Made by a program: the position numbers and the translations under genes. Positions 1 to 64,000 of a stretch of DNA of 64,000 bases are shown here, one piece after another. The stretch spans positions 3,507-67,506 of the forward strand of contig LBYF01000001.1 of the NCBI GenBank assembly GCA_000996025.1. The letters run 5' to 3'. Every line of letters begins with the position of its first letter. Positions within the stretch are counted from its first letter, which is position 1. Source of the stretch: Parcubacteria group bacterium GW2011_GWA2_40_14 (GTDB taxonomy: Bacteria > Patescibacteriota > Minisyncoccia > Phycocordibacterales > DATDWN01). The notes under the pieces were generated by a model, which was given only the letters and a program-made list of their open reading frames with translations, made no database searches and had not been told where the DNA came from.

Positions 1-490
1 CTTTTGAGAGTGGTTGGCCTGTATTTTTTGCAAGCATCTTATTTAGAGTCTCACGATTTTTTAGAATGCGTTTTGCGGATATTTCTATATCAGAAGCTTG
101 TCCTTCGGTTCCGCCATGAGGTTGGTGAATCATAACTTCAGCATTTGGCAGGGCAAATCTTTTGCCTTTTGCGCCGGCGGAGAGTATGACTGCTCCCATA
201 GATGCGGCAAGTCCAACACCTACAGTAGAGATATCATTTTTGAGGTGATTCATAGTATCTACTATTGCAAGACCGGCAGTGATTGAACCTCCAGGTGAGT
301 TTACATAGAAAGAAATGTCTTTTTTGGAATCTTCAGACTGGAGGAAAAGCATTTGGGCGATAATAAGGTTTGCCACATGGTCGTCAATAGGACCATCCAG
401 GAAAATAATATTGTCGCGCAAAAGCCGTGAGAAAATATCGTAAGCTCTTTCCCCGAATTGTGATTTTTCTATTACTGTAGGTATAAGCAT
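1..490 (-). CDS. clpP: ATP-dependent Clp protease proteolytic subunit ClpP; 3' end runs off the window
   Basis: The reverse-strand translation starts [24 protein letters not shown] and contains the ClpP Ser-His region ([22 protein letters not shown]). It was not in the ORF track because it has no stop inside the window. Confidence 0.85.
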
Positions 491-572
491 AAATATACGA
501 AATAACGAATTAAAACACGAATGGCTACGAATAATTCGTTGCAATTCGTAGACTCATTTGTTACTTCGTATA
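491..572. repeat. Family-1 palindromic repeat copy (upstream of rsmE)
   Basis: The sequence atacgaaataacgaattaaaacacgaatggctacgaataattcgttgcaattcgtagactcatttgttacttcgtatat is nearly identical to the copy at 8884. Confidence 0.75.
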
Positions 573-619
573 TTATCAGAAAATAAAAAATAGTCAAAAT
601 TGTGTTATATTAGGTAATC

Positions 620-1354
620 ATGAGACTTCATAGATTTTATGTAGACAAACCTATCACCGATGAAACATTTGATGTGAATGACAGAGACTTAATTGCCCAG
701 TGGCGGAGTGTTTTTCGCTACAATGTCGGTAGTCAAGTGGTACTTTTTGATGGTTCGGGGGTAGATTATCTTTGCATGATTACATCACTTCGCAATCTTG
801 GCGCCACTGTTTCTATTATAAAAAAGACCAAGAATGATTTTGTTCCGAGTTGTGAACTGTGGCTGTGTGTTGGAATTATAAAAAAAGATAATTTTGAGCT
901 GGTGGTGGAGAAAGCAACAGAACTTGGGGTGTTACATATCGTTCCAATACTTTGCGACAGAAGCGAGAAAAAAAATATAAATATGGAACGCTTACAAAAA
1001 ATTGCAATTGAGTCTAGCGAGCAGTCCGGCAGGGGAGATGTGCCTGTTATACACGAAATCATTAACCTTTCTATGTTACTAATGTCAAAGAGTCCCTTTG
1101 ACATTATGCCAAAGGAGAAAATAGTATTACAGCTAAATAGCCGATATATCGGTGATTTTCTTGAAAAGCAACCGCTGGAAGCGAGCAGTGGTCGCATGAC
1201 CAAGTTGGCGGTTTTTATTGGTCCGGAAGGTGGATGGAGTGATAACGAACTGAAAGATTTTGCTCTGCACAACATACCCTCTGTCTCTCTTGGCCACCAA
1301 ATCCTCCGCACCGAAACCGCATCCATCGCCGTTTCAAGTTTATTGCTTTTGTAA
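620..1354 (+). CDS. rsmE: 16S rRNA (uracil1498-N3)-methyltransferase RsmE
   Basis: The 244-aa ORF has RsmE family signatures, including the C-terminal SLGxxILRTETA motif. Confidence 0.8.
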   Translation: MRLHRFYVDKPITDETFDVNDRDLIAQWRSVFRYNVGSQVVLFDGSGVDYLCMITSLRNLGATVSIIKKTKNDFVPSCELWLCVGIIKKDNFELVVEKATELGVLHIVPILCDRSEKKNINMERLQKIAIESSEQSGRGDVPVIHEIINLSMLLMSKSPFDIMPKEKIVLQLNSRYIGDFLEKQPLEASSGRMTKLAVFIGPEGGWSDNELKDFALHNIPSVSLGHQILRTETASIAVSSLLLL

Positions 1355-1357
1355 AAA

Positions 1358-1397
1358 TAAATGTGTAAGGGTTCGCCTTACACATTTGGTTTCATTT
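1358..1397 (+). terminator. Rho-independent terminator after rsmE
   Basis: An 11-bp stem (aatgtgtaagg / ccttacacatt) is followed by a T-rich run. Confidence 0.55.
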
Positions 1398-1528
1398 GAG
1401 GAGCCAGTTATTGAATTGTGTTAATAGTAGTTGTGTCACCCAAAAGGCAATTACTGACGGTATCAAACCTATTAGAAATTGTTTTGTAATTCTCATACAA
1501 ATCTCCAGTCTCCTTTCCTATTTGCATT

Positions 1529-2425
1529 TTAACATTTTTCCAGAAATTGGAATACCAACTCGTTAGTCAGAAAAGTCTCCACATACATTCGTACTCGGAA
1601 ACGGTCAGCATCTTTGTGATGGACCAGAATATTTTCCATCTCTTTTTTTACATCCTCCTCTTTTGGCACAATATTTTCTTCTTTTGCTATTGTATTTAAT
1701 ATCACTTGCGATTTGGCTCGTTTGATTGCTGTGTCTTTCCATTCCATACGCAAATCATTTTCAGTTTTCTTTATACGTTTCAAATAGTCCTCAAATGATA
1801 TGCCGGATTTACCAATATCGTCTTTGAACTGGGCCAACATTTTCTCCATCTCGCCTTCCACGATTATTTTTGGCAGGTCAATTGTTGATTCACTCATAAT
1901 TTTTTCCAAAATCCCTATTCGTCTTTTGTCTTTCTCTGTCGTAGCGTCCGCCTTATATGTTTTATTGCTTTCGGTCTCTGTCAGCGAAATACTAGATGCG
2001 ATTTTTTTGTAATCGGTTAGCGAAACCTCCGGCATAAGGGCCGTTTTTATTTTGAATTCCAAAGGATTTCTAGGAGCCATTTTTGTAATAGATATCTCTG
2101 GTCGTCCGATTGCATCCACATGATGTTCTTCTAAAATGTTTGGATACTCTTCGGACAAGGCCATTTCTGCCGCTTCTTCCAAAATTCTCATTTCGCCAAC
2201 TTTTTGTACGAGGATAGCATCCGGAACATTTCCTTTGCGAAAACCAGCTATTTCCACAGATTCTTTCAGTCTATTGAGTGCTTTTTGTCGCATAAGCGAC
2301 ATTTTTTCAACAGTGATTGCGCCTACAATCTCCAGTTCTCTCTCGGGAAGGGAATTAAGCGTTATGTCTTTGTATCCTTTTATCATAATGTTTTCTAGTC
2401 TATATTTTTCGTGGATTTTTTGCAA
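1529..2425 (-). CDS. tig: Trigger factor (short form)
   Basis: The N-terminal ribosome-binding signature GFRKGNVP is present. At 298 aa it is shorter than the canonical trigger factor. Confidence 0.7.
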   Translation of the reverse strand: MQKIHEKYRLENIMIKGYKDITLNSLPERELEIVGAITVEKMSLMRQKALNRLKESVEIAGFRKGNVPDAILVQKVGEMRILEEAAEMALSEEYPNILEEHHVDAIGRPEISITKMAPRNPLEFKIKTALMPEVSLTDYKKIASSISLTETESNKTYKADATTEKDKRRIGILEKIMSESTIDLPKIIVEGEMEKMLAQFKDDIGKSGISFEDYLKRIKKTENDLRMEWKDTAIKRAKSQVILNTIAKEENIVPKEEDVKKEMENILVHHKDADRFRVRMYVETFLTNELVFQFLEKC

Positions 2426-2429
2426 TCTA

Positions 2430-2470
2430 AAAACTTGCTAACACTGGGTGTTAGCAAGTTTTTAGATTTA
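2430..2470. repeat. Family-6 hairpin with conserved ACACTGGGTGT loop; bidirectional terminator between tig and the upstream minus-strand gene
   Basis: The sequence gctaacactgggtgttagc is flanked by A and T runs, and the same loop recurs at 26868-26935. Confidence 0.6.
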
Positions 2471-2505
2471 GAACTGCAAACTTTTTAAATCTTTTGACTT
2501 ATCTC

Positions 2506-2772
2506 TTACTCTGCTTCTGGGCTAAGGTTCGTAGTGTTTGTGCTACTTAAGTCTGCCTCTATTGAGCCCAGGTCATCTGACGAACTCATGCTTTTTATTG
2601 TTGCCGCTTCAGAAATATCTGCTGTCGGCTCACTACCGCCCCCGACTAAATTTTGAGCTGTTTTTGATTCCTCAATTCGCTTGCCCCAGAAATATAGTCC
2701 GCCGAGGATAATCAAAGCGATGATAACGATTGTGCCCACGATAGAGCCGATTGATGATTTGTTTTCTTCCAT
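2506..2772 (-). CDS. Small membrane protein (one TM, Ser/Asp-rich tail)
   Basis: The 88-aa ORF has a hydrophobic segment IVGTIVIIALIILGGLYFW. No family was recognised. Confidence 0.35.
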   Translation of the reverse strand: MEENKSSIGSIVGTIVIIALIILGGLYFWGKRIEESKTAQNLVGGGSEPTADISEAATIKSMSSSDDLGSIEADLSSTNTTNLSPEAE

Positions 2773-2806
2773 GGTGTTTGGTTAATTTTCAATTTTTAAA
2801 CAATTT

Positions 2807-3517
2807 TTAATTTTGTACTTTTGTTTCTGTTTTCACAGTAGTAGAAACTCCTTTCAGACTACCAACTGCTTTTTCTAGAGATTTGCGAGCGCTCCCCAAA
2901 TTTTTCTCAATATCTTTCGCTATTTTAGCCAAAGCGGAGAGAGAGACTTTTGCTTGTGCTCTGGTTGTTGTTGCATTTTCTAGAGCGACTGTCGCCTCTG
3001 CAGTTGTTTTGAGACTGATAAGTAAAACTTTTGCCGCCTCAAGTGATACTTTTGCATCATTAACATATCTTTCAGCAACTAGAATATCTCCTCCGGCATT
3101 TTTTATTTTTTCAATTCTACTCTGAACTCGGACTACAAGCCCTTCTAGTCGTTCAATAGTTGCTTGAAATCTCGCATTCATCTTTTCAAAACGATTTTCC
3201 ACCCTTTCTCTTAATTTCTCTATTCTCTTTTCTTCAATTTTTCCTTTTACCTCCTCTTTTCTCTCTTTTATATCACTTTTTGCCTCTTCTCGCCTATCTT
3301 TTATTTCACCCTTAGCTTCTATTCTTATAGCTTTGACATCCGCTCTTGTTTCTGTTCGAATTTCCTTTTTACCTTCAATTAATGCTTTTAACCTTGGTAA
3401 TAATTTTTGTTTTGTTTCCACCGTTACATTTGTATCCGTATCTGTTTCTGCATACGCAAATCCTGCGCTGGATAAAACAAGCATGGCAATTAATGTTTTT
3501 AGTATTATATGTTTCAT
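2807..3517 (-). CDS. Secreted coiled-coil protein (signal peptide plus K/E-rich heptads)
   Basis: MKHIILKTLIAMLVLSSAGFAYA looks like a signal peptide, and the rest is a charged repetitive coiled-coil-like sequence. Confidence 0.5.
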   Translation of the reverse strand: MKHIILKTLIAMLVLSSAGFAYAETDTDTNVTVETKQKLLPRLKALIEGKKEIRTETRADVKAIRIEAKGEIKDRREEAKSDIKERKEEVKGKIEEKRIEKLRERVENRFEKMNARFQATIERLEGLVVRVQSRIEKIKNAGGDILVAERYVNDAKVSLEAAKVLLISLKTTAEATVALENATTTRAQAKVSLSALAKIAKDIEKNLGSARKSLEKAVGSLKGVSTTVKTETKVQN

Positions 3518-3656
3518 TTGTTTTGTTATTATAATTTATTACCAGAACTTATCTGGCAGTAGCTCCATTATACAGTAAAAAGCCACTGTCTACAATAAGC
3601 AAGGGCTTTCATAACAAAAGAGGACTAAAGCCCTATTTTACTTGATAGTCTAGTTT

Positions 3657-4241
3657 TTACTCAAAATTCTTTAGATAGATATCTTTGTATCTTTGTTTAC
3701 ATTCCTCGATAACCTTGATAGCTTCATCTTTATCAAAAAAACCCTTGGTAATACCTGCACCAGGTTTTTTTAGGTATTTAATGTGTTCCCAGTAATAAGT
3801 GGTTTCTTTTTTGAATTGTTCGCCCAGGTCTTCAACTGACTGGATGTGGTCACTTCTTCGATCATCTGCAAGCACGGCGATTATTTTGTCGTCAACTTCT
3901 CCAGCATCTTCAAACTTCATAACTCCAATGATTCGAGCTTCAACTAAACACCCAGGTACAAGTGGTTCCATAACATTTACAATTTCAACATCAAGAGGAT
4001 CATTATCATAGTCCCAAGTTTGTGGGATTGCTCCGTAAGCAAAAGGGCAAGCAAGAGAGGAGTAACCAACCCGGTCAAGTTTTAACTGTCCTGATTCGGT
4101 TACGGTCTCGTATTTGTTTATAGTACCAGAATTAATCTCAACAATTGCGTTGACTCTATCTGATTGTTCGTCTACAAAAGCCGGTAGGACATGCAACAGA
4201 TTGAGCATGTATTTTGAAGGTTTGTGATTTATGTTTGCCAT
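3657..4241 (-). CDS. ppa: Inorganic pyrophosphatase (family I)
   Basis: The 194-aa ORF carries PPase-like motifs (PLDVEIV, IIAVLADD). Confidence 0.85.
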   Translation of the reverse strand: MANINHKPSKYMLNLLHVLPAFVDEQSDRVNAIVEINSGTINKYETVTESGQLKLDRVGYSSLACPFAYGAIPQTWDYDNDPLDVEIVNVMEPLVPGCLVEARIIGVMKFEDAGEVDDKIIAVLADDRRSDHIQSVEDLGEQFKKETTYYWEHIKYLKKPGAGITKGFFDKDEAIKVIEECKQRYKDIYLKNFE

Positions 4242-4255
4242 ACTGATTGATTATA

Positions 4256-5491
4256 TTATTTTTCTTCCTTAATTTCAACAGGAGTTTCTTCAACCTTCTC
4301 TTCTTTTATTTCACCTCGAGGATTTGTGGACTTTATATCTATTTTCCACCCAGTCAGTTTGGCCGCCAGCCGGACATTTTGTCCACCTTTGCCTATAGCC
4401 AAAGATTGCTGGTCTTCGGAAACAGTGACGCTTGCTTGTTTTTCTGTCTCATTTATTTCTACAGACAATACTTTGGCAGGGGACAGAGCATCTTCTATAA
4501 ATTTCTTAGGGGCTTCCGACCATTCAATAATATCTATTTTTTCTCCACCAAGCTCGGACATGACAGTAGAAACACGAACACCGCGCCCACCGACCATAGA
4601 GCCGACAGGGTCAATATGAGCATCTTTGGACGTCACGGCTATTTTTGTCCGAGAGCCGGCTTCACGGGCAATAGACTTTACAACCACAGTGCCATTGGCA
4701 ATCTCTGGTGTTTCTGTTTCAAAAAGTTTTTCTAAAAATTTTGGATGTGAACGAGAAAGTCGCAAAAACACTCCTTTGCTAGAGTCTTCCACTCGATAGA
4801 GATAGGCCCGGACACGCTCGCCTTGAGCAAATCGCTCTCCCGGAATCTGTTCTTCGTACGGTAATATACCTGGGGCACGACCCATATCTATGAAAATATT
4901 TCCTCGCTCCATTCTTTGTACTGTGCCAGAGACAATTTCACCTTCTTTCTTGCCATACTCACTGACAATATGTATTTTCTCGGCCTCGCGAATTTTCTGC
5001 ATGATAACTTGTTTGGCGGTTTGAGCGGCAATGCGACCATAGTCTCCTTGCGATTCCAGAGGGAAAACCATTTCATCACCCAAGGCAATATCTTTTTTGA
5101 TGCGTCGAGCATCGCTTAACATAATATGATGTTCGGGGTTATAGAGTTCAATTTCGGCATCGGGCGTCCCGGTGCCGATGTTGCCTTCTGCTCCGACGAC
5201 GTCACTTTTGGCCTTTTGGGACTTGCTGCCAAAGGCAGGTTCAACGTCGGCATCGGGACGCTCTGTCATAAAGACAGTATTTTCATCCACCACAATTTTA
5301 ACCTGAAACATTTCAGTTTTTCCGGTATTGAGGTCAAATTTTGCTCGCACAATCTGGCCTTTCTTGCCATATTCTTTTTTGTAGGCAGTTGCCAAAGCAA
5401 GCTCAATGGCTTCTATTATTTTTTCTTTTGGAATCCCGCGCTCTTCTTCAAGTTGGGTTAGCACAGAATTTACTACTTTTAGATCAATCAT
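4256..5491 (-). CDS. nusA: Transcription termination/antitermination factor NusA
   Basis: The N-terminal domain, S1 and KH regions are recognisable (MIDLKVV...QLEEERGIPKE), with a K/E-rich C-terminal tail. Confidence 0.9.
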   Translation of the reverse strand: MIDLKVVNSVLTQLEEERGIPKEKIIEAIELALATAYKKEYGKKGQIVRAKFDLNTGKTEMFQVKIVVDENTVFMTERPDADVEPAFGSKSQKAKSDVVGAEGNIGTGTPDAEIELYNPEHHIMLSDARRIKKDIALGDEMVFPLESQGDYGRIAAQTAKQVIMQKIREAEKIHIVSEYGKKEGEIVSGTVQRMERGNIFIDMGRAPGILPYEEQIPGERFAQGERVRAYLYRVEDSSKGVFLRLSRSHPKFLEKLFETETPEIANGTVVVKSIAREAGSRTKIAVTSKDAHIDPVGSMVGGRGVRVSTVMSELGGEKIDIIEWSEAPKKFIEDALSPAKVLSVEINETEKQASVTVSEDQQSLAIGKGGQNVRLAAKLTGWKIDIKSTNPRGEIKEEKVEETPVEIKEEK

Positions 5492-5500
5492 ACAAATAAG

Positions 5501-5540
5501 TTTATAAAGTTATAAAGTTTGTAAAGTTCATAAAGCTAAT
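5501..5540. repeat. Family-2 repeat (GTAAAGTTATAAAGTT words), partial copy upstream of nusA
   Basis: The sequence gtttataaagttataaagtttgtaaagttcataaagc recurs at 37634, 38802 and 56755. Confidence 0.6.
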
Positions 5541-5624
5541 TTTGATAAAAAGAATGTCCGCTCCCATGAGCGAACTTCAATGCACCTATACTATCATAAG
5601 CTCTATAGTCTTGTCAACAAAACA

Positions 5625-5672
5625 AAAAAAGAAAAACCCACCTAAGTCTTGCAAAGCAAAACTTAGGTGGGT
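5625..5672. terminator. Hairpin terminator between the convergent or divergent ends of nusA and the Clp-type ATPase
   Basis: The stem cccacctaagt...acttaggtggg is preceded by an A-run, which gives a T-run on the minus strand. Confidence 0.55.
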
Positions 5673-5698
5673 CCAATCCCAATGTTCAATCGGAAAGT

Positions 5699-6772
5699 TC
5701 ATAACGACACAGAGGTTCCCATCTCTTTGGAAAAGAGCATTTTGTCTACCGATTTTGCCAGATCAACCTTGATGATGTCGCCCAGGCCAATCTGTCCTGT
5801 GGCAATCAAATTGGAAAGTGGATAGACCAAAAACTTTTCGATCGCTCGCTTCAAATGACGCGCGCCATACTTTAGGTCCGTTCCTTGACGAAGCAGGAAT
5901 TCCTTGGCTTCTCCTGTGCATCTGAAGATGAACTGTTTGCCGGACTGCGACGCCAGGATGCGGTTCTGAACGTCGTTGAGTTCGATGTCCAGGATCTGCC
6001 TGAGGTGTTGTTGATTCAATGTGCGGAACACCACGACCTTATCGAGTCTGTTCATGAACTCCGGCGAAAACTTGCGCTTCGCCACTTCGAGAGCAGTGCG
6101 GTACATCTTCCGGTCGATATCGGCCAGATTGGATTCATCGGTCCGTACACCGGACGTGAATCCGATTCCGCCGGTCAGCATTTCACTCATCTCAACCGCC
6201 CCGAGGTTGGATGTCATGAACACCACGCATCGCGACAAGTCCACCTTGCGGTTGTCGCCTAAGGTGAGCGTGGCTTTATCCAGAATACCCAAGAGAAGCT
6301 GCCACAGCGCGTTATTGGCCTTTTCGATTTCGTCGAAGAGTATGAAACTTAACTTGCAAGTATCGGTCTGGTACTGATCAATTGCCCCCTGCGTCAAAAT
6401 CGGCGGAGTTTCGCGGTGTCCCAGATAGCCCGGAGGCGATCCGATGAGTTTCGCAATCTCATGGCTGTGCTGAAACTCGGCGCAATCGAGCTTGATAAAT
6501 GCCCGGGGGCTACCAAACAGGATTTCCGCGGAAGCTTCGACAACTCTGGTTTTTCCGGAACCGGTCGGTCCCAAAAACAGGAGGTTACCAATGGGACGAT
6601 TGGGCTGTGCCATACCTACCAGATAGACTTGGTACATGTTCACAATTTGACGAACTGCGCGATCCTGACCAATGATTTTGTTCAGCAGACCCTGTTCAAA
6701 GTCCAAGATTTCGTTGCTTTTTCTATCGGGGTTTAACACTACTTCTTCAGACTTTTTCATTACAGGCTTCAT
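5699..6772 (-). CDS. Stand-alone Clp/Hsp100-family AAA+ ATPase, D2 domain only
   Basis: Walker A (GPTGSGKTR), the sensor region and GSPPGYLGH are present, and the sequence aligns with the ClpB/ClpC second nucleotide-binding domain. It is noticeably more GC-rich than its neighbours and has a strong SD (aaaggagagact ATG). Confidence 0.8.
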   Translation of the reverse strand: MKPVMKKSEEVVLNPDRKSNEILDFEQGLLNKIIGQDRAVRQIVNMYQVYLVGMAQPNRPIGNLLFLGPTGSGKTRVVEASAEILFGSPRAFIKLDCAEFQHSHEIAKLIGSPPGYLGHRETPPILTQGAIDQYQTDTCKLSFILFDEIEKANNALWQLLLGILDKATLTLGDNRKVDLSRCVVFMTSNLGAVEMSEMLTGGIGFTSGVRTDESNLADIDRKMYRTALEVAKRKFSPEFMNRLDKVVVFRTLNQQHLRQILDIELNDVQNRILASQSGKQFIFRCTGEAKEFLLRQGTDLKYGARHLKRAIEKFLVYPLSNLIATGQIGLGDIIKVDLAKSVDKMLFSKEMGTSVSL

Positions 6773-6914
6773 AGTCTCTCCTTTGGATTAAAGCAGACAT
6801 TTAGAATTTGAAACACTATCAAAAAACAATCTGATTTACTTATAATATATTTACGAAAAAATATCAAATCAGAGTTTATCTGTTCTTATTCACACAATTT
6901 CGTGCCGGAGGAAG

Positions 6915-7015
6915 AATATTTTGATATACTAGATACGAAGTAACGAATAAGTTAACGAATTGCAACGAATAGAATCCATTCGTAGCCATTCGTGTTTTAA
7001 TTCGTTACTTCGTAT
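6915..7015. repeat. Family-1 palindromic repeat (TACGAA/TTCGTA words); abuts the pilB start codon
   Basis: This copy is the reverse complement of the copies at 491-572 and 8884-8967, and it ends ...cgttacttcgtatATG. Confidence 0.75.
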
Positions 7016-8785
7016 ATGCATATTGAAGAAAAACAATTAAAAGATTTTATTTTGGACTCGGGGCTTGTCTCGCGGGCTGACTTAACTCTGGCTGAAAAAG
7101 AAGGTCTGGAAAAGGGAGTAAGCTTGGGCAAAGTTTTGGTGAGCAAAGGAAAGCTTTCAGAAGATGATTTACGACGGATGCAGGCCTATATTCTGGGTAT
7201 TCCTTTTGTGGACCTCAAGGGCGAGAAATTGCCATTTGAAGTTCTCTCTCTTATTCCGGAGCCGATTGCTCGCAATCACAATATTGTAGCTTTCAAGAAA
7301 ACAGACTCTAGTTTGGAGGTAGCTATGTTAGACACCGAGGATTTGACTGCCATTGATTTTATCAAAAAGAAAGTAGGCCTCCGAATTTTACCTCGCTTGA
7401 CCGATGCCGACTCTGTCAAAAGCGCAATCCTCCAATATCAAAAGTCTCTCAAGGCGGAGTTTGGCGATTTAATTGCCAAGGAGGTTTCGTCACTTGAATT
7501 GAATCCGCTGAAACGAAGTGAAGGCGATGAAAACGAGGTCATAACTACGACAGAAGATTTGAAAAAAATGGCCGATGATGTGCCTGTGGTGCGCATAGTG
7601 GATACATTGCTGAAGCATGCCATTTTGCAAAACGCATCCGACATTCACATAGAGCCGCAGGAGCTGGAACTTCTGGTTCGCTATCGTATTGATGGCTTGC
7701 TTCACGATGCCATGCTCCTGCCGAAAAATGTGGGAGCATCCATTGCCGCTCGTATCAAAGTTTTGGCCATGCTCAAGCTTGATGAAAAGCGTTTGCCACA
7801 GGACGGCAGATTCAAAATTGACATGAATGGCGAGAAAGTTTCTTTTCGTGTTTCCACCTTGCCGACATATTATGGTGAGAAAACAGTTATGCGACTCCTC
7901 CGCGAAAATGTTTCCGGCTTTACACTGGAATCCCTCGGTTTTCATGGTGTGGGACTGGAGCGTATTCACAGAGCCGTCCAATCCACGACCGGCATGATAC
8001 TGGCTACCGGCCCGACTGGTTCTGGAAAAACCACCACTTTGTATACTATTTTGGATATTTTAAATACTGTTGATGTCAATATTTCCACAATTGAAGACCC
8101 AATAGAATATCAGATGAAGCGTATTAACCAAACTCAAGTTCGTCCAGAGATAGGATTAACATTTGCAAACGGATTGCGCACTTTGGTTCGCCAAGACCCG
8201 GATATTATTATGGTCGGTGAAATTCGTGACAATGAAACGGCTAATCTGGCTATAAATGCGTCGCTCACCGGTCATGTCGTTCTCTCAACACTTCATACAA
8301 ACTCTGCCGCCGGAGCCGTCCCTCGCTTGATAGATATGAAAGTGGAACCGTTTCTTATTGTTTCCACTGTTAATGTTATTATTGCCCAGCGTCTTATCCG
8401 AAAACTTGGAGATGGAAAAGAAAAATATTTTTTGACCAAAGCCGAGCTTCTAACTTTGGGCAAGAGAGTTAATTTAGACAAAGTCTTAGCTACTTTGAAG
8501 GAAGAAAAAATTGTAGGTCAAAGCGATGTTTGGGAACAAGTTCCTTTTTGGCGCCTGAAAAAGAATGTTTCATCCGAAGACGGTTTCTCCGGACGCATTG
8601 GCATTCACGAAATATTGAAAGTTTCTTTGCCAATAAAAGATATTATTCTCAAAGACGGCACCTCGGACGCAATCCAAAAACAAGCTGAAAGCGAAGGTAT
8701 GCTGACTATGTTTGAGGACGGCATCTTCAAAGCGGTACAAGGTGTAACCACCATTGAGGAAGTTCTTAGGGTTATCTCGGAATAG
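7016..8785 (+). CDS. pilB: Type IV pilus / type II secretion assembly ATPase PilB/GspE
   Basis: The ORF has an N-terminal GspE-N domain, Walker A GPTGSGKTTT, and Asp and His boxes. Confidence 0.9.
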   Translation: MHIEEKQLKDFILDSGLVSRADLTLAEKEGLEKGVSLGKVLVSKGKLSEDDLRRMQAYILGIPFVDLKGEKLPFEVLSLIPEPIARNHNIVAFKKTDSSLEVAMLDTEDLTAIDFIKKKVGLRILPRLTDADSVKSAILQYQKSLKAEFGDLIAKEVSSLELNPLKRSEGDENEVITTTEDLKKMADDVPVVRIVDTLLKHAILQNASDIHIEPQELELLVRYRIDGLLHDAMLLPKNVGASIAARIKVLAMLKLDEKRLPQDGRFKIDMNGEKVSFRVSTLPTYYGEKTVMRLLRENVSGFTLESLGFHGVGLERIHRAVQSTTGMILATGPTGSGKTTTLYTILDILNTVDVNISTIEDPIEYQMKRINQTQVRPEIGLTFANGLRTLVRQDPDIIMVGEIRDNETANLAINASLTGHVVLSTLHTNSAAGAVPRLIDMKVEPFLIVSTVNVIIAQRLIRKLGDGKEKYFLTKAELLTLGKRVNLDKVLATLKEEKIVGQSDVWEQVPFWRLKKNVSSEDGFSGRIGIHEILKVSLPIKDIILKDGTSDAIQKQAESEGMLTMFEDGIFKAVQGVTTIEEVLRVISE

Positions 8786-8790
8786 ACGAA

Positions 8791-8826
8791 GACTTCCAAA
8801 TCTGGCGCATTTCGTTGTTGGAAAGC
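8791..8826. repeat. Family-5 motif (GACTTCCAAATCTGGCG...GTTGTTGGA) immediately after the pilB stop
   Basis: The same words follow the tuf stop at 31221. Confidence 0.6.
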
Positions 8827-8883
8827 AAAAAATAAATCTTATACACAATTTTTGTGAAAATAAAATAAAATTTTGGTACAATA

Positions 8884-8967
8884 AACATACGAAATAACGA
8901 ATTAAAACACGAATGGCTACGGATTATTCGTTGCAATTCGTAGACCCATTCGTTACTTCGTATATTT
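8884..8967. repeat. Family-1 palindromic repeat; abuts the pilC start codon
   Basis: The copy ends ...cgttacttcgtatatttATG. Confidence 0.75.
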
Positions 8968-10182
8968 ATGTTATTTCATTACAAAGCACTGGATAGTACA
9001 GGGAAAGAGGTTGAGGCAAATCTGGAAGCCAAGGACAGGTTTGCTCTGTATCATGCCGTAAAAAAAGATGGCAATACAGTTATCTTTACAGAGGAAGTCA
9101 AAGCCAAAGGAAGATTTTCCTTGATAAAACTTTTACCATTTTTGGATAATGTTACAGCCCATGACAAAATAATTTTTGCCAGAAATCTTTCCAAAATGAT
9201 TCTGGCCGGTCTGCCCATTACTCGGGCCCTCTCTATTATGGAGAGGCAAGCCCGCGGCGGATTAAAGTCAGTTTTGAAAAATTTGAGTGAATCGGTAGGA
9301 AAAGGCACTACACTTTCCGAATCAATGAAAAATTTTCCAGATGTTTTTTCAACCCTTTTTACTTCAATGGTCCGAGCTGGAGAAGAATCAGGGAATTTGG
9401 CAACTAGCTTGGAGAATGTTGGTATGCAAATGGAGAAAACATACCAGCTTAATCGTAAAATACGCGGAGCAATGCTCTATCCGGCCATTATTCTGCTACT
9501 GATGGTCGCTATAGGTATTCTGATGATGGTTTATATGGTGCCGACATTAACTGCCACATTTATCGGTCTCAATTTAGACCTGCCGGTTTCTACACGCATT
9601 ATCATTTTTGTCAGTAATTTTCTAGCCGGTTATTTTACATTTTTTATTTTGGGAGTTGTGGTGACGACTGTCCTCCTCGTTTTTGCTTTTCGTAGCGACC
9701 AAGGGAAACGACTTTTAGAGGCGTTTCTTCTTCGCCTACCTATTATCGGAGAAATAGTAAAGGAGATTAATTCAGCGCGGACGGCCCGAACATTATCCTC
9801 GCTTCTTTCTTCGGGGGTGGATATTGTCTTGGCAGTCGGAGTGACAAAAGATGTCATACAAAACTCCTATTACAAAAAAGTTTTGGAAGAAGTGCAGATT
9901 AATATTCAAAAAGGAGAGGCCATCTCATCAGTTTTTTCATCTCATATTGATTTATATCCTATTTTTGTCGGGGAAATGGTAAATGTGGGAGAGGAAACGG
10001 GTAAAATAGCCGAAATGCTTAGCAATGTTGCTTTATTTTATGAGGAAGAAGTAGACCAAAAGACAAAAGATATTTCCTCTTTGATTGAACCGTTTTTGAT
10101 GATTTTTATTGGTTTGGCAGTTGGATTTTTCGCCATGGCGGTTATTAGCCCTATCTACTCATTAGGGGACTCCATACAATGA
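8968..10182 (+). CDS. pilC: Type IV pilus inner-membrane platform protein PilC/GspF
   Basis: There are two GspF repeats with TM segments. The stop overlaps the next start (ATGA). Confidence 0.9.
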   Translation: MLFHYKALDSTGKEVEANLEAKDRFALYHAVKKDGNTVIFTEEVKAKGRFSLIKLLPFLDNVTAHDKIIFARNLSKMILAGLPITRALSIMERQARGGLKSVLKNLSESVGKGTTLSESMKNFPDVFSTLFTSMVRAGEESGNLATSLENVGMQMEKTYQLNRKIRGAMLYPAIILLLMVAIGILMMVYMVPTLTATFIGLNLDLPVSTRIIIFVSNFLAGYFTFFILGVVVTTVLLVFAFRSDQGKRLLEAFLLRLPIIGEIVKEINSARTARTLSSLLSSGVDIVLAVGVTKDVIQNSYYKKVLEEVQINIQKGEAISSVFSSHIDLYPIFVGEMVNVGEETGKIAEMLSNVALFYEEEVDQKTKDISSLIEPFLMIFIGLAVGFFAMAVISPIYSLGDSIQ

Positions 10183-10643
10183 AATTAAATTATAAATCTG
10201 GGTTTACAATTTTTGAATTTCTCATAGCCATTTCTATCATGGCTCTTCTTGTGGCCATAGTATTTTCTGGTTTTATAAACTTGAGGAAACATCAGGCCTT
10301 AAAATTGGATACGGAAACTATCGCGGGAATATTACGAGAAGCTAGGAGTGAAACTCTGGCATCCAAAAATGGAACGCGATATGGAGTGCATTTCTCGGCT
10401 ACAAAAGTTACTCTCTTTGCCGGTTCTGTGTACAATCCAAGCGACCCCAATAACAAAGATTTTATGTTGAATGCAAGTGATGCAGTTTTTAACATCACTC
10501 TTGCCGGTGGAGGAAGCGATGTTATCTTTAATCGTTTGACCGGAGAAACATCGCAAAATGGCGTGATTACTCTTTCCTCCCCATCCACAGCACAAATAAA
10601 AACTGTTACAGTATACAAAACAGGAGTAGTTGAAAGTAATTAG
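10179..10643 (+). CDS. Prepilin-type N-terminal cleavage/methylation domain pseudopilin
   Basis: The N-terminus KSGFTIFEFLIAISIMALL is a class III signal (G|FTxxE plus a hydrophobic helix). Confidence 0.7.
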   Translation: MKLNYKSGFTIFEFLIAISIMALLVAIVFSGFINLRKHQALKLDTETIAGILREARSETLASKNGTRYGVHFSATKVTLFAGSVYNPSDPNNKDFMLNASDAVFNITLAGGGSDVIFNRLTGETSQNGVITLSSPSTAQIKTVTVYKTGVVESN

Positions 10644-10669
10644 GGAGTCTATAATACAATTTATATACA

Positions 10670-11158
10670 ATGTGGTCATACAATAAAAAAAACAATCGCG
10701 GTATGGCTCTAATAGAAATAGTCATAGGGGCCTCTATCATATCGGTCGGCATTTTGGCCATTTCTACCGCTTACAATACATATGTACAGCATGCTTTTGC
10801 AAACGAGAAAAATATCCAGGCGGCCTATATTTTGGAGGAGGGATTGGAAGCGGTAACACTCCTGCGTGACAAGGGGTGGAATGCAAATATCAAACTGCTT
10901 TCCACCACAACCACATATTATTTGACCTTGGTCCCGACCTACTGGGCTACCACAACCACACCACAATATATTGATGGAACATTTCTACGAAATATTGCTA
11001 TTACCGATGTAAAGCGCGACCTAAACGACCGTATCGCCACCGCAGGCACATATGACCCAAACACAAAACTAGTCACGGCGACAGTTTCCTATTTCCAAGG
11101 ACACGGCACGACCACGCGCTCCCTTTCAACTTATATAGCTAACATATATAACAACTGA
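10670..11158 (+). CDS. Pseudopilin (prepilin-type N-terminus)
   Basis: The N-terminus reads RGMALIEIVIGASIISVGILAI. Confidence 0.65.
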   Translation: MWSYNKKNNRGMALIEIVIGASIISVGILAISTAYNTYVQHAFANEKNIQAAYILEEGLEAVTLLRDKGWNANIKLLSTTTTYYLTLVPTYWATTTTPQYIDGTFLRNIAITDVKRDLNDRIATAGTYDPNTKLVTATVSYFQGHGTTTRSLSTYIANIYNN

Positions 11159-11160
11159 AC

Positions 11161-11670
11161 ATGAAAGTCCTTACATACAAATCAGGATATTCGCTTGTGG
11201 AAATGCTTATATATGTCTCTATTTTATCGGTCATTTCGTTTTTAATGGTTAGTACGGTGCTCTCTTTTATCGGCTCGTATAGACAGCTTGTGGCCTTGCG
11301 TATCGTGGAGCATTCGGGCATAGATGCTATGGAAAAAATGACTCGTGATATTCGGGCCGGTACGACAATTGATACAGTGAACAGCACATTTGGAACAAAT
11401 CCGGGTGTTTTGACTTTGATTACCACAGCAAACAATGTTTCCACTACCACAAAATTTTATCTTCAAAACGGTATTGTCAAAGTAGACATAAATGGAAGTT
11501 ATTTCGGTCCCATAACTTCCTCCACTGCATCCACAACCAGTATCGTATTTACAAAATTAAACAGCTCTATTTCTAACGCAGTAAAAATTGACATGACTGT
11601 ATCGGCTACAGTTGGCACGACAAGTAGAACGAAAACCTATCACTCCACGGTTATTTTAAAAGGACAATAG
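11161..11670 (+). CDS. Pseudopilin (prepilin-type N-terminus)
   Basis: The N-terminus reads KSGYSLVEMLIYVSILSVISFL. Confidence 0.65.
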   Translation: MKVLTYKSGYSLVEMLIYVSILSVISFLMVSTVLSFIGSYRQLVALRIVEHSGIDAMEKMTRDIRAGTTIDTVNSTFGTNPGVLTLITTANNVSTTTKFYLQNGIVKVDINGSYFGPITSSTASTTSIVFTKLNSSISNAVKIDMTVSATVGTTSRTKTYHSTVILKGQ

Positions 11671-11701
11671 GGAAAAATTTCTAATTTCTAATTTTTAAAT
11701 A

Positions 11702-13000
11702 ATGGAGCAGAAGCAAAAAATGAAATATGATAAGGGAGCGGCTATGTTAATAGCAGTGATTTTATTTTTATTTGTCTCCTCCACAATTGTTCTTGGCATT
11801 ACCGCGCCAATCTTAAAGCAAGCAAGAATTTCTACCGACCTCGTTCGTTCAAAAGAAAGTTATTATTACGCCGAAGGGGCGCTGGAAGATGCTTTTTACA
11901 GAATTAAAAATGGCAAGAGTATTAGTTCTGGAGATACAATAATTACAAACGGCTATACCACTACGATTACTATCACCACGGCATCTGGAGTTAAAACTAT
12001 TCTCGCCGTGTCAAATCGAGATGGCATTATTAGAAAAATGCAATCCCAAGTAGTTGCTGGTGTGGGAGCATCTTTTAATTACGGTGTTCAAGTCGGTCTT
12101 GGAGGTTTTGTTTTGGAAAATAGTTCAACCATAACGGGCAATATTTACTCTGGTGGTCCCATAACTGGTGCTGGAAATACCATAAGTGGCGATGCTGTTT
12201 CCTCCGGTTCCTCTGGACTTATAGATGATGTTCACATCACCAATTCAGCTTACGCTCATACCATACAAGATTCTGATGTAGATGCTAATGCTTATTATGT
12301 AATAAAAACTAACACTACTGTAGGTGGCACTTCTTTTCCAAATAGTCCAGACCAACCTGTTGCCAACCTACCCATTTCCGATGAGCAGATTGCTCTACTA
12401 GAAGCCGACGCGGTAGCCGGGGGAGTCATAAGTTCTCCTTGTCCTTACAAAATTACTTCTACAGTAACTTTGGGTCCAAAGAAAATTACATGTGATTTGG
12501 AGGTCAGTGGTAGCGCAGTTGTCACTCTTGCCGGTTCTGTTTGGGTAACGGGTGATATTGATATAAAAAACAGCGCCTTAATTAAAATATCTTCCAGTTT
12601 TCCGGAAAATACAAGTCCGGCTCTTATAGCTGACAATCCGGCCAACAGGTCTTCAGGCAGTAAGATATCTTTGCAAAACACCGCCACTTTCCAGGGCTCC
12701 GGAGGTTCCGGTAATTCAGACTCTTACATATTTGCCATATCTCAAAACAATAGCGCCGAAACAGGCGGTACAAATGACGCTATTTCTATGAAAAACAGCA
12801 GTGCCGGGGAGGTTGTGTTGTACGCTGGTCATGGACAAATAAGCATAGAGAACAGCGCTACATTAAGGCAAGTTACTGGCTACAAAATTAAAATGAAAAA
12901 CTCGGCCAATCTTATATATGAGGAAGGTCTGGCCGACACGCTTTTCTCTTCAGGACCTTCGGGTGGGTGGAATATTTCCACTTGGCAAGAAGTACAATAA
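11702..13000 (+). CDS. PilX-like large pilus-associated protein (N-terminal TM, Thr/Ser-rich beta-rich body)
   Basis: The N-terminal anchor is AAMLIAVILFLFVSSTIVLG, and the gene sits in the pilin operon. Confidence 0.5.
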   Translation: MEQKQKMKYDKGAAMLIAVILFLFVSSTIVLGITAPILKQARISTDLVRSKESYYYAEGALEDAFYRIKNGKSISSGDTIITNGYTTTITITTASGVKTILAVSNRDGIIRKMQSQVVAGVGASFNYGVQVGLGGFVLENSSTITGNIYSGGPITGAGNTISGDAVSSGSSGLIDDVHITNSAYAHTIQDSDVDANAYYVIKTNTTVGGTSFPNSPDQPVANLPISDEQIALLEADAVAGGVISSPCPYKITSTVTLGPKKITCDLEVSGSAVVTLAGSVWVTGDIDIKNSALIKISSSFPENTSPALIADNPANRSSGSKISLQNTATFQGSGGSGNSDSYIFAISQNNSAETGGTNDAISMKNSSAGEVVLYAGHGQISIENSATLRQVTGYKIKMKNSANLIYEEGLADTLFSSGPSGGWNISTWQEVQ

Positions 13001-13021
13001 TCCCGTGTTACAATAAAACTC

Positions 13022-13780
13022 ATGAGAAAATTCAAAAAACTGATTATTGGAAACTGGAAGATGAACCCGCTTACTCTGGAAGAGGCCAAAGAAATGACCA
13101 CAAGAATAAAACGACTAACAAAATCTCTAAAAAAGACAAAGGTCGTTCTCTGCCCACCCTTCATTTTTCTTTCCGCGCTTCTCTCTAGTAAAAGCAGAGC
13201 AGTCTCCCTCGGCGCGCAGGATGCATTCTACCAATCAGCAGGACCATACACTGGAGAAGTCAGTTCAACTCAACTTTCCGCTTTTGGTGTTGATTATGTA
13301 ATCGTTGGACATTCAGAAAGGCGCTCTCATGGCGAAAGCGACGATATTGTAAACAAAAAAGTTAAAGCGACTGTAGGTGACGGTATGACTGCCGTACTGT
13401 GTGTTGGAGAAAAAGTTCACGACCAGCATGGAGAATATTTCAGTTTGGTAAAACAGCAGATTATTTCCGGGCTGAAAGATATTTCCAAAAAATCACTTGA
13501 TAGGATTGTTATTGCTTACGAGCCGGTCTGGGCTGTTGGCGCGAAAGAGGCCATGCGTCCTGCCGACATTGCTGAAATGGCCATTTTTATAAAGAAAACT
13601 TTGCGAGACGCATACGGTATTTTTGGAGACGATGTCAGAATTTTATATGGCGGAGATGTGACAGTGGGGAATTGTCTGGAAATTACCCTCGATGGTCATG
13701 TTGGAGGACTTCTCATAGGCCGTGAAAGTTTGAAAGTCAAAAATTTTATTGAGATTATAAAGATTATTGACTCAATATGA
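13022..13780 (+). CDS. tpiA: Triosephosphate isomerase
   Basis: The motifs GNWKMN, VGHSERR and AYEPVWAIG are present. The TGA stop overlaps the pgk ATG. Confidence 0.9.
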   Translation: MRKFKKLIIGNWKMNPLTLEEAKEMTTRIKRLTKSLKKTKVVLCPPFIFLSALLSSKSRAVSLGAQDAFYQSAGPYTGEVSSTQLSAFGVDYVIVGHSERRSHGESDDIVNKKVKATVGDGMTAVLCVGEKVHDQHGEYFSLVKQQIISGLKDISKKSLDRIVIAYEPVWAVGAKEAMRPADIAEMAIFIKKTLRDAYGIFGDDVRILYGGDVTVGNCLEITLDGHVGGLLIGRESLKVKNFIEIIKIIDSI

Positions 13781-14943
13781 TTAAATATTTAGATCAGTTA
13801 GAAAAAGATGATCTAAAAGGCAAAAAAGTTTTGCTTCGGCTGGATTTAAATGTGTCTGTTGCAGATGGCAAAGTGGTTGACCAGTTTCGGCTGGAAAAAA
13901 TAATTCCGACAATTGATTTTCTGCGAGAACACGACGCTCAAACTATTATTATTTCTCATGCAGAAAATAAAGAAGGTCAAAATGAAAGTCTTTTAACTGT
14001 ATGGAATTATTTGAAAGGATATTTTCCTGTGGAATTTTGTCCGACATATTTTACGCCGGAGGCAATTGATAAACTTTTGAAAATGCAGGACAAAGACGTA
14101 TTACTTTTTGAAAATGTTAGGAATAACATGGGTGAGAAAGAAAATAATCCAGAATTTGCCAAAAAATTAGCGCAAATGGCAGATATTTACGTAAATGATG
14201 CTTTCGGAGTTTCACATCGTCAGCATGCTTCAATTGTCGGTGTGCCACAATTCCTTCCACATTACGGCGGATTACTTATGCGACAGGAAATAGAGCATCT
14301 CTCACGTATTTTCAACCCACAACATCCGTTTGTTTTTATTTTGGGTGGAGCAAAGTTTGACACTAAACTTCCTCTGATAAAAAAATATCTGGAAAAAGCT
14401 GACCATGTCTTTGTCGGTGGCGCTCTTGCAAACGATATTTTCAAAGCCCGTGGCTATGAAGTCGGCACCTCTCTTGTGTCAAAGGCCGCCTTTGACACTT
14501 CTATTTTAGAAAATCCAAAGCTTGTTTTGCCTATTGATGTGACTGTAGCGAAAGATGATAAGAGTGTTTCATTTAAAAAACCAAATGAGGTAAAAAGTGA
14601 CGAATGTATTGTAGATGCTGGACCAGAAACTATTGAACAATTAAAAAACCTTTGTAATGATGCCCATTCGACAAGCTCAGGGCAGGCAAAAACAGTTGTT
14701 TGGAACGGACCGCTTGGCAATTATGAAAAAGGTTTTGGTGATAAAACGGAAAGTCTGGCAGAAATTATTGTGGAAATGACAAAAAATGACATTGAAACAA
14801 TTATTGGTGGGGGAGACACGCTGGCCTCAATTCATAAACTCGGCTTGAACGATTCTTTCACTTTCATCTCAACCGGTGGTGGGGCAATGCTGGATTTTCT
14901 TGTCAACGAAACCCTCCCCGGTCTTCGTGCTTTAGAAAAATAA
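13777..14943 (+). CDS. pgk: Phosphoglycerate kinase
   Basis: The ORF is 388 aa, with LRLDLNV near the N-terminus and a C-terminal GGGDT / STGGGA hinge. Confidence 0.9.
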   Translation: MIKYLDQLEKDDLKGKKVLLRLDLNVSVADGKVVDQFRLEKIIPTIDFLREHDAQTIIISHAENKEGQNESLLTVWNYLKGYFPVEFCPTYFTPEAIDKLLKMQDKDVLLFENVRNNMGEKENNPEFAKKLAQMADIYVNDAFGVSHRQHASIVGVPQFLPHYGGLLMRQEIEHLSRIFNPQHPFVFILGGAKFDTKLPLIKKYLEKADHVFVGGALANDIFKARGYEVGTSLVSKAAFDTSILENPKLVLPIDVTVAKDDKSVSFKKPNEVKSDECIVDAGPETIEQLKNLCNDAHSTSSGQAKTVVWNGPLGNYEKGFGDKTESLAEIIVEMTKNDIETIIGGGDTLASIHKLGLNDSFTFISTGGGAMLDFLVNETLPGLRALEK

Positions 14944-15042
14944 TTTTGGACTATAGATTGACATATTTTTTGGTTTCGTTACACTTAATAAGTTGAACTG
15001 TTTAACAGTTGAACTTTATAGTAATCATAATACGCATATTTT

Positions 15043-15327
15043 ATGTCTATAGTCACAATCAAAAATAAATATCAAATTGTTATTCCTCAAAGTGTTCGCA
15101 AACAAGTTGGGGTTGTTGTCGGTGACTTTCTGGAAGCTACAGTTGAAAAAGGCAAGATTGTCTTTCAGCCAAAATCCCTAGTTGATCGAGGTATTGCGCA
15201 GAGTTTAAAAGAATTTAAACAAGGACATTCTTTTGGTCCATTTGCCACTGCTAATGAAGTAATAGCGTCGCTTAAAGGTCAATTGAAAAAACGCGCTCTA
15301 GAGAAACATAAAAAAGTTTTGAAATAA
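15043..15327 (+). CDS. AbrB/MazE/SpoVT-type swapped-hairpin DNA-binding protein (orphan antitoxin-like regulator)
   Basis: KNKYQIVIPQSVRKQVGVVVGDFLE is typical of the SpoVT_AbrB domain. No toxin partner is adjacent. Confidence 0.6.
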   Translation: MSIVTIKNKYQIVIPQSVRKQVGVVVGDFLEATVEKGKIVFQPKSLVDRGIAQSLKEFKQGHSFGPFATANEVIASLKGQLKKRALEKHKKVLK

Positions 15328-15354
15328 TGAAAGCAATTTATAAATCCTTATCAT

Positions 15355-15759
15355 CTAAAAACTTTTTATTTTTTCGGCTGTCTGGTTCGCTAAGTTTTTA
15401 TCATAATCATTTGTCCTCCAGTGTGTGTGACCATCCGCTATATGTCGTGGTATGAGATGGAAATGTGTATGAAATACAACTTGGCCAGCAGCCTTTTCTA
15501 TGTTTGTAATGATGTTCATACCTTCAGCATTGACTACTTTTTGAATAATTGGACCAAGTTTTTTGGCTTGGGAAGCGATATAAGCTAGTACATCATCCGG
15601 TGTTTCAAAATAATTTTTATAATGAATTTTTGGGATAAGCACTGTATGCCCGTCATTATTTGGATTGATGCTTAAAAAGGCAAGACATTTATCGTCCTCA
15701 TAAACTTTTTCTGTAGGGATTTCTCCTTTTATTATTTTACAAAAAACGCAATCTTCCAT
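15355..15759 (-). CDS. HIT-family (histidine triad) hydrolase
   Basis: The HTHFHLIP histidine triad and an N-terminal CxxC (CVFCKI) are present. Confidence 0.85.
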   Translation of the reverse strand: MEDCVFCKIIKGEIPTEKVYEDDKCLAFLSINPNNDGHTVLIPKIHYKNYFETPDDVLAYIASQAKKLGPIIQKVVNAEGMNIITNIEKAAGQVVFHTHFHLIPRHIADGHTHWRTNDYDKNLANQTAEKIKSF

Positions 15760-15821
15760 GGGAAAATAATAGCATATCTCAGTTGTTATTCACTATTTCG
15801 GACTGTGGTAGACTGATACCT

Positions 15822-17645
15822 ATGAAAACGTATGCTATTCGTGAAGAGATTCCAAAAGATGTGTACGAGGCTCTAAGAGCGCATGATCCTCTAGTGCGCT
15901 CACTCCTTTACTCTCGCGGTGTCACAGATGGCGCTGCAGCAGATGTTTTTCTCAACCCCAACTATGATACGCATACTCACGATCCATTTTTGCTCCTAAA
16001 TATGGACAAGGTTGTGGAGAGAATTTTGAAAGCAATTGAGAGTAATGAAAAAGTAGCGATTTACAGCGATTATGATTGTGATGGCATACCGGGTGCTGTA
16101 GTTCTACACGATTTTTTAAAAAAAATAGGTTTCACAAATTTTGTAAATTATATACCAATGCGCAATGAAGAGGGTTATGGTCTAAATCACGATGCCATAG
16201 AAAGTTTGATAGCTGATGACGTGAAATTAATCATTACAATAGACTGCGGTATAACTGATTATACACATGCAGAATTTGCCCAGAGTGAAGGGATTGATTT
16301 GATTATCACAGACCACCATATTCCGGGAAAGGAAGTGCCGAAAGCATTTGCGGTGATAAATCCAAAACAAAAAGGATGCAAATATCCAGAGAAAATGATT
16401 TGCGGCTCTGGTGTCATTTTCAAAGTTGTTCAGGCGCTTATGAAAACAATGTCAAGGACTGCCCTTGACATGAATCCAAAGATGTCAAAGGCAGTCCTTG
16501 ACATTCCGCTTGGTTGGGAAAAATGGCTTCTGGATATGGTTGGTCTTGCCACGTTTTCGGACATGGTGCCGCTTGTGGGGGAGAACAGAGTTTTCTCGTA
16601 CTACGGTATGAAAGTTTTGCGTAAAAGTCCGCGAGTTGGGCTTATGAAAATGTTTAAGTCGCTCAAAATAAATCAACAAACGGTGACCGAAGACGATATT
16701 GCTTTTATGATTACACCTCGTATTAACGCCGCATCGCGTATGGGTATTCCACGAGATGCTTTTACATTACTTTCCACAACAGACGAAGTGGAGGCAGGAA
16801 AATATGCTGAACATTTAAATAAAAATAATGATGAGCGCAAAGGTGTAGTAGGAAGTATGGTCAAAGAAATAAAAAAATGGATTGCAAGTAGGGATGAAAT
16901 CCCGCCGAAGCAAAGTATAAATAAAGCTCAGGCGAATGCTACGACTGAGTCAGCTACGACAGCGATGAGGGGAGTGATTGTGCATGGCAATCCGCTTTGG
17001 AAACCGTCACTTCTTGGTTTGGTGGCAAACAGTTTTTCCGATGAACATTCACGTCCAGTATTTTTCTGGGGGCGGGAGGGCAATAAAGAGGGGAGCACGA
17101 TAATAAAAGGTTCGTGTCGTGCTGGTGGAGATACAGACGTTGTTAAGCTTATGGAAAAAGTCAAAGATATCTTAGTTGATTATGGTGGACACACGGGCGC
17201 AGGAGGATTTTCACTTCTTCAGGAAAATATTCATATGCTTGAAGAGAGATTAAACGAAGCTTTTCAGAAGCTAGCTCAGGAAGAAGAAATAATCCTTGAT
17301 ACACTCGTAGATACAAAACTCTCACTTGATGATGTGAACTGGCAGACATATTCGCACATAGAAAAATTCGCCCCATTCGGACTAGCAAATCCAAAACCGT
17401 TGTTTCTTTTTGAAAATATAATTGTTGACGCGGTGAAACAGTTCGGTAAAGATAAAAATCATTTGGAATTGAAATTTAAGAAATCAGACGGAAAAGATGT
17501 CACAGCTATCGCATTTTTCTCCACACAAGAAAAGTTCCCAGTGTCTCTCGACTCTGGAAACGTAATTAACCTCGTGGCAACTCTGGAAAAATCCACATTC
17601 CGCAACTTTCCAGAATTACGTCTGCGAATCGTAGACATTTTTTAG
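15822..17645 (+). CDS. recJ: Single-stranded-DNA-specific exonuclease RecJ
   Basis: DHH motifs (YSDYDCDG, ITDHH) and a DHHA1-like C-terminus are present. I chose the ATG at 15822; the track ORF begins at an upstream TTG (15783). Confidence 0.85.
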   Translation: MKTYAIREEIPKDVYEALRAHDPLVRSLLYSRGVTDGAAADVFLNPNYDTHTHDPFLLLNMDKVVERILKAIESNEKVAIYSDYDCDGIPGAVVLHDFLKKIGFTNFVNYIPMRNEEGYGLNHDAIESLIADDVKLIITIDCGITDYTHAEFAQSEGIDLIITDHHIPGKEVPKAFAVINPKQKGCKYPEKMICGSGVIFKVVQALMKTMSRTALDMNPKMSKAVLDIPLGWEKWLLDMVGLATFSDMVPLVGENRVFSYYGMKVLRKSPRVGLMKMFKSLKINQQTVTEDDIAFMITPRINAASRMGIPRDAFTLLSTTDEVEAGKYAEHLNKNNDERKGVVGSMVKEIKKWIASRDEIPPKQSINKAQANATTESATTAMRGVIVHGNPLWKPSLLGLVANSFSDEHSRPVFFWGREGNKEGSTIIKGSCRAGGDTDVVKLMEKVKDILVDYGGHTGAGGFSLLQENIHMLEERLNEAFQKLAQEEEIILDTLVDTKLSLDDVNWQTYSHIEKFAPFGLANPKPLFLFENIIVDAVKQFGKDKNHLELKFKKSDGKDVTAIAFFSTQEKFPVSLDSGNVINLVATLEKSTFRNFPELRLRIVDIF

Positions 17646-17678
17646 TTAACCCTTGACCACACTAATCTTTCTGATAAT

Positions 17679-17722
17679 ACACATACGTTAACTTCTTGCT
17701 ATAGCAAGAAGTTAACGTATGT
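17679..17722. repeat. Perfect 19-bp-stem palindrome with GCTATAGC centre (family-7-like) after recJ
   Basis: The sequence is cacatacgttaacttcttgctatagcaagaagttaacgtatgtg. Confidence 0.6.
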
Positions 17723-17768
17723 GGGTCTAAGAAGTTATTTATTGTGGATTGCCGTGTATAATGATGAA

Positions 17769-18449
17769 ATGGAAACAGTTATATTTACTGACGGTTCCGC
17801 TCGGGGCAATCCCGGACCGGGAGGTTGGGGAGCTATTGTCTTGACGTCTGACACAGCTATGGAGCTTGGTGGTAGGGAGGGACATACAACAAACAACAGG
17901 ATGGAACTTTTGGCTGTTATTTCTGCGCTGGAAAATGTAGCAACACATGAGGAAATCACCGTTTATACTGATTCAGCCTACATAGTCAACGGTATTACTC
18001 GTTGGGTCAAAGGATGGGCAGAAAATAAATGGAAAACCACTAAGAAAGAAGAAGTTTTAAATAAAGATTTGTGGCAACAGCTTACGCGGGCAACTGAACG
18101 CAGAGTAATTAAGTGGGAATTGGTAAAAGGACATGCGGGAGTAGGGGGAAATGAAAGGTGTGACGCTATCGCCACCGAATTTGCCGACAATAATCCTCTG
18201 GTTCTCTATAATGGTTCGCGTGAACGCTATGGTGTGGATGTTTCTGGTATTCAAACCAAAGAAGCAAAAAAATCAAAATCTAAAAGCAAAACCACAGCCT
18301 ATTCGTATGTAAGCGAAATTAACGGAGAGATTAAAGTCCACAAAACATGGGAAGAATGCAAGGCTCGAGTGCATGGAGTAGCCGCTCGTTTCAAGAAATC
18401 CGTCTCACCCGCAGACGAAGAGGAAATCATTCGTGAGTTCACCGAATAA
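17769..18449 (+). CDS. rnhA: Ribonuclease HI with a C-terminal hybrid-binding (Cauli_VI / RNase H1 N-terminus-like) domain
   Basis: The RNase H core reads TDGSARGNPGPGGWGAIV...YTDSAYIVNG. The C-terminal 50 aa (AYSYVSEINGEIKVHKTWEECKARVHGVAARFKKSVSPADEEEIIREF) match the HBD consensus. Confidence 0.8.
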   Translation: METVIFTDGSARGNPGPGGWGAIVLTSDTAMELGGREGHTTNNRMELLAVISALENVATHEEITVYTDSAYIVNGITRWVKGWAENKWKTTKKEEVLNKDLWQQLTRATERRVIKWELVKGHAGVGGNERCDAIATEFADNNPLVLYNGSRERYGVDVSGIQTKEAKKSKSKSKTTAYSYVSEINGEIKVHKTWEECKARVHGVAARFKKSVSPADEEEIIREFTE

Positions 18450-18523
18450 TTTGCATATGTATTCAAGAAACTCAATTATAATTTTGGCACAGTATATTGT
18501 ACCAAAATAGAAATATTAAACTC

Positions 18524-19999
18524 ATGATTATTTCAAGTATTTTTGGTTTTATTTCAGGTATTGGCGTGGGTTCATTTTTTTATATCAATCTCGGAATTTT
18601 TCTTGCCCTCGGGTTTTTGATAATAATATTTTTTATATATAAAAATTTTGTTCCTGAGGAAAATCGTCGTGTTTTAGTTTTTATTTCCATTTTTCTTCTA
18701 GGAACACTCTGTGGATTAGCTAGAGTAACATTTTCCAATCTTTATACCACATCGCAACTCGGTTCATTTGTAGAACAGAAAATTTCTACGGAGGGTATTA
18801 TCGTCGGTGAGCCGGATGTTAGAGAAAACAATACAAAATTGACCGTGCGTTTGTCGCAAGTTAATTTTTTAAATAGCACTACTTCTGTTTCAGAGAAAAT
18901 ATTGGTAACCACATCTCTGTATCCAGAATTTCATTATGGCGACAAAGTTGCAATAGTTTTAACTTTGAAAGAGCCAAAAAATATAGATTCTGGCGATGGA
19001 CATGTCTTTGATTATAAAGGGTATCTGAAAGTCAGGGGAATTTGGTATACAGCCAGTTTTGTCAAAATAAGCCTTATTTCTAGGGGCCATGGCAGTTTGA
19101 TTAAAACGGGATTATTCAAAATAAAGCACGCATTTACGGCTTCATTAAATAGAGTATTGCCCGAGCCAGAATCCAGTCTCATGGCAGGATTACTTCTCGG
19201 TACAAAACAATCTTTGGGCAAAGATTTACTTCTGGAATTTCAGAAGACGGGTGTGTCACATATAATTGTGCTTTCTGGTTACAATATTGCCATTGTGGCA
19301 ACAAGCATTATGTCTTTTTTGAGTTTCTTGCCGAAAAGTTTTTCTTTCAGTTTTGGAATTGGCAGTATTATTTTGTTTACTATTCTCTCTGGAGGAAGCG
19401 CTTCAGCATGGCGAGCGGCTATTATGGTCATGGCCGCTCTTGTAGCCAAAAGATATAACCGCGATTACAAAGCCAGTCGCGTACTCGGCTTTGCTATCGT
19501 GCTTATGCTTGCTCCCAACCCACTCCTTCTTATTTTTGACCCATCATTTCAACTTTCAGTGTTGGCTACTATCGGAATTATTTTTGTTTCACCTCTTATT
19601 TTCCCATATTTTAAATGGGTAACAAAAAAATGGGAGTTCCGAGAAATTATTTCCACCACCATCGCCACTCAATTAACCGTCCTGCCATTTCTTATTTACA
19701 ATACAGGTCTTTTCTCTCTTGTTTCTCTGCCGGTGAACATTTTAATTCTTGCTACCATACCCACAACAATGTTTCTCGGTTTTATTACCGGTATCGCTGG
19801 TTTAATTTCACTTTATCTATCTTTCATCCCGGCATTTTTTGCTTATATTCTCCTCTGGTATCAGCTCACAGTCGTCCACATTGGAGCTAGCCTACCTTTC
19901 GGCTCAATTCTTCTCGCCACATTTTCTCCACTCGTTTTAATTTTCACCTACTTAATAATTTTCCTATTTTTGTATTTTCTAAAAAAGCAAACTATTTAA
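18524..19999 (+). CDS. comEC: ComEC/Rec2 competence membrane channel protein (N-terminal and transmembrane part only)
   Basis: It is polytopic with a ComEC-like core; no beta-lactamase domain lies in the same ORF. The track ORF begins at a TTG at 18497. Confidence 0.7.
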   Translation: MIISSIFGFISGIGVGSFFYINLGIFLALGFLIIIFFIYKNFVPEENRRVLVFISIFLLGTLCGLARVTFSNLYTTSQLGSFVEQKISTEGIIVGEPDVRENNTKLTVRLSQVNFLNSTTSVSEKILVTTSLYPEFHYGDKVAIVLTLKEPKNIDSGDGHVFDYKGYLKVRGIWYTASFVKISLISRGHGSLIKTGLFKIKHAFTASLNRVLPEPESSLMAGLLLGTKQSLGKDLLLEFQKTGVSHIIVLSGYNIAIVATSIMSFLSFLPKSFSFSFGIGSIILFTILSGGSASAWRAAIMVMAALVAKRYNRDYKASRVLGFAIVLMLAPNPLLLIFDPSFQLSVLATIGIIFVSPLIFPYFKWVTKKWEFREIISTTIATQLTVLPFLIYNTGLFSLVSLPVNILILATIPTTMFLGFITGIAGLISLYLSFIPAFFAYILLWYQLTVVHIGASLPFGSILLATFSPLVLIFTYLIIFLFLYFLKKQTI

Positions 20000-20441
20000 A
20001 GTATTTGCTGAAGTAGTCTTTACAGTACTCAAAACTATATTGAAATCCAGAATGTAATGGTTCTGGTAAGTTATCTATTTTAAACCAACCAAGCTCTTCA
20101 ATTTTATGAGGCTCATTATTTTTTACTTCATCTCAATTTACTTTGATGATAAACGGCATTGCAATCCAGTGAGTTTTTACACCGTTGAACATTCTAAAAA
20201 TATCATGTGCGGGAAGGCGCTCTGAAATCTCTCCTTTGCACCCGTATTCTTCCCGCACTTCTTGGAGAACATTTTCCTCGACTAAAAGATTAAATTCTAG
20301 TTTTCCTCCACCCGGATCCCATTTTCCTTGCTCATCCCTACACTGCAGACCTCTTTTGTGCATGAATAGATTTCCTTCTCCATCGTGGCAATAGAATGGA
20401 GTTGTGATACCAACATAGTCGTATCCAATTTTCATATCCAT
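19992..20441 (-). pseudogene. NUDIX hydrolase interrupted by an in-frame TGA at 20133-20135
   Basis: The upstream part has the Nudix box GGGKLEFNLLVEENVLQEVREEYG. After the TGA the same frame continues for 46 codons with NUDIX-like sequence (DEVKNNEPHKIEELGWFKIDNLPEPLHSGF...) to a TAG at 19992. Confidence 0.55.
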
Positions 20442-20443
20442 AC

Positions 20444-21046
20444 TTATTTTGCTACACTGTTAAAATTCTCCTCAACCTTCTTCCAATTCAGATTTGCAAA
20501 AAAATCTTCAACGTATTGTTTCTTGCCAGATGGTTGGTAGTCGGCGACAAAGGCGTGTTCCCACATATCTAAAGCGAGTATCGGAGTGCATCCAACGAGC
20601 TGGCCGAGCTGATGGTCTTCAATGTAGGCGTTCAGTAGTCTGTGTTCTTTTGTATCTAGGTAGAGCATTGCCCAGCCTACTCCGCGAGTCATGGCGATTG
20701 ACTTGAACCTCGCAAGCCAAGTGTCAAATGAACCCCATAGATAGACAATTGATTTATATAATTCTCCGTCTGGTGAAATGGGAGATGGTCCGTCGGACAG
20801 AGAATCAAAATAAACTTCATGATTTCGCATACCGTCATATTCAAATCCAAACCTTCTCTGTGTTTCGTTGATAATGATAATATATGTATCCGTCTGGCCG
20901 GATTTTGTGAACTCATCGATTTTTTCCAAAGCAAAATTGGTATGTTTGACATATCCCGCATAGAGCTTCAAATGTTCCTCAATTGTCTTGCTCGAAACTC
21001 CTTTTAATTCGGGGATATTAAATTTTTTCTCTTCAAATTGCATCAT
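20444..21046 (-). CDS. sodA: Fe/Mn superoxide dismutase
   Basis: The DMWEHAF motif and the N-terminal helical hairpin H-x-x-H are present. Confidence 0.9.
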   Translation of the reverse strand: MMQFEEKKFNIPELKGVSSKTIEEHLKLYAGYVKHTNFALEKIDEFTKSGQTDTYIIIINETQRRFGFEYDGMRNHEVYFDSLSDGPSPISPDGELYKSIVYLWGSFDTWLARFKSIAMTRGVGWAMLYLDTKEHRLLNAYIEDHQLGQLVGCTPILALDMWEHAFVADYQPSGKKQYVEDFFANLNWKKVEENFNSVAK

Positions 21047-21094
21047 AGTAGTTTTTAAATTTTAAATTAAAAATTTTCCTATATACTATAGCAT

Positions 21095-22006
21095 ATGAGG
21101 CAAATTTTTCTGAATGTTCGGACTTATCTACGATGGTATGCTCTCATTTTTCTAGTATTTTTTAGCGTCATTTTGTGGTTTGCTGTAATCCACGAAGACA
21201 GAAATGGGATTTTGACTTTTGCTGTTCTGGATGTTGGCCAAGGCGATGCCCTTTTTATTGAATCTCCCACGGGTACGCAGGTTTTGGTGGATGGCGGTCC
21301 CGGCAAAACCCTTATGCGAGAAATAACCGCTGTCATGCCATGGTATGACAGACATATAGATATGTTGGTTGTAACCAATCCGGACAAAGACCACTACGAG
21401 GGATTCATACCTCTTACGGGCAAATATTCTATTGATGTAGTGGTTGAACCGGGAACAGTATCGCTAACTTCGGAGTATGCAGTGTTGGAAAAAGAAATTG
21501 CTGTGAAGAAAATAACCAAAATTTTGGCCAGACGAGGACAAATAATAGACCTCGGTGGAGGAGCGTATTTGCAAATCCTTTTTCCTGACCGTGACGTTTC
21601 CGGATTATCCTCAAATAACGGCTCAATTGTTACGCGTTTAGTTTATGGCCATACATCCGTTATCTTACAGGGCGATTCTACTTCAAATATAGAGAATTAT
21701 CTAGTTACACTAGGGGAGGGTAACTTAAAAAGCACCATACTCAAAGCTGGTCACCACGGCTCGCGGACAAGTACATCGGAAGAATATGTTACAGCGGTTT
21801 CACCGCTGTGGACGGTTATTTCTTCTGGGATAAATAATAGTTACGGACATCCGCACAAAGAAACGTTGGACACTTTGAATAAATTAAAAATCCCCACGCT
21901 CGATACTTGTAATAATGGCAGAATCATTTTTGAATCGGATGGCAAAAGTTTTATTCTGAAAAATAAAAATCCTATTCTCGCGATATCTGGATGTGTTAAG
22001 AAATAA
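21095..22006 (+). CDS. Membrane-anchored metallo-beta-lactamase-fold protein resembling the ComEC C-terminal domain
   Basis: There is an N-terminal TM and a LDVGQGDA...H.GSRTS MBL-type motif set, as in the ComEC nuclease domain. Confidence 0.65.
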   Translation: MRQIFLNVRTYLRWYALIFLVFFSVILWFAVIHEDRNGILTFAVLDVGQGDALFIESPTGTQVLVDGGPGKTLMREITAVMPWYDRHIDMLVVTNPDKDHYEGFIPLTGKYSIDVVVEPGTVSLTSEYAVLEKEIAVKKITKILARRGQIIDLGGGAYLQILFPDRDVSGLSSNNGSIVTRLVYGHTSVILQGDSTSNIENYLVTLGEGNLKSTILKAGHHGSRTSTSEEYVTAVSPLWTVISSGINNSYGHPHKETLDTLNKLKIPTLDTCNNGRIIFESDGKSFILKNKNPILAISGCVKK

Positions 22007-22023
22007 AATTTTCATATAATAAA

Positions 22024-22072
22024 ATCATACACGTTCTTTGCGATCGCAAAGAACGTGTATGATTTTATTATG
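22024..22072. terminator. Perfect 22-bp-stem palindrome centred on GCGATCGC between the convergent MBL gene and rpmB
   Basis: The sequence is aaaatcatacacgttctttgcgatcgcaaagaacgtgtatgatttt. Confidence 0.6.
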
Positions 22073-22089
22073 AGTAAAACGTGGGAGTT

Positions 22090-22332
22090 CTAAATAAGGT
22101 CGGCTTTTTTGAGAGTAGCAAAAGCGCCGTTTTTCTGGATGGTTTTGATGCCACGAGCAGAGAGGGTCAGTGTCATTGACTTTTTCAGTTCAGGAATGTA
22201 GATCTTCTTTTTTTGAAGATTTGCGTATTTACGCTTCATTCCCGTGGGGTTGAACTGGGTTGCACGAGTGCGGTTTGAGTATCCACCTTGCAGTTGGGAA
22301 GATTTCCCAGTTATGATACATACTTTAGCCAT
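22090..22332 (-). CDS. rpmB: 50S ribosomal protein L28
   Basis: MAKVCIITGKSSQLQGGYSNRTRATQFNPTGMKRK is typical of L28. The start was moved to the internal ATG. Confidence 0.8.
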   Translation of the reverse strand: MAKVCIITGKSSQLQGGYSNRTRATQFNPTGMKRKYANLQKKKIYIPELKKSMTLTLSARGIKTIQKNGAFATLKKADLI

Positions 22333-22445
22333 AGTGTTTACGACTTCCAAATTTGGCGAACTCCTTGCTAAAATCTGAAAAATTCTCGTCACCGTACATG
22401 AGTACGACTCCTCGCTTTTTTCAGATTTTCACTTCGGATTTCATC
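22333..22445. repeat. Family-5 element forming the rpmB 5' leader (CGCCAAATTTGGAAGTC motif 10 nt upstream of the ATG)
   Basis: It shares a GTCACCGTAC..GTACG hairpin core and CCAAATTTGG terminal words with the copies at 31221 and 43411. Confidence 0.65.
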
Positions 22446-22507
22446 CAAATTATGAAAGTCTTGAATATATAATAATATCCGCGTTATGGTATCATAGAAT
22501 TATAAAT

Positions 22508-23122
22508 ATGCAAATTGATTTTATATTTTCCATTTTGATACTTATTTTTTCTGTCATTGTCCATGAGGTTTCTCACGGGTTTGCGGCATATTTGCAAGGC
22601 GACAATACGGCAAAATTTGCTGGACGATTAACCCTAAATCCCCTCAGTCATTTGGAATGGTTCGGTTCCTTCCTCCTGCCAGTCATGTCCTATTTTCTCG
22701 GAGGGTTTATTATTGGCTGGGCAAAACCGGTGCCGTTTAATCCATACAATTTACGCAACCAAAGATGGGGAGAATCCATTGTAGCTTTTGCTGGACCGGC
22801 TGCAAATATTTGTTTAGCTCTAATCTTCGGATTGCTTATTCGTTTTGGAGTTTTGATTCAGTTTGGTGAAGCTTTTGTCCAAATAGCCGTTATGATTGTT
22901 TTTATAAATCTTATCCTTGCTACATTTAATCTCATTCCCATACCACCACTGGACGGTTCCAAAATCCTTTTTTCTGTTTTGCCAAATAGTTTACTTGAAG
23001 TCCGTTCGTTTCTAGAAAGAAACAGTATATTTATTTTAATTTTCTTTATCTTTTTCCTCTGGCAATTTATTTTGCCTCTCGTATCTCTTGAATTTTCTCT
23101 CATTACTGGATTTGCCTTGTAA
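22508..23122 (+). CDS. Site-2 protease family (M50) zinc metalloprotease
   Basis: HEVSHG (HExxH) lies within a TM helix, and the protein is polytopic. Confidence 0.75.
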   Translation: MQIDFIFSILILIFSVIVHEVSHGFAAYLQGDNTAKFAGRLTLNPLSHLEWFGSFLLPVMSYFLGGFIIGWAKPVPFNPYNLRNQRWGESIVAFAGPAANICLALIFGLLIRFGVLIQFGEAFVQIAVMIVFINLILATFNLIPIPPLDGSKILFSVLPNSLLEVRSFLERNSIFILIFFIFFLWQFILPLVSLEFSLITGFAL

Positions 23123-23180
23123 AATAAAGCTTTTTGGTGGGTTAGAAAAGAAAATAGAAAAATTGCTTGATTTTCAATGT

Positions 23181-23216
23181 CATCTCATACGATATATCGT
23201 ATGAGATGAAGTTTTG
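23181..23216. repeat. Family-7 perfect palindrome (catacgatatatcgtatg)
   Basis: The sequence is tctcatacgatatatcgtatgaga. Confidence 0.55.
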
Positions 23217-23264
23217 CATTTTGTTTGCAATTTTTTTCTATACACCACGAGCTTAAAAGACTTT

Positions 23265-23400
23265 CAGATTTGAGACAAGGTCGCGTATAAAATGCAAAAG
23301 AGAAGCGGAGGCGTACTTAGTGGTACGACGAGCATCACTTTTGCATTTTAGACGATGAGATTGGCCAAATGTGGAAGTCAAAAACCACACGGTTGCAATA
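23265..23400. promoter_or_regulatory. rpsL leader: 12-bp-stem hairpin (aaaatgcaaaag...cttttgcatttt) plus a GATTGGCCAAATGTGGAAGTC family-5 motif
   Basis: The same 14-mer gagattggccaaat occurs in the rplT leader, and related motifs occur in the tuf, rpmB and rpmC leaders. Confidence 0.55.
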
Positions 23401-23429
23401 TTGGTACATATGTATTACCATTGCAACCA

Positions 23430-23843
23430 ATGTCTACGATAAATCAGTTAGTCCGTCACAAGCGAACAAAAGTTAAAGTTAAGCCGCGAGCAGTGGCTCT
23501 TACTCGCGGATTTAACAATCTGACAAACCGTCCGGTTTTTTATCCTGCTCCATTCAAACGAGGGGTTTGCACAAAAGTAACAACAAAGACTCCAAAGAAA
23601 CCAAACTCTGCTATACGAAAGATTGCCCGTGTTCGTCTGACAAACGGCATGGAAGTGACAGCTTATATTCCGGGTATGGGACATACTCTACAAGAGCACT
23701 CTGTGGTTTTGCTTCGAGGCGGAAAGGTGAAAGATGTCGGTGTACGTTATACTATTGTCCGAGGGATGTTAGACGCGACTGGGGTAGAAAAGAGAATGAA
23801 GGGGCGAAGCCGTTACGGTGCCAAGAGACCGAAAGGCAAATAA
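23430..23843 (+). CDS. rpsL: 30S ribosomal protein S12
   Basis: [12 protein letters not shown]...[10 protein letters not shown] is S12-like. The start was moved to the internal ATG. Confidence 0.9.
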
Positions 23844-23936
23844 TCGAGACACGAGTACCGAGATACGAGAAACGAAGAAAATAAATGCATTCATAATCGT
23901 AATTCGGGTCTCGTAACTCTTAACTCTATCAAAAAG
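23844..23936. repeat. Family-3 palindromic repeat (CGTAACTCT words) between rpsL and rpsG
   Basis: The arms are cgagacacgagtaccgagatacgag...cgtaattcgggtctcgtaactcttaactc, and the copy ends 10 nt before the ATG. Confidence 0.7.
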
Positions 23937-24425
23937 ATGAGAAGAAAAGTCATAAACAGAAATATAGTTGGAAAAGATATTGAGTTCAACTCGGAAAAAG
24001 TTGGCAAATTTATTAATTATGTTATGGAAAGGGGTCAGAAAGAAACTGCGCGAAAAATTGTTTACGACGCATTTGAAATAATAAAAGATAAGGCGTTAGC
24101 TACGAAAGAAGCTACGATCGCGGATGCGCTTGAAATTTTTGAAACAGCTTTGAAAAATACGGGACCTTTGACAGAAGTTCGTTCACGAAGAGTTGGTGGG
24201 GCCAACTATCAGATTCCTCGTGAAGTTCGCCCAGAGAGACGAGTTTTCCTTTCCATGAAATGGATTATTGACTCTGCTCGCGATGGCAAGGGCAAGCCAA
24301 TGGCAAAAAAATTGGCAGATGAAATTATTTTAGCAAGTAAAAATGAAGGTAAAGCTGTTAAAAAGAGGGAAGATACGCACAAGATGGCGGAGGCCAATAA
24401 GGCCTTCGCCCATTTTGCATGGTAG
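23937..24425 (+). CDS. rpsG: 30S ribosomal protein S7
   Basis: The 162-aa ORF is typical S7 (GKKETA..VGGANYQIP). Confidence 0.9.
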   Translation: MRRKVINRNIVGKDIEFNSEKVGKFINYVMERGQKETARKIVYDAFEIIKDKALATKEATIADALEIFETALKNTGPLTEVRSRRVGGANYQIPREVRPERRVFLSMKWIIDSARDGKGKPMAKKLADEIILASKNEGKAVKKREDTHKMAEANKAFAHFAW

Positions 24426-24620
24426 TTTTTCTGGTCTTTTTGCCGAATTTCTTTGCTCTCGGTTTTGCCTGCTCCACGCAACGTACTGCTGTACGTTTTG
24501 GTCACAGTCAAAACCTGCGATCTTCGAAATTCAACAAAAATCCTCACAAAAACTTACAACTTTGACCTTTGCGAAAAATCCTCGGACCGAAAATATTCTC
24601 AACATCTGAATTTAACTAGG
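24426..24620. repeat. Degenerate family-5-like element in the rpsG-fusA spacer
   Basis: It contains an acgtac..gtacgt hairpin and a ggtcac word. This is the weakest match in the family. Confidence 0.35.
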
Positions 24621-24715
24621 CAAGACCTAGTCATATATTATAGATTGCTCAAAAAGGTGTTTTAGTATATAGTCTTATCTATTCTTATCCGAGAGGATTT
24701 TTTATTTTATAAACG

Positions 24716-26857
24716 ATGAATAGAGATTACACATTAGATAAAGTCAGAAATTTTGGAATCATAGCCCACATTGATGCGGGTAAAACAACCACATCTGAAC
24801 GCGTTTTATTCTATACAGGGATGACTCACAAAATCGGTGAGGTGCATGAAGGTGAAACGGTTACTGATTGGATGGATCAGGAGCGCGAGCGCGGAATTAC
24901 TATCACGGCTGCGGCCATTACCTGCTTCTGGAATAAAACGGATACAGAGAAAAAACCTGACAGCATGTATCGTTTCAATATTATTGACACTCCTGGTCAC
25001 ATTGATTTTACTGCAGAGGTTAAACGCTCGCTTCGCGTACTTGACGGGGCAGTAGTGGTTTTTGACGGTGTTGCCGGGGTTGAACCACAATCAGAAACTA
25101 ACTGGCGATATGCAGATGACGGAAATGTTCCAAGAATATGTTTTATAAACAAACTTGACCGAACAGGAGCTTCTTTTGAGCGTTCATACGCATCTATTTT
25201 AGACCGATTAAATAAAAATGCCGTACGTATGCAGATTCCGATGGGTTTGGAAGATAAGTTTGAGGGTGTTATTGACCTTTTAAAAATGAAAGCATACTTT
25301 TTTGAAGGAAATATGGGAATAACCATACGAGAGGAAGAAATTCCAGCTGAATTTCTAGAAGAAGCGAAAAAATACAGAGCAGAACTGATAGAGAAAATAG
25401 TGGAGCAGGACGACAAGATGATGGAGGCGTTTCTAGAAGGCAAGGAGCCATCGTTTGAGGATTTGAAAAAAACTTTGCGCAAAGCAACTCTGGCGGTAAA
25501 AATTATTCCTGTTTTTGCCGGTTCTGCACTGAAAAACAAAGGCGTTCAGCTTGTCCTTGACGCAGTGGTGGATTACCTGCCATCTCCTGTTGATATGCTT
25601 CCGGTTTGCGGACTTGACCCAAAAACAGGCGAGGAGATTTTCCGTAAGCCATCAGACGAAGAGCCATTTTCTGCTCTGGCTTTCAAACTCCAAAACGACC
25701 CGTTTGTTGGGCAGCTGACATTTTTCCGTGTCTACTCCGGAACGTTAGAAGCTGGAACATATATATACAACTCAACAACGGGCGAGAAGGAACGCCTTGG
25801 ACGTATTGTTCGCCTCCAGGCAGACAAACGTGAGGAGGTCAAAAAAGTTTTCTCTGGAGAAATCGCTGCGGCAGTGGGATTAAAGAGCGCAAAAACTTCT
25901 CACACTCTCTGCGATGAAGACAAACCGATTATTCTAGACCCAATTAAATTTGTGGACCCTGTCGTCTCTTTGCGTATTGAACCAAAAACAAAAGCTGACC
26001 AAGAAAAAATGGGTATGTCACTCAAAAAACTTGGAGACGAAGACCCCACCTTTGTTATTTCCTCAAACAGCGAAACAGGTGAAAGTATTATTTCCGGAAT
26101 GGGTGAATTGCATTTGGAAATTATGGTGGAACGTTTGAAACGAGAGTTTGGGGTAGAAGTAAATGTCGGCAAACCACAAGTGGCATATAGAGAAACAATT
26201 TTGGGTACTGCAGAAGCGGAACATAAATACATAAAACAAACAGGAGGCAAAGGACAATACGGACACGTCAAACTGACACTGAAGCCTTTGGAGAAAATTG
26301 AAGAAGGAAAAAAGATTCCAAAGAACACACATAGATACGAGGATTTTGAATTTATTGACTCAATAAAGGGAGGGGTTATTCCGCAAGAATTTATTCCGGC
26401 TGTAGAAAAAGGCGTACATGAGGCCATGGACCGGGGAATTGTGGCCGGATACAAAATGGTCAATGTATCCTGCGAGCTTACCTACGGTTCTTATCACGAC
26501 GTGGACTCATCGGAAATTGCATACAAAATTGCCGCTTCGCAGGCATTTCAAGATGCGGCAAAGAGAGCTCGTCCTGTTATCCTTGAGCCGATTATGAAAG
26601 TGGAAGCAATCATGCCGGAACAGTTCATGGGAGACATCACTGGTTCGCTTTCTGGAAAACGAGGTCAGATAGAAGGTATGGATGAACGTGGAATGCTCCG
26701 AGTTATACACGCCAAAGTGCCTCTGTCTGAAATGTTTGGCTATACCACAGACATCCGTTCAATGACCCAAGGTCGCGGTTCAGTCCAAATGGAATTTGAC
26801 CACTATGAGGTGGTGCCACCGAACGTGGCTACAACAATTATAGAATCAAGAAAATAA
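24716..26857 (+). CDS. fusA: Elongation factor G
   Basis: The 713-aa ORF has the G1 motif AHIDAGKTT and all five EF-G domains. Confidence 0.95.
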
Positions 26858-26867
26858 CATAAATTTT

Positions 26868-26935
26868 AAAAACTCTACAGACACTGGGTGTCTGTAGAGT
26901 TTTTTGCTAACACTGGGTGTTAGCAAGTTTTTAAT
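26868..26935 (+). terminator. Tandem pair of family-6 hairpins (both with an ACACTGGGTGT loop) after fusA
   Basis: Each of ctctacagacactgggtgtctgtagag and gctaacactgggtgttagc is followed by a T-run. Confidence 0.65.
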
Positions 26936-26969
26936 TGCGAGTAGTTTCTAAAGGCGATACAATATAAGT

Positions 26970-29528
26970 ATGAAAACTACTCCGGAGTATCCTACTCTCG
27001 CTATTTCATCTGAACTTGATGAAGTTTTAAATTCGAAAACACCTGCGCATTTTGATATTTTGCGTAAGCAAACTGAAACACCTCTGATTAGAGGAGGTGA
27101 AAAAGCTTTTTTGCAAGCAGCCAGAGAAAATCAGCCGACAGATTTACCTATTCCTTCCGATGAGGGAATTGTTCATTTTGAAAATGTAACAGTTTCTTCC
27201 TCTCCAGATAAAAATCGCCCTGAAAAAGTAAAAAATACGGAAGAAAAGAAAGAGGAAAAATTTCTTTTGCCTTCGCAAATATTGTTATCTCTGGATGAGA
27301 TGATAAAGAGTGGTCGCCTATTAAAATTCTTGAGATTTAGTGTGGCCGATGCAACTTCAAGTGACGACGTTGAATATTTTTTATTCATTGCCTGTGAAAA
27401 GGGTGATATTACAGTAGAAGAAAAACGAGAGATGCTCGCTTTTTTGAAATCGGAGACAACAGTTTCCTCCATCAGTGAAAAAGTGAAAAATCCTCCGAAT
27501 GCTGAAGGGGATTTAAAAATAGAAGAAGTGGTTGGAGAGACTTTACCGGAGCAGATAGAGGACACTCTTAGAGAGGCGCGTTCAGAATACGCAACACAAC
27601 TTATTGCTTGGAAAAATGAAATTCGGCAGAAAAAAGGAAAATTTGCAAAAGTTCTAGCAGACCTGGGTGGAGAACGGTCTCTGCCAGACCAAGAAAAGCC
27701 CCAAGAATTGAAAGATGCAGAAGAAGCTTATCTGGTAGCTAAAAAGAAAAAGAGACAAGTAATGTTTAGTCAGAGTGAAACTATGGTTGGAATGGAAGGC
27801 GACTACCAGTTCAATATGGAAATGATAAAAGAAGCCGAGAATGAATACATTTCTCTGCAAAGAAAAATTACAGAGTCACTGCCTCCTTTGGAAAAAGGCA
27901 TTGTCACAAAGGCCTTTGAAAAATGGGCCAAACTTCCTATGCCTGCACGGGTTGCTCTTAGTACGGCATTGCTTACAGGTACTTCTGTTGCTATTGGTTC
28001 TTTGGCACTCGGCGGCGCAGCGGCATATGGCGGATATCGTCTGGCACGCGGACTTGCTGGCGCCAGTGTCTCACAAGGAGTTGGTAAATTGGTAGACGGT
28101 ATATTTAGAAAAGGAAATGAAAGAATGAAGAGTAATATACTAGAGCAATATGGTACCAATATATCAGAAGAAAATTTTGAAAAGAAAGAGAAAGAAATGA
28201 TGCGAGCATTTGAGAAAGAAGAAAACGCTATAAAACGTCAGCGTTTATACAAAGCGACCGCGATGATAACTTCCGGTGGATTTGCAGCAGGAGTGCTTGG
28301 TAAAATTTCTTCTTTACAGAGCGCTGTGAATGCGCCAACTGTCGGAGGAGGAGTTCGTCTGTCGGAAAATATTCCAAAATCTGGGGTAATTGTATCGGAA
28401 CCTACGCCTCCTCCTGTGCCTGGACCCATGCTTGGACCAAAGGTGGTGGCAGAATTGCCGACAACGAAAGTGGAGCTTTCTCCGCGTGGATTTATTCAAG
28501 ATTTTGAAAATCTAAAAGCCAAGCTTGTAGAACAATATGGCGGGACGGATAAAGTGCCTGGGCAATACGAGCATTTTGTCAAAACTCCGGCTGTGAAACT
28601 GGCACAAGAGTTTGGTTTTTACGATGCAGAAAAAAATATGAGTGGAATAGGACTGAAAGGTGAGAGTTTGATACTGGACACAAAAGGCAACCTGGTCTAT
28701 CACCAGCTGGATGGTTCTGACCACATCATGATGGATACAAATACAGGAAGCGTGGAAGAAAAATTCAGTGGGAAAATGTTTACAAAGGATATTTCCGAAG
28801 AAGCAACTGCAGATAACGTTTCAGTTGAAACCAAGCCACAATCTGAAGTTTCTGTTGAACCGGAAGTAGTAGAAAATGCTCCACAGGCAACCGAGGCAGA
28901 AAATGTTCCTGAGATAAGTGAACCTGTTTCAGAGTCTGAAATGCCTGCTGAACCTCACGGAGCTGTTGAAAGCACTCCTATGGAAGCGGAAGCTAGTGTC
29001 TCCGAACCTCAGATTTTAAGGCATTTTCCAAGAAGCTTTGAAGAAACATCCATTAGTACACCTTCTGGAGTAACTCTCCACTATGACATTTCAACTGGCA
29101 AGAGCATTCCTGAATCGCTTCTTCTCAATGAGGTAGAATTTGCCCGTCGCTATAACTCTGGCGGAGCTGAAATATGGAAACTGGATGATAAATTTCAGAA
29201 TGGGAATGAATACAAAAATGTGCGCGCACTTTTAGCCCAATCAACCGAAGACCCAAGATATGTAAAACAGTTGGGCCGAATTGTGATGTCTGTGCCGTTT
29301 GAAGATGGCAAAATCCATATTGTTCAGGGTGTAGGCGGAGGCAATCCGAATGAAGCGACAGTTCTTTTGAATGGCAAAGAAGTTGCTAGAGGCACTCTGA
29401 CCCAAACCGGCCCGAAAATAGAATTAATCAAGGGACTCAAAGGAGGATTGCTTTTCCCTGACACGGCTTACGAGCGAGCATTCAAAAAAGTTTTACCTGT
29501 TATTAAGACATTAAAAATGAGAGAATAA
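26970..29528 (+). CDS. Large hypothetical membrane protein (852 aa; acidic, two Gly/Ala-rich TM helices)
   Basis: The long ORF has no internal stops and TM segments at ARVALSTALLTGTSVAIGSLALGGAAAYGGY and ATAMITSGGFAAGVLG. No family was recognised. It lies between fusA and tuf. Confidence 0.6.
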   Translation: MKTTPEYPTLAISSELDEVLNSKTPAHFDILRKQTETPLIRGGEKAFLQAARENQPTDLPIPSDEGIVHFENVTVSSSPDKNRPEKVKNTEEKKEEKFLLPSQILLSLDEMIKSGRLLKFLRFSVADATSSDDVEYFLFIACEKGDITVEEKREMLAFLKSETTVSSISEKVKNPPNAEGDLKIEEVVGETLPEQIEDTLREARSEYATQLIAWKNEIRQKKGKFAKVLADLGGERSLPDQEKPQELKDAEEAYLVAKKKKRQVMFSQSETMVGMEGDYQFNMEMIKEAENEYISLQRKITESLPPLEKGIVTKAFEKWAKLPMPARVALSTALLTGTSVAIGSLALGGAAAYGGYRLARGLAGASVSQGVGKLVDGIFRKGNERMKSNILEQYGTNISEENFEKKEKEMMRAFEKEENAIKRQRLYKATAMITSGGFAAGVLGKISSLQSAVNAPTVGGGVRLSENIPKSGVIVSEPTPPPVPGPMLGPKVVAELPTTKVELSPRGFIQDFENLKAKLVEQYGGTDKVPGQYEHFVKTPAVKLAQEFGFYDAEKNMSGIGLKGESLILDTKGNLVYHQLDGSDHIMMDTNTGSVEEKFSGKMFTKDISEEATADNVSVETKPQSEVSVEPEVVENAPQATEAENVPEISEPVSESEMPAEPHGAVESTPMEAEASVSEPQILRHFPRSFEETSISTPSGVTLHYDISTGKSIPESLLLNEVEFARRYNSGGAEIWKLDDKFQNGNEYKNVRALLAQSTEDPRYVKQLGRIVMSVPFEDGKIHIVQGVGGGNPNEATVLLNGKEVARGTLTQTGPKIELIKGLKGGLLFPDTAYERAFKKVLPVIKTLKMRE

Positions 29529-29537
29529 ACATATTGT

Positions 29538-29837
29538 ATGAGCAACATTTTATCAAAGGATATAATAAAAGAATGGGGACTTGGTACTTTACCAGAAGCA
29601 AAACAATTGGAGATTGTAGAGCGTATGGGACGTCTCTTGTACCAGGCTTTACTTGTACGAGCTCTGGATATTCTCTCTGAAAAAGAGCAGGTGGAGTTTG
29701 ATTTGCTTTTGGACGAAGATACTACAACACCTCAAGATGTTTTAAAATTTCTGGAGTCAAAAATTCCAACATTTGACATTCTCCTTGCCGAAGAAAAACA
29801 AAAATTGAAAGAAGATTTACTTGTGCCCGTGGCGTAA
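29538..29837 (+). CDS. Hypothetical 99-aa protein, coupled to the preceding ORF by a 9-nt spacer
   Basis: This is an ORF-only call. The sequence is acidic and helical. Confidence 0.4.
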   Translation: MSNILSKDIIKEWGLGTLPEAKQLEIVERMGRLLYQALLVRALDILSEKEQVEFDLLLDEDTTTPQDVLKFLESKIPTFDILLAEEKQKLKEDLLVPVA

Positions 29838-29838
29838 T

Positions 29839-29867
29839 TTGACATTGGAAGTCATTTTGTATAGTAT
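29839..29867 (+). promoter_or_regulatory. Sigma70-type promoter for tuf (TTGACA - 17 nt - TAGTAT)
   Basis: The -35 and -10 hexamers and the spacing are a perfect consensus. Confidence 0.6.
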
Positions 29868-29940
29868 ATTAAACATCGCGTTTTCGTGATTTTTTAATTT
29901 TATAAACAATTTATTAAATAACCACACGCTTTCAGATTTG

Positions 29941-29993
29941 GATGCCGAGCACCAGAAAATTCATTGGTGCTTCGGCGCCAAATGTGGAAGCTC
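29941..29993 (+). promoter_or_regulatory. tuf 5' leader: hairpin (gccgagcacc...ggtgcttcggc) followed by the family-5 motif GCGCCAAATGTGGAAGCTC
   Basis: The motif is complementary to the tuf trailer motif at 31221-31240. Confidence 0.5.
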
Positions 29994-30016
29994 TGTGACT
30001 AACATACAAAAATACA

Positions 30017-31222
30017 ATGGCAGAATCAGCAAAATTTGATAGAAGCAAGCCCCACATCAATGTGGGTACTATTGGTCACGTTGACCACGGCAAGACTACA
30101 TTAACAGCAGCTATTTTGGCTGTGCTTGGAAGAGCTGGCGCGGGATATTCATCCAGACTAAAAGGAGTTGACCAAATCGACTCCGCACCTGAAGAAAAAG
30201 CTCGTGGAATCACCATCGCTTTATCCCACAACGAGTATGAGACACCTGCCCGTCACTATGCTCACGTGGATGCTCCTGGTCACGCCGACTATATTAAAAA
30301 CATGATTACTGGCGCCGCACAGATGGACGGCGCAGTCCTTGTGGTTGCCGCAACAGACGGTGTCATGCCTCAAACACGAGAGCATGTTCTCCTTGCAAAA
30401 CAAGTTGGTGTGCCAAAGATAATCGTATTTCTAAACAAATGCGATATGGTTCCAGACAAAGAGCTTATTGATTTGGTGGAGGAAGAAGTTCGAGAACTTC
30501 TAACAAAACAAGGTTTTGATGGCGCGGGAGCTCCTGTAATCCGAGGTTCAGGATTGAAAGCTCTTGAGTCAAAAGACAATACAGACGAATGGGCAATGAA
30601 AGTTCTGGACTTGGCTAGTGCATTGGACACATATTTCCCAATTCCACAGCGAGATTTGGACAAGCCATTCCTCATGCCAGTTGAAGACATTTTCTCTATT
30701 GAAGGACGAGGTACTGTAGTAACAGGCCGTATTGAAAGAGGCGTTGTTAAAGTTGGCGAGGAAATAGAATGTATTGGATTGAAAGACACACAGAAATATA
30801 CAGTTACTGGTATTGAAATGTTCAACAAGTCTCTTGACCAAGGTCAGGCAGGAGACAACGCTGGAATCTTGCTCCGTGGTGCCAAGAAAGAAGAAATTCA
30901 CCGAGGTCAGGTGCTGTCAAAGCCAAAGTCTGTTACTCCTCACACAGAATTTACAGCAGAGGTTTATATCTTGAAGAAAGAAGAAGGTGGACGACACACA
31001 CCTTTCTTTACTGGTTACAAACCGCAGTTTTACATCCGAACAACAGATGTTACAGGTGACGTTACTCTAAACGAAGGTGTTGAGATGGTCATGCCTGGAG
31101 ATACAGTCACTTTCAAAGTAAAGCTCGTTGCTCCGGTTGCGCTTGAAGACAATACGCGATTTGCTATACGCGAGGGAGGAAAGACTGTTGGCGCTGGGGT
31201 CGTTACCAAGATCATAGCGTAA
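30017..31222 (+). CDS. tuf: Elongation factor Tu
   Basis: The G1 motif [10 protein letters not shown] and the rest of the 401-aa ORF are canonical EF-Tu. Confidence 0.95.
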
Positions 31223-31340
31223 CTTCCAAATTCGGCGTACTGCGTTGTTGGACTTCAAAATTTGATTGTCACCGTACGACGAGTACGGCTCCAATCAAAT
31301 TCCTCGTCCGCCTAGCATCGCATCTAAATTTGAAAGTTAG
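31221..31340. repeat. Family-5 element after tuf (AACTTCCAAATTCGGCG ... GTCACCGTACGACGAGTACGGCTCC ... AAATTTGAAAGTT)
   Basis: It has CCAAAT-type terminal inverted repeats and a central hairpin, and there are about nine related copies. Confidence 0.7.
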
Positions 31341-31374
31341 AGATTACTTACTATTTAGTTTTCAAAAGTTATAA

Positions 31375-31405
31375 TAAAAAACTGCTCATGTGAGCAGTTT
31401 TTTGT
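31375..31405 (+). terminator. Rho-independent terminator downstream of tuf
   Basis: The sequence aaaaactgctcatgtgagcagttttttg has a 9-bp stem and a T-run. Confidence 0.65.
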
Positions 31406-31740
31406 ATTGACTTTTATTTTTCATCTTCTATTTTAAATCCGTCTGCAGGTTGACCTTCTTTTAATGCTCGTACCGCAGCTTCCAAAGCAAGCACACTCAT
31501 TTTATATTGGTCTTCCTTGGCTTTGTTAATTATAGATAGAATTTATTCTCCTAAAGCTTTTTTCTTTTCAATTTCTCCCACTTGTTCTGGTGGCATCTCC
31601 ATACTGGATGTTTCTTCACTCATGATTTTTTGTTATTTAATATGTCATCATTATAGCATGGGAAGTGATTTTGAGTTAATAACTTCACTACGATACCCCA
31701 TCATTTAGAGGCGGGGGTTTGTTTTGCCAAAAATTCATCT

Positions 31741-31805
31741 CTTACGATATCTCGTAATAAATACACCTATCATACGCTATAGCGTATGATAGGTGTATAG
31801 TGAAC
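31741..31805. repeat. Family-7 perfect palindromes (cttacgatatctcgtaa; atacacctatcatacgctatagcgtatgataggtgtat)
   Basis: The second palindrome is nearly identical to the copy at 40262. Confidence 0.6.
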
Positions 31806-31925
31806 TATTCATTTTAGGGTTACTATGTAGTTTTGTTTTTGTCAAAAATTTGCCAAAATTTAATTTAAAACTGATATAATTTAGTAAATGATTAATTTCA
31901 AAAAACTACTGAAAGAGAAAAGGGC

Positions 31926-32291
31926 TTGATATATAAAACTGTCGGAAAAGTTTATCGTCCTATTTTGAAAGAATATGTTACTTTTAATTCTAAAGGTTTT
32001 TATCACTTACGATACGATACTCACGAGAAAGCGAGAAGGGTGAAAGAACAAATATACAAATTTAATTTGCTTCCACTTATTATTCCCGCAATTAAAAACG
32101 CAAAAAATGTGTTTGATTATAAAAAAGAGCAGTATTCCAAACTCCTTGGCAAATATTACGAAATATGGGAACTTCGAGAAACTGTTGGAGGGAAAAACCC
32201 AACTTCGCTATCTGTGATTTTGAGAAGGATCGGGAACGGAAATATTACATTTCTTAGTGTGTATGACAGAAAACCAAAAATGAAAAAATAG
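31926..32291 (+). CDS. Hypothetical protein; the C-terminal half weakly resembles RelE/ParE-fold toxins
   Basis: YEIWELRETVGG...SVILRRIGNGNITFLSVYDRK echoes the RelE pattern (ELR..YRIIY..V.IL.IGHRK). The match is weak. Confidence 0.3.
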   Translation: MIYKTVGKVYRPILKEYVTFNSKGFYHLRYDTHEKARRVKEQIYKFNLLPLIIPAIKNAKNVFDYKKEQYSKLLGKYYEIWELRETVGGKNPTSLSVILRRIGNGNITFLSVYDRKPKMKK

Positions 32292-32435
32292 AAACAAAAA
32301 AGCCATCATGGGGATGGTATTTTTGTGACGTCCACTTTCGGCGTAGAGTAACCTCAAGCCGAATAAAGCTTGCGCTTGATGGACGCTAGAGGCAGTATAT
32401 ATGGAAAGGCATTAAAAGTCAATGAATGAATAAAT

Positions 32436-32464
32436 TTGACCCCATAACTATTCTCTGCTAGTAT
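32436..32464 (+). promoter_or_regulatory. Sigma70-type promoter for the S10 operon (TTGACC - 17 nt - TAGTAT)
   Basis: The hexamer spacing is exact, and the promoter lies 12 nt upstream of rpsJ. Confidence 0.55.
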
Positions 32465-32475
32465 CTTTCTTACAT

Positions 32476-32898
32476 ATGGTAACGAAAGAAGCTCCTACAA
32501 AGAAAGTGGCGGGAAAGACGGCGGTCAAAAAGACTGCGGCTAAAGTTGTTGCCAAACCTAAAGTTGCAAAGGCGCCCGCAAAGCAAGAAACAGTTTCCAA
32601 ACTGCGTATTCGGGTACAGGCCTACGAATACAAGATTCTTGATTTGTCAGTCAAGCAAATCATAGATACGGCTATTCGTTATGATGCTGTAGTGCAAGGA
32701 CCTATTCCTCTTCCGACAAATATAAAAAAATACACTGTCAATCGTTCGGCATTTATTTTTAAAAACGCCCGCGAGCAGTTTGAAATGCGAATTCACAAAC
32801 GACTGATTGATATTTTGAACCCTACTCCAAAGATAATGGAGGCACTGACGAATCTCTCACTTCCGAGTGGTGTAAATATTGATGTAAAAATTATTTAA
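32476..32898 (+). CDS. rpsJ: 30S ribosomal protein S10 with a 40-aa Lys/Ala-rich N-terminal extension
   Basis: The S10 core begins KLRIRVQAYEYKILD. The N-terminus KKVAGKTAVKKTAAKVVAKPKVAKAPAK is histone H1-like. Confidence 0.9.
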   Translation: MVTKEAPTKKVAGKTAVKKTAAKVVAKPKVAKAPAKQETVSKLRIRVQAYEYKILDLSVKQIIDTAIRYDAVVQGPIPLPTNIKKYTVNRSAFIFKNAREQFEMRIHKRLIDILNPTPKIMEALTNLSLPSGVNIDVKII

Positions 32899-33019
32899 CC
32901 GTATGGTTGAATAAAAAGCTGATATCTGCTAATGTATCTCAATCCCATTAGAACTAACGGATTTATAAAATCCTATTTCTAACGGGATAAATCGCCGTTA
33001 CGGCATTTTTATTTTTCTT

Positions 33020-33655
33020 ATGACTAAATTTATATTAGGCACAAAAATAAATATGACCCAAATCTTTGACGAGGCGGGGATTGTTCATCCAGTAACTGCC
33101 ATCAAGGCGGGACCGATGATTGTCACACAGGTTAAGTCTGAAAAAACAGATGGTTATTCTGCCATCCAAGTCGGTTTTGGCGCACGCAAAGCAAAAAATA
33201 TAAATAAACCTTTGAGAGGTCATATTAAAGATAATAATTTTATGTATCTTCGCGAATTTCGTACAGATGATACACAGGGTAACCCTGTGTATACTGTCGG
33301 CGATGCGATTGACATTTCCACTTTTTCTGAAGGTGATAAAGTTACTGTTTCCAGTATTTCAAAAGGCAAAGGTTTTCAAGGTGTTGTAAAGCGACACGGT
33401 TTTAAAGGGGGTCCTCGTTCACACGGACAAAAGCATTCCGAACGCGAGCCGGGCTCTATAGGTGGCGGTGGTCGTGACGGCGGACGTGTGGCAAAAGGAA
33501 AAAGAATGGCAGGTCGTATGGGCGGAGACAGAATCACTTCAAAAGGTTTGACGATAGTTTCTGTCAAACCAGAAACAGGCGAGCTTTTTATTCGTGGAGC
33601 GGTGCCGGGAAGAAGGGGAACATTAATAGAGATAAGAGATACGAGTAAAGAGTAA
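33020..33655 (+). CDS. rplC: 50S ribosomal protein L3
   Basis: MTKFILGTKINMTQIFDEAG begins a typical L3. The last 7 codons are encoded by the family-3 repeat arm. Confidence 0.9.
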   Translation: MTKFILGTKINMTQIFDEAGIVHPVTAIKAGPMIVTQVKSEKTDGYSAIQVGFGARKAKNINKPLRGHIKDNNFMYLREFRTDDTQGNPVYTVGDAIDISTFSEGDKVTVSSISKGKGFQGVVKRHGFKGGPRSHGQKHSEREPGSIGGGGRDGGRVAKGKRMAGRMGGDRITSKGLTIVSVKPETGELFIRGAVPGRRGTLIEIRDTSKE

Positions 33656-33710
33656 CGGATTTGAATTATTCGTAACTCGTATCTCGATACTCGTAACTCT
33701 ATTCAAAATT
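33640..33710. repeat. Family-3 palindromic repeat overlapping the rplC 3' end
   Basis: The arms are agagataagagatacgagtaaagagtaacg / cgtaactcgtatctcgatactcgtaactct, and the copy ends at the rplD ATG. Confidence 0.75.
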
Positions 33711-34427
33711 ATGGAAGGAACAATTTACAACCAAAAAGGAAAGGAATCAGGAAAAATCTCCCTGCCGGAAGCAGTTTTTGGTTTGAAGTGGAATGCCGAC
33801 CTTGTGCATCAGGTTGTTGTTTCTATGGAATCAAGCGCCCGTACACCTGTGGCTCATGCAAAAAACCGTGGGGATGTAAGAGGCGGAGGTAAAAAGCCAT
33901 GGAAGCAAAAAGGCACTGGTCGTGCTCGCCATGGTTCAATCCGTTCTCCCCTCTGGAGACATGGAGGTGTTACGCACGGCCCAACAAATCTGAAAAATTT
34001 TGATAGAAAAATAAACAAGAAAATGAAAGCCAAAGCGCTTTACACAATCCTTTCCAAAAAATTTAAAGATAATCAGGTAGTTTTTGTTGATAAGATTGAA
34101 TTTTCTTCTATAAAAACAAAATTTGCGAAAGAAGTGATGGATTCACTGTTTGATAAAGCTTCAAAAAAGAAAAACAATGCAATTCTTCTTACAATTCCAA
34201 AGAAAGATAAAAACGTGGAAAAAAGTTTCAGTAATTTTGGCAATCTAAAAGTGGATGAAATTCGAAACATTAGTCCGATTGATTTGATGAAATATAAATA
34301 TGTTGCTATCGTTGATCCAGAAAAAGGTCTACCACAAATTTCTAATAAAATCGAGGTAAGAGTAAAGAGTAAAGAGTTACGAAAAATCCAAAATTCAGAT
34401 TCTAAACTCGATACTCATAACTCGTAA
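33711..34427 (+). CDS. rplD: 50S ribosomal protein L4 with a repeat-encoded C-terminal tail
   Basis: The L4 core is followed by 25 aa (VRVKSKELRKIQNSDSKLDTHNS) encoded by a family-3 repeat. Confidence 0.9.
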   Translation: MEGTIYNQKGKESGKISLPEAVFGLKWNADLVHQVVVSMESSARTPVAHAKNRGDVRGGGKKPWKQKGTGRARHGSIRSPLWRHGGVTHGPTNLKNFDRKINKKMKAKALYTILSKKFKDNQVVFVDKIEFSSIKTKFAKEVMDSLFDKASKKKNNAILLTIPKKDKNVEKSFSNFGNLKVDEIRNISPIDLMKYKYVAIVDPEKGLPQISNKIEVRVKSKELRKIQNSDSKLDTHNS

Positions 34428-34438
34428 CTCTACCCAAT
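34355..34438. repeat. Family-3 palindromic repeat overlapping the rplD 3' end
   Basis: The copy reads gagtaaagagtaaagagttacg...cgatactcataactcgtaactct. Confidence 0.7.
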
Positions 34439-34717
34439 ATGAATGATCTGACACATATTTTAATAAGACCGCACATTACCGAGAAAGCAACAATATCGGC
34501 GGAGTCTTCAGTCTATGTTTTTGAAATAGATGCTCGTACCACAAAAGCTATAGTGAAAAAAGCATTTGTAGAAAAATACAAAATCACTCCGCTAAAAATC
34601 AGAACGGTTACTATTCCAGCCAAGCAAGTTTTTGTCCGAGGCAAGAGAGGGACAAAGGCCAGTTACAAAAAGGCCTACATTTATTTAAAGAAAGGAACTA
34701 AGGTAGAAAATTTATAG
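34439..34717 (+). CDS. rplW: 50S ribosomal protein L23
   Basis: The 92-aa ORF reads ...ITEKAT....VFEID. Confidence 0.85.
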   Translation: MNDLTHILIRPHITEKATISAESSVYVFEIDARTTKAIVKKAFVEKYKITPLKIRTVTIPAKQVFVRGKRGTKASYKKAYIYLKKGTKVENL

Positions 34718-34772
34718 GAATAATAAAGCCGCGCTAAAAGGACGGTTGCGCGACATGATTTCGCTAAATCAC

Positions 34773-35615
34773 ATGAAAAGATATAAACCAACAACAAAAT
34801 CCCGCCGACAAATGACAACTATTTCATTTGGGGATTTTGTGACAACAAACGAGCCGGAGAAATCGTTAACGCACGGTTTCCGAAGACAAATGGGACGAAA
34901 CCATCACGGCAAAGTAACAACTCGTCACAAAGGAGGTGGTCACAAAAGACTCTTCCGAGAGATTGATTTTAAATACGACAAAATAAATGTTCCGTACACT
35001 ATAAAAACAGTAGAGTATGACCCAAACCGCTCTGGCTTTATTGGCTTGGCACAGTATAAAGATGGTGAGAAAAGATACGTTCTTCTTCCTCGTGGAGTAA
35101 AAGTGGGCGATATCCTAGTGACTTCGGAGACAGCAGAAGTAAAAGTTGGAAACAGGCTACCTCTCCGTAACATCACTATCGGCACATTTGTTTACAATGT
35201 AGAAGTCAAGCCAAAAGGTGGCGCAAAAATGGCTCGTTCTGCAGGAAACTTTGTGGAGGTCATTGCAAAGGACGCCGGTTATGTGGACATCAAACTTCCT
35301 TCTACTGAAATCCGCAAAGTGTTGGACACAGCATGGGCATCAATTGGAGATGTTTCAAATCAGGAAAACCGACTGGTCAATCTCGGCAAAGCCGGCCGTT
35401 CACGATGGCTTGGCATACGCCCAACTGTTCGTGGTACGGCCATGAACCCAGTTGACCACCCACACGGAGGAGGTGAAGGTCGCCAAGGTCGCGGCCGCAG
35501 ACGAGCAATCTCCATCTACGGTAAGGGAACAGGAAAGGGTCAGAAGTCCCGAACTCCAAAGAAGTACTCCAATAAATTCATCGTCTCACGAAGAAAAGTT
35601 GGAAAAAGAAAGTAA
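34773..35615 (+). CDS. rplB: 50S ribosomal protein L2
   Basis: MKRYKPTTKSRRQMT...GGGHKR...HPHGGGEG are L2 signatures. The start was moved to the internal ATG. Confidence 0.9.
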   Translation: MKRYKPTTKSRRQMTTISFGDFVTTNEPEKSLTHGFRRQMGRNHHGKVTTRHKGGGHKRLFREIDFKYDKINVPYTIKTVEYDPNRSGFIGLAQYKDGEKRYVLLPRGVKVGDILVTSETAEVKVGNRLPLRNITIGTFVYNVEVKPKGGAKMARSAGNFVEVIAKDAGYVDIKLPSTEIRKVLDTAWASIGDVSNQENRLVNLGKAGRSRWLGIRPTVRGTAMNPVDHPHGGGEGRQGRGRRRAISIYGKGTGKGQKSRTPKKYSNKFIVSRRKVGKRK

Positions 35616-35644
35616 AAATGATATAGTTGGTTGAGGAGGGACAC

Positions 35645-35893
35645 ATGAGTCTAGAAGAGAGAGAGAGCTTAGAGACAATCGCCAGTCAATTAGGAAAAGA
35701 ATTGGTCGGAGTTATTCCGGGCGTTTGGGGCACCAGTCTTACTGCAAGGCCTGTAAAAGAGCCAGAGTTAAAGCTTAAAGTGATTTGTACCGAGGAAGCT
35801 AAACAAAAAGTTCTTCAAAAATACGGCGACGATAGTTACCGAGGTCATAAACTTTATTTTCAAATTTCAGAACAAGGTCCTCGATTTGCGTAA
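35645..35893 (+). CDS. Hypothetical 82-aa protein inserted between rplB and rpsS, with a strong SD (GAGGAGGG) and its own terminator
   Basis: This is an ORF call. It has an SD 6 nt upstream of the ATG and is followed by a GC hairpin plus T-run. No family was recognised. Confidence 0.5.
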   Translation: MSLEERESLETIASQLGKELVGVIPGVWGTSLTARPVKEPELKLKVICTEEAKQKVLQKYGDDSYRGHKLYFQISEQGPRFA

Positions 35894-35905
35894 CCATAAT
35901 TTTCT

Positions 35906-35936
35906 CCAGGGCGGTCCAGGCGACCGCCCTTTTTCA
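35906..35936 (+). terminator. Rho-independent terminator (gggcggtc caggc gaccgccc plus a T-run)
   Basis: The GC-rich stem is unusual in this AT-rich context. Confidence 0.7.
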
Positions 35937-35965
35937 TTTGACAATATATAGTATATTATATAGTA
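35937..35965 (+). promoter_or_regulatory. Internal sigma70-type promoter ahead of rpsS (TTGACA - 17 nt - TAGTAT)
   Basis: The hexamers and spacing are a perfect consensus, directly after the terminator. Confidence 0.55.
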
Positions 35966-36055
35966 TGTAGCCCAAGTAAAGAGCCCATTACCTCTTATAC
36001 GATTTGTTTGCGGTAGTCGACAGAATACCACTAACAAAGTGGTTTTTAATTTGTT

Positions 36056-36100
36056 TTTTTATTCGTATCCATTCGTGTTTTAATTCGTTATTTCGTATTT
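36056..36100. repeat. Family-1 repeat half-copy abutting the rpsS ATG
   Basis: The sequence is attcgtatccattcgtgttttaattcgttatttcgtatttATG. Confidence 0.65.
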
Positions 36101-36454
36101 ATGACAAGGTCATCAAAAAAAGGTCCATATGTAGATGAACGAGTTCTCAAGAAAATTGAGGGCAAAAAGCCACTTGAAACAGGGGTTATTAAAACGTGGT
36201 CAAGAGCTTGTGTCATATCACCAGAAATGGTCGGTTTTAATTTTGGTGTTCACAATGGCAGAACTCATCTGGAAGTTCTTGTCTCCGAAGACATGGTCGG
36301 ACACCGTCTGGGTGAATTTTCTCCAACTAAAAAGTTTATAAAACACGGAGGAAAGATGCAGAAAGAGCAAGAGCAGAAAGCAAAGGAAGGCGAGATTGCC
36401 GCCGCACAGTCTGCAAAGGCAGTGACCGCTGAACCAGCAGGAGCAAAAAAATAA
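36101..36454 (+). CDS. rpsS: 30S ribosomal protein S19 with a 24-aa K/Q/A-rich C-terminal extension
   Basis: [13 protein letters not shown]...GHRLGEF is the S19 core. Confidence 0.9.
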
Positions 36455-36465
36455 CCGCGATACAA

Positions 36466-36545
36466 ATATGCGAATACATACGAATAAAACGAATAGAATA
36501 CAAGAAATGGAATTAATTTTCGTATCATTCGCATAAATTCGTATA
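36466..36545. repeat. Degenerate family-1 repeat upstream of rplV
   Basis: The tacgaata / attcgcata words are arranged palindromically. Confidence 0.5.
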
Positions 36546-36563
36546 TTGGTATCGATAAACTAT

Positions 36564-36962
36564 ATGAAAACTGCTCACGCCACACTTTCAAATTTCCGAC
36601 AAGCACCACGCAAAATGCGTATGGTGGCAAATACTGTACGTGGTAAAAGAGTTGTTGATGCCTTGATTAATTTGGAATTTACTGCAAAAAAAGCCTCACT
36701 TCCTATAAAAACTCTTATACAATCTGCCGTGGCAAATGCAAAAGCTATGGACTTGCCTACAGAAAATCTAATAATAAAAACTATCAAAGTAGATTCAGGC
36801 AAAATTTTATACAGGCGAATGCCAGCCGCTCAAGGAAGCGCGCACCCTATACGTAAGAGAACCAGTTCAATCTTTGTTGAACTGGGCGAGAATCGAGAAC
36901 CGAGTACCGAGAAACGAAAAATCAAGAATCCAAAATCGAAACTCGTATCTCGTATCTCTTAA
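36564..36962 (+). CDS. rplV: 50S ribosomal protein L22 with a repeat-encoded C-terminal tail
   Basis: The L22 core is followed by ENREPSTEKRKIKNPKSKLVSRIS, which is encoded by the family-3 repeat. Confidence 0.85.
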   Translation: MKTAHATLSNFRQAPRKMRMVANTVRGKRVVDALINLEFTAKKASLPIKTLIQSAVANAKAMDLPTENLIIKTIKVDSGKILYRRMPAAQGSAHPIRKRTSSIFVELGENREPSTEKRKIKNPKSKLVSRIS

Positions 36963-36973
36963 CTCTACCTACC
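36885..36973. repeat. Family-3 palindromic repeat overlapping the rplV 3' end
   Basis: The copy reads gagaatcgagaaccgagtaccgagaaacg...cgaaactcgtatctcgtatctcttaactct. Confidence 0.7.
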
Positions 36974-37633
36974 ATGACACATACCGTTCATCCATATTCA
37001 CATCGCCTAGGAATCATCCGAGATTGGAAATCTCGCTGGTTTGGCGTAAAAAATAAATACAAGGAATTTTTGAAAAGTGATGTGCTTTTACGGGAGTATT
37101 TGGAGAAAAAACTTCGTGATAACTATGTCAGCAATATAGAAATGGAGCGAGGTGAGAAAGTGTTGCGTATTATTATTGAGACATCTCGTCCAGGTATGAT
37201 TATTGGTCGCTCAGGTGATGGCGCCGTTAAATTAAAAAAGGATATTTCTGCATTTTTGAATAAACATAAACTTTCTCCTCTCGGCGAAGTGAAAGTGGAT
37301 ATAAAAGAAATTAAATCTCCCGAGTCAAACGCCACAATCGTTGCCCAAATGGTTGCCGATGGATTGGAAAAGCGTTTGCCTTTCCGCCGTGTGGTGAAAC
37401 AGATGGTGGAAAAAGTTATGGCAAATCGTGATGTCCTTGGTGTAAAGATAGAATTGTCTGGACGACTCGGTGGCGCTTCAATGGCACGTCAGGAAAAAAT
37501 AAAGAAAGGTCGTATTCCGCTTCAGACTTTCCGCGCCGATGTGGATTTTTGTAAATATAAAACAAGAGTCCCTTATGGGGGTGTTGGTATTAAGGTTTGG
37601 ATATATAAGGGAGAAGTGTTCGCAAAAAAGTAA
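36974..37633 (+). CDS. rpsC: 30S ribosomal protein S3
   Basis: The 219-aa ORF has a KH domain and the S3 C-terminus. Confidence 0.9.
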   Translation: MTHTVHPYSHRLGIIRDWKSRWFGVKNKYKEFLKSDVLLREYLEKKLRDNYVSNIEMERGEKVLRIIIETSRPGMIIGRSGDGAVKLKKDISAFLNKHKLSPLGEVKVDIKEIKSPESNATIVAQMVADGLEKRLPFRRVVKQMVEKVMANRDVLGVKIELSGRLGGASMARQEKIKKGRIPLQTFRADVDFCKYKTRVPYGGVGIKVWIYKGEVFAKK

Positions 37634-37721
37634 AAAGTTTGTAAAGTTATAAAGTTCATAAAGTAAAATCCATAATCCACTTTACAAACTTTAAAAACTT
37701 TCAACTTTATAAACTAAATTT
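37634..37721. repeat. Family-2 palindromic repeat between rpsC and rplP
   Basis: The copy reads aaagtttgtaaagttataaagttcataaagt ... ctttacaaactttaaaaactttcaactttataaact. Confidence 0.75.
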
Positions 37722-38138
37722 ATGTTGTTACCAAAAAAAGTAAAATACAGAAAGTGGCAAACATTTCGAAAGAACGCTAATAAAGTTGGTGTGGCTTCAC
37801 GTGGTACCACTATTTCTTTCGGCTCTCATGCCTTGAAAGCCCTGTCAGGAGCGCGTATTATGTCAAACCAGATTGAAGCTGGCAGAAAAGCCCTATCTCG
37901 CGCAGTTGGTAAGACCGGCAAGATTTGGATCCGCATTTTTCCAGATATGCCCCTGACCAAAAAGCCAGCTGAAGTGAAGCTTGGTAAAGGAAAGGGTGAT
38001 TTGTTTGGCTACTGCGCGCCGGTTAAGCCAGGAAGAATTATTTTTGAAGTTGATGGTGTTACGGATGCAGTTGCCAGAGAAGCTTTGCGAAAAGCTGGAA
38101 CGAAATTACCCCTCAAAACAAAGATAATCTCTCACTAG
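37722..38138 (+). CDS. rplP: 50S ribosomal protein L16
   Basis: [11 protein letters not shown]...GKGKGD is typical of L16. Confidence 0.9.
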
Positions 38139-38320
38139 AACTTCCAAATTATGACCAATGTGATTTTTCACAATTCAACTTCAGATTTTCCTCCTTACAG
38201 GAGCAGTACACCTTTTCGATCTTTTGAGTACAAAAACTCTGAAAAGGTCTTGCGAAGTCATACCCATGACTTCTCACTCGACCTTGGCCAAATTTGAAAG
38301 TTCTAGCCAAATGTGAAATT
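38139..38320. repeat. Family-5 element after rplP with 14-bp terminal inverted repeats (AGAACTTCCAAATT / AATTTGAAAGTTCT); it also supplies the rpmC leader motif GCCAAATGTGAAAT
   Basis: It has a terminal-inverted-repeat structure and shares its internal start AAATTATGACC with the copy at 43411. Confidence 0.7.
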
Positions 38321-38333
38321 TAGTGTATATTAA

Positions 38334-38537
38334 ATGAAATTTATGAAAGAGTTTACAAACAAAAGTAAAAAGGAACTACAGACAATACTTTCAGAAAAAA
38401 GACTAGCTTTGCGCACATTTCGCTTTTCCATAGCGGGTAGCAATATGCGCAATGTGAAAGAAGGTAGCGCACTGAAGAAAGATATTGCTATGGTGTTGAC
38501 TCTTTTGAATGTGAAAGCAAAAGTGAATAACGAATAA
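38334..38537 (+). CDS. rpmC: 50S ribosomal protein L29
   Basis: The helical ORF is 67 aa, begins KSKKELQTIL, and is in the expected operon position. Confidence 0.75.
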   Translation: MKFMKEFTNKSKKELQTILSEKRLALRTFRFSIAGSNMRNVKEGSALKKDIAMVLTLLNVKAKVNNE

Positions 38538-38543
38538 AGAATA

Positions 38544-38801
38544 ATGAATAATGAAAAAATAAAAAATAATACAGTAAAAACTCTCTCGGGAGTAGTAGTG
38601 TCAAATAAGATGACAGACACTGTTGTGGTGGAAGTTGTTCGTTTTGTAAAACATCCAAAGTACGGCAAGTACGTCTCTAAAAGCAAAAAGTTTAAAGCCC
38701 ACGATGTCGGCAATACAAAGCAAATTGGGGATAAGGTTACCATAGAGGAGTGCAGACCAATTTCAAAAGATAAACACTTTAGAATAGTCGAAAGTTCGTA
38801 A
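38544..38801 (+). CDS. rpsQ: 30S ribosomal protein S17
   Basis: [18 protein letters not shown]...HD is the S17 OB fold. Confidence 0.85.
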
Positions 38802-38878
38802 AGTTATAAAGTTCATAAAGCAGACTCAAAACCCACTTTACAAACTTTAAAAACTTTATAACTTTATAAACTAAAATT
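38802..38878. repeat. Family-2 palindromic repeat between rpsQ and rplN
   Basis: The copy reads gaaagttcgtaaagttataaagttcataaagc...ctttacaaactttaaaaactttataactttataaact. Confidence 0.75.
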
Positions 38879-39250
38879 ATGATCCAACCGCAATCAATTG
38901 TCAAAATAGCAGATAACACCGGAGCAAAAATCGGACGCGTGTTCAAAGTGCTCGGAAGTTCCAAAAAGAGATACGCCAGCATAGGCGAGTTGGTGGTTCT
39001 CTCTGTCCAGAAAGCTGAACCTAGAAAAACAACAAAGAAAAAAGATATTTTGTATGCAGTGGTTGTCCGTCAACGAGCGCCTTTTCGAAGAAAGGACGGC
39101 TCATATATTCGTTTTGACGAAAATGCAGTAGTTATAGTGGTCAAAGATAAAAAAGAGCCGGTAGCAGGACGTATTTTCGGTCCTATCCCGCGGGAACTTG
39201 GTGAGATGGGGTATCAAAAGATTATTAGTTTAGCCCCAGAAGTAGTCTAA
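38879..39250 (+). CDS. rplN: 50S ribosomal protein L14
   Basis: MIQPQSIVKIADNTGAK is typical of L14. Confidence 0.9.
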   Translation: MIQPQSIVKIADNTGAKIGRVFKVLGSSKKRYASIGELVVLSVQKAEPRKTTKKKDILYAVVVRQRAPFRRKDGSYIRFDENAVVIVVKDKKEPVAGRIFGPIPRELGEMGYQKIISLAPEVV

Positions 39251-39335
39251 AATTGAGTCAAGAGTAGCGAGATAAGAGTCACGAAGAATGCAAAATCGTA
39301 ACTCGAGTCTCGGAACTCGTAACTCTATCAATATC
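39251..39335. repeat. Family-3 palindromic repeat between rplN and rplX
   Basis: The copy reads gagtagcgagataagagtcacg...cgtaactcgagtctcggaactcgtaactct. It creates a spurious upstream ORF extension of rplX. Confidence 0.7.
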
Positions 39336-39602
39336 ATGAATGTAAAAAAAGATGACAAAGTAATAGTGCTCACCGGTAAAGACAAAGGTAAAACAGGAAC
39401 CGTTGTCAAATCATTTCCAAAAGAAAACAGAGTCATTGTTTCTGGTGTAAATATTTTGAAAGTTCATCAGAAGCCTCGAAAGAGTGGAGAGAAAGGACAG
39501 ATACTAGACAAGACCATGCCGATAGATGTATCCAACGTAAAAAGGGTCGAGGCACGAGGTACGAGAAAAGAGACCCGAAAAATCAAAGGCTCAAAATCGT
39601 AA
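39336..39602 (+). CDS. rplX: 50S ribosomal protein L24 with a repeat-encoded C-terminal tail
   Basis: MNVKKDDKVIVLTGKDKGK is the KOW domain. The track ORF starts 16 codons upstream, inside the repeat. Confidence 0.85.
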   Translation: MNVKKDDKVIVLTGKDKGKTGTVVKSFPKENRVIVSGVNILKVHQKPRKSGEKGQILDKTMPIDVSNVKRVEARGTRKETRKIKGSKS

Positions 39603-39637
39603 CTCTATACTCGTAACTCTTAACTCTATTAAAAACT
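39560..39637. repeat. Family-3 palindromic repeat overlapping the rplX 3' end
   Basis: The copy reads gtacgagaaaagagacccg...cgtaactctatactcgtaactcttaactct. Confidence 0.7.
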
Positions 39638-40234
39638 ATGGAATCAATCAAAGAAAAAACAAAAGAAGCTTTTGATATTATGAAATCGGAGTTTCATTAT
39701 AAAAACATCATGCAAGCCCCAAAAATAGAAAAGGTGGTGATTTCTTGTGGTGTTGGTTCGCAGAAAGACAAAAAGAAACTAGACCTTATAGAAGACCGCC
39801 TCTTAAAAATCACAGGACAGAAACCTGTTCGCAAGGGCGCAAAAATATCAATCGCCGCTTTCAAAGTGCGAGAAGGGGATACTGTCGGTATGCAAATCAC
39901 TTTGCGTGGACAGAGAATGTATGATTTTCTGGACCGATTGGTCAATATTGCACTTCCTCGCACGAAAGATTTTCGAGGAATCTCAGCAAATGCAGTTGAT
40001 GAAATGGGTAACTACACTTTAGGTATAAAAGAAAACACTATTTTCCCAGAGTCGTCCGATGAAGATTTGAAAGATGTTTTCGGTCTTGCCGTTACTATTG
40101 TTACAAATGTTAAAAACAAAGATGAGACAAAAGCTTTTTTGACTCACCTCGGTTTTCCCTTCAAAAAACAATCAGCCGATAAGGCGAAAGCTACGACAGT
40201 CCATGTATCAAAAAGCCGAGCCCCAAAGAAGTAA
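39638..40234 (+). CDS. rplE: 50S ribosomal protein L5
   Basis: The 198-aa ORF has L5 motifs and a basic C-terminal tail. Confidence 0.9.
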   Translation: MESIKEKTKEAFDIMKSEFHYKNIMQAPKIEKVVISCGVGSQKDKKKLDLIEDRLLKITGQKPVRKGAKISIAAFKVREGDTVGMQITLRGQRMYDFLDRLVNIALPRTKDFRGISANAVDEMGNYTLGIKENTIFPESSDEDLKDVFGLAVTIVTNVKNKDETKAFLTHLGFPFKKQSADKAKATTVHVSKSRAPKK

Positions 40235-40261
40235 AATTATTTTCATCTACAATAAATGGAA

Positions 40262-40310
40262 TTTTTTACTCATACACCTATCACACGCTATAGCGTGTGA
40301 TAGGTGTATG
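40262..40310. repeat. Family-7 perfect palindrome (20-bp stem, GCTATAGC centre)
   Basis: The sequence is actcatacacctatcacacgctatagcgtgtgataggtgtatgagt. Confidence 0.7.
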
Positions 40311-40424
40311 AGTTGAACAAGTTTTAATAGGTTTATATATTATTATGTGCTAATATTAATAATAGAAGTTGAGACAGTTTAGTCTCAATATATTTTGTCA
40401 GAAATCACGACTAAAGGAGAAAGT

Positions 40425-40664
40425 ATGAAGTCAAAGAGTTATCTTGGATTTTTGATGTTGTTGGCGTTGATGTTATTTTTGGTTTTGCTTCCGTCCGCAT
40501 TTTCAAGTGTCTATCAAAACACCGGAAACGGGTTGATTCCAGAGTGGACATTTGGAACAAAAACACAAGACCGTGTTGAGACAAACCAAAAGAAGGAGTG
40601 TTTTGAGACGGATGCAAAACAGCCATTCAAGTTTGATGTCTGTTATGTGCCAAACAGACCTTAG
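40425..40664 (+). CDS. Small secreted/membrane protein (signal-anchor) with an SD (AAGGAG)
   Basis: MKSKSYLGFLMLLALMLFLVLLPSAF is a hydrophobic N-terminus. The ORF is inserted between rplE and rpsN. Confidence 0.45.
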   Translation: MKSKSYLGFLMLLALMLFLVLLPSAFSSVYQNTGNGLIPEWTFGTKTQDRVETNQKKECFETDAKQPFKFDVCYVPNRP

Positions 40665-40937
40665 AGAAAGAAAGACGTTCCAGCTTCGACCTTGCCGAAC
40701 TTTTCTCTGCTGTAAAGTCCACGAACTATAAGGAGTTAAAACTTGTATTTGTGGCCACAAGTAGGAGTGGAGATGTAAGTAAAGTTGAATGCACATTCAA
40801 GTTTCAATGAACTGGGCGGGTGGATTTTCAAGGCGGTGAGGAGAGACCTGCCGCCTTTTTGTTTTGTTTGACAATTTGTGTGTATATATGGTAGTTTGTT
40901 TTTAGAATCAGTTCGTCAAAAACAGGGGGGATTATCG

Positions 40938-41912
40938 ATGTCAAAGACTCAACAGCTTGGCAAAAACATGAGTCCAAGCAAAACAAAACTGGGAAAGTTT
41001 TTACGAAAATGTCGTATTAAACTTGGATTAAGGCAAGTTGAAGTAGGCAGACTTTCAATGGTTAAACAATCAGACTACAGTCATTTTGAAACTGGTAGAT
41101 CCAAATATCTCAATCCCAAACAAATCAAAGGTTTAGCCAAAACTCTGAAGTGTCAAGAGGTGGAATTGGAAATTCTTGTTCCACCAAAACCAAAACCAAA
41201 ACAGGAACCTACAACTGAACTCGGCTTACTTATCCGCAACCGAAGGGAAGAGCTTGGGCTGACGATTGAGACTTTTGCCAAAAAGCTCAAAATATCCCTG
41301 GCACAAGCAAAATGTTTGGAAACCCGAATAGCCGAGCGAATGAAGTACAAGTTGTTTGAACCTCTTTTAAGAGTTCTGGAATTAAAACCGTCAGATTTAG
41401 GTAGATTTGTGGGCTGGACTAAAAACGAAAGCCTCACCAGTTTAGGTCAAGTCATCCGTTCACGCCGTAAAGAGCTTGGATTTTCGTTAGCAAGTCTTGG
41501 CCAGAAATTAGGTATCACTCGCGAGCGAGTACGTCAGATTGAGAATAATCGGTCTTCCTTTAGTAATAAAGGGAATAAACTTAAGAAGATAGCTAAAATT
41601 CTCAATCTGAATTTTTCTGAATTGCAAGCATTACAGCCGGCGCGGAGATTCAAAAGAGGCAAGATAGGTACCGACACATTTGGTGGGTTTCTGACTGCTC
41701 GGAGGGTAGAACTTCACCTGACACAATACGAACTTGCTGAACGTGTGGGAATTTCACCAAACACAATCTGTGCCACAGAATTAGGAAAATTTGTGCCTAA
41801 TTCCGATATGTTGGGAAAGATGGCGACGGCTCTTGACTGCGTTATTCCATCTCAACTCATTCTGATTCCTCGTAAGCGCGGTCGTCCTCGGAAGGATTTG
41901 ATTAACTCGTGA
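40938..41912 (+). CDS. Four-repeat XRE-type helix-turn-helix DNA-binding protein with a C-terminal AT-hook (RGRPRK)
   Basis: There are four HTH_XRE-like units (LRQVEVGRLS..., LTIETFAKKL..., FSLASLGQKLGITRERVRQIE..., LTQYELAERVGISPNTIC...), an SD (aggggg), and the ORF sits inside the spc operon. Confidence 0.7.
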   Translation: MSKTQQLGKNMSPSKTKLGKFLRKCRIKLGLRQVEVGRLSMVKQSDYSHFETGRSKYLNPKQIKGLAKTLKCQEVELEILVPPKPKPKQEPTTELGLLIRNRREELGLTIETFAKKLKISLAQAKCLETRIAERMKYKLFEPLLRVLELKPSDLGRFVGWTKNESLTSLGQVIRSRRKELGFSLASLGQKLGITRERVRQIENNRSSFSNKGNKLKKIAKILNLNFSELQALQPARRFKRGKIGTDTFGGFLTARRVELHLTQYELAERVGISPNTICATELGKFVPNSDMLGKMATALDCVIPSQLILIPRKRGRPRKDLINS

Positions 41913-41924
41913 CTGAACTGAATA

Positions 41925-41965
41925 GCCCGTGACCCTCTTTTGGGGTCATGGGCTCATTTATTTTC
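41925..41965 (+). terminator. Rho-independent terminator after the HTH gene (gcccgtgaccc / gggtcatgggc plus a T-run)
   Basis: The GC-rich stem is followed by a T-run. Confidence 0.65.
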
Positions 41966-42030
41966 ATTTGACTTTGTAGATTCTCTTTGCTACTATCTTT
42001 TGAGCTTGCAAAAGCTATTTTTTGTTAGAT

Positions 42031-42216
42031 ATGGCGAAAACATCCGTAAAAGCTAGAGCGGCAAAAGTGCCGAAATTTAAAACACGAGCTACAAATCGTT
42101 GTTTTAAATGCGGACGCGGACATGGATTTATGAGAGACTTCGGTCTATGCAGAATCTGTTTTAGGGAATTAGCAAACGAAGGCAAAATCCCCGGTGTTAA
42201 AAAGTCTAGCTGGTAA
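42031..42216 (+). CDS. rpsZ: 30S ribosomal protein S14, zinc-binding Z-type
   Basis: The 61-aa ORF has CFKCGR...CRICFR (two CxxC pairs). Confidence 0.85.
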
Positions 42217-42345
42217 CCAGAAAAATGTAAACTGTAAAAATCAAAATGGAAAATGACAGATTAAAATTAAAAATGATGAATTCAGAAATTTTGCATTTTA
42301 CATTGTCATTTTGATTTTTGATATTTACATTTTTAATTATATTTT
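42217..42345. repeat. Family-4 AT-rich ~120-bp palindromic repeat (core AGATTAAAATTAAAAATGATGAATTCAGAAATTTTGCATTTT)
   Basis: Three copies share an identical 42-nt core, and each ends at the next start codon. Confidence 0.8.
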
Positions 42346-42732
42346 ATGGACCCAATTGCAGACATGATTGTCCGAATAAAGAATGCATCAGATTCAAAGA
42401 AAAAATCTGTGGTTTTTCCACATTCAAAATTGAAACTGACTATTGCGGACGTTTTGATGAAAGAGGGATTTATAAAATCTTTCAGTAAGAAAGGCAAAAA
42501 ATTGATTAAGTTTATTGAAGTGGAGCTTATTCATACGGATGGCGTCCCAAGAATTCACGGAGTAGAGCGTGTATCAAAATCTTCCAAGAGGATTTATCAA
42601 AAATCTAAAGATATTCGAAAAGTTAAATCTGGAATGGGAGCTCTTGTACTTTCCACACCAAAAGGCATTATGACGGACAAGCAAGCAAGGATAGAAAATG
42701 TCGGTGGAGAAGCTCTCTTCAAAGTGTGGTAA
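42346..42732 (+). CDS. rpsH: 30S ribosomal protein S8
   Basis: MDPIADMIVRIKNA is typical of S8. Confidence 0.9.
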   Translation: MDPIADMIVRIKNASDSKKKSVVFPHSKLKLTIADVLMKEGFIKSFSKKGKKLIKFIEVELIHTDGVPRIHGVERVSKSSKRIYQKSKDIRKVKSGMGALVLSTPKGIMTDKQARIENVGGEALFKVW

Positions 42733-42864
42733 CACTTTGAAGAATGTAAAGTGTAAATATCAAAATGAAAAATTATAGATTAAAATTAAAAATGATGAAT
42801 TCAGAAATTTTGCATTTTACATTGTCATTTTACACTTCGATTTTTTAATTTTACATTTACTACC
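42733..42864. repeat. Family-4 repeat copy
   Basis: It has the same core as the copy at 42217. Confidence 0.8.
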
Positions 42865-43410
42865 ATGTCAAGAATCGGAAAAAAAGTAATAGCAATTCCT
42901 GAAAAGACCGAAGTATCCATAACTTACGGAATTTTCACCGTAAAAGGCCCGTTAGGAACTCTTACAAAAAAATTCAAGCCAGAAATTGAAATCACAATCG
43001 GGGCAAATGAAAAAAGTAGCGAAGTTAGACTTGTGCCAAAGCGTATAACTCTAGAGAACAAAGCTTTGTGGGGGACATACGCTTCTCATATTATGAATAT
43101 GATTTCTGGTGTAACTACCCCATACATTAAGAAATTGATTATTGAAGGTATTGGATACAAATCAGAAGTTAAGGGTGATAAACTTGTTCTTGCTCTCGGC
43201 TTTTCTCATCCTGTTATTGTTCCTATACCGGCGACACTTAAAGTTACTGCCGAGAAAAATATAATCACAGTAACTGGTATAGACAAAGAGGAGGTCGGTG
43301 GATTTGTGGCCAATATTCGCTCTCTCAAAGTACCAGAGCCATATAAAGGAAAAGGAATTAGGTATGAGGGGGAAGTAATCAAACGCAAGCAAGGCAAGAA
43401 AACTGCCTAA
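42865..43410 (+). CDS. rplF: 50S ribosomal protein L6
   Basis: MSRIGKKVIAIPEK is typical of L6. Confidence 0.9.
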   Translation: MSRIGKKVIAIPEKTEVSITYGIFTVKGPLGTLTKKFKPEIEITIGANEKSSEVRLVPKRITLENKALWGTYASHIMNMISGVTTPYIKKLIIEGIGYKSEVKGDKLVLALGFSHPVIVPIPATLKVTAEKNIITVTGIDKEEVGGFVANIRSLKVPEPYKGKGIRYEGEVIKRKQGKKTA

Positions 43411-43535
43411 ACTTTCAAATTATGACCCATCTCATCGTCTAAAATTTGAAAAAGAATCGTCACCTACGCACTCAGGTAGGCTCCAATTCTTTTTCAAATT
43501 TTATACGCGACCTAGGTCAAATTTGAAAGTTTAGG
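43411..43535. repeat. Family-5 element with a perfect 13-bp terminal inverted repeat (AAACTTTCAAATT / AATTTGAAAGTTT) and a central hairpin GTCACCTAC...GTAGGCTCC
   Basis: It has terminal inverted repeats, and its internal hairpin is shared with the copy at 56405. Confidence 0.75.
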
Positions 43536-43539
43536 TATC

Positions 43540-43899
43540 ATGGAAATTATGAAATCATCAAATGTAAAAAAAGAAAAGAGAATACGGAGACATGCCAGGA
43601 TTCGGGCAAAGATTTCTGGCACGGCGGATTTACCACGCTTATCGGTTTTCAAATCAAATAAACATATCTCCGTTCAACTTATTGATGACCAAAATGGACA
43701 AACGCTCGCTTCAGCTCACTCACGCGATGTTAAAGGTAAAACCATGATGGAAAAAGCAGGCGAGGTCGGACAGCTCATTGCCGAAAAAGCAAAAGCAAAA
43801 AAAATCACTGAAGTTGCCTTTGACCGCGGAGGATTTATTTATACAGGAAACATTAAAACACTGGCGGACGGAGCTAGGAAAGGAGGGTTACATTTTTAA
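43540..43899 (+). CDS. rplR: 50S ribosomal protein L18
   Basis: RRHARIRAKISGT...LSVFKSNKHI is typical of L18. Confidence 0.85.
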   Translation: MEIMKSSNVKKEKRIRRHARIRAKISGTADLPRLSVFKSNKHISVQLIDDQNGQTLASAHSRDVKGKTMMEKAGEVGQLIAEKAKAKKITEVAFDRGGFIYTGNIKTLADGARKGGLHF

Positions 43900-43908
43900 T
43901 TTATTATC

Positions 43909-44487
43909 ATGGAACCAGAAATACAAAAAGAAATAATAAACGAAGAAGTCATAGAAACACCTGTTGTAAAGGGTATTATTTCTGTACCTGCTATCCGTGA
44001 ATTCAGAAAGAATTCTCGCAAGCCATCTCCTCGTCGGGAAGGACGTGTCAAAGCGGAGTTTGACCAGAAAATTGTCAGCATCAGACGTGTTACTCGTGTT
44101 GTTACCGGTGGTCGTCGCTTTGCTTTCTCTGTCGGTATAGTTATCGGTGATAGAAAGGGCAGAGTGGGTGTTGGACAAGGAAAGGCCGGAGATACACCTC
44201 TTGCTATAGACAAAGCGGTACGCGATGCAAGAAAAAATATGATTAGAGTGGCTATGACAAAGAACTCCTCCATTTCTCACGAGGTGGATGCCAAGTTCGG
44301 GAGCTCTCGCGTTCTTATCATGCGAGCTCCGGGCAAGGGAATTCTAGCGGGTTCTTCTGTCCGAACAGTTCTGGAATTTGCCGGTGTAAAAGAAGTAAGC
44401 GCAAAGTTGTTTTCTAGGAGCAAAAATAAAGTAAACAATGCCAAAGCGGCCATTAAAGCTTTAGCACAGCTAAAGCCTAAAATGTAA
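43909..44487 (+). CDS. rpsE: 30S ribosomal protein S5
   Basis: The S5 dsRBD and C-terminal domain are present (RRVTRVVTGGRRF). Confidence 0.9.
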   Translation: MEPEIQKEIINEEVIETPVVKGIISVPAIREFRKNSRKPSPRREGRVKAEFDQKIVSIRRVTRVVTGGRRFAFSVGIVIGDRKGRVGVGQGKAGDTPLAIDKAVRDARKNMIRVAMTKNSSISHEVDAKFGSSRVLIMRAPGKGILAGSSVRTVLEFAGVKEVSAKLFSRSKNKVNNAKAAIKALAQLKPKM

Positions 44488-44602
44488 AATTTAAAAATCA
44501 AAATGGAAAATGACAGATTAAAATTAAAAATGATGAATTCAGAAATTTTGCATTTTGTATTGTCATTTTAATTTTTGATATTTACATTTTTAATTTATTA
44601 TC
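44488..44602. repeat. Family-4 repeat copy (in the position where rpmD/L30 would normally sit)
   Basis: It has the same core as the copy at 42217. Confidence 0.8.
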
Positions 44603-45043
44603 ATGCAATCCCATAACTTAAAAAGAAATCACCCGAACAAAAAGTCCCGACAAAAAGGTCGTGGCGGTACTCGTGGCAAGACAGCTGGTCGTGGTACAAA
44701 AGGCCAAAATGCCAGAGCTGGACACAAAAAACGTCCGGAAATTCGCGATTTTATAAAACGAATACCAAAGCTTCGCGGTCGTGGTAAAAATATAAACACA
44801 AGCATCCAAAACAAACCTTCTGTTGTTAATGTTGGAGATTTGAATAAAATGTTTAAGGCGGGAGATATCGTATCACCTCAAACACTTCTAAAAAATGGTA
44901 TGGTTAAGATGTTCGCTGGTGTTCTGCCGAGAGTAAAAATTCTTGCTACTGGAGCTTTGGATAAAATCCTTATAATAAAAGATTGCCAAGTTTCAGCATC
45001 TGCAAAGGTCGCTATAGAAAAAGCAGGTGGGCAGATAGTTTAA
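44603..45043 (+). CDS. rplO: 50S ribosomal protein L15
   Basis: GRGGTRGKTAGRGTKGQ is the L15 glycine/arginine signature. Confidence 0.85.
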   Translation: MQSHNLKRNHPNKKSRQKGRGGTRGKTAGRGTKGQNARAGHKKRPEIRDFIKRIPKLRGRGKNINTSIQNKPSVVNVGDLNKMFKAGDIVSPQTLLKNGMVKMFAGVLPRVKILATGALDKILIIKDCQVSASAKVAIEKAGGQIV

Positions 45044-45070
45044 AGCAAAGCATAACTTACACAACTAATC

Positions 45071-46330
45071 ATGAATAAATTAAAACTAGTTTTACAAGAC
45101 AAAATACTGCGAAAGCGCATACTTTTTACTCTTTCTGCATTGGTTATTTTCCGCATACTGGCCTCTATCCCCGTTCCTGGTGTGGATGGCAGTCGCTTGG
45201 CCCAATTTTTTGCAAGTAATGAATTTTTTGGCTTGCTTAATATTTTCTCTGGAGGCGGACTTTCTCAATTATCCATCGTTATGCTTGGTGTTGGTCCATA
45301 TATCACTGGCTCTATCATCATGCAGCTTTCAACCATCATGTTTCCCAAGCTGAAGGAGATGTATCAAGAAGAAGGCCAAGCTGGTCGCAGAAAATTTGCA
45401 CAGTATGGTCGTATCTTGACTATTCCCCTGGCTCTTATCCAAGGTTTCAGTTTTATTAAAATCCTTCAGAGTCAACAAGTTCTCGGGGAATTGTCCTATT
45501 TTACTCTGGGAGTTGACCTTATTATTATTACGGCTGGTTCAATTCTCCTGATGTGGATTGGAGAACTTATTTCTGAATATGGCGTAGGCAATGGGCTTTC
45601 GCTTATTATATTTGCCGGCATTGTGGCTAGTTTGCCTGCAACCGTCAGTCAGCTCATCTTTGCTTTTGACCCTGCACAGCTTCCACTTTATATTGTGGCT
45701 TTCGTTGCTTCTATTTTGGTTATTATCGGTGTGGTTATTATCACCGAAGCGGAGCGGCCAATACCTGTGACCTATGCCAAGCAAGTTCGCGGTAATAGGG
45801 TCTATGGCGGTACCTCTACCTATCTGCCTTTGCGCATAAATCAAGCTGGGGTTATTCCTATTATATTTGCTTTGTCCATTTTACTTTTTCCTCAAATGAT
45901 TTTGCGCTTTTTGCAGAATTCAAGCTATACATTTCTAAGTAGCATTTCAAGGACTCTCCTAGATGTTTTGGCTAATCAATGGTTCTATGCCATAGCATAT
46001 TTCTTTTTGGTTTTTGTTTTTACTTATTTCTACACGGCTGTTACATTTGACCCTGACCAAATCTCTACAAATCTCCAGAAAAATGGGGCTTTCATTCCTG
46101 GTGTTCGTCCAGGACACTCAACTTCCGAGCACATCTCTCGGATACTCACTCGTTTGACCTTGGTTGGGGCTATTTTCCTCGGTTTTATCGCCGTTCTTCC
46201 CCTCATCATGAGTGGGGTTACGGGCATTACTGCAATTTCCATCGGAGGGACAGCCCTTTTGATTGTTGTGTCGGTGGTTATTGACCTGATTAAAAAAATC
46301 GACGCGCAAGTTTCTATTAGAGAATATTAG
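45071..46330 (+). CDS. secY: Preprotein translocase subunit SecY
   Basis: The 419-aa ORF has 10 TM segments and LNIFSGGGLSQLSI. Confidence 0.9.
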   Translation: MNKLKLVLQDKILRKRILFTLSALVIFRILASIPVPGVDGSRLAQFFASNEFFGLLNIFSGGGLSQLSIVMLGVGPYITGSIIMQLSTIMFPKLKEMYQEEGQAGRRKFAQYGRILTIPLALIQGFSFIKILQSQQVLGELSYFTLGVDLIIITAGSILLMWIGELISEYGVGNGLSLIIFAGIVASLPATVSQLIFAFDPAQLPLYIVAFVASILVIIGVVIITEAERPIPVTYAKQVRGNRVYGGTSTYLPLRINQAGVIPIIFALSILLFPQMILRFLQNSSYTFLSSISRTLLDVLANQWFYAIAYFFLVFVFTYFYTAVTFDPDQISTNLQKNGAFIPGVRPGHSTSEHISRILTRLTLVGAIFLGFIAVLPLIMSGVTGITAISIGGTALLIVVSVVIDLIKKIDAQVSIREY

Positions 46331-46407
46331 TAAAAACCTCGATAAAAGACTTCCATACTGTTGTTTGTTTTTAACTTTTGTAAGAAAATTGCATATGCTA
46401 TAATCTT

Positions 46408-47022
46408 ATGTATATGGACAGAGGAGAAGAATACAAAAAAAGGCTAAAAGACTTTCTAGATTCTGATACTACAGAAGCAAAAATTGCAATGGTGGCTCTT
46501 TGTGTATTTGCTGTAGCCTCCCTCCCCATTCTCGTGGTTGGGGTTGCGGCTATGGGTAATGTGGTGCAGACGTTTCAGATGTTTAAGAGGTCTAAAAAGT
46601 ATTCTAGAATGCAAATTCAAAGCGCGGTTGAAAGTACTAAGCGTCAAAAGCTTATAGAATATGTTACTGACAAAGACGGAAAAACAATAGTAAAAATTAC
46701 AAAGAAAGGTGAAACTAAGTTAAGAACTTTTGACATTGAGCTTATGTGTATTAATACGCCAAAGAAATGGGATGGTAAATGGAGATTGGTCATGTTTGAT
46801 ATTCCTATGCGATTTACAAAAGGCAGAGAAGCTCTGAGATATCATTTGAAAAATTTAGGTTTTCTCCAATTTCAGAAATCCGCATGGATACACCCTTTTC
46901 CTTGTGAAGATGAAATCTTGTTTATTGCCGATTTTTTTGGAATAGGGAAGCACGTGGAAATTTTAACTGTAGAAAATCTCTTAAACGACGAAAAATTAAA
47001 GAAACATTTCCGACTTGATTAG
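46408..47022 (+). CDS. Membrane-anchored PaaX C-terminal-domain-like (Cas2/VapD-fold) protein
   Basis: There is an N-terminal TM. KKWDGKWRLVMFDIPMRFTKGREALRYHLKNLGFLQFQKSAWIHP matches the PaaX_C W-G-W motif region. Confidence 0.5.
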   Translation: MYMDRGEEYKKRLKDFLDSDTTEAKIAMVALCVFAVASLPILVVGVAAMGNVVQTFQMFKRSKKYSRMQIQSAVESTKRQKLIEYVTDKDGKTIVKITKKGETKLRTFDIELMCINTPKKWDGKWRLVMFDIPMRFTKGREALRYHLKNLGFLQFQKSAWIHPFPCEDEILFIADFFGIGKHVEILTVENLLNDEKLKKHFRLD

Positions 47023-47098
47023 TTTTTTTCTTACATAAGATTACAGCATATGCAGAAAAGTTATTAATTATACAAATCATATAAATTGAAACAATGTT

Positions 47099-47845
47099 TT
47101 GCAAGTTGTGGTTTCCGACATTCTTATACAAGACATAAATGACCAGAAAGAGTTTTTCTGCTATACTTATTTAAGTATGTTTATATGGAATCTATTAGTT
47201 AAAAATTTTCCTGAATACTGTGAATCAGTAGCTGGCTTTTGGACGGTTGAACCACTGAACGCACTAACTAACTTCGCGTTTTTTATCGGAGCATATTATT
47301 TATTGAAATATATCCGTGTTAATAATTTAAAAAACCGCTTAAGCATTTTCTTGACAGGATTAATGGTAGTTATGGGATTAGGCAGTCTATTGTGGCATTC
47401 GTATAGATCAGAAATAACGATGTTGCTTGATACCTTGCCGATTTACATTTTCTTTATTTTAGCCCTTTATCTTTTTGTACAGGTTCTTACAAAAAATAAA
47501 AAACTTACCATTGTTATTTTGGCTTTATTAGGATTAATATATTATTTAATTTTTACTTATATTCCTGGTCTAAATATTTTTAGTGGTTCACTAAAGTATA
47601 TTTTTATTCTTATAGTTTTAGTAGCATTAAGTTTTTTTATAAGAAAGAAGTATGGATATGATTATAACTTTTTAACACCACTAGGCATCTTTTTAGTGGC
47701 GATAATGTTAAGGACGATTGATATTTTTATGTGTCCATTTTTCCCATTCGGAACTCATTTTATATGGCATATTTTGATTGCAATAGCTATGTATTTCGGT
47801 TCAACTCTAATTTTGCGTTTAAATGCTAAAATGAATCAAGTCTGA
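47099..47845 (+). CDS. Polytopic membrane protein (7-TM, possibly ceramidase-like hydrolase)
   Basis: This is a hydrophobic ORF with conserved His residues (WHSYRSE, THFIWHIL). The family assignment is uncertain. Confidence 0.35.
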   Translation: MQVVVSDILIQDINDQKEFFCYTYLSMFIWNLLVKNFPEYCESVAGFWTVEPLNALTNFAFFIGAYYLLKYIRVNNLKNRLSIFLTGLMVVMGLGSLLWHSYRSEITMLLDTLPIYIFFILALYLFVQVLTKNKKLTIVILALLGLIYYLIFTYIPGLNIFSGSLKYIFILIVLVALSFFIRKKYGYDYNFLTPLGIFLVAIMLRTIDIFMCPFFPFGTHFIWHILIAIAMYFGSTLILRLNAKMNQV

Positions 47846-47863
47846 TTAACAATTTCAATTCTC

Positions 47864-48184
47864 GTGTTTTTGGTGTATAATAAAGAAATGAAATTAAGTA
47901 TTGAGGAAATAAAAGAAAAAATAACTCCGATTTTGGAGAAGTACGGCGTGACTTACGCCGGTGTTTTCGGTAGTGTGGCGCGCGGTGATGCTCGTCCGGA
48001 CAGTGACGTGGATATTCTCGTTAAAATCCGTAATCCCATTAGCATATTCGTCTTTTTTAAGATGAATGATGAATTGGAAGAAATATTGGGACGAAAGGTG
48101 GATTTAGTGACGGAAAACTCTCTTATTCGTTATTTCAAGCCATATGTGATGCTTGATTTAAAGCCACTCTATGAAGTCAGATAA
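47864..48184 (+). CDS. Nucleotidyltransferase antitoxin MntA (minimal NTase)
   Basis: GVFGSVARGDARPDSDVDILV is the pol-beta-type NTase signature. Confidence 0.8.
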   Translation: MFLVYNKEMKLSIEEIKEKITPILEKYGVTYAGVFGSVARGDARPDSDVDILVKIRNPISIFVFFKMNDELEEILGRKVDLVTENSLIRYFKPYVMLDLKPLYEVR

Positions 48185-48488
48185 AGTATACTGCGAATAT
48201 ATTATCAGTTGTATAGATAAAGTTGGCCGTTTTACTTCTGGAATGAAACGAGAGGATTTTCTTGCAAGTGAGTTAGTGCAAAGTGCAGTAATCTTGCAAC
48301 TCCTTCTTATTGGTGAATTGTCAAAAAATTTATCGTCTGAATTTAAGAAAAGTACTGATTTGCCTTGGACACAAATTTCCGGTTTCCGAAATAGAGCAAT
48401 CCATAATTATTATGAACTTGAGCTGGAATTCGTTTGGTTTGCAGTTCAAAATGATTTGTTTCCTATTAAAGAAGCTGTCTCCAAATAA
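48171..48488 (+). CDS. HepT (DUF86) HEPN-family toxin
   Basis: RNRAIHNY matches the R-x4-H-x-Y HEPN motif. The gene overlaps the NTase gene by 14 nt. Confidence 0.8.
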   Translation: MKSDKVYCEYIISCIDKVGRFTSGMKREDFLASELVQSAVILQLLLIGELSKNLSSEFKKSTDLPWTQISGFRNRAIHNYYELELEFVWFAVQNDLFPIKEAVSK

Positions 48489-48493
48489 AAATC

Positions 48494-49084
48494 ATGTCTC
48501 CTCAAACTTTTATTTTTATCGGCAGGTCCGGGTGTGGTAAAGGAACACAGGCCGAGCTTTTACAAAAACGGGTCAAAGAAAAAGACCAATCGAGTGAGAT
48601 TTTTTATCTTGAAACTGGAGCATATTTCAGAGAGTTTTTAAGGGGAGAAAAATATTCAAATAAATTAGCAAATGAAATATATAAAAAAGGCGAGCGCCAG
48701 CCGGACTTTCTGGCTGTGCATATTTGGTCGCATATTCTTATCGGAGATTTCAAAGGCACAGAGCACGCATTTTTTGACGGTATTTGCCGCTCTCTTCCGG
48801 AAGCCACCACTTTTACCACTGCTTTGGAGTTTTATGGACGCAAAGCCATTGTAATTTATCTGAATGTTTCGCGGGAATGGTCGGAGGAGCGCCTTCTTCT
48901 CCGCGGGCGAGCAGATGACAAGAGTAAGGAAGAAATAAAAAAACGACTTGACTGGTTTGATAAAGATTCGTATCCTGCAGTAGAGTATTTTAATATGCAC
49001 AAACAATATACTCTTTTGGATATAAACGGCGAGCAGAGTATAGAAAAGGTACATGCCGATATTGTAGGGAAGCTGGGATGGTAG
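48494..49084 (+). CDS. adk: Adenylate kinase (short-LID type)
   Basis: The P-loop is GRSGCGKGTQ, the LID is short (RGRADD), and the gene is in the expected operon position. Confidence 0.7.
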   Translation: MSPQTFIFIGRSGCGKGTQAELLQKRVKEKDQSSEIFYLETGAYFREFLRGEKYSNKLANEIYKKGERQPDFLAVHIWSHILIGDFKGTEHAFFDGICRSLPEATTFTTALEFYGRKAIVIYLNVSREWSEERLLLRGRADDKSKEEIKKRLDWFDKDSYPAVEYFNMHKQYTLLDINGEQSIEKVHADIVGKLGW

Positions 49085-49129
49085 CAAAACCCTTGACTTC
49101 TGTATATACTCCGCATATACTGTGTATAT

Positions 49130-49399
49130 ATGACACAAGTAGTTATAAATTTCAAAACGGATGCTAAGCTAAAGAGCGCAGCCAAAGATGTTCTCGATGA
49201 GATGGGTCTGAATTTTTCCATTGCTTTTAACGCCTACATGAAAAAGTTGATTACTGAGAGGAGAATAGAGTTTACCACGCCAGAGATACCCAACGCTCGA
49301 CTCCGGAAAGCAATAAAAGAGGCGGATAAAGAGTATAAGAGCGGTAAGTTAAAGTTTTATACTGATATGCGCGAGATGCGCAAGTCATTAGGTGTATAA
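49130..49399 (+). CDS. RelB/DinJ-family antitoxin
   Basis: The small RHH-like protein immediately precedes a YafQ-like toxin. Confidence 0.6.
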   Translation: MTQVVINFKTDAKLKSAAKDVLDEMGLNFSIAFNAYMKKLITERRIEFTTPEIPNARLRKAIKEADKEYKSGKLKFYTDMREMRKSLGV

Positions 49400-49402
49400 A
49401 CT

Positions 49403-49663
49403 ATGCACATCGCTTTTTCTTCGAGTCTTAATAAAAAGATTAAGAAAATTCCAACAAAAATAGTTGATAAATTTTTTGAGCGATTGGAGATTTTTAAAAA
49501 GGATATATTTAGTCCAATTTTAAACAATCATAAATTGCACGCTGAATACGAAGGGTGTAGCAGTATAAATGTCACAGGTAATTTTCGAGCGATATTTAAG
49601 CATGTCGATGATAATCATGTCGTTTTTTCTGATTTAGATACTCACCCCGAACTCTACGGCTAA
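49403..49663 (+). CDS. YafQ/RelE-family mRNA interferase toxin
   Basis: The C-terminus HKLHAEYEGCSSINVTGNFRAIFKHVDDNHVVFSDLDTHPELYG parallels the YafQ C-terminus. Confidence 0.65.
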   Translation: MHIAFSSSLNKKIKKIPTKIVDKFFERLEIFKKDIFSPILNNHKLHAEYEGCSSINVTGNFRAIFKHVDDNHVVFSDLDTHPELYG

Positions 49664-49679
49664 TTTTTATTTTTGAATT

Positions 49680-50447
49680 ATGATTACAATAAAAAAACCA
49701 GAAGAAATAGAAATTTTGAAAGAAGGCGGGAGACGGCTTGGTATTGTTTTGCGCAAAGTAAGCGAGATTGTCAAACCAGGCATTTCTACACAGGAACTTG
49801 AGGACTTGGCACGCAAACTGATAGAAGATGGTGGTGATACCGCATCATTTCTAAATTACAAACCGCGTGGAGCAAAACGGCCGTTTCCTGCGGCCATATG
49901 TGTGTCCATAAACAACGAAATCGTTCACGGTATTCCCAACGAAAGGCCACGCATAATTCAAGAGGGCGACATTGTTTCTCTTGATTTAGGTATTACACAC
50001 AAAGGTATAATAACAGACAGTGCCGTGTCTGTGGGTGTTGGTAAAATGGCGCCTATTGACCAGAAGCTGATAGACCATTGCAGGGAAGCTTTAGCACTCG
50101 GTATCAAGGCCGCTCGCGGCGGTAATCACATAGGCGATATTGGCTATGCAATAGAGTCGTTTGCCCGCCCTCTGGGCTACGGGCTATCAGAGGGGCTTGC
50201 AGGACATGGGGTTGGTTACAAGGTTCACGAAGACCCATTTGTGCCAAACGAAGGGGAAATCGGTAGAGGCGAGCTTCTGCGTCCAGGTATGGTCCTAGCC
50301 CTTGAGCCGATGCTGACTCTCGGCACAGACAAAATAGTTCTAGACAAAGATGGCTATACATACAAAACCGCCGATGGTACAAACGCCGCCCACTGGGAAC
50401 ATTCTATTGTCATCACGGAAGGAGAGCCGATAATTTTGACAAAATAA
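49680..50447 (+). CDS. map: Methionine aminopeptidase type I
   Basis: The pita-bread metal ligands are in typical context (D..D, H, E, E). Confidence 0.9.
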   Translation: MITIKKPEEIEILKEGGRRLGIVLRKVSEIVKPGISTQELEDLARKLIEDGGDTASFLNYKPRGAKRPFPAAICVSINNEIVHGIPNERPRIIQEGDIVSLDLGITHKGIITDSAVSVGVGKMAPIDQKLIDHCREALALGIKAARGGNHIGDIGYAIESFARPLGYGLSEGLAGHGVGYKVHEDPFVPNEGEIGRGELLRPGMVLALEPMLTLGTDKIVLDKDGYTYKTADGTNAAHWEHSIVITEGEPIILTK

Positions 50448-50503
50448 ATATTTAAACATACAAATAGTTGCTTTTCAGAGAAATATGATTTACTATACGT
50501 TAC

Positions 50504-50692
50504 ATGAACACTATGACTAAAAAAGTAAAAAAACAAAAAAATCTTTTACAGCATATTTTTAACGAAATCCGCTTATTGCGAAGCGAGGTAACTTTATTTA
50601 TGCCTGACGAAAATTTAAATGGGTATGCCCATCCATCAAGAATAAAAAAATCTTTCGAAAGAGCTTTACGTCAATACCCAAGAACAATCTAA
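50504..50692 (+). CDS. Putative antitoxin partner of the downstream RelE/ParE toxin
   Basis: The small basic ORF overlaps the toxin start (TAATG). Confidence 0.35.
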   Translation: MNTMTKKVKKQKNLLQHIFNEIRLLRSEVTLFMPDENLNGYAHPSRIKKSFERALRQYPRTI

Positions 50693-50949
50693 TGTATGTC
50701 ATTAAAACTTCTGATTTTGAAAGAGCATATAAAAGGTTACCTTTTGGCATACAAAAACTTTGTCTTATTCAAGAAGAAAGATTTGCTTTAAGTTCTCGCG
50801 ATCCAAGGTTACATATAAAAAAACTGAAAGATTTTGATGATGCCTTTTCTTTCAGGATTACTAGAAAATATCGGGCATTGTTTTATTTTCAAAATGCAGA
50901 GACTGTGATATGTTTTGATATTGACCATCGTAAAGATGTTTACAAATAG
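50692..50949 (+). CDS. RelE/ParE-family toxin
   Basis: LHIKKLK...FSFRITRKYRALFYF...VICFDIDHRKDVYK matches the RelE/ParE fold pattern. Confidence 0.7.
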   Translation: MYVIKTSDFERAYKRLPFGIQKLCLIQEERFALSSRDPRLHIKKLKDFDDAFSFRITRKYRALFYFQNAETVICFDIDHRKDVYK

Positions 50950-50985
50950 TTGCTTTTTATTACCGTATCGATATACTGATGCTCT

Positions 50986-52056
50986 ATGAAAGTTGATACT
51001 TTGAAGCTGTCCAGAACTAAAGTTGCTGGTCTTACAAAAAAATTTGATTTAAATAACCCCGTATCGCGCAAGCTATATTTTGTGGCTAAGGTGGGTAAAG
51101 AGATAAAGGCTCTGCAAAAATATTTAAAATCGGGCAAGCGTTTTGTGGCATTTCTCATTGGTATAAAAAATTCCGGTAAAGGAACGTATGCAAAATTGTT
51201 TCTGGAAGCAGTAGGTCCTCTCGCCGTCCATATATCTATCGGGGATATTGTGCGCGATGTTCATACGAGCATCGAAACCCCAACTGGCAAGAAAAAATTA
51301 ATCAATTTTTTGAAGAAAAACTATCGCGGATTTCATAGTCCAGAAGAAACTATTAAAGCAATACTCGGACGCAGTCAATCAACTCTCATTACTTCTGAAC
51401 TTATTTTGGCCCTTATCAAATTTGAAATAAGCAAACATCCGAACCAGTCATTATTTATTGACGGTTTCCCTCGCGCTTTTGACCAGATTCCGTACTCACT
51501 CTTTTTGAAAGAGATTATTGGTTATCAAGGAGTGCCAGACGTTTTTGTTTTCTTTAATGTTCCAACCAGTGTGATTGACGAGCGCATTAAGACTCGGGTT
51601 ATTTGTCCTGTTTGCAAAACATCGAGGGGTTTGAAACTTTTGCCAACAACAAAAGTCGGATATGATGCAAAAAATAAAAAGTTTTATCTAGAATGTGACA
51701 ATCTTTCCTGTCCTGGCTCACGAATGATAGCGAAAGAGGGCGACGAGCTTGGTATAGAACCTATCCGTGAACGAATCGAAACTGATTCAAAAATTTCCAA
51801 AGAATTACAAAAAATTCACGGTGTGCCAAAAGTATTTCTGCGCAACGCCATTCCAGTTGTACACGCCAAAAAAATCGTAGATGATTACGAAATTACCCCT
51901 GAATATCAGTACAAACTAGATAAATCAGGTAAGGCGGTTATTGTAGAAGTACCATGGACAGTTAAAGACGACCAGGGAGTAAAATCTTACAGTCTCCTGC
52001 CCTCTGCGGTTGTCATTTCACTTATAAAGCAATTAGCCAATATTCTTACTAAATAA
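50986..52056 (+). CDS. Second adenylate/nucleoside-monophosphate kinase paralog with a zinc-ribbon LID and N- and C-terminal extensions
   Basis: The P-loop is GIKNSGKGT, followed by IDGFPRAFDQ and a LID with CPVC...CDNLSCPG (four Cys). Only the middle ~250 aa of the 356-aa ORF is the kinase core. Confidence 0.65.
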   Translation: MKVDTLKLSRTKVAGLTKKFDLNNPVSRKLYFVAKVGKEIKALQKYLKSGKRFVAFLIGIKNSGKGTYAKLFLEAVGPLAVHISIGDIVRDVHTSIETPTGKKKLINFLKKNYRGFHSPEETIKAILGRSQSTLITSELILALIKFEISKHPNQSLFIDGFPRAFDQIPYSLFLKEIIGYQGVPDVFVFFNVPTSVIDERIKTRVICPVCKTSRGLKLLPTTKVGYDAKNKKFYLECDNLSCPGSRMIAKEGDELGIEPIRERIETDSKISKELQKIHGVPKVFLRNAIPVVHAKKIVDDYEITPEYQYKLDKSGKAVIVEVPWTVKDDQGVKSYSLLPSAVVISLIKQLANILTK

Positions 52057-52589
52057 GCTTTCTCATGACAAAGTCATTAATTATCACTTAGTTCAGGAAG
52101 ACATTCTCTACGACGTTAATTTAGACGGTATATTAGAATAGAAGCTGCTTCGCGCTTTTATTTCACTCACCCTACGTCAGGCTTAAAAGTCAATAGCCCA
52201 ACTTCATCGTGTATTCCTCCAGCTGTGATACAATATAAACAGGGTTACGTATATTTTCTACCTAACCATTTTTTAGGGAGTCCAATATTTTTGTGCCACG
52301 ATGAGTAAAATTTATTATTTTGTTCTGACGAGTACAATTGCGGACACCCACCTACGAGTTTTGTAGGAGAATATTCGTAATCCGATTAAGCTATCCAGTA
52401 TTTTTGCAAAAAGAGCTGGATGTTTTAATTTATCTTATTTTCGGATTTTTTGTAATCCTGAATACACATCATCAAAATTACAAAATCGTTAATAAGTACT
52501 TATTTATAGCCATATATACTTTGTTAATTCATTGAATATATTAACTTAATCAATTTGGATTATAAACAAATTCGTGTTAAAATAGATGT

Positions 52590-52868
52590 ATGAATACACC
52601 CTTAAGTCAGTTTATAAAACAGAGGCCTCATTTGATTTGGTATACCAAAAACTATGACGGTTTGGACGCCGAATCCATCGTTGAAGCTACACTAAACTAT
52701 GGTAATTGGGACGATGTGCAGGAACTTATAAAAATTCTAGGAATGAAAAAAACCGCCCAGATTTTCCGAGAAAAATCCAAACCGGATAAATTTGGCAGAC
52801 AGAATTACGATTCTCGGGTAAAAAATTATTTTCAACTATACTTTGGTAAATATGTCAAACATGCATAA
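52590..52868 (+). CDS. Hypothetical protein, possible cognate partner of the downstream AbiEii-like toxin
   Basis: The ORF overlaps the next gene by 26 nt. No family was recognised. Confidence 0.3.
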   Translation: MNTPLSQFIKQRPHLIWYTKNYDGLDAESIVEATLNYGNWDDVQELIKILGMKKTAQIFREKSKPDKFGRQNYDSRVKNYFQLYFGKYVKHA

Positions 52869-53472
52869 AGAAATTTTTACACAAGAACAGATTAAACTTC
52901 TACCTTTGATTAGGAAATTTTCCAAGGATTTCGGTCTTGTTGGTGGGACAGCCATTGCATTGCATTTAGGTCATAGGCGCTCAATAGACTTTGACATGTT
53001 TTCCAATAAACCGTTCAATAATGTGGCTGTGCGTAGGAAAATAAAAAATACGCACAGTATTCAAAAGGTCTTCAAAGACGAAACAGGACAATACACTTTT
53101 TTTGTTAATGAGGTGCAAATGACTTTTTATCATTTTCCCTATGAGATTGATTATTCGGAAAAATTTGAAGATTATGTCAAAATACCAAATCTGCTCATTC
53201 TCGCTGCGATGAAAGCTTTTGCTCTTGGTGGAAGAAATAAATGGAAGGACTATGTTGATTTATATTTTATTCTCAATAACCGTTTTTCTGTAGATGAAAT
53301 CTCCAAAAAAGCCAAAGAACTTTTCCAGGGAGAATTTAATGAAAAAATTTTTCGAAATCAGCTAGCTTATTTTGACGATATAAATTACAAGGAAACGGTG
53401 GACTTTCTGCCGGATTTTGAAGTGAGCGATGAAACGGTAAAAAAAGCTCTGATTGATTTTAGTATTTCCTGA
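52843..53472 (+). CDS. AbiEii/AbiGii-family nucleotidyltransferase toxin (DUF1814)
   Basis: GLVGGTAIALHLGHRRSIDFDMF is the characteristic DUF1814 motif. Confidence 0.7.
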   Translation: MVNMSNMHKEIFTQEQIKLLPLIRKFSKDFGLVGGTAIALHLGHRRSIDFDMFSNKPFNNVAVRRKIKNTHSIQKVFKDETGQYTFFVNEVQMTFYHFPYEIDYSEKFEDYVKIPNLLILAAMKAFALGGRNKWKDYVDLYFILNNRFSVDEISKKAKELFQGEFNEKIFRNQLAYFDDINYKETVDFLPDFEVSDETVKKALIDFSIS

Positions 53473-53654
53473 CATTGAAAGGGATATGTATAAAAACGAT
53501 TTATTTAAGTTCACAGATTTTACTTTCGAGCCCAAACACATTCAATTTTCCCAAGAAATTTTAAGAGAATCTCGAGTGCCGAACGAGGTATGGGTCATTG
53601 CTTCCCGGAAGTTCGAGTAAAATTGGACGAACTTAAAGCTATTAAAGTCACAGT

Positions 53655-54056
53655 ATGATGTTTCAAACAAAACTTTTTAAACAAGCATTCCTTCTGCTTT
53701 TTGTTGTTGGTATTTTAAATTTGGTTGGAACAGAACTATATTTGTATTGGACACTCTGGTGGTATGACATTATTCTACATTTTCTCTCTGCTGGGGTGGT
53801 TTCTCTAGCTACCATTGTATTCTTTCGCATCTTTCTTGGAAAACGGTTGTCAGGTCAGACATTAATTAAATATGCGGTTTTTTGCGCCCTAGTAGTTGGT
53901 ATTATCTGGGAAATATATGAACTTTATTTTGAGATGACATATCTTTCTGACGGCATGATTTATGTAACAGACACAGTATCAGACCTTATTATGGACATTG
54001 CAGGTGGACTTCTCGGTTCAATATATGCAATTAGATTAGTAAAAAATAATGAGTAA
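53655..54056 (+). CDS. Small 4-TM membrane protein
   Basis: The hydrophobic ORF overlaps the downstream beta-CASP gene by 8 nt. Confidence 0.4.
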   Translation: MMFQTKLFKQAFLLLFVVGILNLVGTELYLYWTLWWYDIILHFLSAGVVSLATIVFFRIFLGKRLSGQTLIKYAVFCALVVGIIWEIYELYFEMTYLSDGMIYVTDTVSDLIMDIAGGLLGSIYAIRLVKNNE

Positions 54057-55422
54057 ATTACAAATAACTTTTTATGGCGGAGTAGGCACTGTTACAGGGG
54101 CAAATTTCTTGCTTGAAAGTAATAACACCAAGATTCTTATTGATTGTGGACTATTACAAGGCACACCCGATGGAGTGGAGGAAAATAGGAAACCATTTCC
54201 ATATGATACAAAATCAATAGATTATCTTTTTATCACCCATGCTCACATGGACCATATAGGCAGAGTGTGCAAGCTAGTCAGAGATGGTTTTAGAGGGACA
54301 ATTTATTCAACACCTGAAACAAGAGAGATTGCTAGTGTCATGATTCTTGATGCATTAAAAATAATGGACCAAAATTATCGCAATCCACAAAACGGAGTTA
54401 GCGAAAGGCCATTATATGAACTAGCTGACTATAACCAAGCGTTTTCTATATGGAAAACCATAGAATATGATACCCAAACTGAAATTAATGAAGAATTTTC
54501 AGTTTATCTGAAAGATGGTGGGCATATTCTGGGCTCTGCCATGTATGAATTTAGTTATAATGGTAAAAAAGTTGTTTTTACGGGCGATTCTGGGAATTCT
54601 CCCTCACCGCTTTTGAAAAATACAGAAAATGTGACTGATGCAGATTATCTAATCATTGACAGTGTTTATGGCGACAGAAATCATGAGCCAAAAGAGGAAA
54701 GAGACCAAAGATTTAAGCAAATTATTTTAGATACGATAGAAAAAAGAGGGGCACTAGTTATTCCAGCATTTTCTGTAGAGCGAACGCAAGTTATTTTGTA
54801 TGAATTAAATAATCTAGTTGAAGAAAAAAAGATCCCATCTGTGCCAGTTTTTCTAGATTCACCTTTGGGTTCAAAAGTGACGAACATTTACGCTAGAAGT
54901 TCAAAAGATTTTAATACTGGAGTGCAGAGAGAAATAAAAGAAGGAGATGATATTTTTAATTTTCCAAAACTGACTATCACTGCGGGTTCAGGGGATTCCA
55001 AACAGATTGTCAGTATTCCAAATCCCAAAATAATCGTGGCGGGTTCAGGAATGTCTTCTGGTGGCAGGGTATTGTGGCACGAGATGCAATACTTGCCAGA
55101 CCCAAAGAACACAGTACTTCTCATGGGCTACCAAGCACTTGGCACATTGGGTAGAAGAATACAGGACAAACCAAAGGAAGTGGAAATACATGGTCAAATC
55201 GTACCCATTCGTGCTCGTATAGAAATGATTTCCGGCTACTCATCGCACAAAGACTCTGATAGCTTGGTGGCTATGGTTGAGCAAACAAAAGCTACGTTGA
55301 AAAAAGTTTTTGTAGTCATGGGCGAACCAAAGTCATCCACATATCTGGCCCAGCGTCTGCGCGATGAGCTTCTCGTGGAAGCTATTTACCCAGAAAAAGG
55401 CAAACCTTATCTATTGGAGTAA
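54049..55422 (+). CDS. Beta-CASP / MBL-fold RNA-metabolising metallo-hydrolase (RNase J/CPSF-like)
   Basis: ITHAHMDHIG (HxHxDH), DSVYGD, and a beta-CASP middle region with an RNA-specificity C-terminus are present. Confidence 0.8.
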   Translation: MSKLQITFYGGVGTVTGANFLLESNNTKILIDCGLLQGTPDGVEENRKPFPYDTKSIDYLFITHAHMDHIGRVCKLVRDGFRGTIYSTPETREIASVMILDALKIMDQNYRNPQNGVSERPLYELADYNQAFSIWKTIEYDTQTEINEEFSVYLKDGGHILGSAMYEFSYNGKKVVFTGDSGNSPSPLLKNTENVTDADYLIIDSVYGDRNHEPKEERDQRFKQIILDTIEKRGALVIPAFSVERTQVILYELNNLVEEKKIPSVPVFLDSPLGSKVTNIYARSSKDFNTGVQREIKEGDDIFNFPKLTITAGSGDSKQIVSIPNPKIIVAGSGMSSGGRVLWHEMQYLPDPKNTVLLMGYQALGTLGRRIQDKPKEVEIHGQIVPIRARIEMISGYSSHKDSDSLVAMVEQTKATLKKVFVVMGEPKSSTYLAQRLRDELLVEAIYPEKGKPYLLE

Positions 55423-55467
55423 ATTGCTAATTGATTTTTAATGACGAAGTGATATACTGGAGGCACT

Positions 55468-55656
55468 ATGAGCAAAGCTGAAAAGGAAATTGTAAAAGTG
55501 GTCAAAAAGACAATTCTCGAATCTATTCATGGGGTTTTTGCCGACCCTGATCAAGGACTGGAACTCAAAGAATCTATAAAAAGACGCCTGAAAAAAGCAT
55601 CGTTATCTCCCAAAGGATTTATTACCCTTCCATCCGCCAGAAGAAAATTTGCTTAA
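55468..55656 (+). CDS. Putative antitoxin for the downstream RelE/ParE toxin
   Basis: The 62-aa ORF has an SD (GGAGG) and sits 5 nt before the toxin gene. Confidence 0.45.
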   Translation: MSKAEKEIVKVVKKTILESIHGVFADPDQGLELKESIKRRLKKASLSPKGFITLPSARRKFA

Positions 55657-55661
55657 TTTAT

Positions 55662-55925
55662 ATGTTGCGCTGGAAAGTAATTTTTTCGCTTGACGCACAA
55701 GATGATTTGGATAATTTGTCTCGCTCAGTGCGGGATAGGGTTTTTGATAAGCTGGGATGGTTTGAAAATAATTTTGACTCAATAACACCTCTCCTTTTAA
55801 CTGGGAAGTTTAACGGTTTCTACAAGTTGCGAGTGGGTGATTGGCGGGTAATGTATCAGATTGATTGGAATAAAAATTATATTATTATTCATGTTATTGA
55901 CCACAGATCAAACATCTACAAGTAA
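55662..55925 (+). CDS. RelE/ParE-family toxin
   Basis: YKLRVGDWRVMYQIDWNKNYIIIHVIDHRSNIYK is the canonical RelE/ParE C-terminus. Confidence 0.75.
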   Translation: MLRWKVIFSLDAQDDLDNLSRSVRDRVFDKLGWFENNFDSITPLLLTGKFNGFYKLRVGDWRVMYQIDWNKNYIIIHVIDHRSNIYK

Positions 55926-56059
55926 CTGTTATGAGGAAACGCTTTAAAAATAAGAGAGAGAGTCATGTGCTTTATGTAAACCCCATAAGCGAGGTTGGGC
56001 AATGCGCTGGAGTTCAAAAGAAGCCGAACTACTTAGAGTTTTTGAAAGAGAGAAGGCTC

Positions 56060-56404
56060 TTACTTTGCGAATTCCAGAATTTTTTTAAATGTATTAGGAT
56101 TTTCAATAACAAGAGTAGCTAGAATTTTGCGGTCTAGGAGGATGCCTTTCTTTTTTAAACCACCCATAAGTTTGCTATATGATGTCCCAAGTTCTTTTGA
56201 GGCGTATGAAATTTTGACATTCCAGAGTTTGCGAGCGTCGCCCTTTTTGTCTCGTCTGTGCGCAAAAGCGTAAGCTCCAGCGTGAAAGATGGCTTCTTGG
56301 GCTTCCCGCTCCTTTGTAGAACGGCCATGTCGATAGCCTTTTGTCTTACGAAGAATGTTTTTACGATTCTTTAATGCATTGACCCCTTTTTTTACTCGTG
56401 TCAT
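56060..56404 (-). CDS. rplT: 50S ribosomal protein L20
   Basis: MTRVKKGVNALKNRKNILRKTKGYRHGRS is typical of L20. Confidence 0.9.
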   Translation of the reverse strand: MTRVKKGVNALKNRKNILRKTKGYRHGRSTKEREAQEAIFHAGAYAFAHRRDKKGDARKLWNVKISYASKELGTSYSKLMGGLKKKGILLDRKILATLVIENPNTFKKILEFAK

Positions 56405-56530
56405 AAATGTTACGATTTACATATTTGGCCAATCTCTGCGTTAAAACTGCAAAAATGCTCGTCACCTACCAACGAGGTAGGCTCCTCAATTTTTGCAATT
56501 TTGCCTTGATATTGTCTCAAATCTGTAAAT
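56405..56530. repeat. Family-5 element forming the rplT 5' leader (minus strand); GAGATTGGCCAAATATG lies 20 nt upstream of the ATG
   Basis: It shares the 14-mer gagattggccaaat with the rpsL leader and the hairpin CGTCACCTAC..GTAGGCTCC with the copy at 43411. Confidence 0.7.
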
Positions 56531-56563
56531 CTCGTTTTCATAATTATTTTTAATTTTTAACTT

Positions 56564-56752
56564 TTAATTTGTAATAAATCTTGCCTTATCTTTGTTACTC
56601 ATCGGGAAATTGACCATGCCTTTTTTGGCAAGTTGAGAACGGCGACTTTCTTTTGCATTGAAATGGTTTTGACCAGTTTTTCTTGCCGAAATTTTTCCAT
56701 TCTTGCTGACTTTTAGTCGTTTTGTAAAACTTTTATTTGTTTTTGTGCTCAT
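56564..56752 (-). CDS. rpmI: 50S ribosomal protein L35
   Basis: The small basic ORF (MSTKTNKSFTKRLKVSKNGK) sits between infC and rplT. Confidence 0.85.
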   Translation of the reverse strand: MSTKTNKSFTKRLKVSKNGKISARKTGQNHFNAKESRRSQLAKKGMVNFPMSNKDKARFITN

Positions 56753-56754
56753 AT

Positions 56755-56844
56755 GTTTAGTTTGTAAAGTTATAAAGTTTGTAAAGTTTCTAAAGTGGAA
56801 TGCATTTGATGTTACTTTATGAACTTTATAACTTTATGAACTTT
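56755..56844. repeat. Family-2 palindromic repeat between infC and rpmI
   Basis: The copy reads tttgtaaagttataaagtttgtaaagtttctaaagt...ctttatgaactttataactttatgaactttc. Confidence 0.75.
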
Positions 56845-57354
56845 CTAACTTCTCTCGATTACTATCGAGAGACCTTTCAAACTTTTCTTGGCGGGATCTG
56901 CCACTTTATATTCTTCGGTAATCAGTTTCAAAACCCTTTCTATGCGTTCCTTTAGAAACTTGATATCCATATATTTGGTTCTACCTGGCAAAAAAAGGTC
57001 TATTTTGATGCGATTTCCTTCCTTGAGCCAGCCACTGGCCTTTTTGGCTTTGAGCTCTAAGTCGTGTTCCCCAGTGCCTACTTTTATTTGAATATTCTTT
57101 ACCTCTACCGTATGTTGCTTGGTTTTTGCTGTTTTAAGCTTTTTGTTTTCAGCGTATTGAAATTTACCATAATCCATGATTTTTGCAACCGGTGGGTTGG
57201 CGTTTGGTGATATTAGAATAAGGTCAAGCCCCGCCTCACGGGCTTTTTCCAAAGCTTCTTTGAAAGAGATAACTCCCAGATTCGTGCCATCATCTAAAAG
57301 CACACGTAACTCTGGAGCTTGGATTTGATTGTTTATTTTTACGAATGTAGACAA
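56845..57354 (-). CDS. infC: Translation initiation factor IF-3
   Basis: IRAPELRVLLDDG..GVISFKEAL and the C-terminal domain are present. The true start codon may be non-canonical. Confidence 0.9.
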   Translation of the reverse strand: MSTFVKINNQIQAPELRVLLDDGTNLGVISFKEALEKAREAGLDLILISPNANPPVAKIMDYGKFQYAENKKLKTAKTKQHTVEVKNIQIKVGTGEHDLELKAKKASGWLKEGNRIKIDLFLPGRTKYMDIKFLKERIERVLKLITEEYKVADPAKKSLKGLSIVIERS

Positions 57355-57514
57355 TATTTTAGAACTGAATGTTCGCGATTTAACTTATAATAAAATATAG
57401 CAATAAGATATCATATTTTTTTTGGGAATGCAAAATTCATACAAGCAGTTGACTTTGGAGAGATATTACTTTAGTTTTATCTATGGATTAGCACATCGAC
57501 ATAAGGAGGCATTC

Positions 57515-58252
57515 ATGGATGCAAAAGAAAAAATTATCCTCGCACTGGATGTTAATTCCAGAGAGGAAGCACTAGAGTTGGTTCGGATATTCAGGAATTT
57601 CGTTTCAATGTTCAAAGTAGGATTGCGGCTTTTTGTGGCTTGCGGGCCAAACCTTGTCAAAGAAATCATCGGGCAAGGGAATAAGGTTTTTCTTGACTTG
57701 AAATTTAATGATACGCCAAAGACAGTAGGAGAGGCGACCAAAGAAGCTTCCATGCTGGGCGTGGAAATGTTCACTGTTCACGCCTCTGCTGGTATTTCTG
57801 CCATGAAGGAGGCAGTTGCCAATAAGGGGAATTCAAAACTGCTGATTACCACGGTTCTGACCTCGCTTTCGGATAACCATCTGAATCCTCGTAATACTAC
57901 GCGTTATATTTTAGGAGAAATAACACAACAGAAGGTCAGGCACTTCTCCGAAGACGCTGTTTATGTTGGGGCAGATGGCATTACCTGTTCACCTCAAGAC
58001 CTCAAAATGCTTGAGTTTCACATGGGACATGAATCCTTTCGGCGGTTACTAAAAGTAACTCCTGGAATTTGCGAAACAAATGATCTGCCAAGTGGTCAAA
58101 AACGCACAATGACAGCAAGAGAAGCTATCTTGGATGGAGCAGATTATCTCGTTCTTAGCCGAGTTATTACAGAAACAAAAGTAGGTAGTCCGATGAACGC
58201 GCTACTTCGCATCACTGCGGAAATTTCTTCCGTCGAAAGGAGAACGAATTGA
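57515..58252 (+). CDS. pyrF: Orotidine 5'-phosphate decarboxylase
   Basis: ILALDV...DLKFNDTPKT is the catalytic Asp-Lys-Asp context. An SD (AAGGAGG) is present and GC is higher than in flanking DNA. Confidence 0.8.
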   Translation: MDAKEKIILALDVNSREEALELVRIFRNFVSMFKVGLRLFVACGPNLVKEIIGQGNKVFLDLKFNDTPKTVGEATKEASMLGVEMFTVHASAGISAMKEAVANKGNSKLLITTVLTSLSDNHLNPRNTTRYILGEITQQKVRHFSEDAVYVGADGITCSPQDLKMLEFHMGHESFRRLLKVTPGICETNDLPSGQKRTMTAREAILDGADYLVLSRVITETKVGSPMNALLRITAEISSVERRTN

Positions 58253-58980
58253 ATATTTTGGAAATGAATCGAGCGAAGCTTATGACCTTGCCTATCTGGA
58301 AAGTGCGGGAGCCGTTCAGTGCCGACGAAATTTTCCACATCGTAGATGTTTTCGGGGCTTCCTGGTCGTATGACTATGAAGCGGCAAAAAGAGGTAAGGT
58401 AGGCTTGCATGCTAAGCTGAAATCCGGCCGACACGCCAATCGAGCCTTTAATTCGCGGGTCTTGTTTCAAGCTCCGAATATCAGACGTATCATGGCTTGC
58501 CAGATTGCCATGCGTTTGTATGGAGTTCTTCCGCAAACCCCTGACTATGTAGCCGGCATTCCCAACGGCGCAACAGACTTGGGTAAAGACCTTGCCTGGA
58601 TATTGAGCGCCAAAGAAGCCGAGATGAAAAAGTGTAATGGGAAGATTCATCTTGTAACGAACATTGGCTTGAGCTCAATTCTTTTTGTGGACGATTTCTT
58701 TTCCGTAGGTACAGGCTTGCGAGAAGCAGTCTTGCAGACTCACCAATCTCAACCGGAGGCAAATATAGTAAACTGCGCTCCATCCATTCTGAATCTGGGA
58801 GAGAAAAACCTTATTGTAGTTGAAGATGTCGGGATTTTTCCAATATTTTCAGTCGCCGATGGAAAAGTTCAAAGTTGGGAAAAATCTAAGTGTGTGCTCT
58901 GCAATGAGTTTGGTTCCAAACCAATAAAGTTCAAAGAGACCGATGAAAACTGGACTCTTCTGACCACATCTCAAAAATAA
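58249..58980 (+). CDS. Phosphoribosyltransferase-family protein (orotate PRTase-like)
   Basis: ILFVDDFFSVGTGL resembles a PRPP-binding motif. It is coupled to pyrF by a TTGA overlap and has an SD (AGGAGA). Confidence 0.55.
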   Translation: MNILEMNRAKLMTLPIWKVREPFSADEIFHIVDVFGASWSYDYEAAKRGKVGLHAKLKSGRHANRAFNSRVLFQAPNIRRIMACQIAMRLYGVLPQTPDYVAGIPNGATDLGKDLAWILSAKEAEMKKCNGKIHLVTNIGLSSILFVDDFFSVGTGLREAVLQTHQSQPEANIVNCAPSILNLGEKNLIVVEDVGIFPIFSVADGKVQSWEKSKCVLCNEFGSKPIKFKETDENWTLLTTSQK

Positions 58981-59094
58981 AGAAAGGAGAAACGGGGCGG
59001 ACTGCATGTTCGCCTCTGTTTATGTTTATGGCATATATACAAAAAGTATGTTATTGTGGAGAGTAAACTATTTAATATTTTTAAAATCAAAAAC

Positions 59095-59691
59095 ATGAAA
59101 ACAGAAAATTCTGTACTGATGAAACAGGCACGAGAAGCACTCTCGGGCAAATGGGGTTTAGCGATTTGGGCATTTTTTCTCTACTTTTTAATTACTTTGA
59201 TCATTCAAAATATTCCAAAAGTTGGGTCATTTATCCCGTTGTTCATCAGTGGACCAATGGCTCTTGGCTTTGCTATTTTTTCTTTGTCTATATCAAGAAA
59301 TCAAAACCCAAAACTTGAACAAATATTTGAGGGTTTTAAAAGATTCGGTACATCACTTGTAGCGTTTATACTGATGAGTTTGTTTACATTATTATGGACG
59401 CTCCTTCTCATAGTTCCGGGCATTATAGCCAGTTTATCGTATTCAATGACATTTTATATTATCGCTGATGACAGTTCTATGGGAGCAATAGAAACCATAA
59501 AAAGAAGCAAAAAAATGATGTACGGTTTCAAATGGAAGTATTTAGAACTACAACTTCGATTTTTAGGTTGGGCTCTCTTGTCTATCCTGACGCTCGGCAT
59601 TGGTCTCCTTTGGCTTGTTCCGTATATGAGTATCAGTAATGCTAAATTCTACGAGGATATAAAAATAGTTAACCTGACACCTGTATTTTAA
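59095..59691 (+). CDS. DUF975-like polytopic membrane protein
   Basis: This is a hydrophobic ORF with a conserved GxW / LLW pattern. Confidence 0.45.
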   Translation: MKTENSVLMKQAREALSGKWGLAIWAFFLYFLITLIIQNIPKVGSFIPLFISGPMALGFAIFSLSISRNQNPKLEQIFEGFKRFGTSLVAFILMSLFTLLWTLLLIVPGIIASLSYSMTFYIIADDSSMGAIETIKRSKKMMYGFKWKYLELQLRFLGWALLSILTLGIGLLWLVPYMSISNAKFYEDIKIVNLTPVF

Positions 59692-59732
59692 TACAGGTGT
59701 TGCAATTGATTGTTGAACTAGATTAATTATAC

Positions 59733-59760
59733 AAAAAGCCTTAAAAATAGGGCTTTTTGT
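59733..59760 (+). terminator. Rho-independent terminator (aaaagcc ttaaaaatag ggctttt)
   Basis: A stem plus T-run is present, and a near-identical copy occurs at 61353-61380. Confidence 0.55.
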
Positions 59761-59908
59761 TAGTTTGTGGACATGGACCCAAATACTTGGAACCAGTTGC
59801 ATGATTATGTACTGGAATGGCACCCGGCTGTAGAGGAAAATTCTCGTCGAGTGGAAGAAAAGTAATCAATAATTGAAATATTAAAAATAATTTGAGACAA
59901 TACAGTCA

Positions 59909-60295
59909 ATGAAAAAAGATTTTGATGATTGGAACAAAAAGAAAAAGAAAATTCATAAAAATGATAATGCTCCATTTTGTCACGAAAGGGAGCTCTGGTG
60001 GGGTGCTCTCGGTGTGAACATAGGTTCTGAACAAGATGGTTCTGGTAAAGAAGATTCTCGTCCAATACTTGTACTGAAAGGTTTGAGTGTCCAAACATGC
60101 GTCGTTATACCTCTTACTACTTCTACAAGTATTCATACACTGCGACCATCAGTCGGAATTGTGGAAGATGAAGAAGCACATGCTTTGATGTCACAAATTA
60201 GAGTCATTGATACAAAACGACTAATCCGCAAAATAGGTTATCTTGATAAAAAGATATTTCAACAGATACGAAAAATCGCCAAAGACATGCTTTAG
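59909..60295 (+). CDS. MazF/PemK-family toxin (no adjacent antitoxin gene recognised)
   Basis: WWGALGVNIGSEQDGSGKEDSRPILVL...VVIPLTTS parallels the MazF/Kid fold motifs. Confidence 0.65.
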   Translation: MKKDFDDWNKKKKKIHKNDNAPFCHERELWWGALGVNIGSEQDGSGKEDSRPILVLKGLSVQTCVVIPLTTSTSIHTLRPSVGIVEDEEAHALMSQIRVIDTKRLIRKIGYLDKKIFQQIRKIAKDML

Positions 60296-60383
60296 CGATT
60301 TTTCTCCCTCTTATTTTTTCTGCCGTTTGCCTCTTACGAGGCGAGGCCGAAGCCACTTGTACTGTAAGTATAGCAAGTCTCTA

Positions 60384-61340
60384 ATGAATGTCAAATTAAA
60401 TATAATAAAACGAATGAAAGAAAATCTACAACTTAATGAAGAAATTGTAAAAATTATTCAAAAATTAAAACTAGAACCAGTTCGAATGTCTTTTGCAGTT
60501 ATAAATTTACATACTCCAGAGCCAGAAATTGCTGGATATCACATGGATGAGTTTATATATCCCGCAAGTATATATAAAGTTTTTGTGGGAGCAGAAATTT
60601 TGCGGAAAGTTTATGAAAAAATATTGAACCTATCGGATATAGTAGAAATCAAATCTCCAAATGATGTTGATAGGGATATTTGCCTTTTTCCTAAAACTAC
60701 TAGCAAAGACCACAGACCACCCTTGAAAGCTGGCGATAAAATGACCATTGATTATCTCCTTGATCTTGTATTCAGTCGAAGTGACAATACTGCTTCTAAT
60801 ACGCTCATAGATATTGCAGGTAGAGAAGATATCAATAGCCATATTATTTTACCAAATGGATGGAAAGGAAGTGAAGTTACTAGAAAATTTCTTGACCGAT
60901 TAAAAGAAGAAAAAGAATATAGAGTTTCGCGTATTACCGTATCAAATGCTCGGTATCTGGCAGAATTTTTTTATAAAATAGAAAAAGGAGAATTAGTTAG
61001 TAAATGGGTCTCAGAGAAATTAAAAGCTTACATGCAAAATTGGAATCGTGAAGGAAGAAGTGGATTAAACCTTCCTGAGTTTGTTAATTACTATAGAAAA
61101 GGCGGATGGCTTGAAATAAATGGATACAAATATAACTTTTTAAGCGCGATAAAAAACGTCACCAAGAAAGGATATGCGGTCAACAAATGGAGTAATGACG
61201 CTGGAGTAGTCACTGGTCAAAATTCACATTATGCTCTGGCACTTTTATCACTTACTAAGTCAGCGTGGCCATGGACAGAGTTTCCTTTGAAATCATTTGC
61301 AAAAGAGATACACATCTTGATGGAAAAATTAGATAGATAA
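60384..61340 (+). CDS. Class A beta-lactamase-related serine hydrolase
   Basis: S-x-x-K (ASIYK), SDN (SRSDN) and a KGG triad-like motif are present. The start was moved to the internal ATG. Confidence 0.6.
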   Translation: MNVKLNIIKRMKENLQLNEEIVKIIQKLKLEPVRMSFAVINLHTPEPEIAGYHMDEFIYPASIYKVFVGAEILRKVYEKILNLSDIVEIKSPNDVDRDICLFPKTTSKDHRPPLKAGDKMTIDYLLDLVFSRSDNTASNTLIDIAGREDINSHIILPNGWKGSEVTRKFLDRLKEEKEYRVSRITVSNARYLAEFFYKIEKGELVSKWVSEKLKAYMQNWNREGRSGLNLPEFVNYYRKGGWLEINGYKYNFLSAIKNVTKKGYAVNKWSNDAGVVTGQNSHYALALLSLTKSAWPWTEFPLKSFAKEIHILMEKLDR

Positions 61341-61352
61341 ATTTTATACAAC

Positions 61353-61380
61353 AAAATAGCCTTATTTTAGGGCTTTTTGT
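61353..61380 (+). terminator. Rho-independent terminator paralogous to the one at 59733
   Basis: The sequence is aaatagccttattttagggctttttgtt. Confidence 0.5.
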
Positions 61381-61919
61381 TGTTGTGGCGCTTCACGAGT
61401 ACATTCAGCATCCTACAAAAATATAGTCGCTTCGCTTGTTATTTTGTGGAAGTGGCGATATCGAAATCGCATGCATACAGAGAATTGAAACGAATCTACA
61501 GCGCGTAGTTTATTTAATGTTTAAATCATATTGCTTGGAACAAACAAAATGCGATACAATCGAGTCTTCTTTATTTCAAAATATTTCCGAGACAAAAAAT
61601 ATTTCTAACCTCAAGTTATGTCAATCAACTCCTCGTACGAGATATGTGAGGAGCGACCGTCTCTTAGGGCTGTTGTTTAGACAGTGGCGTAAGAGAAAGC
61701 GAAGTCGTTTGCTCCATAAAATGGAGAGACGATTGCTTTAGATAAGTTTTTTACACTTAATCTTTCCAAACTGTTTTAGGAGAGCTTGGCGCTCCGCGTT
61801 GCCTGAATCAATGTCATCTATATGTCAAAACCTGTCACTCCCGAAAAATAGTAGTCAATAGCTAGTATTTAGTAGCCAGGTGAAGACAACTACTTTTCGG
61901 GAATTTTTGGTTTATCTTG

Positions 61920-62363
61920 TCAACGATCTTTAAAATCTCTTCCTATCTCTCTTTCCGTATCTCGTTTTTTCAATGTCTCGCGTTTATCAAACTTTTTCTT
62001 ACCTTTTGCAGTGGCAATATCAATCTTCACTTTCGGTCCTTTATTATATACCGAAAGAGGGACAATTGTCAACCTGTTTTTTTGGTCTATGGATACGAGC
62101 TCGGATATCTCTTTTTTTGTAAGCAATAGTTTGCGATTGCGGTAGGGGTCATAATCTTTCGGCGTATTTGCCGGCTGATATGGTGGAACGAACATCCCAA
62201 CTACGTATGCTTCACCACCTCGTATGGTAATATGAGCACCCTCCAATGAGCCCTGACCAGCTTTTAGGGATTTTACTTCAAAACCAAAAAGCTCTATGCC
62301 AGCAACATAGGTATCCAATATCTCGTAATTAAACCTAGCTTTTTTATTGGTTATGAGTGACAT
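61920..62363 (-). CDS. smpB: SsrA-binding protein SmpB
   Basis: ARFNYEILDTYVAGIEL.G.EVKSL is the SmpB signature. Confidence 0.9.
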   Translation of the reverse strand: MSLITNKKARFNYEILDTYVAGIELFGFEVKSLKAGQGSLEGAHITIRGGEAYVVGMFVPPYQPANTPKDYDPYRNRKLLLTKKEISELVSIDQKNRLTIVPLSVYNKGPKVKIDIATAKGKKKFDKRETLKKRDTEREIGRDFKDR

Positions 62364-62433
62364 GCCATAATCCTAACACAAAAACTTTTACTTCACTTTT
62401 ACTTTACTTAAATTCGTGTATACTACGGCTAAT

Positions 62434-64000
62434 ATGAATAGTCCCAATCAAAAGTCATCAGAAAAGACCAAGATAATTATAAAGAAAACAAACAAAGGTG
62501 ACAAAGGGCCAGAAGGTAACTCTATTGTCAGCTACATTGTTTCTGTGCTGATCATGTTTATTGTTTTATCCGCATTGTACTCTTTTGTTTCTGGCAAAAC
62601 TGAGAAGAAAGCGGAAAACATTCCTATTTCAGAGTTGGCGGCGGATATTAAATCTGGCGTCGTAAAAAATATTATCGTCAAAGGAGATGTGCTTCTCGTT
62701 GAGTATACATCCGGCGACGAAAAAACATCCAAGAAAGAAACAGACGTTGCTTTATCGCAAACCCTGGTGAATTATAGTGTGACCAAAGAGCAACTTGCTC
62801 TTATAAGCATAAATATAAAAGAGGAAAGCAGTCTTAGTTACTGGCTCATGAATCTGGCGCCGATTATTTTTCCAATTTTATTTATTTTTGTTTTTATTTG
62901 GTTTATCTCCAGGCAAGTTAAAGGTGCTGGCATACAAGCGTTGACTTTTGGCCAGTCCAAAGCGCGGATGATTGACCCAAACGACAAGAACAGCCGAGTA
63001 ACTTTCAAAGACGTGGCTGGTTGCAAGGAAGCAAAAGAAGAACTGGCAGAAATAGTGGACTTTCTGCGTAATCCAAAAAAGTTTTTAGACATTGGGGCTC
63101 GTATTCCAAAAGGTATTCTACTTATGGGGCCACCGGGTAGTGGAAAAACTCTACTGGCAAGAGCTGTTAGCGGTGAAGCTGGTGTGGCCTTTTTTTCCAT
63201 CTCTGGCTCGGAGTTCGTGGAAATGTTTGTTGGTGTGGGAGCGTCACGAGTCAGAGATTTGTTTCTCTTGGCCAAGAAAAATGCCCCAGCTATTATTTTT
63301 GTAGATGAGATAGATGCTGTTGGGCGAATACGTGGCGCTGGTCTCGGTGGGGGAAACGACGAGCGCGAACAAACATTGAATCAGATTCTAGTTGAGATGG
63401 ATGGTTTTGAGCCGAATGAAAAAGTTATTGTTATGGCTGCAACGAATCGTCCAGACGTTCTGGACCCTGCCCTCCTTCGTCCCGGCAGGTTTGATAGGCG
63501 AGTAACTCTGGACTTACCAGACCGCAAAGACCGTGAAGATATTTTGATTGTTCATAGCAAAGAAAAACCATTTGCAGAAGATGTAAATCTGAAAGTTATA
63601 GCCGAACGTACTCCGGGATTTTCTGGCGCGGATTTGTATTCACTTATGAACGAAGGAGCAATACTTGCCGCTCGTGAAAATCGCACCACGGTTGCTCAAT
63701 ACGACCTTATACGTTCTATTGAAAAAGTTATGCTCGGTCCTGAACGCAAAAGTCACATTCTTTCCAAAAAAGAAAAAGAAATCACTGCCTATCACGAAGC
63801 GGGACACGCAGTTTTGGCATCTCTTTTGCCATATGCCGACCCGGTACACAAGATTTCAATTATTGCTCGTGGTCATGCCGCTGGGTATGTTTTGAAACTT
63901 CCACTAGAAGACAGCAGAATGCAATCAAAAAAAGAATTTCTGGATGATATTGCAGTTTCCCTAGGAGGATATGTTACAGAGAAATTGCTTTTTGATGACT
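62434..64000 (+). CDS. ftsH: ATP-dependent zinc metalloprotease FtsH; 3' end runs off the window
   Basis: Two TM segments, an AAA domain ([16 protein letters not shown]), SRH, and the start of the HEAGHA zinc site are present. It is absent from the ORF track because there is no stop inside the window. Confidence 0.9.

Follow-up and report, generated by a model that had tools for sequence, protein, structure and literature searches.

We examined a 64-kb stretch of DNA (the window, i.e. the whole sequence analysed) from a groundwater Candidatus Zambryskibacteria (Parcubacteria/CPR), which carries five perfect inverted repeats, A to E, all with zero spacer and with arms of 15–28 nt (Table 1). 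The original prediction had recognised all five from the sequence, albeit with coordinates that were off by 1–8 nt and with a narrower range of stem lengths (17–22 nt). When the window was simulated 100 times under a first-order Markov model, the mean number of palindromes was 0.00 for arms of at least 15 nt and 0.08 for arms of at least 10 nt, versus five in the window at either threshold. Assembly artefacts are ruled out for A–E. Palindromes A to D were identical across nine independent assemblies, D was invariant in 16, and D was intact in seven assemblies in which E was perfect over arms of 19–23 nt (one contig folds back at E).

Table 1. Palindromes and associated sites in the window (a slash marks the axis of symmetry).
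Feature	Coordinates	Strand	Description
Palindrome A (type II)	17680..17723	.	22-nt arms; centre GCTATAGC; CACATACGTTA-ACTTCT-TGCTA/TAGCA-AGAAGT-TAACGTATGTG
Palindrome B	22016..22071	.	28-nt perfect arms (35 nt at 91%); centre GCGATCGC
Palindrome C (type I)	23180..23209	.	15-nt arms; centre CGATATATCG; TCATCT-CATACGATATATCGTATG-AGATGA, exact 18-bp core
Imperfect 18-bp site CTTACGATATCTCGTAAT	31741..31758	.	separate from D; 30 bp centre-to-centre
Palindrome D (type I')	31761..31798	.	19-nt arms; centre GCTATAGC; ATACACCTAT-CATACG-CTA/TAG-CGTATG-ATAGGTGTAT
Palindrome E (type I')	40268..40313	.	23-nt arms; centre GCTATAGC; ACT-CATACACCTAT-CACACG-CTA/TAG-CGTGTG-ATAGGTGTATG-AGT
Promoter-like TTGAAC-17-TATATT	40313..40341	+	abuts E, 5' of secreted-protein gene (ATG 40425); consensus match only

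Palindrome A lies 35 nt 3' of the recJ stop codon and ~45 nt 5' of the rnhA ATG (17769), and a terminator scan placed a short hairpin with a T-run 5' of it, at 17620–17645. Palindrome B occupies the gap between two convergent genes (21095..22006 on the plus strand and L28, 22090..22392, on the minus strand), with TCATACACGTT in the outer part of both arms and A/T runs within them. Palindrome C is 58 nt 3' of the stop codon of an M50 peptidase gene and 5' of the rpsL leader, and E is 33 nt 3' of the L5 stop codon. The ORFs on either side of palindrome D diverge, one of 69 aa on the minus strand (~31414–31623) and one on the plus strand at 31926, with D in the intergenic region between them. The octamers GCTATAGC and GCGATCGC, which had been named as the centres of the family, apply to A, B, D and E, but C is centred on neither. 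Near-identity of the last two copies held for D and E, whose single difference, a T>C substitution, is mirrored on the opposite arm by A>G; the position given for the first of them, 31741, belongs to the separate imperfect 18-bp site. Compared by eye, that site has four mismatches to the type I core and two to the L224 type, and appears to resemble the CTTACGATATATCGTAAG sites that flank a Taylorbacteria-type gene described below.

As had been proposed, the palindromes form a family: further copies exist elsewhere, and what they have in common goes beyond palindromic symmetry to the sequence itself. The family divides into two related sub-families, with B only loosely attached. Type I (C, D and E) follows the pattern CAYAC-N8-GTRTG, realised as CATAC-GATATATC-GTATG in C, CATAC-GCTATAGC-GTATG in D and CACAC-GCTATAGC-GTGTG in E. 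Matches to the core within the window had no mismatches at C and two at D, both in the spacer, versus 0.02 matches expected by chance. In type II, to which A and loosely also B belong, CATAC(G) is separated by 15 or 13 nt from a centre that reads GCTATAGC or GCGATCGC. The CATAC-N8-GTATG core is missing from both palindromes, the half-sites being 30 bp apart in A and 26 bp apart in B, and B is tied to the family solely by its outer CATAC at register 13.

Scanning the metagenome with CAYACGMTATAKCGTRTG recovered at least 133 matches at a minimum of 119 loci, comprising at least 79 distinct maximal perfect palindromes. The 18-bp core of C (CATACGATATATCGTATG) was present in more than 100 distinct places, nearly always inside a longer perfect palindrome with variable arms. 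Alignment of 105 distinct copies among the matches listed showed conservation spanning ~26 bp; the centre is conserved, the ends are variable and the perfect arms end sharply. Relatives of A could be aligned at two positions in the same organism as the window (L226:12580 and L226:18823) and at loci L017, L201 and L147, while E-type copies were found in unrelated contexts at L151 (adjoining ahpC) and L201. Among related species, the distribution of the palindromes is patchy.

The sole recurrent neighbour of core copies, among the matches listed, was a gene encoding a 128–143 aa protein with a match to the Pfam Trp_repressor family and a TrpR-like fold. Two independent routes led to this gene. 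Starting from the DNA pattern, at least 15 loci had a homologous gene of ~135 aa adjoining the palindrome, and a census that assigned flanking genes to Pfam families had Trp_repressor as its only recurrent family (8 of 49 genes with their start next to the palindrome and 10 of 63 with their stop next to it, matches listed). Starting from the protein sequence, all eight family members fetched had palindromes adjoining the gene. An upstream site lies 2–20 nt from the ATG in 17 of 17 distinct complete genes (13 by motif match and four degenerate sites by eye), where it overlaps a -10-like box, and a downstream site lies 0–47 nt from the stop codon (15 of the 17 by motif match, the other two by eye). 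The site also varies with protein lineage, although this comparison covers four lineages only, each with a different core: proteins with an SPST recognition helix accompany CATACGATATATCGTATG, the Taylorbacteria 128-aa type CTTACGATATATCGTAAG, proteins with an SPAT helix (P0053/P0047) TATCATATATGATA, and the paralogue P0104 TATCATATATTAATATATGATA. In related Zambryskibacteria the gene is located between uvrB and uvrA; neither the 64-kb window nor a further 10 kb from the same organism was found to contain a TrpR-like gene.

Six of seven proteins matched PF01371 at 28–40 bits (cut-off 27) and one at 24.4 bits, and sequence-profile matches in the PDB were to 3FRW, 3KOR and 3G1C. An AlphaFold2 model had pLDDT >90 for residues 11–100, and the top 33 Foldseek matches to this model were all TrpR or TrpR-like (target-normalised TM-scores 0.51–0.73). 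The N-terminus of the protein reads invariably MPH(I/V)SK, and ~40 aa at the C-terminus form an extension that was modelled with low confidence; the 601 hits to the family are all from Parcubacteria/Patescibacteria.

TrpR and HisR bind 20-bp palindromes composed of 5-bp half-sites with an 8-bp spacer, and often autoregulate (PMC9413887). The predicted structure of the Parcubacteria protein, presumably a small all-helical HTH dimer, most resembles E. coli TrpR, which took the first 25 places among the Foldseek matches and 31 of the top 33. The trp, aroH and trpR operators likewise are 18–20 bp palindromes with 5-bp half-sites 8 bp apart, and TrpR autoregulates through an operator lying across the promoter of its own gene (PMC9413887 and established knowledge). 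However, the half-site is GNACT in E. coli and CATAC here, and the protein, of 128–143 aa, carries the N-terminal motif and C-terminal extension noted above. Its gene has a second site at the stop codon, perfect palindromes of 30–56 bp enclose many of the sites, and all 601 family hits are from Parcubacteria/Patescibacteria. By sequence, the closest solved relatives are of the YerC type (the three PDB entries above), as is HisR of Firmicutes (YerC/YecD-type), which has 20-bp palindromic operators with a consensus that differs by lineage and is frequently autoregulated (PMC9413887). Unlike the present family, HisR is shorter than 100 aa and acts on genes for histidine (his) biosynthesis and uptake, whereas the flanking-gene census (matches listed) comprised a varied set of housekeeping and translation genes and no his genes; in sequence, the sites described here are unrelated to the HisR motif, cacTTTA-N6-TAAAgtg.

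We consider it somewhat better than even (probability roughly 0.55) that the palindromes are operators of this homodimeric HTH protein, a Parcubacteria-specific member of the TrpR/YerC-HisR family. Most likely A–E are sites at which a protein binds, not mobile repeats, and the conserved core is present in at least three. Binding sites for a dimeric protein were one of three functions suggested in the original prediction, and they are the best supported of the three, given that the core in C, D and E flanks TrpR-family genes and has operator geometry. Each monomer would read one CATAC-type half-site, and two half-sites 8 bp apart (CATAC-GATATATC-GTATG) would make up an 18–20 bp core with the geometry of TrpR and HisR operators. 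The TrpR-like gene appears leaderless, with one site over a -10-like box 5–8 nt before the ATG and the second at the stop codon; the position of the former implies autorepression. Binding and repression, as well as any role of the long perfect arms, are what we infer from these observations. Weighing against operators are the absence of a TrpR-like gene from the window and the further 10 kb and the lack of the core in A and B. In addition, a site of 18–26 bp leaves sharp-ended perfect arms of up to 28 nt unexplained, and also the dominance of zero-spacer palindromes among the hairpins of motif-bearing genomes (49 non-core and 71 core, versus 22 hairpins with 4-nt loops).

Alternatively, the palindromes could be factor-independent, mostly bidirectional terminators or RNA hairpins at operon ends, with the link to the TrpR-like gene secondary, which we regard as rather unlikely. 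Their positions give this explanation some weight, as A, B, C and E are 10–58 nt 3' of a stop codon, B is between convergent genes with U-rich tails, and the terminator scan flagged B and C. Predicted RNA hairpins have folding energies of -19 to -38 kcal/mol (-32.9 for A, -37.9 for B and -38.2 for E) and z-scores of -5 to -12.6, and relatives have canonical A-run/T-run hairpins directly 3' of L5, the position occupied by E. Copies elsewhere in the metagenome were in 21 convergent versus 10 divergent gene contexts, and many had the form AAAAA-core-TTTTT (matches listed), both of which fit terminators better than operators. The absence of T-runs that had been claimed for the whole family holds for A, D and E, none of which has a U-tract, but not for B (arms AAAAT/ATTTT, then TTTTATTAT) or C (then AGTTTTGCATTTTG); thus only B and C combine a stable hairpin with a U-tract. 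A terminator would also be superfluous at several copies, which counts in favour of operators: D and both L226 A-type copies are in divergent promoter regions, and a canonical terminator is immediately 5' of the palindrome in L017, L201 and L183, and probably at A. In addition, an RNA hairpin would need neither the self-complementary loops of all five palindromes nor the absence of G:T pairs from every arm, and at the TrpR-like gene the upstream site shares nucleotides with the -10 box and the ATG. The 26-bp sequence is kept across lineages in which the flanking protein is only 30–40% identical, pointing to sequence-specific recognition. Terminators of Parcubacteria relatives share with the palindromes long perfect arms, positions directly after stop codons and between convergent genes, and the A-run/T-run flanks of B and many metagenome copies. 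However, their stems are GC-rich and non-conserved and their loops are mostly non-palindromic and 3–5 nt long (zero-spacer hairpins were 11 of 140 in relatives versus 5 of 10 in the window), whereas the palindrome family has a conserved AT-rich core that is also found in divergent promoter regions.

It is more doubtful still that the palindromes are small non-autonomous repeats of the REP/BIME or MITE type, mobilised by a transposase in trans and accumulating at harmless intergenic sites. Near-identical copies of 40–48 bp in unrelated contexts (D, E, L151 and L201, and the L226 A-type pair) are in keeping with mobility, as are the intergenic location of every copy, the enrichment of convergent regions and the patchy distribution among related species. 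REP/BIME elements associated with RAYT (TnpA_REP) are similarly short extragenic palindromes, several per genome and often after the 3' ends of genes, and a gene flanked by palindromes superficially recalls a REPtron. REPs, however, are imperfect palindromes with a 5' GTAG; the copies here are perfect, have CATAC(G) as their conserved motif with no GTAG-type signature, and are conserved at the centre and variable at the ends, the opposite of the pattern in elements bounded by terminal inverted repeats. Among the matches listed, only one neighbour recurs, an HTH-only, TrpR-family DNA-binding protein without a catalytic domain, unlike the Y1 HUH transposase of a REPtron. A Y1 transposase gene was near only one of ~105 distinct copies (one Y1_Tnp among 112 flanking genes, matches listed), 122 nt from the copy at L122; it is an ordinary IS200-type element that bears its own distinct subterminal hairpins. 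The RAYT association that had been suggested was not borne out, as tblastn with one Y1 query protein found no homologue in the window or any other fetched locus. A MITE or other element with terminal inverted repeats found no support either: the ends are not conserved, neither target-site duplications nor flanking direct repeats were seen in the sequences read, and a comparison of 9–16 assemblies of the population, the strain-level check originally proposed, detected no presence/absence polymorphism.

Least probable, and in our view very much so, are DNA-level structural, recombination or nickase sites (the last two also raised originally), for example cruciform-forming targets of a tyrosine recombinase, protelomerase-like or junction-resolving enzyme, or alternatively tolerated remnants of fold-back replication errors: perfect symmetry through AT-rich (TATA) centres that favour cruciform extrusion, the mirroring of all D/E-type copy differences on both arms, the prevalence of zero-spacer palindromes in motif-bearing genomes and a layout of 10–11 bp arms with a 4–6 bp centre, which we take to resemble recombinase core sites, are set against random fold-back errors not being expected to keep a 26-bp core and, as indirect tests, no recombinase, protelomerase or nuclease gene recurrently adjoining copies in the flanking-gene census (matches listed), and no inversion, deletion or hairpin end at the sites among 9–16 assemblies. 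The one fold-back contig, L001, a candidate hairpin end, has mirror symmetry along all of its 85 kb and is most plausibly an artefact of the assembler.

Returning to operators of the TrpR-like protein, the sites in the window would differ in how they present its half-sites. D and E keep the half-sites around a GCTATAGC spacer and carry CATAC again on the outer side, at a distance of one helical turn, while in A a nested palindrome would set the CATACG half-sites 22 bp further apart, and B is similar but looser. A and B belong to the same sequence superfamily, but whether the TrpR-like protein would bind them is uncertain, and B also looks like an ordinary bidirectional terminator. The long perfect arms could double as a hairpin or insulator, or alternatively their symmetry could be kept by arm-to-arm templated repair. 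At C, D and E, the protein would be positioned at the boundaries of the rpsL, S10 and spc-type ribosomal-protein operons.

An exhaustive scan of the window for perfect zero-spacer palindromes with arms of at least 15 nt returned exactly five (A to E, see table), confirming those picked out in the original prediction, although its description of them as lacking T-runs was wrong for B and C. In 100 Markov simulations of the window, no such palindromes arose. Among hairpins with perfect arms of at least 12 nt, 5 of 10 in the window were palindromic through the centre, compared with 11 of 140 in Parcubacteria relatives (963 kb) and 0 of 10 in non-CPR (Candidate Phyla Radiation) loci (336 kb). Palindromes A to D were identical across nine independent assemblies, and D and E were intact in seven, implying that they are real and stable; comparison among strains revealed no presence/absence polymorphism of the palindromes. 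Predicted RNA folding energies of A to E were -19 to -38 kcal/mol. One entire MEGAHIT contig (L001, ERZ27254759 k141_1152038, 85,366 bp) folded back perfectly on itself, with palindrome E as the exact mirror point (centre at window position 40290, arms of at least 9,944 nt) and 15 similar places besides. This fold-back is almost certainly an assembler artefact, set off by palindrome E together with strain heterogeneity just downstream. That perfect palindromes yield fold-back contigs in metagenome assemblies is relevant to annotators of CPR genomes.

Coordinates of the five palindromes and of other features in the window and in compared loci
Feature	Location	Description
Palindrome A	window 17680-17723	type II, 22-nt arms
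Palindrome B	window 22016-22071	28-nt arms
Palindrome C	window 23180-23209	type I, 15-nt arms
Palindrome D	window 31761-31798	type I, 19-nt arms
Palindrome E	window 40268-40313	type I, 23-nt arms
Putative leaderless start of rnhA	window 17757-17762; 17769	TATAAT; ATG
Further type II copies, window's organism	L226:12580; L226:18823	
Structured element	window 23283-23385; ~31259-31340; 43436-43531	CGCGTATAAAAT...hairpin...ATTTTAGACGATGA(ATTGGCCAAATGTGGAAG)
Insertion between L5 and S14	window 40425-41912	secreted-protein gene (start 40425) and 344-aa protein with four tandem HTH_3/XRE domains
Gap in secreted-protein gene	window 40662-40664; L002:11027-11152	126 nt missing relative to other strains
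Palindromes in series	L198:9287-9570	four different, perfect
Third CTTACGATATATCGTAAG palindrome, Taylorbacteria MHRF01000001	L224:7576-7599	inside called reverse-transcriptase gene
Reverse-transcriptase gene	L224:7332-8664	
ATGTCAA(A/G)G-N-C(T/C)TTGACAT palindromes	window 1080-1106; 14476-14498; 16448-16505; L017:4417, 9139, 15121; L216:13305, 19705	spacer 1-5 nt
TTGCTAACAC-(TGG/TCC)-GTGTTAGCAA hairpins	window 2424-2468; 26868-26926; L216:7853-7885	A/T-run flanks
Paired 9-nt-unit arrays	window 5498-5535; 37634-37715; 38791-38872; 56759-56851	AAAGTTCAT x3-4, then ACTTTACAA x4, mutually inverted

The window has a G+C content of approximately 39%, and contigs 99.9% identical to it were found in Rifle groundwater metagenomes and in GCA_001824155.1 and GCA_001823775.1. 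Based on ribosomal protein L5, the nearest species representatives were Candidatus Zambryskibacteria and other Parcubacteria. Gene order from 15 to 45 kb is recJ, rnhA, comEC, sodA, L28, M50 peptidase, rpsL-rpsG-fusA, an 852-aa unknown, tuf, the S10 operon through L5, an inserted secreted-protein gene, a 4xHTH XRE-type gene and S14-S8-L6. The insertion splits the spc-type operon; many relatives have a terminator directly after L5 in its place. At the gap within the secreted-protein gene, the junction makes a TAG stop that shortens the product from 170 aa to 79 aa, and contigs including L006 and L007 terminate exactly there. Cumulative GC skew turns near 4-7 kb. The turn is flanked by ClpX-like and PilB-like genes, not dnaA/dnaN, so we make no claim of an origin, and oriC-proximal centromere-like sites were rejected.

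Aligned outward from their centres, the copies fell into two related types. Type I (C, D and E) reads CAYACG-NTATAN-CGTRTG, equivalent to CATAC half-sites 8 bp apart, with an extra CATAC one helical turn outward in D and E. The exact core occurs in C, between the M50 peptidase gene and the rpsL leader. Palindrome D keeps both half-sites around the spacer GCTATAGC and lies in the divergent region upstream of the gene preceding the S10 operon, 30 bp from a degenerate CTTAC-type site, while E lies 33 nt after L5, abutting a promoter-like TTGAAC-17-TATATT. Near-identical E-type copies adjoin ahpC (L151) and occur in L201, and every difference between these and E is mirrored on both arms. Type II (A) reads CACATACGTTA-N6-TGCTA·TAGCA-N6-TAACGTATGTG (the point marks the centre), or, alternatively viewed, is a 22-bp nested palindrome interrupting CATACG-TTA...TAA-CGTATG. 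The start of rnhA, which appears leaderless from its sequence, follows palindrome A by about 45 nt; the two other A-type copies in the same organism occupy divergent intergenic regions, and the type is also present in L017 (another Zambryskibacteria), L201 and L147. When perfect palindromes without the inner core were considered (arms of 14 nt or more), CATAC occurred 15 nt from the centre in 4 cases versus 0.1 expected for composition-matched 5-mers. The only features linking palindrome B to the family are TCATACACGTT at register 13 and a GC-AT-GC centre, which makes it a weak candidate member. An analogy with DNA-uptake sequences was rejected, as neither CATAC (65 versus 63 expected) nor CATACG (14 versus 13 expected) was enriched in the window.

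We found no literature on such palindromes in CPR. A single metagenome scan with CAYACGMTATAKCGTRTG gave at least 133 matches at no fewer than 119 loci, comprising at least 79 different maximal perfect palindromes. Among the matches listed, almost all palindromes had CATACGATATATCGTATG in common, conservation extended to about ±13 as A-W-W-W-core-W-W-W-T (105 distinct copies), and complementarity outside each perfect arm (9-24 nt) fell at once to a background of 0.21-0.42. The same listed loci held 49 more zero-spacer palindromes without the core; hairpins with 4-nt loops, by comparison, numbered only 22. Roughly half of those 49 palindromes had a TATA centre, and other recurrent cores were GCTATAGC, CTAATTCGCGCGAATTAG and CCAGTATACTGG. 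By crude gene calls, contexts of the listed loci were 21 convergent, 37 tandem, 10 divergent, 20 nominally inside ORFs and 31 at contig edges. At L198, the four palindromes in series (two of CCAGTATACTGG type, one with the core-I sequence and one GCATACGGACCTATAGGTCCGTATGC) share one 370-nt intergenic region, which suggests composite regulatory regions.

In the multi-copy loci L112, L175 and L180, palindromes flank a small gene whose product starts MPH(I/V)SK and was assigned to PF01371 (Trp_repressor). Homologues adjoined the palindrome in 15 pattern-derived loci (tblastn), and a profile search recovered 601 relatives, all named ones being Patescibacteria or Parcubacteria. Trp_repressor was also the only recurrent Pfam family among genes adjoining the listed copies (8 of 49 start-adjacent and 10 of 63 stop-adjacent), the remainder being diverse housekeeping genes. 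In an independent test with members fetched by protein sequence, perfect or near-perfect palindromes lay beside the gene in 8 of 8. All 17 distinct complete TrpR-like genes had an upstream site ending 2-20 nt before the ATG; motif matching recognised 13 of these sites, and the remaining 4, which are degenerate, were read by eye. A second site overlapped the stop or followed within 47 nt in 15 of 17 by motif match, the other two being read by eye. The right arm of the upstream site gives TATGAT, TATGTT or TATAAT 5-8 nt before the ATG, a predicted leaderless layout. Clusters of copies 75-85 nt apart surround the TrpR-like gene; a tRNA explanation of this spacing was rejected, with ARAGORN tRNAs near copies in four loci only (L157, L164, L171 and L107).

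The site co-varied with the protein across four lineages: CATACGATATATCGTATG accompanies an SPST recognition helix, CTTACGATATATCGTAAG the 128-aa Taylorbacteria type, TATCATATATGATA an SPAT helix and TATCATATATTAATATATGATA the paralogue P0104. The AlphaFold2 model of the protein had high confidence for residues 11-100, all 33 of its top-ranking PDB matches were E. coli TrpR or TrpR-like proteins, and the nearest solved proteins by sequence were of YerC/HisR type (3FRW, 3KOR and 3G1C). Operators of TrpR and HisR are described as 20-bp palindromes in which 8 bp separate two 5-bp half-sites, and autoregulation is frequent (PMC9413887); CATAC-N8-GTATG has exactly this geometry. The original prediction had offered REP-like elements, recombination or nickase sites, or binding sites for a dimeric protein; the TrpR-family link, the bracketing of TrpR-like genes and the operator geometry support the last. 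Overall, we assign a probability of roughly 55% to A to E as a set being sites of a TrpR-family regulator, with higher confidence for C, D and E and low confidence for A and B. TrpR-family regulators and operators are themselves known, and what is new is a CPR-specific variant, with an unusual architecture of predicted sites at both ends of the regulator's own gene, within long perfect palindromes.

The TrpR-like gene was absent from the 64-kb window and from 10 kb of extra sequence from its organism, and signature-repeat matching assigned no regulator-bearing contig to that organism. In related Zambryskibacteria the gene lies between uvrB and uvrA, a position conserved between uvrB and uvrA-uvrC in L213, L214, L218, L219 and L223 (Zambryskibacteria and relatives). 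Its downstream palindrome therefore sits approximately 100-300 nt upstream of uvrA, and a link to control of DNA-repair genes is possible. The Taylorbacteria reverse-transcriptase gene that contains a third palindrome is part of a diversity-generating-retroelement-like pair (RVT_1 and bAvd).

Three features go beyond what an operator model explains: the arms are long and perfectly symmetric, zero-spacer palindromes with TATA centres are in general over-represented in these genomes, and copies are over-represented in convergent regions. Two possible explanations, which could both apply, are that repair templated within a strand preserves and lengthens matching arms after a palindromic core has arisen, and that the sites serve additionally as hairpin terminators or insulators. 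Transcription termination is itself a viable reading for B, and possibly for C: B lies between convergent genes with U-rich tails and is adequately explained as a bidirectional terminator. This reading is not viable for D or A-type copies. The palindromes in L017, L201 and L183 come directly after a canonical terminator.

A broader reading, which we consider unlikely, is that the Parcubacteria-specific TrpR-like protein and long perfect TATA-centred palindromes form a genome-punctuation system. Bound by the protein and able to form cruciforms or hairpins, the elements would mark the boundaries of operons, those for ribosomal proteins among them, and act as switchable insulators or terminators; arm-to-arm templated repair, not selection on individual base pairs, would keep their symmetry perfect. 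Type II would then be CATACG-TTA[22-bp nested palindrome]TAA-CGTATG, in which the canonical operator is reconstituted only upon extrusion of the inner palindrome, coupling binding to DNA supercoiling.

Recombination or telomere-type sites lacked a linked enzyme and products. The REP/RAYT and IS200 reading failed its defining tests: Trp_repressor, not RAYT, was the recurrent neighbour, and tblastn with the one Y1 transposase seen near a copy gave no homologue in the window or the other loci. A MITE-type reading failed on architecture and on the lack of strain polymorphism. A resemblance to NrdR or CRP/LexA boxes was rejected on the grounds that the half-sites are oriented differently and that neither nrd nor SOS genes form the context. 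The 4xHTH XRE protein beside E showed no recurrent association elsewhere that would favour it as the binder, and a viral-contig scan with the core pattern gave six non-palindromic matches from one coding family, hence no phage link.

Other repeats were noticed. The structured element recurs in the window ahead of ribosomal-protein genes; some strains (L228-L231) carry an additional 83 nt after it, contig L226 changes within it to a different locus (RNase_H_2, hisS, bipA), and end motifs resembling its own are found in related Zambryskibacteria (L008, L015, L020, L025 and L026). A second palindrome family, found in several Parcubacteria, contains back-to-back TTGACA-like hexamers. A hairpin family with a common stem looks like a canonical terminator of conserved sequence, and paired 9-nt-unit arrays are intergenic, in the ribosomal-protein cluster and elsewhere.

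Because CPR bacteria remain largely uncultivated, next to nothing is, to our knowledge, known of how they regulate transcription. Our analysis supplies a concrete, directly testable regulator-site pair: a conserved family of 601 TrpR-like proteins and a sharply defined 18-26 bp palindromic core, with a recognisable, putatively autoregulated and leaderless gene layout and more sites before rpsL, S10 and spc-type operons. Should the binding prove real, this family would become a candidate for small-molecule-responsive control of the translation apparatus in reduced genomes.

What the first reader, a model, noticed from the sequence alone, without database searches (positions are those of the whole stretch)
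19992..20441. NUDIX hydrolase gene with an in-frame TGA. The reading frame continues with conserved-looking sequence for 46 more codons
The minus-strand ORF 20133-20441 contains the Nudix box and stops at a TGA. The same frame then reads DEVKNNEPHKIEELGWFKIDNLPEPLHSGFQYSFEYCKDYFSKYFK to a TAG at 19992, giving a normal-length NUDIX of about 149 aa. Elsewhere TGA is a genuine stop (tpiA, pilC, a pseudopilin and pyrF), and long ORFs have no internal TGA. A genome-wide UGA reassignment is therefore unlikely. The options are a recent nonsense mutation (pseudogene), a sequencing error, programmed readthrough, or selenocysteine.
Basis: seen in the sequence. Interest (0 to 1): 0.55.

Follow-up and report, generated by a model that had tools for sequence, protein, structure and literature searches.

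The report
NUDIX gene broken by recent stop
A small, highly conserved NUDIX hydrolase gene in a groundwater Parcubacteria (CPR) genome carries one real premature TGA stop at a position where its closest relatives have arginine, which is most simply a young nonsense mutation and not recoding, so the finding is ordinary.

Summary
On the minus strand, a 102-codon ORF (20441-20133) ends at TGA, and the same frame runs 46 more codons to TAG at 19992. The joined 149-aa product matches full-length homologs of 146-152 aa at 65-87% identity from end to end.

The TGA is not a sequencing error. All 14 same-species contigs I fetched carry it, and the exact truncated protein is indexed on at least 59 contigs (GenBank KKR32248.1, Parcubacteria GW2011_GWF2_39_8b). 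No intact allele closer than 87% identity turned up.

- **Not a code change:** the TIM, SmpB, PilC and PyrF genes end at TGA exactly where their Pfam profiles end.
- **Not selenocysteine:** homologs have Pro, Arg or Lys at this column and never Cys, and there is no hairpin after the UGA.
- **Not a conserved readthrough site:** none of 136 loci from other species has a stop at this position.
- **Likely origin:** the nearest relatives have Arg here, and AGA and CGA, each one mutation from TGA, are common Arg codons in this genome.

The rest of the gene is undamaged, so the lesion is young. The population is nearly clonal, so selection on the downstream part since the stop arose cannot be measured. 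Best reading: a recent nonsense mutation giving a young pseudogene, or a gene expressed only through basal UGA leakage. Interest is low.

The parts
20133..20441 (-). N-terminal 102 codons of the NUDIX gene plus the premature TGA. Homologs and GenBank start at the second ATG (20435, MKIGYDY...).
   Evidence: This part holds the variant Nudix box GKLEFNLLVEENVLQEVREEYGC.
20133..20135 (-). The in-frame TGA (codon 103), followed by G.
   Evidence: The TGA is present in all 14 same-species contigs. The aligned residue is R in the nearest homologs and P in most others.
19992..20132 (-). 46 intact codons plus TAG. They encode the last beta-strand and the C-terminal helices of the Nudix fold, and they contain no in-frame ATG, GTG or TTG.
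   Evidence: The structure model of the 87%-identical homolog places a strand at 112-119 and helices at 129-137 and 139-146 in this part. No conserved residue is lost.
20444..21046 (-). Fe/Mn superoxide dismutase gene immediately upstream on the same strand, 2 nt from the NUDIX start. It is probably in the same operon.
   Evidence: The SOD-NUDIX adjacency is shared only with the close relatives L085 and L005.
21085..21114 (-). Promoter-like site upstream of SOD (consensus match only).
18497..19999 (+). Convergent ComEC-like gene. Its last 8 nt overlap the end of the full-length NUDIX frame.

Best explanation
A single-base nonsense mutation turned an arginine codon (AGA or CGA, inferred) into TGA at codon 103 of a 149-codon NUDIX hydrolase gene. 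The gene belongs to a Parcubacteria/Minisyncoccia bacterium, GW2011_GWF2_39_8b or a near-identical strain. The mutation is fixed in the nearly clonal population that has been sampled. Translation normally ends at this TGA and gives a 100-102 aa fragment. That fragment lacks one core beta-strand, the C-terminal helices, and 11 of the family's nearly invariant residues, so it is most likely inactive (inferred). The mutation is young, because the downstream 46 codons and every conserved residue are still intact. Any full-length protein would come only from ordinary low-level UGA leakage (inferred, not shown).
For: The stop is real and fixed in the sampled population. All 14 same-species contigs carry the TGA. 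They come from JGI, ENA and Logan samples and were built with different assemblers. They differ from the window by 0-7 scattered SNPs per 5 kb and form at least 4 haplotypes. The exact truncated protein is indexed on at least 59 contigs and in 86 blocks, including GenBank KKR32248.1 and KKR46180.1.

The gene is otherwise a normal member of its family. There are 357 homologs, the full-length ones are 146-152 aa, and they are 65-87% identical over 97-100% of the joined sequence. The Pfam, PDB-profile and fold matches all run across the stop.

The stop column is a variable loop position. Among loci from other species it reads P 92, R 17, K 7, with no stop in any of 136. It is R in the nearest homologs P0001, P0002, P0004, P0006 and P0007.

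AGA (199) and CGA (153) are common Arg codons in this window, and each is one step from TGA.

TGA is a working stop in this genome.

This is the only interrupted gene among about 60 ORFs in the window.

Two other MAGs carry single in-frame TAA codons at other sites in the same family, so sporadic nonsense lesions do occur in it.

Belinky et al. 2021 (PMC7918605) report that in-frame stops in bacterial genes are widespread and mostly persist only at the time scale of population polymorphism.
Against: The gene shows no other sign of decay. It has no frameshift and no second stop. Only 1 residue is rare at a conserved column (F26, itself polymorphic), which equals the family median. Nonsynonymous divergence downstream of the stop (pN 0.11-0.16 against the closest loci L085, L005, L006 and L088; up to 0.20 against L089) is no higher than between intact homologs (0.10-0.21), while synonymous sites are saturated. 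This pattern is equally what a gene kept functional by readthrough would show. The family is very strongly conserved across CPR phyla, so its loss might be expected to be costly. No intact allele was found, so the mutation is not a rare variant.
Confidence: 0.75

Rival explanations
1. The gene is still functional through UGA readthrough. A useful fraction of ribosomes would decode this UGA with a near-cognate tRNA (for example tRNA-Trp) and make the full 149-aa enzyme, with the stop tolerated or even used to lower expression.
For: The downstream 46 codons are perfectly intact and keep all conserved residues. The stop is fixed in every sampled haplotype. It sits at a variable surface-loop column where P, R, K, I and A are all tolerated, so any inserted residue would probably be acceptable. 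UGA is the leakiest stop codon (established knowledge). Belinky et al. argue that many bacterial in-frame stops are read through (PMC7918605). UGA reassignments have arisen within Patescibacteria, including a Minisyncoccia family (PMC13092985).
Against: The stop is not conserved in any of 136 loci from other species. No stable RNA structure follows it (z = 0.03 and 0.31), and there is no Rfam hit. No suppressor tRNA is visible, although the window contains no tRNA genes at all. Intactness downstream is uninformative, because strains differ by at most about 0.13% and less than one neutral change is expected in 138 nt.
Confidence: 0.15
2. Sequencing or assembly error, or a minority allele wrongly chosen as the consensus.
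For: MAG consensus sequences can carry errors. Read pile-ups could not be inspected here.
Against: The identical TGA appears in 14 fetched contigs from at least 10 samples, built with several assemblers (MEGAHIT k141, SPAdes NODE, JGI, Logan), and the protein is indexed on at least 59 contigs. No full-length protein more than 87% identical exists among 5.8 billion clusters.
Confidence: 0.02
3. Selenocysteine insertion at the UGA.
For: UGA is the Sec codon, and the frame continues after it.
Against: The aligned column is never Cys in about 240 homologs, and it lies in a variable loop away from the Nudix box. There is no SECIS-like hairpin after the UGA and no Rfam match. No tRNA-Sec was found in the window.
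Confidence: 0.01
4. Genome-wide or partial UGA reassignment (code 4 or 25, as in Gracilibacteria, Absconditabacteria or the Minisyncoccia family JAKLIH01).
For: Such reassignments exist in Patescibacteria (PMC13092985).
Against: 10 of 60 ORFs end at TGA. TIM, SmpB, PilC and PyrF end there just as their Pfam profiles end. Reading through those TGAs adds only 1-11 codons before the next stop. ORFs of up to 852 aa contain no TGA. The only other long in-frame extension past a TGA (47099-47845, 112 codons) is simply the next gene, read in the same frame.
Confidence: 0.01
5. A split enzyme, in which the N- and C-terminal parts are made as two polypeptides that assemble.
For: Both parts are intact.
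Against: The 46 downstream codons contain no in-frame ATG, GTG or TTG and have no ribosome-binding context. No homolog is split.
Confidence: 0.01

Closest known systems
Premature-stop (nonsense) pseudogenes and transient in-frame stop polymorphisms in bacterial genes (Belinky et al. 2021, PMC7918605)
   Same: There is a single in-frame stop in an otherwise intact, conserved gene. The ancestral sense codon is one step away. The stop is restricted to one species-level population.
   Different: Here the stop is fixed in all sampled haplotypes, not polymorphic. No reversal or sister lineage is available to date it.
MutT/NUDX1-type single-domain NUDIX hydrolases (PDB 5gp0 and 5wy6 AtNUDX1, 4kyx, 4dyw, NUDT15 5bon)
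   Same: The size is the same (about 148 aa). The model of the 87%-identical homolog has the same alpha/beta/alpha Nudix fold (pLDDT 93; TM 0.76-0.86). A PDB profile match covers residues 18-138. The ExxEE metal-binding core of the Nudix box is conserved.
   Different: Identity to any solved structure is only 26-29%. The family Nudix box has L for the canonical E7 and Q for R15. It has family-specific conserved Cys residues and the motifs TPFYCHDG, HKRxxxCRDE and PxPLHxGF. The substrate is unknown. No NCBIfam equivalog matches.
Bacterial selenoprotein genes (UGA plus SECIS)
   Same: An in-frame UGA with a continuing frame.
   Different: There is no SECIS hairpin, no Cys or Sec at the position in homologs, and the position is a variable loop.
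UGA-reassigned Patescibacteria (code 25 in Gracilibacteria and Absconditabacteria; UGA to Trp in Minisyncoccia family JAKLIH01, PMC13092985)
   Same: The same phylum, and an in-frame UGA inside a conserved gene.
   Different: This genome uses TGA as a normal stop, and only one gene in 64 kb is affected.

Membership tests
NUDIX hydrolase superfamily (Pfam PF00293) | Domain match above Pfam's gathering score | tested here: met
   The joined product scores 39.1 bits against a cutoff of 21.1, over residues 19-130. The N-part alone scores 22.6 bits.
NUDIX hydrolase superfamily (Pfam PF00293) | Canonical Nudix box GX5EX7REUXEEXGU | tested here: inconclusive
   The window has G-KLEFN-L-LVEENVL-Q-E-V-R-E-E-Y-G-C. 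The E-U-x-E-E-x-G-U part is present, but E7 is L and R15 is Q. The same variant is seen across the whole family.
NUDIX hydrolase superfamily (Pfam PF00293) | Alpha/beta/alpha Nudix fold, including the C-terminal helix | tested here: met
   This was tested on the AlphaFold model of P0001 (87% identical, pLDDT 93.1), which matches AtNUDX1, MutT and NUDT15. The strand at 112-119 and the helices at 129-146 fall after the stop, so the truncated product would lack them.
Nonsense-mutation pseudogene | Stop codon inside the region that full-length orthologs encode, with homology continuing in frame | tested here: met
Nonsense-mutation pseudogene | Ancestral sense codon one mutation away | tested here: inconclusive
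   The nearest homologs have Arg, and AGA and CGA are common here. However, DNA of the two nearest homologs (P0001, P0002) was not retrievable, and the nearest Arg homolog with DNA (L005) uses CGT.
Nonsense-mutation pseudogene | Further decay (extra stops, frameshifts, loss of conserved residues, raised dN) | tested here: not met
   None was found. If this is a pseudogene, it is therefore young.
Programmed stop-codon readthrough | Stop codon conserved at the same position in orthologs | tested here: not met
   None of 136 loci from other species has a stop in this column.
Programmed stop-codon readthrough | Stimulatory RNA structure or motif 3' of the stop | tested here: not met
   Folding z-scores are 0.03 (71 nt) and 0.31 (241 nt). 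No inverted repeat and no Rfam hit were found.
Programmed stop-codon readthrough | Purifying selection on the downstream frame after the stop arose | tested here: inconclusive
   There are zero substitutions downstream among the strains, but less than one is expected at 0.13% divergence or below.
Programmed stop-codon readthrough | Full-length protein actually made | not testable with these tools
   This needs proteomics, ribosome profiling or a reporter assay.
Bacterial selenoprotein | SECIS hairpin immediately 3' of the UGA | tested here: not met
Bacterial selenoprotein | Cys or Sec at the homologous position in relatives | tested here: not met
   The column reads P 92, R 17, K 7, I 5, A 3 and a few others. 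Cys never occurs.
Bacterial selenoprotein | selA, selB, selC and selD in the genome | not testable with these tools
   Only 64 kb of the genome is available. No tRNA of any kind is in the window.
UGA-reassigned genetic code (tables 4 and 25) | TGA not used as a terminator, and TGA at conserved sense positions in many genes | tested here: not met
   The TIM, SmpB, T2SSF and OMPdecase genes end at TGA at the ends of their Pfam profiles. Extensions past those TGAs are only 1-11 codons.

The most novel reading that the evidence does not exclude
A strongly conserved CPR housekeeping NUDIX gene is kept in service behind a fixed UGA by natural near-cognate readthrough. That would be a snapshot of the 'ambiguous intermediate' stage that precedes the UGA reassignments known elsewhere in Patescibacteria, or a crude expression throttle on the gene downstream of SOD.
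Probability: 0.1. Interest if true: 0.55.

Novelty: already known. Interest (0 to 1): 0.12.

Why it matters
It matters little beyond annotation. GenBank lists the 100-aa fragment as 'NUDIX hydrolase' (KKR32248.1, KKR46180.1). It would be better flagged as interrupted, because metabolic reconstructions for this Parcubacteria species may wrongly count the enzyme as present. If readthrough were shown experimentally, it would be a natural example of a fixed in-frame UGA being tolerated in a reduced CPR genome. That would bear on how UGA reassignments begin in this phylum.

Tried and rejected
- **Selection test:** pairwise Nei-Gojobori dN/dS for the N-part and C-part against the nearest DNA-available relatives. 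Synonymous sites are saturated (pS 0.6-0.9), so only pN could be compared, and it shows no acceleration downstream.
- **Strain polymorphism test:** 14 same-species contigs. The population is nearly clonal. Most apparent mismatches in L002 and L146 cluster at alignment ends, so there is no power to detect selection after the stop arose.
- **Nearest homologs:** DNA of the two closest intact homologs (P0001 at 87%, P0002 at 85%) could not be fetched because the sample files are too large. The ancestral codon is therefore inferred, not read.
- **Other interrupted genes in the window:** the only other long in-frame extension after a TGA (47099-47845, 112 codons) is the next gene, an MNT nucleotidyltransferase with its own start.
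- **P0123 (76 aa):** I suspected this cluster member marked a second lesion. It is only a contig-end or start-choice artefact, and the DNA is identical.
- **SECIS, RNA structure and Rfam:** nothing found.
- **RF2, suppressor tRNA and sel genes:** none could be looked for beyond the window. There are no tRNAs in the window, and the 365-aa ORF at 60243 is beta-lactamase-like, not a release factor.
- **SOD-NUDIX synteny as a functional clue:** it is conserved only in the closest relatives, with SOD directly upstream in 2 of 119 loci that have enough upstream DNA.

Full report
**Observation.** The minus strand of the window carries an ORF from 20441 to 20133 (102 aa) that ends at TGA (20135-20133). 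The same frame continues for 46 codons (DEVKNNEPHK...DYFSKYFK) to TAG at 19994-19992. The continuation is not a chance open frame. The Pfam NUDIX score rises from 22.6 bits for the N-part to 39.1 bits for the joined product, and the match covers residues 19-130, running straight across the stop.

**Homologs.** A search of 5.8 billion protein clusters returned 357 homologs. The full-length ones are 146-152 aa and align to 97-100% of the joined 149-aa sequence at 65-87% identity. In the alignment the part after the stop carries 11 of the family's nearly invariant residues: E110, P111, K113, W119, F120, P126, L129, H130, G132, F133 and F144. A PDB profile search matches MutT-type NUDIX structures over residues 18-138. 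An AlphaFold model of the closest intact homolog (P0001, 87% identity, pLDDT 93) has a standard Nudix fold most like AtNUDX1, Rickettsia and Burkholderia MutT, and NUDT15. In that model a core beta-strand (112-119) and the C-terminal helices (129-146) lie after the position of the stop. The 100-102 aa product would therefore lack integral parts of the fold and is most likely inactive; this is inferred from the model, not measured.

**Is the TGA real?** Yes. The exact truncated protein is in GenBank (KKR32248.1 and KKR46180.1, Parcubacteria group bacterium GW2011_GWF2_39_8b). It is indexed on at least 59 contigs and in 86 blocks of the assembly collection. I fetched 14 same-species contigs from JGI, ENA and Logan samples built by different assemblers, and all have TGA at this codon. 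They differ from the window by only 0-7 scattered SNPs per 5 kb. The extra mismatches in L002 and L146 cluster at alignment ends. There is also a 6-nt indel in SOD and one rearranged neighbourhood. Together this gives at least four haplotypes of a nearly clonal population. No full-length allele closer than 87% identity exists in the protein collection. I could not tell whether the samples come from one site or several.

**What stood there before?** Across 136 loci from other species the aligned column is P (92), R (17), K (7), I, A and a few others. It is never Cys and never a stop. The five nearest homologs that have Arg at the column (P0001, P0002, P0004, P0006, P0007) suggest that the immediate ancestor had Arg. 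AGA (199 uses) and CGA (153) are common Arg codons in this window, and each is one substitution from TGA. DNA for the two nearest homologs was not retrievable, so the ancestral codon is an inference.

**Rivals excluded.**
- **Genome-wide reassignment.** 10 of 60 ORFs end at TGA. Triosephosphate isomerase (profile positions 1-244 of 245), SmpB (2-142 of 143), PilC-like T2SSF and OMP decarboxylase end at TGA where their profiles end. Reading through those TGAs adds only 1-11 codons. ORFs of up to 852 aa contain no TGA.
- **Selenocysteine.** No homolog has Cys at the column, which is a variable loop. The 71 nt after the UGA fold no better than shuffled sequence (z = 0.03), and there is no Rfam hit.
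- **Split protein.** The 46 downstream codons contain no in-frame ATG, GTG or TTG.
- **A general habit of this genome.** The only other long in-frame extension after a TGA (47099-47845) is simply the next gene, an MNT nucleotidyltransferase paired with HepT.

**Young pseudogene or functional readthrough?** This is the one question the data cannot settle. Apart from the stop, the gene is in perfect condition. It has no frameshift and no second stop. Only one residue is rare at a conserved column (F26, itself polymorphic), which equals the family median. Nonsynonymous divergence downstream of the stop (pN 0.11-0.16 against the closest loci L085, L005, L006 and L088, and up to 0.20 against L089) equals that between intact homologs (0.10-0.21), while synonymous sites are saturated. 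So the downstream part was under purifying selection for nearly all of the time since the split from the nearest relatives. Either the stop is recent or the frame is still being translated. Within the species, less than one neutral change is expected in 138 nt, so the absence of downstream polymorphism says nothing either way.

Against programmed readthrough, the stop is unique to this species and no RNA structure follows it. Two other MAGs carry single TAA codons at other positions in the same family (L014, L029), so sporadic nonsense lesions do occur in it. Belinky et al. (PMC7918605) report that in-frame stops in bacterial genes are common, mostly short-lived, and may be partly read through. 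A 2026 NAR paper reports a UGA-to-Trp reassignment in one Minisyncoccia family (PMC13092985). That keeps a small prior for unusual UGA decoding in this phylum, but this window shows normal use of TGA as a stop.

**Verdict.** The finding is real and correctly described, but ordinary. It is a single, recent nonsense mutation (Arg to TGA, inferred) fixed in a nearly clonal Parcubacteria population, in a gene that lies 2 nt downstream of a superoxide dismutase gene and is probably co-transcribed with it. I give about 0.75 to a young pseudogene or severely down-expressed gene, and about 0.15 to readthrough that is functionally meaningful. Error, selenocysteine, recoding and a split gene together get a few percent. 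The practical consequence is an annotation correction. The only route to higher interest is experimental proof of full-length protein.

Noticed in passing
L014 (about 3160, codon after ENVL) and L029 (about 2190, codon after PKEA): Two other MAG homologs of this NUDIX family each carry one in-frame TAA at a different position. L014 has it at the Q of ENVLQEV, and L029 at the K of EVKNNEP. Sporadic nonsense lesions or MAG errors recur in this family, in 3 of about 138 species sampled.
   Followed up: partly
window 20244-20312 (-), and alignment A1: The whole family has a non-canonical Nudix box: G-x5-L where the canonical box has E, and Q-E-V-x-E-E-Y-G-C with Q in place of R. It also has three conserved Cys residues and strongly conserved motifs (TPFYCHDG, HKRxxxCRDE, PxPLHxGF). 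It is 50-87% identical across many CPR phyla. It also occurs in MAGs labelled Micrarchaeota, Nanoarchaeota or archaeon (L066, L068, L072, L074, L078). The substrate is unknown, and no NCBIfam equivalog matches.
   Followed up: partly
window 47099-48488: A ceramidase-like membrane protein (47099-47845) ends at TGA and is followed in the same frame by 112 open codons. That stretch is the next gene, an MNT-type nucleotidyltransferase (47888-48184), paired with a HepT ribonuclease (48171-48488) as a toxin-antitoxin module. The shared frame is a coincidence.
   Followed up: yes
window 17680-17723 and 22009-22078: Two intergenic palindromes have no loop between their arms. One has 22+22 nt arms at 100% complementarity and lies between recJ and the RNase H gene. 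The other has 35+35 nt arms at 91% and lies between the 303-aa ORF and the convergent L28 gene. Their function was not examined.
   Followed up: no
L086 (aligned to window 20869-20874) and L146 (upstream of window about 20978-21034): Strain-level structural variants exist in the same species. L086 has a 6-nt deletion inside the SOD gene. L146 has a different neighbourhood (HtrA-like protease and an SLT-domain protein) upstream of SOD. Both strains keep the TGA.
   Followed up: partly
window 1-64000: ARAGORN found no tRNA or tmRNA gene anywhere in the 64 kb, although SmpB (61920-62363) is present.
   Followed up: no
window 59909-61340: A MazF/PemK-like toxin ORF (59909-60295) overlaps by 53 nt the TTG start called for a beta-lactamase-family ORF (60243-61340). 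The true start of the latter is probably further downstream.
   Followed up: no
window, ORFs ending in TGA: Six of the nine other TGA-terminated ORFs have a second in-frame stop within 1-4 codons, against 14 of 37 TAA-terminated ORFs. This is a possible hint of back-up stops behind a leaky UGA, but the sample is small and the difference was not tested for significance.
   Followed up: no

Follow-up and report, generated by a model that had tools for sequence, protein, structure and literature searches.

Heptamer-built palindromic repeats between the ribosomal-protein genes of an uncultured Zambryskibacteria genome

Stem-loops lying between cistrons stabilise or process polycistronic mRNAs, examples being the REP sequence in malE-malF and the intercistronic hairpins of chloroplasts. 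The closest known analogues of the repeat described here, which we refer to as family 3, are the MITE, REP and RPE elements together with arrays of the heptamer TAACTGA and, more generally, long simple-sequence repeats with heptanucleotide units. Elements of the MITE, REP/BIME, Correia and ERIC kinds can change translation, the stability of an mRNA or its processing by RNase III or RNase E, and the Chunjie MITE inserts into an operon and leaves it intact (PMC10969869). The Rickettsia palindromic elements (RPEs) are short palindromes within the protein-coding genes of a small genome (PMC10969869). The TAACTGA heptamer forms direct repeats in marine Beggiatoaceae, cyanobacteria and Bacteroidetes (MacGregor 2015, PMC4679880), with 169 direct sets in BOGUAY and only one inverted set (PMC4679880).

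The window analysed here, a stretch of 64 kb, comes from the genome of an uncultured groundwater bacterium of the Zambryskibacteria (Parcubacteria). Its sequence recurs in six independent metagenome assemblies at 99.93-99.98% identity and is therefore not an assembly artefact. Family 3 comprises six imperfect palindromes of ~80-90 nt (~85) between ribosomal-protein genes (Table 1). Each consists of 4-5 GAGNNNN units, followed by a 15-25-nt loop rich in A and then by 4-5 units of the form NNNNCTC (TCGTAAC-type). In the six-copy alignment GAG recurs without change every 7 nt in the left arm and CTC likewise in the right, and the terminal TAACTCTA is also invariant. A covariance model trained on these copies and one foreign copy gave exactly six matches in the whole window (84-97 bits) and no seventh. 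These are the spacers listed in the initial annotation, although two of the starts given there, 33640 and 39560, fall ~16 nt inside the elements. All six also align as one family, as had been proposed, with 67-76% pairwise and 70-73% mean column identity. Other details required correction: AACTCTA, in which every copy terminates, lies 6-9 nt before the next ATG rather than 8-12 nt; the loop type gaaaaatcaa..caaaatcg occurs in ~4 of the six copies and not in the rest; and the L22-S3 copy lacks the supposedly common right-arm 9-mer CGTAACTCT, carrying CGTATCTCT and CTTAACTCT instead. With up to one mismatch, CTCGTAWCTC occurs 29 times against 4.0 expected, a count reached in 0 of 100 shuffles. 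Folding of each copy, which had been suggested as a check, gave -18 to -28 kcal/mol (z = -2.4 to -5.1). No intrinsic terminator was predicted at any of the six, and no Rfam family matched them.

Table 1. Positions within the window of the family-3 copies, the associated protein segments and the sister hairpins.
Feature	Position	Strand	Evidence	Relation to genes
Family-3 copy, rpsL-rpsG (S12-S7) spacer	23841..23931	+	covariance model 88.4 bits; fold -24.5 kcal/mol, z = -4.1	left arm adjoins S12 stop (23841-23843); end 23928, 8 nt before S7 ATG 23937
Family-3 copy, rplC-rplD (L3-L4) spacer	33624..33704	+	covariance model 85.9 bits; fold -24.9 kcal/mol, z = -3.75	left arm overlaps last 10 L3 codons; L3 stop 33653-33655 at arm-loop border; end 9 nt before L4 ATG 33711
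Family-3 copy, rplD-rplW (L4-L23) junction	34348..34435	+	covariance model 84.9 bits; fold -19.2 kcal/mol, z = -3.6	L4 ORF contains nearly all of element; L4 stop 34425-34427 inside last right-arm unit, 11 nt before L23 ATG 34439
Family-3 copy, rplV-rpsC (L22-S3) junction	36890..36970	+	covariance model 83.9 bits; fold -20.0 kcal/mol, z = -2.35	within L22 ORF; L22 stop 36960-36962 in right arm, 11 nt before S3 ATG 36974
Family-3 copy, rplN-rplX (L14-L24) spacer	39250..39330	+	covariance model 97.1 bits; fold -27.9 kcal/mol, z = -5.1	left arm adjoins L14 stop (39248-39250); end 8 nt before true L24 ATG 39336
Family-3 copy, rplX-rplE (L24-L5) junction	39544..39631	+	covariance model 85.4 bits; fold -18.2 kcal/mol, z = -2.6	L24 ORF (stop 39600-39602) holds left arm, loop and first part of right arm; end 9 nt before L5 ATG 39638
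Predicted repeat-encoded L4 C-terminal tail, residues 216-238, 23 aa, VRVKSKELRKIQNSDSKLDTHNS	34356..34424	+	ortholog alignment, tblastn	
Predicted repeat-encoded L22 C-terminal tail, residues 111-132, 22 aa, REPSTEKRKIKNPKSKLVSRIS	36894..36959	+	ortholog alignment	
Predicted repeat-encoded L24 C-terminal tail, residues 72-88, 17 aa, EARGTRKETRKIKGSKS	39549..39599	+	ortholog alignment	
L3 C-terminal non-conserved part, DTSKE, 5 residues	33638..33652	+	ortholog alignment, tblastn	
False L24 N-terminal extension	39288..39335	+		ATG 39288 in hairpin loop, in frame with true start 39336
AAAGTT/AACTTT hairpin, S3-L16 spacer	37634..37716	+	83-88% pairwise identity within family	
AAAGTT/AACTTT further copy	38790-38875			S17-L14
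AAAGTT/AACTTT further copy	56756-56845	minus		infC-rpmI
AATGTAAA/TTTACATT hairpin, S14-S8 spacer	42219..42341	+	82-92% pairwise identity within family	
AATGTAAA/TTTACATT further copy	42740-42860			S8-L6
AATGTAAA/TTTACATT further copy	44477-44599			S5-L15
ACGAAT/ATTCGT hairpin, S19-L22 spacer	36455..36545	+		
ACGAAT/ATTCGT further copy	490-576			upstream of rsmE
ACGAAT/ATTCGT further copy	6931-7015			pilB
ACGAAT/ATTCGT further copy	8879-8971			pilC
ACGAAT/ATTCGT lone right arm	36058-36097			upstream of S19

Four upstream ORFs (L3, L4, L22 and L24) overlap an element, in agreement with the initial annotation, which further ascribed the C-termini of all four proteins to the repeat. For L4, homology detected by tblastn in 80 relatives stops at residue 214-215, and 91 of the 113 homologs with a locatable core end (from 120) carry 0-4 residues beyond the conserved core. 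L22 orthologs are conserved through IFVELGEN and thereafter have unrelated tails of 0-35 aa, and close L24 orthologs stop 2-11 residues past the conserved VSNVKKV. These alignments show that L4, L22 and L24 have lineage-specific, basic predicted tails of 17-23 aa that are encoded by the repeat. The attribution does not extend to most of the L3 overlap, where the LIEIR codons (33623-33637) are conserved L3 sequence even though they lie in the arm. L3 orthologs finish ...GRRGTL[VI]E[VI]RG(K/S), tblastn homology reaches residue 205-206 of 211, and only DTSKE is new. The N-terminus of L24 was rightly called false: 12 of 12 aligned orthologs start M[KNH][IV][KR]K[DGN]D at the position of 39336, and in the long ORF the Pfam KOW domain begins at residue 21. 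Public gene calls use this long, 104-aa form.

In this genome at least five hairpin families, family 3 among them, take up most of the gaps between stop and start codons in the translation-gene operons. An insertion into the S10 operon had been proposed; copies are present there, but the str and spc clusters carry them too. A start-proximal hairpin stands before 15 of 27 translation genes and 5 of 54 others (Fisher p = 1.3e-5), an approximately 12-fold enrichment. Hairpins also precede nusA, sod, pilB and pilC. In the AAAGTT family, loop orientation tracks the direction of transcription, the single minus-strand copy included. No Shine-Dalgarno signal was detected: SD-like 4-mers precede 8 of 81 genes, which is no more than the background rate of 9.9%.

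Family 3 shares with the TAACTGA arrays its tandem 7-nt units in forward orientation (here TCGTAAC, readable as TAACTCG), which end a few nucleotides before start codons in place of a Shine-Dalgarno sequence, lie within ribosomal-protein operons, at times overlapping the end of the upstream ORF, and have a patchy phylogenetic distribution. Unlike those arrays, its units are degenerate (3-4 of 7 positions fixed, 4-5 units per arm) and nearly all have an inverted partner array 15-25 nt upstream, so that a hairpin results, and several distinct families occur side by side in the host genome. As with RPEs, lineage-specific peptide segments are added to conserved housekeeping proteins. However, RPEs are about 100-150 bp, are not built of heptamers and lie in frame inside ORFs with a conserved peptide, whereas family-3 copies are mostly intercistronic and the 3' ends of ORFs enter them in different frames, so that the peptides are unrelated. 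MITE, REP/BIME, Correia and ERIC elements and family 3 are all multi-copy, non-coding repeats of 50-150 nt whose arms are inverted; they are intergenic and, in family 3 presumably, co-transcribed in operons. Family 3 differs in showing no target-site duplication, in lacking the GTAG/CGTC tag of REPs, in having no cognate transposase or RAYT identified in the annotated part of the window, and in having arms that are periodic heptamers throughout rather than terminal inverted repeats around a core, with "beaded" stems (3-5 bp helices separated by 2-4-nt internal loops) that are not continuous. The likeness to the malE-malF and chloroplast stem-loops presumably lies in the placing of a hairpin after a stop and before the next start, with no U-tract and not as a terminator; family 3, in contrast, belongs to repeat families and turns over between close species, and its function is one that we infer.

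This turnover is apparent among the relatives. In relatives whose L4 is 76-82% identical, the equivalent spacers either are empty or contain hairpins of another family. Locus L089 (76% L4 identity) has spacers of 1-16 nt and no hairpins, and the elements are therefore dispensable for the operon; in L087 and L088 (82%) and in L008 (69%), differing subsets of the spacers are occupied by other heptamer families. No orthologous family-3 copy was found in any relative examined. The family-3 10-mer occurs once in each of only three of 80 related loci, and the covariance model found only three weak copies in relatives, all in the distant Nomurabacteria locus L069. A distant organism (PilB 54% identical) has an approximately 80% identical copy, which ends 10 nt short of its pilB gene. 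The comparison shows that the six copies were gained after the split from the nearest sequenced relatives, in spacers with an ancestral length of 1-20 nt, and the patchy distribution fits gain and loss as for a mobile repeat. The proposal of a mobile insertion thus has the relatives in its favour, but we saw no target-site duplication around the copies, no transposase among the annotated ORFs, which are part of all window ORFs, and no recent pair, none being more than 76% identical. In Paceibacteria at large, hairpins at z < -3 occupy 80 of 292 expanded ribosomal-protein spacers and end a median of 10 nt before the ATG; 7 nt is the best periodicity in 31 of these 80, against 20 of 172 at z >= -2.

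We favour, with a probability of about one in two, the view that family 3 is kept for a role on the mRNA, in stability, processing or re-initiation. This preference follows from the enrichment at translation genes together with the conservation of hairpins: between the window and L008, the orthologous S19-L22 (ACGAAT/ATTCGT) and S17-L14 (AAAGTT/AACTTT) hairpins are 86% and 85% identical, against 28-54% at four-fold-type third positions of the flanking genes, a comparison that covers these two sister families only, family 3 having no orthologous copy. The missing Shine-Dalgarno signal, the loop orientation, the 7-nt hairpins of Paceibacteria and the lack of terminator calls also count for such a role. 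New copies would arise by copying of existing elements, probably by a recombinational or slippage-driven route since transposon hallmarks were not found. As the alignments show, wherever the old stop was replaced or displaced by a copy, the upstream ORF now runs through the purine-rich left arm and loop to a TAA, which accounts for the tails of 17-23 aa on L4, L22 and L24 and the five extra residues of L3; the insertions also created the spurious in-frame ATG before L24. Transcribed within the polycistronic mRNA, the element would fold into a beaded hairpin with 3-5-bp GAG:CUC helices every 7 nt, drawing the upstream stop near the next start and leaving 6-12 unpaired A/U-rich nt before the ATG. 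Its retention may reflect a post-transcriptional action of such intercistronic stem-loops, which would either protect or segment the mRNA or set the context for SD-independent initiation or re-initiation. Counting against a retained mRNA role, besides the dispensability in L089, are the pairing data. Compensatory covariation is absent in family 3, the GAG/CTC triplets being invariant and the N4 mostly unpaired, and arms pair at 69% within a copy versus 71% between shuffled copies. Of 18 hairpins, 14 fold better as the antisense than as the sense strand, with 45 G-U pairs versus 21, and wobble pairs therefore give no support to selection on the sense RNA.

It is possible, though in our view doubtful, that family 3 is instead a purely selfish or neutral repeat of the MITE/REP kind, propagated by a recombination activity that either the element encodes or the host supplies and serving no host function, the palindromes being tolerated in tiny spacers and dispensable C-termini where they leave operon expression undisturbed. 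The patchiness, the hairpin-free L089, the different families held by one spacer in different species, the copy in a distant genome and the absent covariation would all be expected, and a position next to stops and starts would be automatic for insertions into such short ancestral spacers. The identity of orthologous hairpins is, however, unexpected for fixed, immobile junk, the enrichment at translation genes is unaccounted for, and neither a target-site duplication, nor a transposase among the annotated ORFs, nor a recent pair was seen. The mobile unit of the initial annotation is also an incomplete account, family 3 being one of at least five families, and the strong conservation of orthologous sister hairpins speaks for a role at the level of the host more than for purely selfish DNA. 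We think it unlikely that the arrays form a binding platform for a trans-acting RNA-binding protein, in which the triplet every 7 nt is conserved and the helix is not. A multi-domain or ring-shaped protein (S1-like, Csp-like, or an analogue of HutP or TRAP) would recognise the array, as GAG-N4 on the left arm or as CUC-N4 or TAAC-type units immediately ahead of the start, and would regulate how the downstream cistron is translated, with the opposite arm as anti-site. HutP binds NAG-N4 triplets, and the family-3 arrays may resemble the sites of HutP and TRAP. Such a platform would be consistent with the invariant triplets and drifting N4, with arm sequence conserved beyond the needs of pairing, with the NAG/CTN core at 7-nt spacing common to many unrelated Paceibacteria families, and with partnerless arms directly 5' of the start codons of nusA in the window and of S10, L3 and S19 in L008. 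The same hypothesis exists for TAACTGA arrays before starts, including those of ribosomal-protein operons without SD (PMC4679880), and the Wolfebacteria locus L082 contains literal TAACTGA units. On the other side, a candidate protein was not found, five families with different motifs would call for several proteins or one of loose specificity, and a 4xHTH gene inside the cluster is missing from the hairpin-bearing L087 and L088.

An explanation at the level of DNA, as cruciforms, nucleoid-protein sites, recombination hot spots or by-products of slippage or template switching at heptamer arrays, appears very improbable. Among the long simple repeats of prokaryotes, tandem heptanucleotides are the most frequent, and polymerase slippage is given as their cause (PMC4679880 citing Mrazek 2007). 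Recent identical tandem units do occur in the unrelated metagenome contigs L163 and L175, and folding of the antisense strand is no worse than that of the sense strand. Yet cruciform extrusion is disfavoured by loops of 15-25 nt, the length found here, and the 7-bp spacing is unlike the DNA helical repeat. The elements are moreover enriched at highly expressed operons and placed relative to start codons, and loop orientation follows transcription and not the replication strand, as judged from one minus-strand copy.

The family-3 element was present at all six of the sites at which it had been reported, and a covariance model built from these copies together with one foreign copy matched exactly the same six over the 64-kb window, with sizes of 80-91 nt. 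As the initial annotation had held, the copies could be aligned as one family, with a mean column identity of 70-73% and pairwise identities of 67-76%, and each spacer copy was found to fold (-18 to -28 kcal/mol; z = -2.4 to -5.1). The invariant features are a GAG every 7 nt in the left arm, a CTC every 7 nt in the right arm and the terminus ...TAACTCTA, which is not the reverse complement of the other terminus, AATCGAG.... The right arm has 4-5 units of the form TCGTAAC, TCGTATC or TCTTAAC that pair with the inverted GAGNNNN array, the two arms being inverted arrays that are 69% paired in register. The resulting fold is unusual in that the stem is not continuous but is a string of 3-5-bp helices (GAG:CUC and neighbours) with 2-4-nt internal loops between them and a period of 7 nt. 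The core 10-mer CTCGTAWCTC, with up to one mismatch, was counted 29 times where 4.0 would be expected, a number reached by no shuffle, and the gap from the end of the element to the following ATG is 6-9 nt. Groundwater metagenomes yielded the same DNA in six independent assemblies (99.93-99.98% identity), so that the sequence of the window is not an assembly artefact. When 7-nt slippage variants were sought among six same-species assemblies, zero differences were found in any family-3 copy; the sampled population is clonal.

The ribosomal-protein tails were assessed by tblastn against 80 related loci, from the C-termini of 120 L4 homologs and in alignments with 12-13 orthologs. The proposal that the repeat encodes the C-termini of L4, L22 and L24 was borne out. 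In L4, homology stops at ...PQISNKIE and the next 23 residues are found in this species alone, while 91 of the 113 homologs with a locatable core end have just 0-4 residues beyond the core. Conservation extends to IFVELGEN in L22 and to VSNVKRV in L24, and the following 22 and 17 residues, respectively, are encoded by the repeat. For L3 the same proposal holds for DTSKE, which is new, but not for the LIEIR codons overlapping the left arm, which are genuine L3 sequence since the orthologs end ...TL[VI]E[VI]RG. The tails of L4, L22 and L24 are read in different frames into unrelated peptides, with the ORFs ending within the element. The purine-rich left arm and the A-rich loop give these tails a high content of K, R, E and S, and in this they resemble the native basic tails of orthologs. 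The L22 tails of relatives are unrelated and 0-35 aa long, some of them deriving from hairpins of other families. Judging from a tail that ends ...ELRIKNKKTLIHNS, the gene of P0022, an L4 homolog with 71% identity, probably carries a family-3 copy.

The N-terminus called for L24 is false, as had been suspected, since all aligned orthologs begin with M[KNH][IV]KK at the position of another start codon, and the ATG in use sits in the hairpin loop (Table). Public gene calls have adopted this false start, giving a protein of 104 aa instead of 88 aa; the annotation errors are systematic, and the repeat-derived tails stand annotated as ordinary protein. Even if the elements are merely tolerated, repeat turnover remodels the C-termini of the universal proteins L4, L22 and L24 within genus-level time.

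Family 3 is one of at least five spacer-hairpin families in the window whose arms are reiterated short motifs, the identity among some sister-family copies being 82-92%. The window, from an uncultured Parcubacteria/Paceibacteria bacterium whose exact L4 protein bears the source name Parcubacteria GW2011_GWF2_39_8b / Candidatus Zambryskibacteria, contains the str, S10 and spc ribosomal-protein clusters, in the order S12, S7, EF-G, two unknown genes, EF-Tu, S10, L3, L4, L23, L2, S19, L22, S3, L16, L29, S17, L14, L24, L5, a gene with four HTH domains, S14, S8, L6, L18, S5, L15 and SecY. The hairpins are enriched at translation genes: a significant start-proximal hairpin lies ahead of 15 of the 27 translation genes but of only 5 of the 54 other genes (odds ratio 12, p = 1.3e-5). 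Unpaired single arms also occur immediately before start codons, for example those of nusA and S19. The three copies of the AAAGTT family, one of them on the minus strand, have their loops in the same orientation relative to transcription. No Shine-Dalgarno (SD) signal was detected in the 20 nt upstream of 81 called genes (SD-like 4-mers in 8, the 9.9% expected as background), and this region is 74% A+T with just 11% G. Two direct arrays without an inverted partner lie just before starts; one, TTTCTAATTTCTAATTTTTAA, precedes an unknown 432-aa gene and the other, AAATTTTTAATTTAAAATTTAAAAAC, precedes sod. In the relative L088, the TTTCTAA unit makes up the arm of a complete hairpin family.

Repeats, hairpin families and other features of the window (the six family-3 copies are covariance-model matches of 84-97 bits)
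Feature	Setting	Coordinates
Family-3 copy		23841-23931
Family-3 copy		33624-33704
Family-3 copy		34348-34435
Family-3 copy		36890-36970
Family-3 copy		39250-39330
Family-3 copy		39544-39631
AAAGTT/AACTTT family	S3-L16, S17-L14, infC-rpmI	
AATGTAAA/TTTACATT family	S14-S8, S8-L6, S5-L15	
ACGAAT/ATTCGT family	S19-L22; upstream of rsmE, pilB, pilC	
ACTTCCAAATT...AAATTTGAAAGT family	L16-L29, L6-L18, after tuf	
False L24 start (ATG)	hairpin loop	39288
L24 start shared with orthologs		39336
Direct array	just before start	11670-11701
Direct array	just before start	21047-21094
Loop-less palindrome	upstream of S10 region	31761-31798
Loop-less palindrome	after L5	40268-40313
Genes for 852-aa and 99-aa proteins	between fusA and tuf	26970-29837
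Break in S10 cluster	between L2 and S19	35627-36100
Terminator-like hairpin	L2-S19, after 88-aa ORF	35908-35930
Promoter-like site	L2-S19, after the hairpin	35938-35966
Gene for 344-aa protein	between L5 and S14	40878-41912
Terminator-like site		41924-41954
Site of extra nt in other assemblies	within 170-aa ORF called there	40663
Interval where L30 gene is missing	S5-L15	44488-44602
S12 (162 aa)		23355-23843
S10 (140 aa)		32476-32898
tmRNA gene (RF00023, 76.9 bits)		61444-61842 (-)

The family-3 copies are lineage-specific gains. The relative L089 (L4 76% identical) has a compact operon with spacers of 1-16 nt and no hairpins, and L087 and L088 (82% L4 identity) and L008 (69%) carry other heptamer families, among them TTTCTAA/TTGAAAA, AAAGT and ACGAAT, in differing subsets of the same spacers. 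In L008, hairpins of the AAAGT family occupy L3-L4 and L22-S3, which are sites of family 3 in the window. The family-3 10-mer occurs in only 3 of 80 related loci, once in each, and the covariance model gave only three weak matches in relatives, all in one distant Nomurabacteria locus. A copy of about 80% identity lies 10 nt upstream of pilB on a contig whose PilB is just 54% identical. The suggestion that the elements had been inserted is thus supported by the patchy and swapped hairpin families across the spacers of relatives, since this distribution is that of families quickly gained, lost and replaced. Across Paceibacteria, 80 of 292 expanded ribosomal-protein spacers have strong hairpins, which end at a median of 10 nt ahead of the start codon and show a dominant 7-nt periodicity in 31 of 80 cases versus 20 of 172 spacers with z >= -2. 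An NAG/CTN core at 7-nt spacing recurs in many heptamer families that have no other relation to one another.

The pattern CGAG-N4-GAG...CTCGTAWCTCT, searched in metagenomes, was too loose for a frequency to be estimated, chance matches predominating among the matches listed; these included the contig L154 and, on contigs with a GC content of 0.40-0.65, about ten heptamer hairpins of the GAGTTAC/GTAACTC type that are unrelated. The viral contigs searched gave zero matches. Eight metagenome contigs (L129, L163, L173, L175, L191, L148, L144 and L196; GC 0.47-0.65) have hairpins of inverted heptamer arrays with the units GAGTTAC, GAGATAC or GCGAGTT and GTAACTC, GTATCTC or CTCTTAA, some with 4-6 identical tandem units, located after the stops or before the starts of unrelated genes (chorismate mutase to prephenate dehydratase, YscW-like, RecJ, Hsp20).

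The nearest described phenomenon to family 3 is that of the TAACTGA heptamer arrays, which lie directly before start codons without an SD in Beggiatoaceae, cyanobacteria and Bacteroidetes, ribosomal-protein operons included, and whose function is unexplained (PMC4679880). Such arrays have at least two forward tandem 7-nt units ending near an SD-less start, and family 3 has 4-5 of this kind, but its units are degenerate and are not TAACTGA, a paired inverted array makes a hairpin, and several families coexist. In the Wolfebacteria locus L082 (RIFOXYD12_FULL_48_21), the hairpins of L29-S17 and S14-S8 have left arms of literal TAACTGA/TGACTAA heptamers. Family 3 also behaves similarly to MITE and REP elements (PMC10969869). 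It resembles a MITE in being non-coding, multicopy and small (MITEs measure about 50-500 bp), the 64 kb having six copies 80-91 nt long, but differs in that its copies show no target-site duplication: no direct repeat was apparent by eye in the flanks of the six copies and the L154 copy, either in the sequence or in two alignments of the copies (A1, A2). The RAYT-associated REP/REPIN sequences are characterised in PMC3733652 as palindromes of 20-40 bp that are tagged at one end by GTAG or CGTC, whereas family 3 is 80-90 nt long and neither of its ends has such a tag. Rickettsia palindromic elements likewise extend proteins (PMC10969869), but family 3 is not in-frame inside ORFs and encodes no conserved peptide.

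We favour a composite reading, to which we assign a probability of about one half, in which copied elements form mRNA hairpins that are retained for a post-transcriptional role. The elements would be copied from spacer to spacer by an unspecified route, and on the polycistronic mRNA each hairpin would bracket the upstream stop and the next start. The role might then be the protection or segmentation of mRNA, or the provision of a context for SD-independent initiation or re-initiation. If the hairpins do act in expression, they would show how a tiny-genome, SD-less bacterium organises translation or mRNA stability in its largest operons, and would make the heptamer arrays before starts in other phyla, long without an explanation, accessible to tests. 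A purely selfish repeat is a rather unlikely alternative. No transposase was found among 40 window ORFs scanned with Pfam, a subset of the ORFs of the window of which 35 matched a family, and there are no recent family-3 copies, given the pairwise identities. The sister-family hairpins shared with L008 are 86% (S19-L22) and 85% (S17-L14) identical, with nearly identical arms, while four-fold-type third positions in the flanking genes are only 28-54% identical. These hairpins are therefore under sequence constraint, since fixed junk should not stay so conserved.

Compensatory changes were absent, with a double change at 0 of 16 consensus pairs and a covariation score (0.063) below the shuffled mean (0.088). 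The paired triplets are invariant and the N4 positions mostly unpaired, and at 69% the pairing within a copy does not exceed that between copies (71%). In 14 of 18 hairpins it is the antisense strand that folds better, and G-U pairs number 21 in the sense and 45 in the antisense strand, although a base-composition estimate suggests that the A-rich sense strand accounts for much of this asymmetry. Both the missing covariation and an antisense folding at least equal to that of the sense strand speak against a classical structured RNA. That the hairpins are a platform for an RNA-binding protein reading triplets every 7 nt is quite unlikely in our estimation, and the protein with four HTH domains encoded within the ribosomal-protein cluster is an unlikely binder since it is missing in L087 and L088, which bear hairpins. 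A DNA-level element or by-product of slippage is highly improbable. The right arm was also considered as an all-frame stop, with a TAA every 7 nt, and this was rejected as only 1 of 15 arms closes three frames and the family-3 arms close 1-2. A terminator scan for a GC-rich stem with a T-run reported none of the six family-3 copies, and it did find terminator-like sites elsewhere (Table).

A broader and unlikely version of the post-transcriptional reading is that heptamer-array hairpins are an undescribed and widespread control of the translation apparatus in SD-less Patescibacteria. The 7-nt-spaced NAG/CUN triplets would be read by an RNA-binding protein that is ring-shaped or has several domains, or the arrays would dock on the 30S platform as a surrogate of the SD helix 6-12 nt before the start. 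The complementary arm would be a switch that ribosomes open as they complete the cistron before it, and the families would be interchangeable modules spreading like mobile elements. If true, such a control system would also account for the TAACTGA-type arrays of Beggiatoaceae, cyanobacteria and Bacteroidetes.

Several other features of the window were observed. At the gathering score, no Rfam family, known autoregulatory leaders of ribosomal proteins included, matched family 3, and the sole match over the whole window was a tmRNA, which ARAGORN left unreported while finding zero tRNA genes. A perfect loop-less palindrome, ATACACCTATCAYACGCTA|TAGCGTRTGATAGGTGTAT, occurs in two copies with arms of 19-23 nt that are 100% complementary; the assembly L001 is inverted exactly at the copy after L5, which is probably an assembler artefact induced by the palindrome. 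The 344-aa protein between L5 and S14 has about four tandem XRE-type HTH domains and is missing from this spacer in L087 and L088. The genes between fusA and tuf encode an 852-aa protein without a Pfam match and, after it, a 99-aa protein that matches DUF5663 weakly; this pair is kept at the same position in L087 and L089. The break between L2 and S19 holds an 88-aa ORF, whose homolog at the corresponding position in L088 is 64% identical, followed by the terminator-like hairpin and the promoter-like site; L087 and L089 have a different small ORF family there, 46% identical to each other. Between S5 and L15 there is no gene for L30, an absence that has been reported in the candidate phyla radiation. 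The assemblies L002, L004 and L005 have about 126 nt more than the window at one position, over which a 170-aa ORF is called in them; this gene may have suffered a deletion in the window. S12 has an N-terminal extension of about 25-59 residues before its Pfam domain, with tblastn homology to most relatives starting at about residues 14-26, and S10 has one of 43 residues; these extensions might reflect either start calls made too far upstream or lineage-specific sequence.
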